This document shows positions 1 to 64,000 of a DNA stretch of 64,000 nt, piece after piece. The stretch is from Euprymna scolopes (lineage: Eukaryota): assembly GCA_053919585.1 (NCBI GenBank), contig CM132804.1; one strand, written 5' to 3'. Made by a program: the position numbers and the translations under genes. Each line of letters starts with the position of its first letter. The first letter of the stretch is position 1. The notes under the pieces were generated by a model, which did no database searches, was not told the DNA's origin, and was given only the letters and a program-made list of their open reading frames with translations.

Positions 1-24000: not shown

Positions 24001-27000
24001 ATTTAACGGTATTGCGACTAACGAATAAAGTTAAAAATTGAACTTAGTGTCATTTAACGGTATTGCGACTAACGAATAAATTTAAAAATTGAACTTAGTG
24101 TCATTTAACGGTATTGCGACTAACGAATAAAGTTAAAAATTGAACTTAGTGTCATTTAACGGTATTGCGACTAACGAATAAAGTTAAAAATTGAACTTAG
24201 TGTCATTTAACGGTATTGCGACTAAGGATTAAATTAAAAATTGAACTTAGTGTCATTTAACGGTATTGCGACTAACGAATAAAGTTAAAAATTGAACTTA
24301 GTGTCATTTAACGGTATTGCGACTAACGAATAAAGTTAAAAATTGAACTCAGTGTCATTTAACGGTATTGCGACTAACGAATAAAGTTAAAAATTGAACT
24401 TAGTGTCATTTAACGGTATTGCGACTAACGAATAAAGTTAACAATTGAACTTAGTGTCATTTAACGGTATTGCGACTAACGAATAAAGTTAACAATTGAA
24501 CTCAGTGTCATTTAACGGTATTGCGACTAACGAATAAAGTTAAAAATTGAACTTAGTGTCATTTAACGGTATTGCGACTAACGAATAAAGTTAAAAATTG
24601 AACTTAGTGTCATTTAACGGTATTGCGACTAACGAATAAAGTTAAAAATTGAACTTAGTGTCATTTAACGGTATTGCGACTAACGAATAAAGTTAAAAAT
24701 TGAACTTAGTGTCATTTAACGGTATTGCGACTAACGAATAAAGTTAAAAATTGAACTTAGTGTCATTTAACGGTATTGCGACTAACGAATAAAGTTAAAA
24801 ATTGAACTTAGTGTCATTTAACGGTATTGCGACTAACGAATAAAGTTAAAAATTGAACTTAGTGTCATTTAACGGTATTGCGACTAACGAATAAAGTTAA
24901 AAATTGAACTTAGTGTCATTTAACGGTATTGCGACTAACGAATAAAGTTAAAAATTGAACTTAGTGTCATTTAACGGTATTGCGACTAACGAATAAAGTT
25001 AAAAATTGAACTTAGTGTCATTTAACGGTATTGCGACTAACGAATAAAGTTAAAAATTGAACTTAGTGTCATTTAACGGTATTGCGACTAACGAATAAAG
25101 TTAAAAATTGAACTTAGTGTCATTTAACGGTATTGCGACTAACGAATAAAGTTAAAAATTGAACTTAGTGTCATTTAACGGTATTGCGACTAACGAATAA
25201 AGTTAAAAATTGAACTTAGTGTCATTTAACGGTATTGCGACTAACGAATAAAGTTAAAAATTGAACTTAGTGTCATTTAACGGTATTGCGACTAACGAAT
25301 AAAGTTAAAAATTGAACTTAGTGTCATTTAACGGTATTGCGACTAACGAATAAAGTTAAAAATTGAACTTAGTGTCATTTAATGGTATTGCGACTAACGA
25401 ATAAAGTTAACAATTTAACTCAGTGTCATTTAACGGTATTGCGACTAACGAATAAAGTTAAAAATTGAACTTAGTGTCATTTAACGGTATTGCGACTAAC
25501 GAATAAAGTTAAAAATTGAACTTAGTGTCATTTAACGGTATTGCGACTAACGAATAAATTTAAAAATTGAACTTAGTGTCATTTAACGGTATTGCGACTA
25601 ACGAATAAAGTTAAAAATTGAACTTAGTGTCATTTAACGGTATTGCGACTAACGAATAAAGTTAAAAATTGAACTTAGTGTCATTTAACGGTATTGCGAC
25701 TAAGGATTAAATTAAAAATTGAACTTAGTGTCATTTAACGGTATTGCGACTAACGAATAAAGTTAAAAATTGAACTTAGTGTCATTTAACGGTATTGCGA
25801 CTAACGAATAAAGTTAAAAATTGAACTCAGTGTCATTTAACGGTATTGCGACTAACGAATAAAGTTAAAAATTGAACTTAGTGTCATTTAACGGTATTGC
25901 GACTAACGAATAAAGTTAAAAATTGAACTTAGTGTCATTTAACGGTATTGCGACTAACGAATAAAGTTAAAAATTGAACTTAGTGTCATTTAACGGTATT
26001 GCGACTAACGAATAAAGTTAAAAATTGAACTCAGTGTCATTTAACGGTATTGGGACTAACGAATAAAGTTAAAAATTGAACTTAGTGTCATTTAACGGTA
26101 TTGCGACTAACGAACAAAGTTAAAAATTGAACTTAGTGTCATTTAACGGTATTGCGACTAACGAATAAAGTTAAAAATTGAACTCAGTGTCATTTAACGG
26201 TATTGGGACTAACGAATAAAGTTAAAAATTGAACTTAGTGTCATTTAACGGTATTGCGACTAACGAACAAAGTTAAAAATTGAACTTAGTGTCATTTAAC
26301 GGTATTGCGACTAACGAACAAAGTTAAAAATTGAACTCAGTGTCATTTAACGGTATTGCGACTAACGAATAAAGTTAAAAATTGAACTCAGTGTCATTTA
26401 ACGGTATTGGGACTAACGAATAAAGTTAAAAATTGAACTTAGTGTCATTTAACGGTATTGCGACTAACGAATAAAGTTAAAAATTGAACTTAGTGTCATT
26501 TAACGGTATTGGGACTAACGAATAAAGTTAAAAATTGAACTTAGTGTCATTTAACGGTATTGCGACTAACGAATAAAGTTAAAAATTGAACTTAGTGTCA
26601 TTTAACGGTATTGCGACTAACGAATAAAGTTAAAAATTGAACTTAGTGTCATTTAACGGTATTGCGACTAACGAATAAAGTTAAAAATTGAACTTAGTGT
26701 CATTTAACGGTATTGCGACTAACGAACAAAGTTAAAAATTGAACTCAGTGTCATTTAACGGTATTGCGACTAACGAATAAAGTTAAAAATTGAACTTAGT
26801 GTCATTTAACGGTATTGCGACTAACGAATAACGTTAAAAATTGAACTTAGTGTCATTTAACGGTATTGCGACTAACGAATAAAGTTAAAAATTGAACTTA
26901 GTGTCATTTAACGGTATTGCGACTAACGAATAAAGTTAAAAATTGAACTCAGTGTCATTTAACGGTATTGCGACTAACGAATAAAGTTAAAAATTGAACT

Positions 27001-30000
27001 TAGTGTCATTTAACGGTATTGCGACTAACGAATAAAGTTAAAAATTGAACTTAGTGTCATTTAACGGTATTGCGACTAACGAATAAAGTTAAAAATTGAA
27101 CTTAGTGTCATTTAACGGTATTGCGACTAACGAATAAAGTTAAAAATTGAACTTAGTGTCATTTAACGGTATTGCGACTAACGAATAAAGTTAAAAATTG
27201 AACTTAGTGTCATTTAACGGTATTGCGACTAACGAATAAAGTTAAAAATTGAACTTAGTGTCATTTAACGGTATTGCGACTAACGAATAAAGTTAACAAA
27301 TTTAACTTAGTGTCATTTAACGGTATTGCGACTAACGAATAAAGTTAAAAATTGAACTTAGTGTCATTTAACGGTATTGCGACTAACGAATAAAGTTAAA
27401 AATTGAACTTAGTGTCATTTAGCGGTATTGCGACTAACGAATAAAGTTAAAAATTGAACTTAGTGTCATTTAGCGGTATTGCGACTAACGAATAAAGTTA
27501 ACAATTTAACTCAGTGTCATTTAGCGGTATTGCGACTAACGAATAAAGTTAAAAATTGAACTTAGTGTCATTTAACGGTATTGCGACTAACGAATAAAGT
27601 TAAAAATTGAACTTAGTGTCATTTAACGGTATTGCGACTAACGAATAAAGTTAAAAATTGAACTTAGTGTCATTTAACGGTATTGCGACTAACGAATAAA
27701 GTTAAAAATTGAACTTAGTGTCACTTAACGGTATTGTGACTAACGAATAAAGTTAAAAATTGAACTTAGTGTCATTTAACGGTATTGCGACTAACGAATA
27801 AAGTTAAAAATTGAACTTAGTGTCATTTAACTGTATTGCGACTAACGAATAAAGTTAAAAATTGAACTTAGTGTCATTTAACGGTATTGCGACTAACGAA
27901 TAAAGTTAGAAATTGAACTTAGTGTCATTTAACGGTATTGCGACTAACGAATAAAGTTAAAAATTGAACTTAGTGTCATTTAACGGTATTGCGACTAACG
28001 AATAAAGTTAAAAATTGAACTTAGTGTCATTTAACGGTATTGCGACTAACGAATAAAGTTAAAAATTGAACTTAGTGTCATTTAACGGTATTGCGACTAA
28101 CGAATAAAGTTAAAAATTGAACTTAGTGTCATTTAACGGTATTGCGACTAACGAATAAAGTTAAAAATTGAACTTAATGTCATTTAACGGTATTGCGACT
28201 AACGAATAAAGTTAAAAATTGAACTTAGTGTCATTTAACGGTATTGCGACTAACGAATAAAGTTAAAAATTGAACTTAGTGTCATTTAACGGTATTGCGA
28301 CTAACGAATAAAGTTAAAAATTGAACTTAGTGTCATTTAGCGGTATTGCGACTAACGAATAAAGTTAAAAATTGAACTTAGTGTCATTTAGCGGTATTGC
28401 GACTAACGAATAAAGTTAAAAATTGAACTTAGTGTCATTTAACGGTATTGCGACTAACGAATAAAGTTAACAATTTAACTCAGTGTCATTTAGCGGTATT
28501 GCGACTAACGAATAAAGTTAAAAATTGAACTTTGTGTCATTTAACGGTATTGCGACTAACAAATAAAGTTAAAAATTGAACTTAGTGTCATTTAGCGGTA
28601 TTGCGACGAACGAATAAAGTTAAAAATTGAACTTAGTGTCATTTAACGGTATTGCGACTAACGAATAAAGTTAAAAATTGAACTTAGTGTCATTTAACGG
28701 TATTGCGACTAACGAATAAAGTTAAAAATTGAACTTAGTGTCATTTAACGGTATTGCGACTAACGAATAAAGTTAAAAATTGAACTTAGTGTCATTTAAC
28801 GGTATTGCGACTAACGAATAAAGTTAAAAATTGAACTTAGTGTCATTTAACGGTATTGCGACTAACGAATAAAGTTAAAAATTGAACTTAGTGTCATTTA
28901 ACGGTATTGCGACTAACGAATAAAGTTAAAAATTGAACTTAGTGTCATTTAACGGTATTGCGACTAACGAATAAAGTTAAAAATTGAACTTAGTGTCATT
29001 TAACGGTATTGCGACTAACGAATAAAGTTAAAAATTGAACTTAGTGTCATTTAACGGTATTGCGACTAACGAATAAAGTTAAAAATTGAACTTAGTGTCA
29101 TTTAACGGTATTGCGACTAACGAATAAAGTTAAAAATTGAACTTAGTGTCATTTAGCGGTATTGCGACTAACGAATAAAGTTAAAAATTGAACTTAGTGT
29201 CATTTAGCGGTATTGCGACTAACGAATAAAGTTAAAAATTGAACTTAGTGTCATTTAACGGTATTGCGACTAACGAATAAAGTTAACAATTTAACTCAGT
29301 GTCATTTAGCGGTATTGCGACTAACGAATAAAGTTAAAAATTGAACTTAGTGTCATTTAACGGTATTGCGACTAACAAATAAAGTTAAAAATTGAACTTA
29401 GTGTCATTTAGCGGTATTGCGACGAACGAATAAAGTTAAAAATTGAACTTAGTGTCATTTAACGGTATTGCGACTAACGAATAAAGTTAAAAATTGAACT
29501 TAGTGTCATTTAACGGTATTGCGACTAACGAATAAAGTTAAAAATTGAACTTAGTGTCATTTAACGGTATTGCGACTAACGAATAAAGTTAAAAATTGAA
29601 CTTAGTGTCATTTAACGGTATTGCGACTAACGAATAAAGTTAAAAATTGAACTTAGTGTCATTTAACGGTATTGCGACTAACGAATAAAGTTAAAAATTG
29701 AACTTAGTGTCATTTAACGGTATTGCGACTAACGAATAAAGTTAAAAATTGAACTTAGTGTCATTTAACGGTATTGCGACTAACGAATAAAGTTAAAAAT
29801 TGAACTTAGTGTCATTTAACGGTATTGCGACTAACGAATAAAGTTAAAAATTGAACTTAGTGTCATTTAACGGTATTGCGACTAACGAATAAAGTTAAAA
29901 ATTGAACTTAGTGTCATTTAACGGTATTGCGACTAACGAATAAAGTTAAAAATTGAACTTAGTGTCATTTAACGGTATTGCGACTAACGAATAAAGTTAA

Positions 30001-33000
30001 AAATTGAACTTAGTGTCATTTAACGGTATTGCGACTAACGAATAAAGTTAAAAATTGAACTTAGTGTCATTTAACGGTATTGCGACTAACGAATAAAGTT
30101 AAAAATTGAACTCAGTGTCATTTAGCGGTATTGCGACTAACGAATAAAGTTAAAAATTGAACTTAGTGTCATTTAGCGGTATTGCGACTAACGAATAAAG
30201 TTAAAAATTGAACTTAGTGTCATTTAACGGTATTGCGACTAACGAATAAAGTTAACAATTTAACTCAGTGTCATTTAGCGGTATTGCGACTAACGAATAA
30301 AGTTAAAAATTGAACTTAGTGTCATTTAACGGTATTGCGACTAACAAATAAAGTTAAAAATTGAACTTAGTGTCATTTAGCGGTATTGCGACGAACGAAT
30401 AAAGTTAAAAATTGAACTTAGTGTCATTTAACGGTATTGCGACTAACGAATAAAGTTAAAAATTGAACTTAGTGTCATTTAACGGTATTGCGACTAACGA
30501 ATAATGTTAAAAATTGAACTTAGTGTCATTTAACGGTATTGCGACTAACGAATAAAGTTAAAAATTGAACTTAGTGTCATTTAGCGGTATTGCGACTAAC
30601 GAATAAAGTTAAAAATTGAACTTAGTGTCATTTAACGGTATTGCGACTAACGAATAAAGTTAACAATTTAACTCAGTGTCATTTAGCGGTATTGCGACTA
30701 ACGAATAAAGTTAACAATTGAACTCAGTGTCATTTAGCGGTATTGCGACTAACGAATAAAGTTAAAAATTGAACTTAGTGTCATTTAACGGTATTGCGAC
30801 TAACAAATAAAGTTAAAAATTGAACTTAGTGTCATTTAGCGGTATTGCGACTTACGAATAAAGTTAACAATTTAACTCAGTGTCATTTAGCGGTATTGCG
30901 ACTAACGAATAAAGTTAACAATTGAACTCAGTGTCATTTAGCGGTATTGCGACTAACGAATAAAGTTAAAAATTGAACTTAGTGTCATTTAGCGGTATTG
31001 CGACTAACGAATAAAGTTAACAATTGAACTTAGTGTCATTTAGCGGTATTGCGACTAACGAATAAAGTTAACAATTTAACTCAGTGTCATTTAGCGGTAT
31101 TGCGACTAACGAATAAAGTTAACAATTGAACTCAGTGTCATTTAGCGGTATTGCGACTAACGAATAAAGTTAACAATTGAACTCAGTGTCATTTAGCGGT
31201 ATTGCGACTAACGAATAAAGTTAACAATTGAACTCAATGTCATTTAGCGGTATTGCGACTAACGAATAAACTTAACAATTGAACTCAATGTCATTTGGCG
31301 GTATTGCGACTAACGAATAAACTTAACAATTGAACTATATGTCATTTAGCGGTATTGCGACTAACGAATAAAGTTAACAATTGAACTCAGTGTAATTTAG
31401 CGGTATTGCGACTAACGAATAAAGTTAACAAATGAACTCAGTGTCATTAAGCGGTATTGCGACTAACGAAAAAAGTGAACAATTGAACTCAGTGTCATTT
31501 AGCGGTATTGACACTAACGAATAAAGTTAAAAATAGAACTCAGTGTCATATAGCGGTATTGCGACTAACGAATAAAGTTAACAATGGACCTTAGTGTCAT
31601 TTAGCGGTATTGCGACTAACAAATACAGTTAACAATTGAACTCAGTGTAATATAGCGGTATTGCGACAAACGAATAAAGTTAACAGTTGAATTCAATGTC
31701 ATTTAGTGGTATTGCTTCTAACGAATAAAGTTAACAATTGAACTCAGTGTCATATAGCGGTATTGCGGCTAACGAATAAAGTAAACAATTGAACTCAATA
31801 TAATTTATTGGTATTGCGACTAACGAATAAAGTTAAAAATTGAACTCAGTGTAATTTAGCGGTATTGGCACTAACGAATAAAGTTAAAAATGTAACTCAG
31901 TGTCATTTAGCGGTATTGCGACGAACGAATAAAGTTAAAAATTGAACTTAGTGTCATTTAACGGTATTGCGACTAACGAATAAAGTTAAAAATTGAACTT
32001 AGTGTCATTTAACGGTATTGCGACTAACGAATAAAGTTAAAAATTGAACTTAGTGTCATTTAGCGGTATTGCGACTAACGAATAAAGTTAAAAATTGAAC
32101 TTAGTGTCATTTAACGGTATTGCGACTAACGAATAAAGTTAAAAATTGAACTTAGTGTCATTTAGCGGTATTGCGACTAACGAATAAAGTTAAAAATTGA
32201 ACTTAGTGTCATTTAACGGTATTGCGACTAACGAATAAAGTTAAAAATTGAACTTAGTGTCATTTAACGGTATTGCGACTAACGAATAAAGTTAAAAATT
32301 GAACTTAGTGTCATTTAGCGGTATTGCGACTAACGAATAAAGTTAAAAATTGAACTTAGTGTCATTTAACGGTATTGCGACTAACGAATAAAGTTAAAAA
32401 TTGAACTTAGTGTCATTTAGCGGTATTGCGACTAACGAATAAAGTTAAAAATTGAACTTAGTGTCATTTAGCGGTATTGCGACTAACGAATAAAGTTAAA
32501 AATTGAACTTAGTGTCATTTAGCGGTATTGCGACTAACGAATAAAGTTAAAAATTGAACTTAGTGTCATTTAGCGGTATTGCGACTAACGAATAAAGTTA
32601 AAAATTGAACTTAGTGTCATTTAGCGGTATTGCGACTAACGAATAAAGTTAAAAATTGAACTTAGTATCATTTAGCGGTATTGCGACTAACGAATAAAGT
32701 TAAAAATTGAACTTAGTGTCATTTAACGGTATTGCGACTAACGAATAAAGTTAAAAATTGAACTTAGTGTCATTTAGCGGTATTGTGACTAACGAATAAA
32801 GTTAAAAATTGAACTTAGTGTCATTTAACGGTATTGCGACTAACGAATAAAGTTAAAAATTGAACTTAGTGTCATTTAACGGTATTGCGACTAACGAATA
32901 AAGTTAAAAATTGAACTTAGTGTCATTTAGCGGTATTGCGACTAACGAATAAAGTTAAAAATTGAACTTAGTGTCATTTAACGGTATTGCGACTAACGAA

Positions 33001-36000
33001 TAAAGTTAAAAATTGAACTTAGTGTCATTTAGCGGTATTGCGACTAACGAATAAAGTTAAAAATTGAACTTAGTGTCATTTAGCGGTATTGCGACTAACG
33101 AATAAAGTTAAAAATTGAACTTAGTGTCATTTAACGGTATTGCGACTAACGAATAAAGTTAAAAATTGAACTTAGTGTCATTTAGCGGTATTGCGACTAA
33201 CGAATAAAGTTAAAAATTGAACTTAGTGTCATTTAACGGTATTGCGACTAACGAATAAAGTTAAAAATTGAACTTAGTGTCATTTAGCGGTATTGCGACT
33301 AACGAATAAAGTTAAAAATTGAACTTAGTGTCATTTAGCGGTATTGCGACTAACGAATAAAGTTAAAAATTGAACTTAGTGTCATTTAGCGGTATTGCGA
33401 CTAACGAATAAAGTTAAAAATTGAACTTAGTGTCATTTAGCGGTATTGCGACTAACGAATAAAGTTAAAAATTGAACTTAGTGTCATTTAGCGGTATTGC
33501 GACTAACGAATAAAGTTAAAAATTGAACTTAGTGTCATTTAGCGGTATTGCGACTAACGAATAAAGTTAAAAATTGAACTTAGTGTCATTTAACGGTATT
33601 GCGACTAACGAATAAAGTTAAAAATTGAACTTAGTGTCATTTAGCGGTATTGTGACTAACGAATAAAGTTAAAAATTGAACTTAGTGTCATTTAACGGTA
33701 TTGCGACTAACGAATAAAGTTAAAAATTGAACTTAGTGTCATTTAACGGTATTGCGACTAACGAATAAAGTTAAAAATTGAACTTAGTGTCATTTAGCGG
33801 TATTGCGACTAACGAATAAAGTTAAAAATTGAACTTAGTGTCATTTAACGGTATTGCGACTAACGAATAAAGTTAACAATTTAACTCAGTGTCATTTAGC
33901 GGTATTGCGACTAACGAATAAAGTTAAAAATTGAACTTAGTGTCATTTAACGGTATTGCGACTAACAAATAAAGTTAAAAATTGAACTTAGTGTCATTTA
34001 GCGGTATTGCGACGAACGAATAAAGTTAAAAATTGAACTTAGTGTCATTTAACGGTATTGCGACTAACGAATAAAGTTAAAAATTGAACTTAGTGTCATT
34101 TAACGGTATTGCGACTAACGAATAATGTTAAAAATTGAACTTAGTGTCATTTAACGGTATTGCGACTAACGAATAAAGTTAAAAATTGAACTTAGTGTCA
34201 TTTAACGGTATTGCAACTAACGAATAAAGTTAAAAATTGAACTTAGTGTCATTTAGCGGTATTGCGACTAACGAATAAAGTTAAAAATTGAACTTAGTAT
34301 CATTTAACGGTATTGCGACTAACGAATAAAGTTAACAATTTAACTCAGTGTCATTTAGCGGTATTGCGACTAACGAATAAAGTTAACAATTGAACTCAGT
34401 GTCATTTAGCGGTATTGCGACTAACGAATAAAGTTAAAAATTGAACTTAGTGTCATTTAACGGTATTGCGACTAACAAATAAAGTTAAAAATTGAACTTA
34501 GTGTCATTTAGCGGTATTGCGACTTACGAATAAAGTTAACAATTTAACTCAGTGTCATTTAGCGGTATTGCGACTAACGAATAAAGTTAACAATTGAACT
34601 CAGTGTCATTTAGCGGTATTGCGACTAACGAATAAAGTTAAAAATTGAACTTAGTGTCATTTAGCGGTATTGCGACTAACGAATAAACTTAACAATTGAA
34701 CTTAGTGTCATTTAGCGGTATTGCGACTAACGAATAAAGTTAACAATTTAACTCAGTGTCATTTAGCGGTATTGCGACTAACGAATAAAGTTAACAATTG
34801 AACTCAGTGTCATTTAGCGGTATTGCGACTAACGAATAAAGTTAACAATTGAACTCAGTGTCATTTAGCGGTATTGCGACTAACGAATAAAGTTAACAAT
34901 TGAACTCAATGTCATTTAGCGGTATTGCGACTAACGAATAAACTTAACAATTGAACTCAATGTCATTTGGCGGTATTGCGACTAACGAATAAACTTAACA
35001 ATTGAACTATATGTCATTTAGCGGTATTGCGACTAACGAATAAAGTTAACAATTGAACTCAGTGTAATTTAGCGGTATTGCGACTAACGAATAAAGTTAA
35101 CAAATGAACTCAGTGTCATTAAGCGGTATTGCGACTAACGAAAAAAGTGAACAATTGAACTCAGTGTCATTTAGCGGTATTGACACTAACGAATAAAGTT
35201 AAAAATAGAACTCAGTGTCATATAGCGGTATTGCGACTAACGAATAAAGTTAACAATGGACCTTAGTGTCATTTAGCGGTATTGCGACTAACAAATACAG
35301 TTAACAATTGAACTCAGTGTAATATAGCGGTATTGCGACAAACGAATAAAGTTAACAGTTGAATTCAATGTCATTTAGTGGTATTGCTTCTAACGAATAA
35401 AGTTAACAATTGAACTCAGTGTCATATAGCGGTATTGCGGCTAACGAATAAAGTAAACAATTGAACTCAATATAATTTATTGGTATTGCGACTAACGAAT
35501 AAAGTTAAAAATTGAACTCAGTGTAATTTAGCGGTATTGGCACTAACGAATAAAGTTAAAAATGTAACTCAGTGTCATTTAGCGGTATTGCGACGAACGA
35601 ATAAAGTTAAAAATTGAACTTAGTGTAATTTAACGGTATTGCGACTAACGAATAAAGTTAAAAATTGAACTTAGTGTCATTTAACGGTATTGCGACTAAC
35701 GAATAAAGTTAAAAATTGAACTTAGTGTCATTTAACGGTATTGCGACTAACGAATAAAGTTAAAAATTGAACTTAGTGTCATTTAACGGTATTGCGACTA
35801 ACGAATAATGTTAAAAATTGAACTTAGTGTCATTTAACGGTATTGCGACTAACGAATAAAGTTAAAAATTGAACTTAGTGTCATTTAACGGTATTGCGAC
35901 TAACGAATAAAGTTAAAAATTGAACTTAGTGTCATTTAGCGGTATTGCGACTAACGAATAAAGTTAAAAATTGAACTTAGTGTCATTTAACGGTATTGCG

Positions 36001-39000
36001 ACTAACGAATAAAGTTAAAAATTGAACTTAGTGTCATTTAACGGTATTGCGACTAACGAATAAAGTTAACAATTTAACTCAGTGTCATTTAGCGGTATTG
36101 CGACTAACGAATAAAGTTAACAATTGAACTCAGTGTCATTTAGCGGTATTGCGACTAACGAATAAAGTTAAAAATTGAACTTAGTGTCATTTAACGGTAT
36201 TGCGACTAACAAATAAAGTTAAAAATTGAACTTAGTGTCATTTAGCGGTATTGCGACTTACGAATAAAGTTAACAATTTAACTCAGTGTCATTTAGCGGT
36301 ATTGCGACTAACGAATAAAGTTAACAATTGAACTCAGTGTCATTTAGCGGTATTGCGACTAACGAATAAAGTTAAAAATTGAACTTAGTGTCATTTAGCG
36401 GTATTGCGACTAACGAATAAAGTTAACAATTGAACTTAGTGTCATTTAGCGGTATTGCGACTAACGAATAAAGTTAACAATTTAACTCAGTGTCATTTAG
36501 CGGTATTGCGACTAACGAATAAAGTTAACAATTGAACTCAGTGTCATTTAGCGGTATTGCGACTAACGAATAAAGTTAACAATTGAACTCAGTGTCATTT
36601 AGCGGTATTGCGACTAACGAATAAAGTTAACAATTGAACTCAATGTCATTTAGCGGTATTGCGACTAACGAATAAACTTAACAATTGAACTCAATGTCAT
36701 TTGGCGGTATTGCGACTAACGAATAAACTTAACAATTGAACTATATGTCATTTAGCGGTATTGCGACTAACGAATAAAGTTAACAATTGAACTCAGTGTA
36801 ATTTAGCGGTATTGCGACTAACGAATAAAGTTAACAAATGAACTCAGTGTCATTAAGCGGTATTGCGACTAACGAAAAAAGTGAACAATTGAACTCAGTG
36901 TCATTTAGCGGTATTGACACTAACGAATAAAGTTAAAAATAGAACTCAGTGTCATATAGCGGTATTGCGACTAACGAATAAAGTTAACAATGGACCTTAG
37001 TGTCATTTAGCGGTATTGCGACTAACAAATACAGTTAACAATTGAACTCAGTGTAATATAGCGGTATTGCGACAAACGAATAAAGTTAACAGTTGAATTC
37101 AATGTCATTTAGTGGTATTGCTTCTAACGAATAAAGTTAACAATTGAACTCAGTGTCATATAGCGGTATTGCGGCTAACGAATAAAGTAAACAATTGAAC
37201 TCAATATAATTTATTGGTATTGCGACTAACGAATAAAGTTAAAAATTGAACTCAGTGTAATTTAGCGGTATTGGCACTAACGAATAAAGTTAAAAATGTA
37301 ACTCAGTGTCATTTAGCGGTATTGCGACGAACGAATAAAGTTAACAATTGAACTCAGTGTCATATAGCGGTATTGCGACTAACGAATACAGTTAAAAATT
37401 GAACTCAGTGTCATATAGCGGTATTGCGACTAACGAATAAAGTAAAAAATTGAACGGTGTCATATAGCGGCATTGCGACTAACGAAAAAATTTAACAATT
37501 GAACTCATTGTCAATTAGCTGTACTGCAACTAACGAATAAACTTAACAATTGAATTCAATGGCATTTAGCGGATGCGACTAACGAATGAAGTGAATAATT
37601 TAACTCAGTGTCATATAGCGGTATTGCGACTAACGAATAAACTTAACAATTGAACTAAATATCATTTAGCGGTATTGCGACTAACGAATAAAGTTAACAA
37701 TTGACTTTAGTGTCATTTAGCGGTATTGCGACTAACGAATAAAGTTAAAAATTTAACTCAGTGTCATATAGCGGTATTGCGAATAATGAATAAATTTAAC
37801 AATTGAACTCAGTGTCAAATAGCGGTATTGCGACTAACGAATAAAGTTTAAAATTGCACTCAGTGTCATTTAGCGTTATTGTGACTAACGGATAAAGTTA
37901 AAAATTGAACTCGGTGTAATATAGCGGTATTGCGACTAACGAATAAAGTTAAAAATTGAACTTAGTGTCATTTAACGGTATTGCGACTAACAAATAAAGT
38001 TAAAAATTGAACTTAGTGTCATTTAGCGGTATTGCGACGAACGAATAAAGTTAAAAATTGAACTTAGTGTCATTTAGCGGTATTGCGACTAACGAATAAA
38101 GTTAAAAATTGAACTTAGTGTCATTTAACGGTATTGCGACTAACGAATAAAGTTAAACATTGAACTTAGTGTCATTTAACGGTATTGCGACTAACGAATA
38201 AAGTTAAAAATTGAACTTAGTGTCATTTAGCGGTATTGCGACTAACGAATAAAGTTAAAAATTGAACTTAGTGTCATTTAACGGTATTGCGACTAACGAA
38301 TAAAGTTAACAATTTAACTCAGTGTCATTTAGCGGTATTGCGACTAACGAATAAAGTTAACAATTGAACTCAGTGTCATTTAGCGGTATTGCGACTAACG
38401 AATAAAGTTAAAAATTGAACTTAGTGTCATTTAACGGTATTGCGACTAACAAATAAAGTTAAAAATTGAACTTAGTGTCATTTAGCGGTATTGCGACTAA
38501 CGAATAAAGTTAACAATTTAACTCAGTGTCATTTAGCGGTATTGCGACTAACGAATAAAGTTAACAATTGAACTCAGTGTCATTTAGCGGTATTTCGACT
38601 AACGAATAAAGTTAAAAATTGAACTTAGTGTCATTTAGCGGTATTGCGACTAACGAATAAAGTTAACAATTGAACTTAGTGTCATTTAGCGGTATTGCGA
38701 CTAACGAATAAAGTTAACAATTTAACTCAGTGTCATTTAGCGGTATTGCGACTAACGAATAAAGTTAACAATTGAACTCAGTGTCATTTAGCGGTATTGC
38801 GACTAACGAATAAAGTTAACAATTGAACTCAGTGTCATTTAGCGGTATTGCGACTAACGAATAAAGTTAACAATTGAACTCAATGTCATTTAGCGGTATT
38901 GCGACTAACGAATAAACTTAACAATTGAACTCAATGTCATTTGGCGGTATTGCGACTAACGAATAAACTTAACAATTGAACTATATGTCATTTAGCGGTA

Positions 39001-42000
39001 TTGCGACTAACGAATAAAGTTAACAATTGAACTCAGTGTAATTTAGCGGTATTGCGACTAACGAATAAACTTAACAAATGAACTCAGTGTCATTAAGCGG
39101 TATTGCGACTAACGAAAAAAGTGAACAATTGAACTCAGTGTCATTTAGCGGTATTGCGACTAACGAATAAAGTTAAAAATAGAACTCAGTGTCATATAGC
39201 GGTATTGCGACTAACGAATAAAGTTAACAATGGACCTTAGTGTCATTTAGCGGTATTGCGACTAACAAATACAGTTAACAATTGAACTCAGTGTAATATA
39301 GCGGTATTGCGACAAACGAATAAAGTTAACAGTTGAATTCAATGTCATTTAGTGGTATTGCTTCTAACGAATAAAGTTAAAAATTGAACTCAGTGTCATA
39401 TAGCGGTATTGCGGCTAACGAATAAAGTAAACAATTGAACTCAATATAATTTATTGGTATTGCGACTAACGAATAAAGTTAAAAATTGAACTCAGTGTCA
39501 TTTAGCGGTATTGGCACTAACGAATAAAGTTAAAAATGTAACTCAGTGTCATTTAGCGGTATTGCGACGAACGAATAAAGTTAAAAATTGAACTTAGTGT
39601 CATTTAACGGTATTGCGACTAACGAATAAAGTTAAAAATTGAACTTAGTGTCATTTAACGGTATTGCGACTAACGAATAAAGTTAAAAATTGAACTTAGT
39701 GTCATTTAGCGGTATTGCGACTAACGAATAAAGTTAAAAATTGAACTTAGTGTCATTTAACGGTATTGCGACTAACGAATAAAGTTAAAAATTGAACTTA
39801 GTGTCATTTAGCGGTATTGCGACTAACGAATAAAGTTAAAAATTGAACTTAGTGTCATTTAACGGTATTGCGACTAACGAATAAAGTTAAAAATTGAACT
39901 TAGTGTCATTTAACGGTATTGCGACTAACGAATAAATTTAAAAATTGAACTTAGTGTCATTTAGCGGTATTGCGACTAACGAATAAAGTTAAAAATTGAA
40001 CTTAGTGTCATTTAACGGTATTGCGACTAACGAATAAAGTTAAAAATTGAACTTAGTGTCATTTAGCGGTATTGCGACTAACGAATAAAGTTAAAAATTG
40101 AACTTAGTGTCATTTAGCGGTATTGCGACTAACGAATAAAGTTAAAAATTGAACTTAGTGTCATTTAGCGGTATTGCGACTAACGAATAAAGTTAAAAAT
40201 TGAACTTAGTGTCATTTAGCGGTATTGCGACTAACGAATAAAGTTAAAAATTGAACTTAGTGTCATTTAGCGGTATTGCGACTAACGAATAAAGTTAAAA
40301 ATTGAACTTAGTGTCATTTAGCGGTATTGCGACTAACGAATAAAGTTAAAAATTGAACTTAGTGTCATTTAACGGTATTGCGACTAACGAATAAAGTTAA
40401 AAATTGAACTTAGTGTCATTTAGCGGTATTGTGACTAACGAATAAAGTTAAAAATTGAACTTAGTGTCATTTAACGGTATTGCGACTAACGAATAAAGTT
40501 AAAAATTGAACTTAGTGTCATTTAACGGTATTGCGACTAACGAATAAAGTTAAAAATTGAACTTAGTGTCATTTAGCGGTATTGCGACTAACGAATAAAG
40601 TTAAAAATTGAACTTAGTGTCATTTAACGGTATTGCGACTAACGAATAAAGTTAAAAATTGAACTTAGTGTCATTTAGCGGTATTGCGACTAACGAATAA
40701 AGTTAAAAATTGAACTTAGTGTCATTTAGCGGTATTGCGACTAACGAATAAAGTTAAAAATTGAACTTAGTGTCATTTAACGGTATTGCGACTAACGAAT
40801 AAAGTTAAAAATTGAACTTAGTGTCATTTAGCGGTATTGCGACTAACGAATAAAGTTAAAAATTGAACTTAGTGTCATTTAACGGTATTGCGACTAACGA
40901 ATAAAGTTAAAAATTGAACTTAGTGTCATTTAGCGGTATTGCGACTAACGAATAAAGTTAAAAATTGAACTTAGTGTCATTTAGCGGTATTGCGACTAAC
41001 GAATAAAGTTAAAAATTGAACTTAGTGTCATTTAGCGGTATTGCGACTAACGAATAAAGTTAAAAATTGAACTTAGTGTCATTTAGCGGTATTGCGACTA
41101 ACGAATAAAGTTAAAAATTGAACTTAGTGTCATTTAGCGGTATTGCGACTAACGAATAAAGTTAAAAATTGAACTTAGTGTCATTTAGCGGTATTGCGAC
41201 TAACGAATAAAGTTAAAAATTGAACTTAGTGTCATTTAACGGTATTGCGACTAACGAATAAAGTTAAAAATTGAACTTAGTGTCATTTAGCGGTATTGTG
41301 ACTAACGAATAAAGTTAAAAATTGAACTTAGTGTCATTTAACGGTATTGCGACTAACGAATAAAGTTAAAAATTGAACTTAGTGTCATTTAACGGTATTG
41401 CGACTAACGAATAAAGTTAAAAATTGAACTTAGTGTCATTTAGCGGTATTGCGACTAACGAATAAAGTTAAAAATTGAACTTAGTGTCATTTAACGGTAT
41501 TGCGACTAACGAATAAAGTTAACAATTTAACTCAGTGTCATTTAGCGGTATTGCGACTAACGAATAAAGTTAAAAATTGAACTTAGTGTCATTTAACGGT
41601 ATTGCGACTAACAAATAAAGTTAAAAATTGAACTTAGTGTCATTTAGCGGTATTGCGACGAACGAATAAAGTTAAAAATTGAACTTAGTGTCATTTAACG
41701 GTATTGCGACTAACGAATAAAGTTAAAAATTGAACTTAGTGTCATTTAACGGTATTGCGACTAACGAATAATGTTAAAAATTGAACTTAGTGTCATTTAA
41801 CGGTATTGCGACTAACGAATAAAGTTAAAAATTGAACTTAGTGTCATTTAACGGTATTGCGACTAACGAATAAAGTTAAAAATTGAACTTAGTGTCATTT
41901 AGCGGTATTGCGACTAACGAATAAAGTTAAAAATTGAACTTAGTGTCATTTAACGGTATTGCGACTAACGAATAAAGTTAACAATTTAACTCAGTGTCAT

Positions 42001-45000
42001 TTAGCGGTATTGCGACTAACGAATAAAGTTAACAATTGAACTCAGTGTCATTTAGCGGTATTGCGACTAACGAATAAAGTTAAAAATTGAACTTAGTGTC
42101 ATTTAACGGTATTGCGACTAACAAATAAAGTTAAAAATTGAACTTAGTGTCATTTAGCGGTATTGCGACTTACGAATAAAGTTAACAATTTAACTCAGTG
42201 TCATTTAGCGGTATTGCGACTAACGAATAAAGTTAAAAATTGAACTCAGTGTCATTTAGCGGTATTGCGACTAACGAATAAAGTTAAAAATTGAACTTAG
42301 TGTCATTTAGCGGTATTGCGACTAACGAATAAAGTTAACAATTGAACTTAGTGTCATTTAGCGGTATTGCGACTAACGAATAAAGTTAACAATTTAACTC
42401 AGTGTCATTTAGCGGTATTGCGACTAACGAATAAAGTTAACAATTGAACTCAGTGTCATTTAGCGGTATTGCGACTAACGAATAAAGTTAACAATTGAAC
42501 TCAGTGTCATTTAGCGGTATTGCGACTAACGAATAAAGTTAACAATTGAACTCAATGTCATTTAGCGGTATTGCGACTAACGAATAAACTTAACAATTGA
42601 ACTCAATGTCATTTGGCGGTATTGCGACTAACGAATAAACTTAACAATTGAACTATATGTCATTTAGCGGTATTGCGACTAACGAATAAAGTTAACAATT
42701 GAACTCAGTGTAATTTAGCGGTATTGCGACTAACGAATAAAGTTAACAAATGAACTCAGTGTCATTAAGCGGTATTGCGACTAACGAAAAAAGTGAACAA
42801 TTGAACTCAGTGTCATTTAGCGGTATTGACACTAACGAATAAAGTTAAAAATAGAACTCAGTGTCATATAGCGGTATTGCGACTAACGAATAAAGTTAAC
42901 AATGGACCTTAGTGTCATTTAGCGGTATTGCGACTAACAAATACAGTTAACAATTGAACTCAGTGTAATATAGCGGTATTGCGACAAACGAATAAAGTTA
43001 ACAGTTGAATTCAATGTCATTTAGTGGTATTGCTTCTAACGAATAAAGTTAACAATTGAACTCAGTGTCATATAGCGGTATTGCGGCTAACGAATAAAGT
43101 AAACAATTGAACTCAATATAATTTATTGGTATTGCGACTAACGAATAAAGTTAAAAATTGAACTCAGTGTAATTTAGCGGTATTGGCACTAACGAATAAA
43201 GTTAAAAATGTAACTCAGTGTCATTTAGCGGTATTGCGACGAACGAATAAAGTTAACAATTGAACTCAGTGTCATATAGCGGTATTGCGACTAACGAATA
43301 CAGTTAAAAATTGAACTCAGTGTCATATAGCGGTATTGCGACTAACGAATAAAGTAAAAAATTGAACGGTGTCATATAGCGGCATTGCGACTAACGAAAA
43401 AATTTAACAATTGAACTCATTGTCAATTAGCGGTACTGCAACTAACGAATAAACTTAACAATTGAATTCAATGGCATTTAGCGGATGCGACTAACGAATG
43501 AAGTGAATAATTTAACTCAGTGTCATATAGCGGTATTGCGACTAACGAATAAACTTAACAATTGAACTCAATATCATTTAGCGGTATTGCGACTAACGAA
43601 TAAAGTTAACAATTGACTTTAGTGTCATTTAGCGGTATTGCGACTAACGAATAAAGTTAAAAATTTAACTCAGTGTCATATAGCGGTATTGCGAATAATG
43701 AATAAATTTAACAATTGAACTCAGTGTCAAATAGCGGTATTGCGACTAACGAATAAAGTTTAAAATTGCACTCAGTGTCATTTAGCGTTATTGTGACTAA
43801 CGGATAAAGTTAAAAATTGAACTCGGTGTAATATAGCGGTATTGCGACTAACGAATAAAGTTAAAAATTGAACTTAGTGTCATTTAACGGTATTGCGACT
43901 AACAAATAAAGTTAAAAATTGAACTTAGTGTCATTTAGCGGTATTGCGACGAACGAATAAAGTTAAAAATTGAACTTAGTGTCATTTAGCGGTATTGCGA
44001 CTAACGAATAAAGTTAAAAATTGAACTTAGTGTCATTTAACGGTATTGCGACTAACGAATAAAGTTAAACATTGAACTTAGTGTCATTTAACGGTATTGC
44101 GACTAACGAATAAAGTTAAAAATTGAACTTAGTGTCATTTAGCGGTATTGCGACTAACGAATAAAGTTAAAAATTGAACTTAGTGTCATTTAACGGTATT
44201 GCGACTAACGAATAAAGTTAACAATTTAACTCAGTGTCATTTAGCGGTATTGCGACTAACGAATAAAGTTAACAATTGAACTCAGTGTCATTTAGCGGTA
44301 TTGCGACTAACGAATAAAGTTAAAAATTGAACTTAGTGTCATTTAACGGTATTGCGACTAACAAATAAAGTTAAAAATTGAACTTAGTGTCATTTAGCGG
44401 TATTGCGACTAACGAATAAAGTTAACAATTTAACTCAGTGTCATTTAGCGGTATTGCGACTAACGAATAAAGTTAACAATTGAACTCAGTGTCATTTAGC
44501 GGTATTTCGACTAACGAATAAAGTTAAAAATTGAACTTAGTGTCATTTAGCGGTATTGCGACTAACGAATAAAGTTAACAATTGAACTTAGTGTCATTTA
44601 GCGGTATTGCGACTAACGAATAAAGTTAACAATTTAACTCAGTGTCATTTAGCGGTATTGCGACTAACGAATAAACTTAACAATTGAACTCAGTGTCATT
44701 TAGCGGTATTGCGACTAACGAATAAAGTTAACAATTGAACTCAGTGTCATTTAGCGGTATTGCGACTAACGAATAAAGTTAACAATTGAACTCAATGTCA
44801 TTTAGCGGTATTGCGACTAACGAATAAACTTAACAATTGAACTCAATGTCATTTGGCGGTATTGCGACTAACGAATAAACTTAACAATTGAACTATATGT
44901 CATTTAGCGGTATTGCGACTAACGAATAAAGTTAACAATTGAACTCAGTGTAATTTAGCGGTATTGCGACTAACGAATAAACTTAACAAATGAACTCAGT

Positions 45001-48000
45001 GTCATTAAGCGGTATTGCGACTAACGAAAAAAGTGAACAATTGAACTCAGTGTCATTTAGCGGTATTGCGACTAACGAATAAAGTTAAAAATAGAACTCA
45101 GTGTCATATAGCGGTATTGCGACTAACGAATAAAGTTAACAATGGACCTTAGTGTCATTTAGCGGTATTGCGACTAACAAATACAGTTAACAATTGAACT
45201 CAGTGTAATATAGCGGTATTGCGACAAACGAATAAAGTTAACAGTTGAATTCAATGTCATTTAGTGGTATTGCTTCTAACGAATAAAGTTAAAAATTGAA
45301 CTCAGTGTCATATAGCGGTATTGCGGCTAACGAATAAAGTAAACAATTGAACTCAATATAATTTATTGGTATTGCGACTAACGAATAAAGTTAAAAATTG
45401 AACTCAGTGTCATTTAGCGGTATTGGCACTAACGAATAAAGTTAAAAATGTAACTCAGTGTCATTTAGCGGTATTGCGACGAACGAATAAAGTTAACAAT
45501 TGAACTCAGTGTCATATAGCGGTATTGCGACTAACGAATACAGTTAAAAATTGAACTCAGTGTCATATAGCGGTATTGCGACTAACGAATAAAGTAAAAA
45601 ATTGAACGGTGTCATATAGCGGCATTGCGACTAACGAATAAATTTAACAATTGAACTCATTGTCAATTAGCGGTACTGCAACTAACGAATAAACTTAACA
45701 ATTGAATTCAATGGCATTTAGCGGATGCGACTAACGAATGAAGTGAATAATTTAACTCAGTGTCATATAGCGGTATTGCGACTAACGAATAAACTTAACA
45801 ATTGAACTCAATATAATTTAGCGGTATTGCGACTAACGAATAAAGTTAACAATTGACTTTAGTGTCATTTAGCGGTATTGCGACTAACGAATAAAGTTAA
45901 AAATTTAACTCAGTGTCATATAGCGGTATTGCGAATAATGAATAAATTTAACAATTGAACTCAGTGTCAAATAGCGGTATTGCGACTAACGAATAAAGTT
46001 AAAAATTGCACTCAGTGTCATTTAGCGTTATTGTGACTAACGGATAAAGTTAAAAATTGAACTCGGTGTAATATAGCGGTATTGCGACTAACGAATAAAG
46101 TTAAAAATTGAACTCAGTGTCATTTAACGGTATTGGGACTAACGAATAAAGTTAAAAATTGAACTTAGTGTCATTTAACGGTATTGCGACTAACGAATAA
46201 AGTTAAAAATTGAACTTAGTGTCATTTAACGGTATTGCGACTAACGAATAAAGTTAAAAATTGAACTTAGTGTCATTTAACGGTATTGCGACTAACGAAT
46301 AAAGTTAAAAATTGAACTTAGTGTCATTTAACGGTATTGCGACTAACGAATAAAGTTAAAAATTGAACTTAGTGTCATTTAACGGTATTGCGACTAACGA
46401 ATAAAGTTAAAAATTGAACTTAGTGTCATTTAACGGTATTGCGACTAACGAATAAAGTTAAAAATTGAACTTAGTGTCATTTAACGGTATTGCGACTAAC
46501 GAATAAAGTTAAAAATTGAACTTAGTGTCATTTAACGGTATTGCGACTAACGAATAAAGTTAAAAATTGAACTTAGTGTCATTTAACGGTATTGCGACTA
46601 ACGAATAAAGTTAAAAATTGAACTTAGTGTCATTTAACGGTATTGCGACTAACGAATAAAGTTAAAAATTGAACTTAGTGTCATTTAACGGTATTGCGAC
46701 TAACGAATAAAGTTAAAAATTGAACTTAGTGTCATTTAACGGTATTGCGACTAACGAATAAAGTTAAAAATTGAACTTAGTGTCATTTAACGGTATTGCG
46801 ACTAACGAATAAAGTTAAAAATTGAACTTAGTGTCATTTAACGGTATTGCGACTAACGAATAAAGTTAAAAATTGAACTTAGTGTCATTTAGCGGTATTG
46901 CGACTAACGAATAAAGTTAAAAATTGAACTTAGTGTCATTTAACGGTATTGCGACTAACGAATAAAGTTAAAAATTGAACTTAGTGTAATTTAACGGTAT
47001 TGCGACTAACGAATAAAGTTAAAAATTGAACTTAGTGTCATTTAACGGTATTGCGACTAACGAATAAAGTTAAAAATTGAACTTAGTGTCATTTAACGGT
47101 ATTGCGACTAACGAATAAAGTTAAAAATTGAACTTAGTGTCATTTAACGGTATTGCGACTAACGAATAAAGTTAAAAATTGAACTTAGTGTCATTTAACG
47201 GTATTGCGACTAACGAATAAAGTTAACAAATTTAACTTAGTGTCATTTAACGGTATTGCGACTAACGAATAAAGTTAAAAATTGAACTTAGTGTCATTTA
47301 ACGGTATTGCGACTAACGAATAAAGTTAAAAATTGAACTTAGTGTCATTTAACGGTATTGCGACTAACGAATAAAGTTAAAAATTGAACTTAGTGTCATT
47401 TAACGGTATTGCGACTAACGAATAAAGTTAAAAATTGAACTTAGTGTCATTTAACGGTATTGTGACTAACGAATAAAGTTAAAAATTGAACTTAGTGTCA
47501 TTTAACGGTATTGCGACTAACGAATAAAGTTAAAAATTGAACTTAGTGTCATTTAACGGTATTGCGACTAACGAATAAAGTTAAAAATTGAGCTTAGTGT
47601 CATTTAACGGTATTGCGACTAACGAATAAAGTTAAAAATTGAACTTAGTGTCATTTAACGGTATTGCGACTAACGAATAAAGTTAAAAATTGAACTTAGT
47701 GTCATTTAACGGTATTGCGACTAACGAATAAAGTTAAAAATTGAACTTAGTGTCATTTAACGGTATTGCGACTAACGAATAAAGTTAAAAATTGAACTTA
47801 GTGTCATTTAACGGTATTGCGACTAACGAATAAAGTTAAAAATTGAACTTAGTGTCATTTAACGGTATTGCGACTAACGAATAAAGTTAAAAATTGAACT
47901 TAGTGTCATTTAACGGTATTGCGACTAACGAATAAAGTTAAAAATTGAACTTAGTGTCATTTAACGGTATTGCGACAAACGAATAAAGTTAAAAATTGAA

Positions 48001-51000
48001 CTTAGTGTCATTTAGCGGTATTGCGACTAACGAATAAAGTTAAAAATTGAACTTAGTGTCATTTAGCGGTATTGCGACTAACGAATAAAGTTAAAAATTG
48101 AACTTAGTGTCATTTAACGGTATTGCGACTAACGAATAAAGTTAACAATTTAACTCAGTGTCATTTAGCGGTATTGCGACTAACGAATAAAGTTAAAAAT
48201 TGAACTTAGTGTCATTTAACGGTATTGCGACTAACAAATAAAGTTAAAAATTGAACTTAGTGTCATTTAGCGGTATTGCGACGAACGAATAAAGTTAAAA
48301 ATTGAACTTAGTGTCATTTAACGGTATTGCGACTAACGAATAAAGTTAAAAATTGAACTTAGTGTCATTTAACGGTATTGCGACTAACGAATAATGTTAA
48401 AAATTGAACTTAGTGTCATTTAACGGTATTGCGACTAACGAATAAAGTTAAAAATTGAACTTAGTGTCATTTAACGGTATTGCGACTAACGAATAAAGTT
48501 AAAAATTGAACTTAGTGTCATTTAGCGGTATTGCGACTAACGAATAAAGTTAAAAATTGAACTTAGTGTCATTTAACGGTATTGCGACTAACGAATAAAG
48601 TTAACAATTTAACTCAGTGTCATTTAGCGGTATTGCGACTAACGAATAAAGTTAACAATTGAACTCAGTGTCATTTAGCGGTATTGCGACTAACGAATAA
48701 AGTTAAAAATTGAACTTAGTGTCATTTAACGGTATTGCGACTAACAAATAAAGTTAAAAATTGAACTTAGTGTCATTTAGCGGTATTGCGACTTACGAAT
48801 AAAGTTAACAATTTAACTCAGTGTCATTTAGCGGTATTGCGACTAACGAATAAAGTTAACAATTGAACTCAGTGTCATTTAGCGGTATTGCGACTAACGA
48901 ATAAAGTTAAAAATTGAACTTAGTGTCATTTAGCGGTATTGCGACTAACGAATAAAGTTAACAATTGAACTTAGTGTCATTTAGCGGTATTGCGACTAAC
49001 GAATAAAGTTAACAATTTAACTCAGTGTCATTTAGCGGTATTGCGACTAACGAATAAAGTTAACAATTGAACTCAGTGTCATTTAGCGGTATTGCGACTA
49101 ACGAATAAAGTTAACAATTGAACTCAGTGTCATTTAGCGGTATTGCGACTAACGAATAAAGTTAACAATTGAACTCAATGTCATTTAGCGGTATTGCGAC
49201 TAACGAATAAACTTAACAATTGAACTCAATGTCATTTGGCGGTATTGCGACTAACGAATAAACTTAACAATTGAACTATATGTCATTTAGCGGTATTGCG
49301 ACTAACGAATAAAGTTAACAATTGAACTCAGTGTAATTTAGCGGTATTGCGACTAACGAATTAAGTTAACAAATGAACTCAGTGTCATTAAGCGGTATTG
49401 CGACTAACGAAAAAAGTGAACAATTGAACTCAGTGTCATTTAGCGGTATTGACACTAACGAATAAAGTTAAAAATAGAACTCAGTGTCATATAGCGGTAT
49501 TGCGACTAACGAATAAAGTTAACAATGGACCTTAGTGTCATTTAGCGGTATTGCGACTAACAAATACAGTTAACAATTGAACTCAGTGTAATATAGCGGT
49601 ATTGCGACAAACGAATAAAGTTAACAGTTGAATTCAATGTCATTTAGTGGTATTGCTTCTAACGAATAAAGTTAACAATTGAACTCAGTGTCATATAGCG
49701 GTATTGCGGCTAACGAATAAAGTAAACAATTGAACTCAATATAATTTATTGGTATTGCGACTAACGAATAAAGTTAAAAATTGAACTCAGTGTAATTTAG
49801 CGGTATTGGCACTAACGAATAAAGTTAAAAATGTAACTCAGTGTCATTTAGCGGTATTGCGACGAACGAATAAAGTTAACAATTGAACTCAGTGTCATAT
49901 AGCGGTATTGCGACTAACGAATACAGTTAAAAATTGAACTCAGTGTCATATAGCGGTATTGCGACTAACGAATAAAGTAAAAAATTGAACGGTGTCATAT
50001 AGCGGCATTGCGACTAACGAAAAAATTTAACAATTGAACTCATTGTCAATTAGCGGTACTGCAACTAACGAATAAACTTAACAATTGAATTCAATGGCAT
50101 TTAGCGGATGCGACTAACGAATGAAGTGAATAATTTAACTCAGTGTCATATAGCGGTATTGCGACTAACGAATAAACTTAACAATTGAACTCAATATCAT
50201 TTAGCGGTATTGCGACTAACGAATAAAGTTAACAATTGACTTTAGTGTCATTTAGCGGTATTGCGACTAACGAATAAAGTTAAAAATTTAACTCAGTGTC
50301 ATATAGCGGTATTGCGAATAATGAATAAATTTAACAATTGAACTCAGTGTCAAATAGCGGTATTGCGACTAACGAATAAAGTTTAAAATTGCACTCAGTG
50401 TCATTTAGCGTTATTGTGACTAACGGATAAAGTTAAAAATTGAACTCGGTGTAATATAGCGGTATTGCGACTAACGAATAAAGTTAAAAATTGAACTTAG
50501 TGTCATTTAACGGTATTGCGACTAACAAATAAAGTTAAAAATTGAACTTAGTGTCATTTAGCGGTATTGCGACGAACGAATAAAGTTAAAAATTGAACTT
50601 AGTGTCATTTAGCGGTATTGCGACTAACGAATAAAGTTAAAAATTGAACTTAGTGTCATTTAACGGTATTGCGACTAACAAATAAAGTTAAAAATTGAAC
50701 TTAGTGTCATTTAGCGGTATTGCGACTAACGAATAAAGTTAAAAATTGAACTTAGTGTCATTTAACGGTATTGCGACTAACGAATAAAGTTAAAAATTGA
50801 ACTTAGTGTCATTTAACGGTATTGCGACTAACGAATAAAGTTAAACATTGAACTTAGTGTCATTTAACGGTATTGCGACTAACGAATAAAGTTAAAAATT
50901 GAACTTAGTGTCATTTAGCGGTATTGCGACTAACGAATAAAGTTAAAAATTGAACTTAGTGTCATTTAGCGGTATTGCGACTAACGAATAAAGTTAACAA

Positions 51001-54000
51001 TTTAACTCAGTGTCATTTAGCGGTATTGCGACTAACGAATAAAGTTAACAATTGAACTCAGTGTCATTTAGCGGTATTGCGACTAACGAATAAAGTTAAA
51101 AATTGAACTTAGTGTCATTTAACGGTATTGCGACTAACAAATAAAGTTAAAAATTGAACTTAGTGTCATTTAGCGGTATTGCGACTAACGAATAAAGTTA
51201 ACAATTTAACTCAGTGTCATTTAGCGGTATTGCGACTAACGAATAAAGTTAACAATTGAACTCAGTGTCATTTAGCGGTATTTCGACTAACGAATAAAGT
51301 TAAAAATTGAACTTAGTGTCATTTAGCGGTATTGCGACTAACGAATAAAGTTAACAATTGAACTTAGTGTCATTTAGCGGTATTGCGACTAACGAATAAA
51401 GTTAACAATTTAACTCAGTGTCATTTAGCGGTATTGCGACTAACGAATAAAGTTAACAATTGAACTCAGTGTCATTTAGCGGTATTGCGACTAACGAATA
51501 AAGTTAACAATTGAACTCAGTGTCATTTAGCGGTATTGCGACTAACGAATAAAGTTAACAATTGAACTCAATGTCATTTAGCGGTATTGCGACTAACGAA
51601 TAAACTTAACAATTGAACTCAATGTCATTTGGCGGTATTGCGACTAACGAATAAACTTAACAATTGAACTATATGTCATTTAGCGGTATTGCGACTAACG
51701 AATAAAGTTAACAATTGAACTCAGTGTAATTTAGCGGTATTGCGACTAACGAATAAACTTAACAAATGAACTCAGTGTCATTAAGCGGTATTGCGACTAA
51801 CGAAAAAAGTGAACAATTGAACTCAGTGTCATTTAGCGGTATTGCGACTAACGAATAAAGTTAAAAATAGAACTCAGTGTCATATAGCGGTATTGCGACT
51901 AACGAATAAAGTTAACAATGGACCTTAGTGTCATTTAGCGGTATTGCGACTAACAAATACAGTTAACAATTGAACTCAGTGTAATATAGCGGTATTGCGA
52001 CAAACGAATAAAGTTAACAGTTGAATTCAATGTCATTTAGTGGTATTGCTTCTAACGAATAAAGTTAACAATTGAACTAAGTGTCATATAGCGGTATTGC
52101 GGCTAACGAATAAAGTAAACAATTGAACTCAATATAATTTATTGGTATTGCGACTAACGAATAAAGTTAAAAATTGAACTCAGTGTCATTTAGCGGTATT
52201 GGCACTAACGAATAAAGTTAAAAATGTAACTCAGTGTCATTTAGCGGTATTGCGACGAACGAATAAAGTTAACAATTGAACTCAGTGTCATATAGCGGTA
52301 TTGCGACTAACGAATACAGTTAAAAATTGAACTCAGTGTCATATAGCGGTATTGCGACTAACGAATAAAGTAAAAAATTGAACGGTGTCATATAGCGGCA
52401 TTGCGACTAACGAATAAATTTAACAATTGAACTCATTGTCAATTAGCGGTACTGCAACTAACGAATAAACTTAACAATTGAATTCAATGGCATTTAGCGG
52501 ATGCGACTAACGAATGAAGTGAATAATTTAACTCAGTGTCATATAGCGGTATTGCGACTAACGAATAAACTTAACAATTGAACTCAATATAATTTAGCGG
52601 TATTGCGACTAACGAATAAAGTTAACAATTGACTTTAGTGTCATTTAGCGGTATTGCGACTAACGAATAAAGTAAAAATTTAACTCAGTGTCATATAGCG
52701 GTATTGCGAATAATGAATAAATTTAACAATTGAACTCAGTGTCAAATAGCGGTATTGCGACTAACGAATAAAGTTAAAAATTGCACTCAGTGTCATTTAG
52801 CGTTATTGTGACTAACGGATAAAGTTAAAAATTGAACTCGGTGTAATATAGCGGTATTGCGACTAACGAATAAAGTTAAAAATTGAACTTAGTGTAATTT
52901 AACGGTATTGCGACTAACGAATAAAGTTAAAAATTGAACTCAGTGTCATTTAGCGGTATTGCGACTAACGAATAAAGTTAAAAATTGAACTTAGTGTCAT
53001 TTAACGGTATTGCGACTAACGAATAAAGTTAAAAATTGAACTTAGTGTCATTTAACGGTATTGCGACTAACGAATAAAGTTAAAAATTGAACTTAGTGTC
53101 ATTTAACGGTATTGCGACTAACGAATAAAGTTAAAAATTGAACTTAGTGTCATTTAACGGTATTGCGACTAACGAATAAAGTTAAAAATTGAACTTAGTG
53201 TCATTTAACGGTATTGCGACTAACGAATAAAGTTAAAAATTGAACTTAGTGTCATTTAACGGTATTGCGACTAACGAATAAAGTTAAAAATTGAACTTAG
53301 TGTCATTTAACGGTATTGCGACTAACGAATAAAGTTAAAAATTGAACTTAGTGTCATTTAACGGTATTGCGACTAACGAATAAAGTTAAAAATTGAACTT
53401 AGTGTCATTTAACGGTATTGCGACTAACGAATAAAGTTAAAAATTGAACTTAGTGTCATTTAACGGTATTGCGACTAACGAATAAAGTTAAAAATTGAAC
53501 TTAGTGTCATTTAACGGTATTGCGACTAACGAATAAAGTTAACAAATTTAACTTAGTGTCATTTAACGGTATTGCGACTAACGAATAAAGTTAAAAATTG
53601 AACTTAGTGTCATTTAACGGTATTGCGACTAACGAATAAAGTTAAAAATTGAACTTAGTGTCATTTAACGGTATTGCGACTAACGAATAAAGTTAAAAAT
53701 TGAACTTAGTGTCATTTAACGGTATTGCGACTAACGAAAAAAGTTAAAAATTGAACTTAGTGTCATTTAACGGTATTGTGACTAACGAATAAAGTTAAAA
53801 ATTGAACTTAGTGTCATTTAACGGTATTGCGACTAACGAATAAAGTTAAAAATTGAACTTAGTGTCATTTAACGGTATTGCGACTAACGAATAAAGTTAA
53901 AAATTGAACTTAGTGTCATTTAACGGTATTGCGACTAACGAATAAAGTTAGAAATTGAACTTAGTGTCATTTAACGGTATTGCGACTAACGAATAAAGTT

Positions 54001-57000
54001 AAAAATTGAACTTAGTGTCATTTAACGGTATTGCGACTAACGAATAAAGTTAAAAATTGAACTTAGTGTCATTTAACGGTATTGCGACTAACGAATAAAG
54101 TTAAAAATTGAACTTAGTGTCATTTAACGGTATTGCGACTAACGAATAAAGTTAAAAATTGAACTTAGTGTCATTTAACGGTATTGCGACTAACGAATAA
54201 AGTTAAAAATTGAACTTAGTGTCATTTAACGGTATTGCGACTAACGAATAAAGTTAAAAATTGAACTTAGTGTCATTTAACGGTATTGCGACTAACGAAT
54301 AAAGTTAAAAATTGAACTTAGTGTCATTTAGCGGTATTGCGACTAACGAATAAAGTTAAAAATTGAACTTAGTGTCATTTAGCGGTATTGCGACTAACGA
54401 ATAAAGTTAAAAATTGAACTTAGTGTCATTTAACGGTATTGCGACTAACGAATAAAGTTAACAATTTAACTCAGTGTCATTTAGCGGTATTGCGACTAAC
54501 GAATAAAGTTAAAAATTGAACTTAGTGTCATTTAACGGTATTGCGACTAACAAATAAAGTTAAAAATTGAACTTAGTGTCATTTAGCGGTATTGCGACGA
54601 ACGAATAAAGTTAAAAATTGAACTTAGTGTCATTTAACGGTATTGCGACTAACGAATAAAGTTAAAAATTGAACTTAGTGTCATTTAACGGTATTGCGAC
54701 TAACGAATAATGTTAAAAATTGAACTTAGTGTCATTTAACGGTATTGCGACTAACGAATAAAGTTAAAAATTGAACTTAGTGTCATTTAACGGTATTGCG
54801 ACTAACGAATAAAGTTAAAAATTGAACTTAGTGTCATTTAGCGGTATTGCGACTAACGAATAAAGTTAAAAATTGAACTTAGTGTCATTTAACGGTATTG
54901 CGACTAACGAATAAAGTTAAAAATTGAACTTAGTGTCATTTAACGGTATTGCGACTAACGAATAAAGTTAAAAATTGAACTTAGTGTCATTTAACGGTAT
55001 TGCGACTAACGAATAAAGTTAAAAATTGAACTTAGTGTCATTTAACGGTATTGCGACTAACGAATAAAGTTAAAAATTGAACTTAGTGTCATTTAACGGT
55101 ATTGCGACTAACGAATAAAGTTAACAATTTAACTCAGTGTCATTTAGCGGTATTGCGACTAACGAATAAAGTTAACAATTGAACTCAGTGTCATTTAGCG
55201 GTATTGCGACTAACGAATAAAGTTAAAAATTGAACTTAGTGTCATTTAACGGTATTGCGACTAACGAATAAAGTTAAAAATTGAACTTAGTGTCATTTAA
55301 CGGTATTGCGACTAACGAATAAAGTTAAAAATTGAACTTAGTGTCATTTAACGGTATTGCGACTAACGAATAAAGTTAAAAATTGAACTTAGTGTCATTT
55401 AACGGTATTGCGACTAACGAATAAAGTTAAAAATTGAACTTAGTGTCATTTAACGGTATTGCGACTAACGAATAAAGTTAACAATTTAACTCAGTGTCAT
55501 TTAGCGGTATTGCGACTAACGAATAAAGTTAACAATTGAACTCAGTGTCATTTAGCGGTATTGCGACTAACGAATAAAGTTAAAAATTGAACTTAGTGTC
55601 ATTTAACGGTATTGCGACTAACGAATAAAGTTAGAAATTGAACTTAGTGTCATTTAACGGTATTGCGACTAACGAATAAAGTTAAAAATTGAACTTAGTG
55701 TCATTTAACGGTATTGCGACTAACGAATAAAGTTAAAAATTGAACTTAGTGTCATTTAACGGTATTGCGACTAACGAATAAAGTTAAAAATTGAACTTAG
55801 TGTCATTTAACGGTATTGCGACTAACGAATAAAGTTAAAAATTGAACTTAGTGTCATTTAACGGTATTGCGACTAACGAATAAAGTTAAAAATTGAACTT
55901 AGTGTCATTTAACGGTATTGCGACTAACGAATAAAGTTAAAAATTGAACTTAGTGTCATTTAACGGTATTGCGACTAACGAATAAAGTTAAAAATTGAAC
56001 TTAGTGTCATTTAGCGGTATTGCGACTAACGAATAAAGTTAAAAATTGAACTTAGTGTCATTTAGCGGTATTGCGACTAACGAATAAAGTTAAAAATTGA
56101 ACTTAGTGTCATTTAACGGTATTGCGACTAACGAATAAAGTTAACAATTTAACTCAGTGTCATTTAGCGGTATTGCGACTAACGAATAAAGTTAAAAATT
56201 GAACTTAGTGTCATTTAACGGTATTGCGACTAACAAATAAAGTTAAAAATTGAACTTAGTGTCATTTAGCGGTATTGCGACGAACGAATAAAGTTAAAAA
56301 TTGAACTTAGTGTCATTTAACGGTATTGCGACTAACGAATAAAGTTAAAAATTGAACTTAGTGTCATTTAACGGTATTGCGACTAACGAATAATGTTAAA
56401 AATTGAACTTAGTGTCATTTAACGGTATTGCGACTAACGAATAAAGTTAAAAATTGAACTTAGTGTCATTTAACGGTATTGCGACTAACGAATAAAGTTA
56501 AAAATTGAACTTAGTGTCATTTAGCGGTATTGCGACTAACGAATAAAGTTAAAAATTGAACTTAGTGTCATTTAACGGTATTGCGACTAACGAATAAAGT
56601 TAACAATTTAACTCAGTGTCATTTAGCGGTATTGCGACTAACGAATAAAGTTAACAATTGAACTCAGAGTCATTTAGCGGTATTGCGACTAACGAATAAA
56701 GTTAAAAATTGAACTTAGTGTCATTTAACGGTATTGCGACTAACAAATAAAGTTAAAAATTGAACTTAGTGTCATTTAGCGGTATTGCGACTTACGAATA
56801 AAGTTAACAATTTAACTCAGTGTCATTTAGCGGTATTGCGACTAACGAATAAAGTTAACAATTGAACTCAGTGTCATTTAGCGGTATTGCGACTAACGAA
56901 TAAAGTTAAAAATTGAACTTAGTGTCATTTAGCGGTATTGCGACTAACGAATAAAGTTAACAATTGAACTTAGTGTCATTTAGCGGTATTGCGACTAACG

Positions 57001-60000
57001 AATAAAGTTAACAATTTAACTCAGTGTAATTTAGCGGTATTGCGACTAACGAATAAAGTTAACAATTGAACTCAGTGTCATTTAGCGGTATTGCGACTAA
57101 CGAATAAAGTTAACAATTGAACTCAGTGTCATTTAGCGGTATTGCGACTAACGAATAAAGTTAACAATTGAACTCAATGTCATTTAGCGGTATAGCGACT
57201 AACGAATAAACTTAACAATTGAACTCAATGTCATTTGGCGGTATTGCGACTAACGAATAAACTTAACAATTGAACTATATGTCATTTAGCGGTATTGCGA
57301 CTAACGAATAAAGTTAACAATTGAACTCAGTGTAATTTAGCGGTATTGCGACTAACGAATAAAGTTAACAAATGAACTCAGTGTCATTAAGCGGTATTGC
57401 GACTAACGAAAAAAGTGAACAATTGAACTCAGTGTCATTTAGCGGTATTTACACTAACGAATAAAGTTAAAAATAGAACTCAGTGTCATATAGCGGTATT
57501 GCGACTAACGAATAAAGTTAACAATGGACCTTAGTGTCATTTAGCGGTATTGCGACTAACAAATACAGTTAACAATTGAACACAGTGTAATATAGCGGTA
57601 TTGCGACAAACGAATAAAGTTAACAGTTGAATTCAATGTCATTTAGTGGTATTGCTTCTAACGAATAAAGTTAACAATTGAACTCAGTGTCATATAGCGG
57701 TATTGCGGCTAACGAATAAAGTAAACAATTGAACTCAATATAATTTATTGGTATTGCGACTAACGAATAAAGTTAAAAATTGAACTCAGTGTAATTTAGC
57801 GGTATTGGCACTAACGAATAAAGTTAAAAATGTAACTCAGTGTCATTTAGCGGTATTGCGACGAACGAATAAAGTTAACAATTGAACTCAGTGTCATATA
57901 GCGGTATTGCGACTAACGAATACAGTTAAAAATTGAACTCAGTGTCATATAGCGGTATTGCGACTAACGAATAAAGTAAAAAATTGAACGGTGTCATATA
58001 GCGGCATTGCGACTAACGAAAAAATTTAACAATTGAACTCATTGTCAATTAGCGGTACTGCAACTAACGAATAAACTTAACAATTGAATTCAATGGCATT
58101 TAGCGGATGCGACTAACGAATGAAGTGAATAATTTAACTCAGTGTCATATAGCGGTATTGCGACTAACGAATAAACTTAACAATTGAACTCAATATCATT
58201 TAGCGGTATTGCGACTAACGAATAAAGTTAACAATTGACTTTAGTGTCATTTAGCGGTATTGCGACTAACGAATAAAGTTAAAAATTTAACTCAGTGTCA
58301 TATAGCGGTATTGCGAATAATGAATAAATTTAACAATTGAACTCAGTGTCAAATAGCGGTATTGCGACTAACGAATAAAGTTTAAAATTGCACTCAGTGT
58401 CATTTAGCGTTATTGTGACTAACGGATAAAGTTAAAAATTGAACTCGGTGTAATATAGCGGTATTGCGACTAACGAATAAAGTTAAAAATTGAACTTAGT
58501 GTCATTTAACGGTATTGCGACTAACAAATAAAGTTAAAAATTGAACTTAGTGTCATTTAGCGGTATTGCGACGAACGAATAAAGTTAAAAATTGAACTTA
58601 GTGTCATTTAGCGGTATTGCGACTAACGAATAAAGTTAAAAATTGAACTTAGTGTCATTTAACGGTATTGCGACTAACGAATAAAGTTAAAAATTGAACT
58701 TAGTGTCATTTAACGGTATTGCGACTAACGAATAAAGTTAAACATTGAACTTAGTGTCATTTAACGGTATTGCGACTAACGAATAAAGTTAAAAATTGAA
58801 CTTAGTGTCATTTAGCGGTATTGCGACTAACGAATAAAGTTAAAAATTGAACTTAGTGTCATTTAACGGTATTGCGACTAACGAATAAAGTTAAAAATTG
58901 AACTTAGTGTCATTTAACGGTATTGCGACTAACGAATAAAGTTAAAAATTGAACTTAGTGTCATTTAGCGGTATTGCGACTAACGAATAAAGTTAAAAAT
59001 TGAACTTAGTGTCATTTAACGGTATTGCGACTAACGAATAAAGTTAACAATTTAACTCAGTGTCATTTAGCGGTATTGCGACTAACGAATAAAGTTAACA
59101 ATTGAACTCAGTGTCATTTAGCGGTATTGCGACTAACGAATAAAGTTAAAAATTGAACTTAGTGTCATTTAACGGTATTGCGACTAACAAATAAAGTTAA
59201 AAATTGAACTTAGTGTCATTTAGCGGTATTGCGACTAACGAATAAAGTTAACAATTTAACTCAGTGTCATTTAGCGGTATTGCGACTAACGAATAAAGTT
59301 AACAATTGAACTCAGTGTCATTTAGCGGTATTTCGACTAACGAATAAAGTTAAAAATTGAACTTAGTGTCATTTAGCGGTATTGCGACTAACGAATAAAG
59401 TTAACAATTGAACTTAGTGTCATTTAGCGGTATTGCGACTAACGAATAAAGTTAACAATTTAACTCAATGTCATTTAGCGGTATTGCGACTAACGAATAA
59501 ACTTAACAATTGAACTCAATGTCATTTGGCGGTATTGCGACTAACGAATAAACTTAACAATTGAACTATATGTCATTTAGCGGTATTGCGACTAACGAAT
59601 AAAGTTAACAATTGAACTCAGTGTAATTTAGCGGTATTGCGACTAACGAATAAACTTAACAAATGAACTCAGTGTCATTAAGCGGTATTGCGACTAACGA
59701 AAAAAGTGAACAATTGAACTCAGTGTCATTTAGCGGTATTGCGACTAACGAATAAAGTTAAAAATAGAACTCAGTGTCATATAGCGGTATTGCGACTAAC
59801 GAATAAAGTTAACAATGGACCTTAGTGTCATTTAGCGGTATTGCGACTAACAAATACAGTTAACAATTGAACTCAGTGTAATATAGCGGTATTGCGACAA
59901 ACGAATAAAGTTAACAGTTGAATTCAATGTCATTTAGTGGTATTGCTTCTAACGAATAAAGTTAACAATTGAACTCAGTGTCATATAGCGGTATTGCGGC

Positions 60001-63000
60001 TAACGAATAAAGTAAACAATTGAACTCAATATAATTTATTGGTATTGCGACTAACGAATAAAGTTAAAAATTGAACTCAGTGTCATTTAGCGGTATTGGC
60101 ACTAACGAATAAAGTTAAAAATGTAACTCAGTGTCATTTAGCGGTATTGCGACGAACGAATAAAGTTAACAATTGAACTCAGTGTCATATAGCGGTATTG
60201 CGACTAACGAATACAGTTAAAAATTGAACTCAGTGTCATATAGCGGTATTGCGACTAACGAATAAAGTAAAAAATTGAACGGTGTCATATAGCGGCATTG
60301 CGACTAACGAATAAATTTAACAATTGAACTCATTGTCAATTAGCGGTACTGCAACTAACGAATAAACTTAACAATTGAATTCAATGGCATTTAGCGGATG
60401 CGACTAACGAATGAAGTGAATAATTTAACTCAGTGTCATATAGCGGTATTGCGACTAACGAATAAACTTAACAATTGAACTCAATATAATTTAGCGGTAT
60501 TGCGACTAACGAATAAAGTTAACAATTGACTTTAGTGTCATTTAGCGGTATTGCGACTAACGAATAAAGTAAAAATTTAACTCAGTGTCATATAGCGGTA
60601 TTGAGAATAATGAATAAATTTAACAATTGAACTCAGTGTCAAATAGCGGTATTGCGACTAACGAATAAAGTTAAAAATTGCACTCAGTGTCATTTAGCGT
60701 TATTGTGACTAACGGATAAAGTTAAAAATTGAACTCGGTGTAATATAGCGGTATTGCGACAAACGAATAAAGTTAAAAATTGAACTTAGTGTCATTTAAC
60801 GGTATTGCGACTAACGAATAAAGTTAAAAATTGAACTCAGTGTCATTTAGCGGTATTGCGACGAACGAATAAAGTTAAAAATTGAACTTAGTGTCATTTA
60901 ACGGTATTGCGACTAACGAATAAAGTTAAAAATTGAACTTAGTGTCATTTAACGGTATTGCGACTAACGAATAAAGTTAAAAATTGAACTTAGTGTCATT
61001 TAACGGTATTGCGACTAACGAATAAAGTTAAAAATTGAACTTAGTGTCATTTAACGGTATTGCGACTAACGAATAAAGTTAAAAATTGAACTTAGTGTCA
61101 TTTAACGGTATTGCGACTAACGAATAAAGTTAAAAATTGAACTTAGTGTCATTTAACGGTATTGCGACTAACGAATAAAGTTAAAAATTGAACTTAGTGT
61201 CATTTAACGGTATTGCGACTAACGAATAAAGTTAAAAATTGAACTTAGTGTCATTTAACGGTATTGCGACTAACGAATAAAGTTAAAAATTGAACTTAGT
61301 GTCATTTAACGGTATTGCGACTAACGAATAAAGTTAAAAATTGAACTTAGTGTCATTTAACGGTATTGCGACTAACGAATAAAGTTAAAAATTGAACTTA
61401 GTGTCATTTAACGGTATTGCGACTAACGAATAAAGTTAAAAATTGAACTTAGTGTCATTTAACGGTATTGCGACTAACGAATAAAGTTAAAAATTGAACT
61501 TAGTGTCATTTAACGGTATTGCGACTAACGAATAAAGTTAAAAATTGAACTTAGTGTAATTTAACGGTATTGCGACTAACGAATAAAGTTAAAAATTGAA
61601 CTTAGTGTCATTTAACGGTATTGCGACTAACGAATAAAGTTAAAAATTGAACTTAGTGTCATTTAACGGTATTGCGACTAACGAATAAAGTTAAAAATTG
61701 AACTTAGTGTCATTTAACGGTATTGCGACTAACGAATAAAGTTAAAAATTGAACTTAGTGTCATTTAACGGTATTGCGACTAACGAATAAAGTTAAAAAT
61801 TGAACTTAGTGTCATTTAACGGTATTGTGACTAACGAATAAAGTTAAAAATTGAACTTAGTGTCATTTAACGGTATTGCGACTAACGAATAAAGTTAAAA
61901 ATTGAACTTAGTGTCATTTAACGGTATTGCGACTAACGAATAAAGTTAAAAATTGAACTTAGTGTCATTTAACGGTATTGCGACTAACGAATAAAGTTAA
62001 AAATTGAACTTAGTGTCATTTAACGGTATTGCGACTAACGAATAAAGTTAAAAATTGAACTTAGTGTCATTTAGCGGTATTGCGACTAACGAATAAAGTT
62101 AAAAATTGAACTTAGTGTCATTTAGCGGTATTGCGACTAACGATTAAAGTTAACAATTTAACTCAGTGTCATTTAGCGGTATTGCGACTAACGAATAAAG
62201 TTAAAAATTGAACTTAGTGTCATTTAACGGTATTGCGACTAACGAATAAAGTTAAAAATTGAACTTAGTGTAATTTAACGGTATTGCGACTAACGAATAA
62301 AGTTAAAAATTGAACTTAGTGTCATTTAACGGTATTGCGACTAACGAATAAAGTTAAAAATAAACTCAGTGTCATTTAACGGTATTGCGACTAACGAATA
62401 AAGTTAAAAATTGAACTTAGTGTCATTTAACGGTATTGCGACTAACGAATAAAGTTAAAAATTGAACTTAGTGTCATTTAGCGGTATTGCGACTAACGAA
62501 TAAAGTTAAAAATTGAACTTAGTGTCATTTAGCGGTATTGCGACTAACGAATAAAGTTAACAATTTAACTCAGTGTCATTTAGCGGTATTGCGACTAACG
62601 AATAAAGTTAAAAATTGAACTTAGTGTCATTTAACGGTATTGCGACTAACGAATAAAGTTAAAAATTGAACTTAGTGTCATTTAACGGTATTGCGACTAA
62701 CGAATAAAGTTAAAAATTGAACTTAGTGTCATTTAACGGTATTGCGACTAACGAATAAAGTTAAAAATTGAACTTAGTGTCATTTAACGGTATTGCGACT
62801 AACGAATAAAGTTAAAAATTGAACTTAGTGTCATTTAGCGGTATTGCGACTAACGAATAAAGTTAAAAATTGAACTTAGTGTCATTTAGCGGTATTGCGA
62901 CTAACGAATAAAGTTAAAAATTGAACTTAGTGTCATTTAACGGTATTGCGACTAACGAATAAAGTTAAAAATTGAACTTAGTGTCATTTAACGGTATTGC

Positions 63001-64000
63001 GACTAACGAATAAAGTTAAAAATTGAACTTAGTGTCATTTAACGGTATTGCGACTAACGAATAAAGTTAAAAATTGAACTTAGTGTCATTTAACGGTATT
63101 GCGACTAACGAATAAAGTTAAAAATTGAACTTAGTGTCATTTAACGGTATTGCGACTTACGAATAAAGTTAAAAATTGAACTTAGTGTCATTTAACGGTA
63201 TTGCGACTAACGAATAAAGTTAAAAATTGAACTTAGTGTCATTTAACGGTATTGCGACTAACGAATAAAGTTAAAAATTGAACTTAGTGTCATTTAACGG
63301 TATTGCGACTAACGAATAAAGTTAAAAATTGAACTTAGTGTCATTTAGCGGTATTGCGACTAACGAATAAAGTTAAAAATTGAACTTAGTGTCATTTAGC
63401 GGTATTGCGACTAACGGATAAAGTTAAAAATTGAACTTAGTGTCATTTAACGGTATTGCGACTAACGAATAAAGTTAAAAATTGAACTTAGTGTCATTTA
63501 ACGGTATTGCGACTAACGAATAAAGTTAAAAATTGAACTTAGTGTCATTTAGCGGTATTGCGACTAACGAATAAAGTTAAAAATTGAACTTAGTGTCATT
63601 TTACGGTATTGCGACTAACGAATAAAGTTAACAATTTAACTCAGTGTCATTTAGCGGTATTGCGACTAACGAATAAAGTTAACAATTGAACTCAGTGTCA
63701 TTTAGCGGTATTGCGACTAACGAATAAAGTTAAAAATTGAACTTAGTGTCATTTAGCGGTATTGCGACTAACAAATAAAGTTAAAAATTGAACTTAGTGT
63801 CATTTAGCGGTATTGCGACTAACGAATAAAGTTAACAATTTAACTCAGTGTAATTTAGCGGTATTGCGACTAACGAATAAAGTTAACAATTGAACTCAGT
63901 GTCATTTAGCGGTATTGCGACTAACGAATAAAGTTAAAAATTTAACTTAGTGTCATTTAGCGGTATTGCGACTAACGAATAAAGTTAACAATTGAACTCA
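12097..64000. repeat. 51-bp satellite DNA array of at least 51.9 kb (about 1,020 head-to-tail monomers), continuing past the window
   Basis: Consensus GTTAAAAATTGAACTTAGTGTCATTTAACGGTATTGCGACTAACGAATAAA (15/51 G+C). One orientation throughout, no insertions seen, and stop codons in all six frames. Confidence 0.99.
31220..60770. repeat. Higher-order repeat domain with 10 copies of an ordered diverged-monomer cassette
   Basis: The marker GAACTATATGTC has the C of CTATAT at 31335, 35007, 36741, 38981, 42653, 44893, 49276, 51669, 57275 and 59566. Each is followed by the same order of variant monomers. The 14-mer form occurs in copies 1, 2 and 4, and the 26-mer form (about 1,322 bp) in the rest. 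Confidence 0.95.

What the first reader, a model, noticed from the sequence alone, without database searches (positions are those of the whole stretch)
31220..60770. Nested higher-order repeat: an ordered 14/26-monomer cassette repeated 10 times in a near-identical 51-bp satellite
Seen: ten cassettes start at about 31220, 34892, 36626, 38866, 42538, 44778, 49161, 51554, 57160 and 59451. Each has individually recognisable monomers in a fixed order (CTCAAT, TTTGGC, CTATAT, AAATG/ATTAAG, GTGAAC, ATAGAA, ATGGACC, GCTTCT, TATAATTTATTGG, GGCACT, AATGTAAC). The long form adds GAACGG, GCGGATG, GACTTT, GAATAATG, TTGCAC and CTCGGT. Marker spacings are irregular (3672, 1734, 2240, 3672, 2240, 4383, 2393, 5606, 2291 bp), but each is a whole number of monomers once the visible indels are counted. 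Known: alpha-satellite HORs are typically contiguous arrays of diverged monomers. Inference: this is a 'conserved diverged island plus elastic homogeneous spacer' architecture, possibly centromeric or heterochromatic. Function cannot be read from sequence alone.
Basis: partly seen in the sequence, partly recalled or inferred. Interest (0 to 1): 0.75.

Follow-up and report, generated by a model that had tools for sequence, protein, structure and literature searches.

The report
Single-locus 51-bp satellite with nested repeats
A 53-kb run of a 51-base repeat found at only one place in a 5.9-Gb animal genome carries a block of old, worn repeat units that, together with stretches of young identical units, was recently copied many times; this is a clean but ordinary product of unequal exchange in tandem DNA, and nothing marks it as a centromere.

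Summary
All ten cassettes exist, and every marker sits at the same offset in each. Core copies differ by 0-8 of 714 nt, while the monomers inside a cassette differ by about 13%, which is the signature of a higher-order repeat.

The cassette is only part of a larger unit: lead-in, 26-mer cassette A, linker, 26-mer cassette B and a homogeneous spacer. This super-unit of about 6-8 kb occurs four times intact (one has a shortened B) and most likely twice more collapsed. It is an older dimer of a 44-monomer (2,240-bp) unit. Copies are 99.1-99.8% identical. Whole-monomer length changes fall only in the linker and spacers, so the "elastic spacer" reading holds.

The array ends 1.35 kb beyond the window in two eroded copies of the same cassette. 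The 26-mer form is therefore ancestral, the 14-mer is a deletion form, and the cassette is old array-edge sequence that was re-amplified.

The satellite occurs only at this locus in the assembly, and I found no conserved box, RNA family or reading frame. A centromeric role is not supported. Earlier, mostly unchecked scan notes report similar nested arrays elsewhere in this genome. Verdict: real, well resolved, ordinary.

The parts
12097..64000 (+). 51-bp satellite array. It runs on to window-equivalent 65348 (G000:C22:118237348), for 53.25 kb and 1045 monomers in total.
   Evidence: TRF; decomposition; k-mer density drops to 0 after about 65.3 kb.
12097..30199 (+). Homogeneous young body of the array (mostly monomer types 0, 5, 6, 7, 9). 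The left junction with unique DNA is abrupt and starts with perfect consensus monomers.
30200..31219 (+). Lead-in L1: 20 monomers mixing young (ATA/ATG) and old-type (CCG) monomers. A lead-in of this kind precedes every A cassette (only its 11-monomer tail before c3).
31220..31933 (+). Cassette c1: variant A, short form (14 monomers).
34892..35605 (+). Cassette c2: variant A, short form.
36626..37947 (+). Cassette c3: variant A, long form (26 monomers). Start of super-unit U0 (36626-42537).
38866..39579 (+). Cassette c4: variant B, short form.
42538..43859 (+). Cassette c5: variant A, long form. Start of super-unit U1 (42538-49160).
43860..44777 (+). Linker L2 (18 monomers) between the A and B cassettes. 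It is related to lead-in L1.
44778..46099 (+). Cassette c6: variant B, long form.
46100..49160 (+). Homogeneous 'elastic' spacer plus lead-in of U1. It is homologous to the spacers of U2 and U3 but differs in the lengths of identical-monomer runs.
49161..50482 (+). Cassette c7: variant A, long form. Start of super-unit U2 (49161-57159).
51554..52874 (+). Cassette c8: variant B, long form.
57160..58481 (+). Cassette c9: variant A, long form. Start of super-unit U3 (57160 to 64136, just past the window).
59451..60771 (+). Cassette c10: variant B, long form.
63627..64000 (+). Degenerate lead-in to the terminal eroded cassettes: c11 at window-equivalent 64137-64944 and partial c12 at 64945-65348 (L011:137-1348). 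Unique flank follows.

Best explanation
This is a private, single-locus, non-coding 51-bp satellite array. Its present architecture was built by repeated unequal exchange or segmental duplication within the array.

Proposed history:
1. An old array of 'type 3' monomers aged into individually distinct monomers (about 13% apart) at the right-hand edge, where homogenisation is inefficient.
2. A new monomer variant (type 1, then type 0) expanded to the left of them.
3. Blocks spanning the young-to-old transition were duplicated in tandem. First came a 44-monomer (2,240-bp) unit, which gave the A and B variants. Then came the A+B+spacer super-unit, giving about six copies.

After that, the distinct cassette monomers could only pair in register, so the cassettes kept their length and order. 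The exceptions are a few in-register A/B or deletion events, which produced the 14-mer short forms. The runs of identical spacer monomers can pair out of register at full identity, so they gained and lost whole monomers. That is why the spacers are 'elastic'.

Shown here: the structure, the identities, where the indels lie, the single-locus status and the edge copies. Inferred: the order of events and the recombination mechanism. The array most likely has no sequence-specific function.
For: - HOR signature: cassette copies differ by 0-8 of 714 nt (core) and 0-8 of 612 nt (extension), while monomers within a cassette differ by a mean of 6.7 of 51.
- Only 18 variable columns exist among the ten copies.
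- Super-units U0-U3 are 99.06-99.76% identical over aligned monomers. All whole-monomer gaps lie in the linker or spacers, apart from one 13-monomer gap (the 12-monomer long/short extension plus the adjacent monomer).
- The spacers share rare variant monomers in the same order (types 43, 37, 61, 40, 38), so they were inherited by duplication and did not expand independently.
- The 3672-bp blocks after c1 and c4 match over 68 monomers with 6 differences.
- Each unit changes gradually on its left, from ATA/ATG types through CCG types to privately mutated monomers. It switches abruptly back to young monomers on its right. The true right array end has the same layout.
- The edge copies c11 and c12 are colinear with the cassette but eroded. 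c11 is more diverged than the internal copies (12-15 of 611 sites) and carries a mixture of A and B states. This makes it an outgroup and shows that the long form is ancestral.
- Single locus: all 480 genome hits of a 29-mer lie in the window, 1026 of 1027 hits of a 22-mer at up to 2 mismatches lie in the array, and all 11 hits of a cassette-specific 27-mer are here.
- No function-type signal: no positional constraint (p=0.22), no Rfam match, weak folding (z -1.8 to +0.9), and stops in all six frames (read directly from the consensus).
- Literature: homogenisation is weaker at array ends, and diverged end monomers can seed new repeats (PMC10048060). A homogenised centre with variant ends was seen in the Drosophila Rsp array (PMC5411766).
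Against: - Copy number and spacer lengths therefore rest on the assembly alone.
- The left edge abuts unique DNA with perfect monomers and no degenerate edge. Simple symmetric unequal-exchange models do not predict this.
- The order of events is not uniquely determined. Gene conversion, break-induced replication or rolling-circle amplification could produce the same block pattern.
- Absence of function cannot be shown from sequence.
Confidence: 0.8

Rival explanations
1. Assembly artefact: some of the cassette and spacer copies are false duplications, or the spacer lengths are wrong, because the assembler mis-resolved a near-identical tandem array.
For: - Four core copies are 100% identical.
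- The array is 95% self-similar.
- No reads could be laid on it.
Against: - The longest exact repeat in the whole array is 1,569 bp, so any accurate read of a few kb carries distinguishing variants.
- Most copies or their immediate contexts have private substitutions or private variant monomers.
- False duplications are usually exact and longer than a read.
Confidence: 0.07
2. The array is a functional chromosome-specific centromeric or heterochromatin-nucleating satellite. The cassette/spacer pattern would then reflect centromere-type layered expansion.
For: - HOR organisation and an old-edge/young-core age gradient are typical of centromeric satellites.
- The array lies about 3 Mb from the scaffold end that lacks a telomere.
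Against: - The array is only 53 kb on a 121-Mb scaffold.
- The satellite is absent from every other scaffold.
- The monomer is 51 bp, with no conserved box and no strong dyad.
- Earlier scan notes list many unrelated HOR-bearing arrays elsewhere in this genome (unverified), so the pattern is not special to one site per chromosome.
Confidence: 0.05
3. The structure is the same, but it was made by a different mechanism. The block copies would come from rolling-circle or extrachromosomal-circle amplification and re-integration, or from break-induced replication, and not from meiotic or mitotic unequal crossing-over.
For: - The A+B super-unit is repeated head to tail with very low divergence (99.1-99.8%), as a single burst would give.
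- All copies have the same orientation (only forward hits).
Against: - The copies show graded divergence and mosaic junctions. For example, c1 has an A core with the right flank of c4, which has a B core, and there are two different short-form junctions. This points to several separate events, not one burst.
- No copies occur elsewhere in the genome.
Confidence: 0.08

Closest known systems
Higher-order repeats (HORs) of primate alpha satellite, including nested, 'super' or mosaic HORs and the layered-expansion age gradient
   Same: - The unit is multi-monomer with a fixed monomer order.
- Unit copies (at least 98.9%) are far more alike than the monomers within a unit (about 87%).
- Older, diverged monomers lie toward an array edge.
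   Different: - The monomer is 51 bp, not 171 bp.
- The array is a single 53-kb locus, not a Mb-scale centromeric array.
- Most of each unit is a run of near-identical young monomers, so the period is variable (5.9-8.0 kb), not fixed.
- There is no evidence of kinetochore association.
Drosophila Responder (Rsp) and other complex satellite loci resolved by long reads (PMC5411766)
   Same: - A homogenised part of the array with variant, low-copy monomers toward the ends.
- Higher-order structure that indicates recent structural rearrangements.
- Explained by unequal exchange and gene conversion.
   Different: - Here only the right end is degenerate.
- The degenerate end block has itself been re-amplified into the array interior.
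- There are no TE insertions inside the array.
[quoted passage not shown]
   Same: The diverged monomers sit at the true right array end. Their re-amplification created a new, larger repeat unit.
   Different: The classical case produces a new monomer family. Here the whole ordered end block, plus adjacent young monomers, became the repeat unit.

Membership tests
Satellite DNA (long tandem array, non-coding) | Head-to-tail monomers of constant length forming an array of many kb | tested here: met
   1045 monomers, 991 of the first 1018 exactly 51 bp long, 53.25 kb in all.
Satellite DNA (long tandem array, non-coding) | No protein-coding capacity or known RNA family | tested here: met
   The consensus has stops in all six frames (read directly). 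No Rfam match at E<=1 in 36000-40000.
Satellite DNA (long tandem array, non-coding) | High genomic abundance or multiple loci (classical definition) | tested here: not met
   Single locus only: 480 of 480 and 1026 of 1027 pattern hits fall inside this array.
Higher-order repeat (HOR) | Copies of the multi-monomer unit are much more similar to each other than the constituent monomers are | tested here: met
   0-8 differences per 714 nt between copies, against a mean of 6.7 per 51 nt between monomers.
Higher-order repeat (HOR) | Fixed order of distinguishable monomers | tested here: met
   Identical monomer-type order and identical marker offsets in all ten copies.
Higher-order repeat (HOR) | Contiguous repetition with a constant period | tested here: not met
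   Cassette spacing ranges from 1734 to 5606 bp. Super-units have 116, 130, 157 and 137 monomers.
Centromeric satellite | Association with CENP-A or the primary constriction | not testable with these tools
   No chromatin or cytological data are available.
Centromeric satellite | Large (hundreds of kb to Mb) array, usually shared among chromosomes | tested here: not met
   A 53-kb array, absent from all other scaffolds.
Centromeric satellite | Conserved protein-binding box or dyad symmetry within the monomer | tested here: inconclusive
   Variation is not significantly uneven along the monomer (p=0.22). DNA folding z-scores range from -2.1 to +0.9.
TE-derived satellite (for example Helitron/Helentron- or MITE-borne arrays known in molluscs) | Array flanked by or embedded in TE sequence, with solo or short copies dispersed in the genome | tested here: not met
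   - The left 337 bp and about the first 840 bp on the right are unique in the genome.
- The flanks show no similarity to the monomer.
- There are no dispersed copies.

The most novel reading that the evidence does not exclude
The array is a young, chromosome-specific centromere or neocentromere-type satellite (or another chromatin-organising element) in a cephalopod-type genome. The re-amplified old-edge cassettes would act as fixed 'punctuation', for example as boundary or phasing elements between homogeneous runs. This would be the first sequence-level description of such a centromere organisation in this animal group.
Probability: 0.04. Interest if true: 0.6.

Novelty: new member of a known kind. 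Interest (0 to 1): 0.25.

Why it matters
This is a very clean, fully resolvable record of how a tandem array builds higher-order structure. Old edge monomers are captured together with young monomers, copied as blocks, and then differentiated into rigid segments (register-locked) and elastic segments (register-free). It could serve as a teaching or benchmark case for HOR-decomposition tools and for models of unequal exchange. The locus should also be length-polymorphic and might be useful as a marker. It does not reveal a new mechanism or function. Earlier scan notes (mostly unchecked) suggest that arrays of this style are common in this genome.

Tried and rejected
- Progenitor search: the flanks show no similarity to the monomer beyond shuffled controls. 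Both flanks are unique in the genome. The single off-locus 22-mer hit, on C15 with 2 mismatches, equals the control expectation of 1. I fetched that region as L021 but did not examine it for related sequence.
- Functional-box idea: per-position variability across 103 distinct 51-bp monomer types is not significantly uneven. The CpGs are largely retained.
- RNA or ribozyme idea: no Rfam hit.
- Hairpin or non-B DNA idea: only a weak z-score (-1.8 to -2.1) for the homogeneous dimer, and none for cassette monomers.
- Coding 17-aa repeat idea: all six frames are closed.
- The 25/26-bp sub-period rows reported by TRF have 56-60% matches and 16% indels. I treated them as too weak to call an ancient half-unit.
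- Independent expansion of young monomers into an old array: rejected because the spacers share ordered rare variants.
- Literature: searches for the monomer sequence found nothing, and I found no paper on cephalopod satellites or HORs.
- Organism identity was not independently established. 'Cephalopod/squid' comes from earlier scan notes. My own evidence shows only an animal-type genome: a CCCTAA telomere, mariner, LINE and LTR elements, and a CBM_14 domain.
Full report
**1. What is there**

Tandem Repeats Finder reports one 51-bp array from 12097 to the window end (1018 copies, 95% matches). I cut it into monomers: 991 of 1018 are exactly 51 bp, and the rest are 49, 50 or 52 bp. Each distinct sequence got a type number, giving 104 types, of which type 0 has 402 copies and type 1 has 96.

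The 14-monomer core is '18 10 11 20 32 39 12 13 21 14 24 15 33 16'. It starts at 31220, 34892, 36626, 38866, 42538, 44778, 49161, 51554, 57160 and 59451. Seven copies continue with 12 more ordered monomers, '25 26 44/58 35 27 28 57/59 29 41 30 45/60 34'.

All but two occur nowhere else in the array; the exceptions are CTCAAT (1 outside hit) and GAATAATG (7). The irregular spacings are whole numbers of monomers once the 49/50/52-bp monomers are counted.

**2. It is a higher-order repeat, and the unit is bigger than the cassette**

Core copies differ by 0-8 of 714 nt, and four copies are identical. Extensions differ by 0-8 of about 612 nt. Monomers inside a cassette differ from one another by a mean of 6.7 of 51 nt. 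Only 18 alignment columns vary among the ten copies.

The copies fall into two variants. A comprises c1, c2, c3, c5, c7 and c9. B comprises c4, c6, c8 and c10. They differ at 4 fixed core sites and 3 extension sites.

A is always preceded by a lead-in L1, '2 4 8 0 23 0 0 1 0 2 3 4 31 2 3 1 19 2 3 3'. B is always preceded by a related linker L2, '4 8 1 0 46 1 0 2 3 4 1 2 47 1 19 2 3 3'. The basic unit is therefore about 44 monomers (2,240 bp: linker plus 26-mer). It was duplicated once into A and B.

The A+L2+B+spacer block is in turn repeated as super-units:
- U0, 36626-42537, 116 monomers
- U1, 42538-49160, 130 monomers
- U2, 49161-57159, 157 monomers
- U3, 57160-64136, 137 monomers

Monomer-level global alignment gives 99.06-99.76% identity over aligned monomers.

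**3. Rigid cassettes, elastic spacers**

In those alignments, every whole-monomer gap lies in the linker or the spacer. The one exception is a single 13-monomer gap: the 12-monomer extension that distinguishes the short from the long form, plus the adjacent monomer.

The spacers are homologous to each other. They share rare variant monomers (types 40, 37, 61, 38 and 43) in the same order but differ in the lengths of type-0/1 runs, for example 0x14, 0x11 and 0x13. The 3672-bp blocks that follow c1 and c4 match over 68 monomers with 6 differences.

The spacers were therefore inherited by block duplication and later changed length only where neighbouring monomers are identical. This is what homologous pairing predicts. 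Distinct monomers can pair only in register. Identical monomers can pair out of register at full identity. That last step is inference.

**4. The cassette is old array-edge sequence**

I fetched the DNA beyond the window. The array ends at window-equivalent 65348, so it is 53.25 kb and 1045 monomers long.

Its last 1.2 kb consists of two further cassette copies in the canonical order, both eroded:
- c11 covers cassette positions 1, 1, 4, 6-17 and a truncated 18.
- c12 covers positions 1, 1, 4, 5 and 8, followed by three degenerate monomers and then unique DNA.

c11 differs from the internal copies at 12-15 of 611 aligned sites, more than they differ from each other. It carries A states at some diagnostic sites and B states at others, so it behaves as an outgroup. 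It also includes the extension monomers 25, 26, 58 and 35. The 26-mer form is therefore ancestral, and the 14-mer forms are deletion derivatives. There are two different deletion junctions: '16|0 0 1 0 1' in c1 and c4, and '16|40' in c2.

Each internal unit reproduces the layout of the true array end. From left to right the monomers run from young types (diagnostic bases ATA/ATG at positions 6, 16 and 28), through interleaved old-type CCG monomers, to privately mutated monomers with increasing distance from the inferred ancestor (type 3). Then there is an abrupt return to young monomers. This agrees with the sibling note s1-245076, which I tested here.

Private substitutions tend to be more numerous in the right-hand copies: c9 and c10 have 3 each, while c1, c2 and c5 have 0. 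c3, with 2, does not fit the trend. This suggests that newer copies lie to the left, but the counts are small.

**5. A likely history (inferred)**

1. A type-3 array ages at its right edge.
2. The type-1 and then type-0 variants expand on the left.
3. A block spanning the transition is duplicated in tandem, giving the 44-mer and then the A/B dimer.
4. The A+B+spacer super-unit is amplified to about six copies.
5. Two left-hand units collapse, most simply by in-register exchange between an A and a B core distal to the last diagnostic site. This removes 2,240 bp and turns a U0-like unit into the c1 unit. It explains why c1 has an A core but the right flank of c4.
6. Spacer runs expand and contract.

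Several independent events are needed. Their exact order is not determined.

**6. Where it sits and what it is not**

The window is G000:C22:118172001-118236000, on a 121.17-Mb scaffold of a 5.9-Gb, 925-contig assembly. The scaffold starts with (CCCTAA)n but has no telomere repeat at the far end, about 3 Mb beyond the array.

The satellite is private to this locus:
- All 480 genome hits of a 29-mer of the consensus lie in the window.
- 1026 of 1027 hits of a 22-mer at up to 2 mismatches lie in the array, and the control pattern also gives 1 hit.
- The cassette-specific 27-mer has 11 hits, all in this array.

The flanks are unique DNA with no similarity to the monomer. Fragments of LTR, LINE and mariner elements begin 4-8 kb downstream and continue for tens of kb. 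Within the array itself I found no known RNA family, no reading frame, no significantly conserved segment of the monomer and no strong hairpin.

Nothing supports a centromeric role, and the size and single-locus status argue against it. Chromatin state is untestable here.

**7. Reliability of the assembly**

Copy number and spacer lengths are therefore unverified by reads. Internally, the longest exact repeat in the array is 1,569 bp, and most units carry private variants, so accurate long reads can resolve the structure. I put the artefact probability at about 7%. The three N runs at 1036-1214, 2426-2579 and 6934-7079 lie outside the array and were left untouched.

**8. Comparison with what is known, and novelty**

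The signature meets two of the three HOR criteria tested, copy versus monomer identity and fixed order, but not constant period. Weak homogenisation at array ends, and the re-use of diverged end monomers as seeds of new repeats, are established ideas (PMC10048060). Long-read assemblies of the Drosophila Rsp locus show a homogenised centre with variant ends, plus higher-order rearrangements (PMC5411766).

What is slightly unusual here is that an entire ordered edge block, together with adjacent young monomers, became the repeat unit. The resulting unit is mostly homogeneous filler, and only one edge of the array is degenerate.

Earlier scan notes report several other nested HOR arrays in this same genome, and one follow-up judged a 13-bp array to be an ordinary product of unequal exchange. 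I did not test those notes. They suggest the style is common in this genome, which those notes call a cephalopod. I did not establish that myself.

The monomer sequence was not found in the searchable literature.

It is a new member of a known kind.

Noticed in passing
window 12097-12150 versus L011:1200-1400: The array is asymmetric. The left junction goes straight from unique DNA into perfect consensus monomers. The right junction is a degenerate edge 1.2 kb long. Simple symmetric unequal-exchange models predict two degenerate edges.
   Followed up: partly
window 17755, 19592, 27292; 22873-24441 and 24351-25919: The homogeneous left part of the array has its own block duplications. The motif '37 0 1 1 2 0 0 0 53 0 54 0 38' occurs three times. 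A 29-monomer shift produces the longest exact repeat in the array (1,569 bp).
   Followed up: partly
window 11049-11341: A separate 40-bp tandem repeat (7.4 copies, 95% matches) lies 750 bp upstream of the array. It is followed by a 9-bp repeat (ACACATTAA, 3.8 copies) at 11416-11449.
   Followed up: no
window 11378-11415 and 11974-12010: A direct repeat of about 37 bp ('cacaagtt..aaattggattttgaaaatt') occurs about 596 bp apart in the left flank.
   Followed up: no
window 6469-6722: A 136-bp unit is repeated 1.9 times (81% matches) in a flank rich in AT and TC microsatellites.
   Followed up: no
L011:2190-2300 (about 850 bp right of the array end): A dispersed repeat of about 100 bp gives hundreds of genome candidates at 90-96% identity, often as adjacent inverted pairs. 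It looks like a SINE or MITE.
   Followed up: no
L016:5486-6067, L016:9166-L017:2350, L018:146-3128, L011:5948-7283: The region downstream of the array is rich in transposable elements: a mariner/Mos1-type transposase fragment, a LINE (endonuclease plus RVT_1 plus zf-RVT), and LTR-retrotransposon pol fragments (DUF7047, integrase zinc domains).
   Followed up: partly
L015:851-1450: An open stretch with a chitin-binding Peritrophin-A (CBM_14) domain (E=3.5e-10) lies about 45 kb downstream. It may be an exon of a host gene.
   Followed up: no
L031:1-10000 and L030:3886-9135: Scaffold C22 begins with (CCCTAA)n telomere repeats (620 hexamers in the first 10 kb). Its other end has no telomere repeat but carries about 5 kb of ATGT/AT-type microsatellite.
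   Followed up: partly
window 30972-59435 (TRF rows with period 25/26): TRF reports a weak 25-26-bp sub-period in old-type monomers (56-60% matches, 16% indels). This may be a trace of an ancient half-unit, but it is too weak to call.
   Followed up: no
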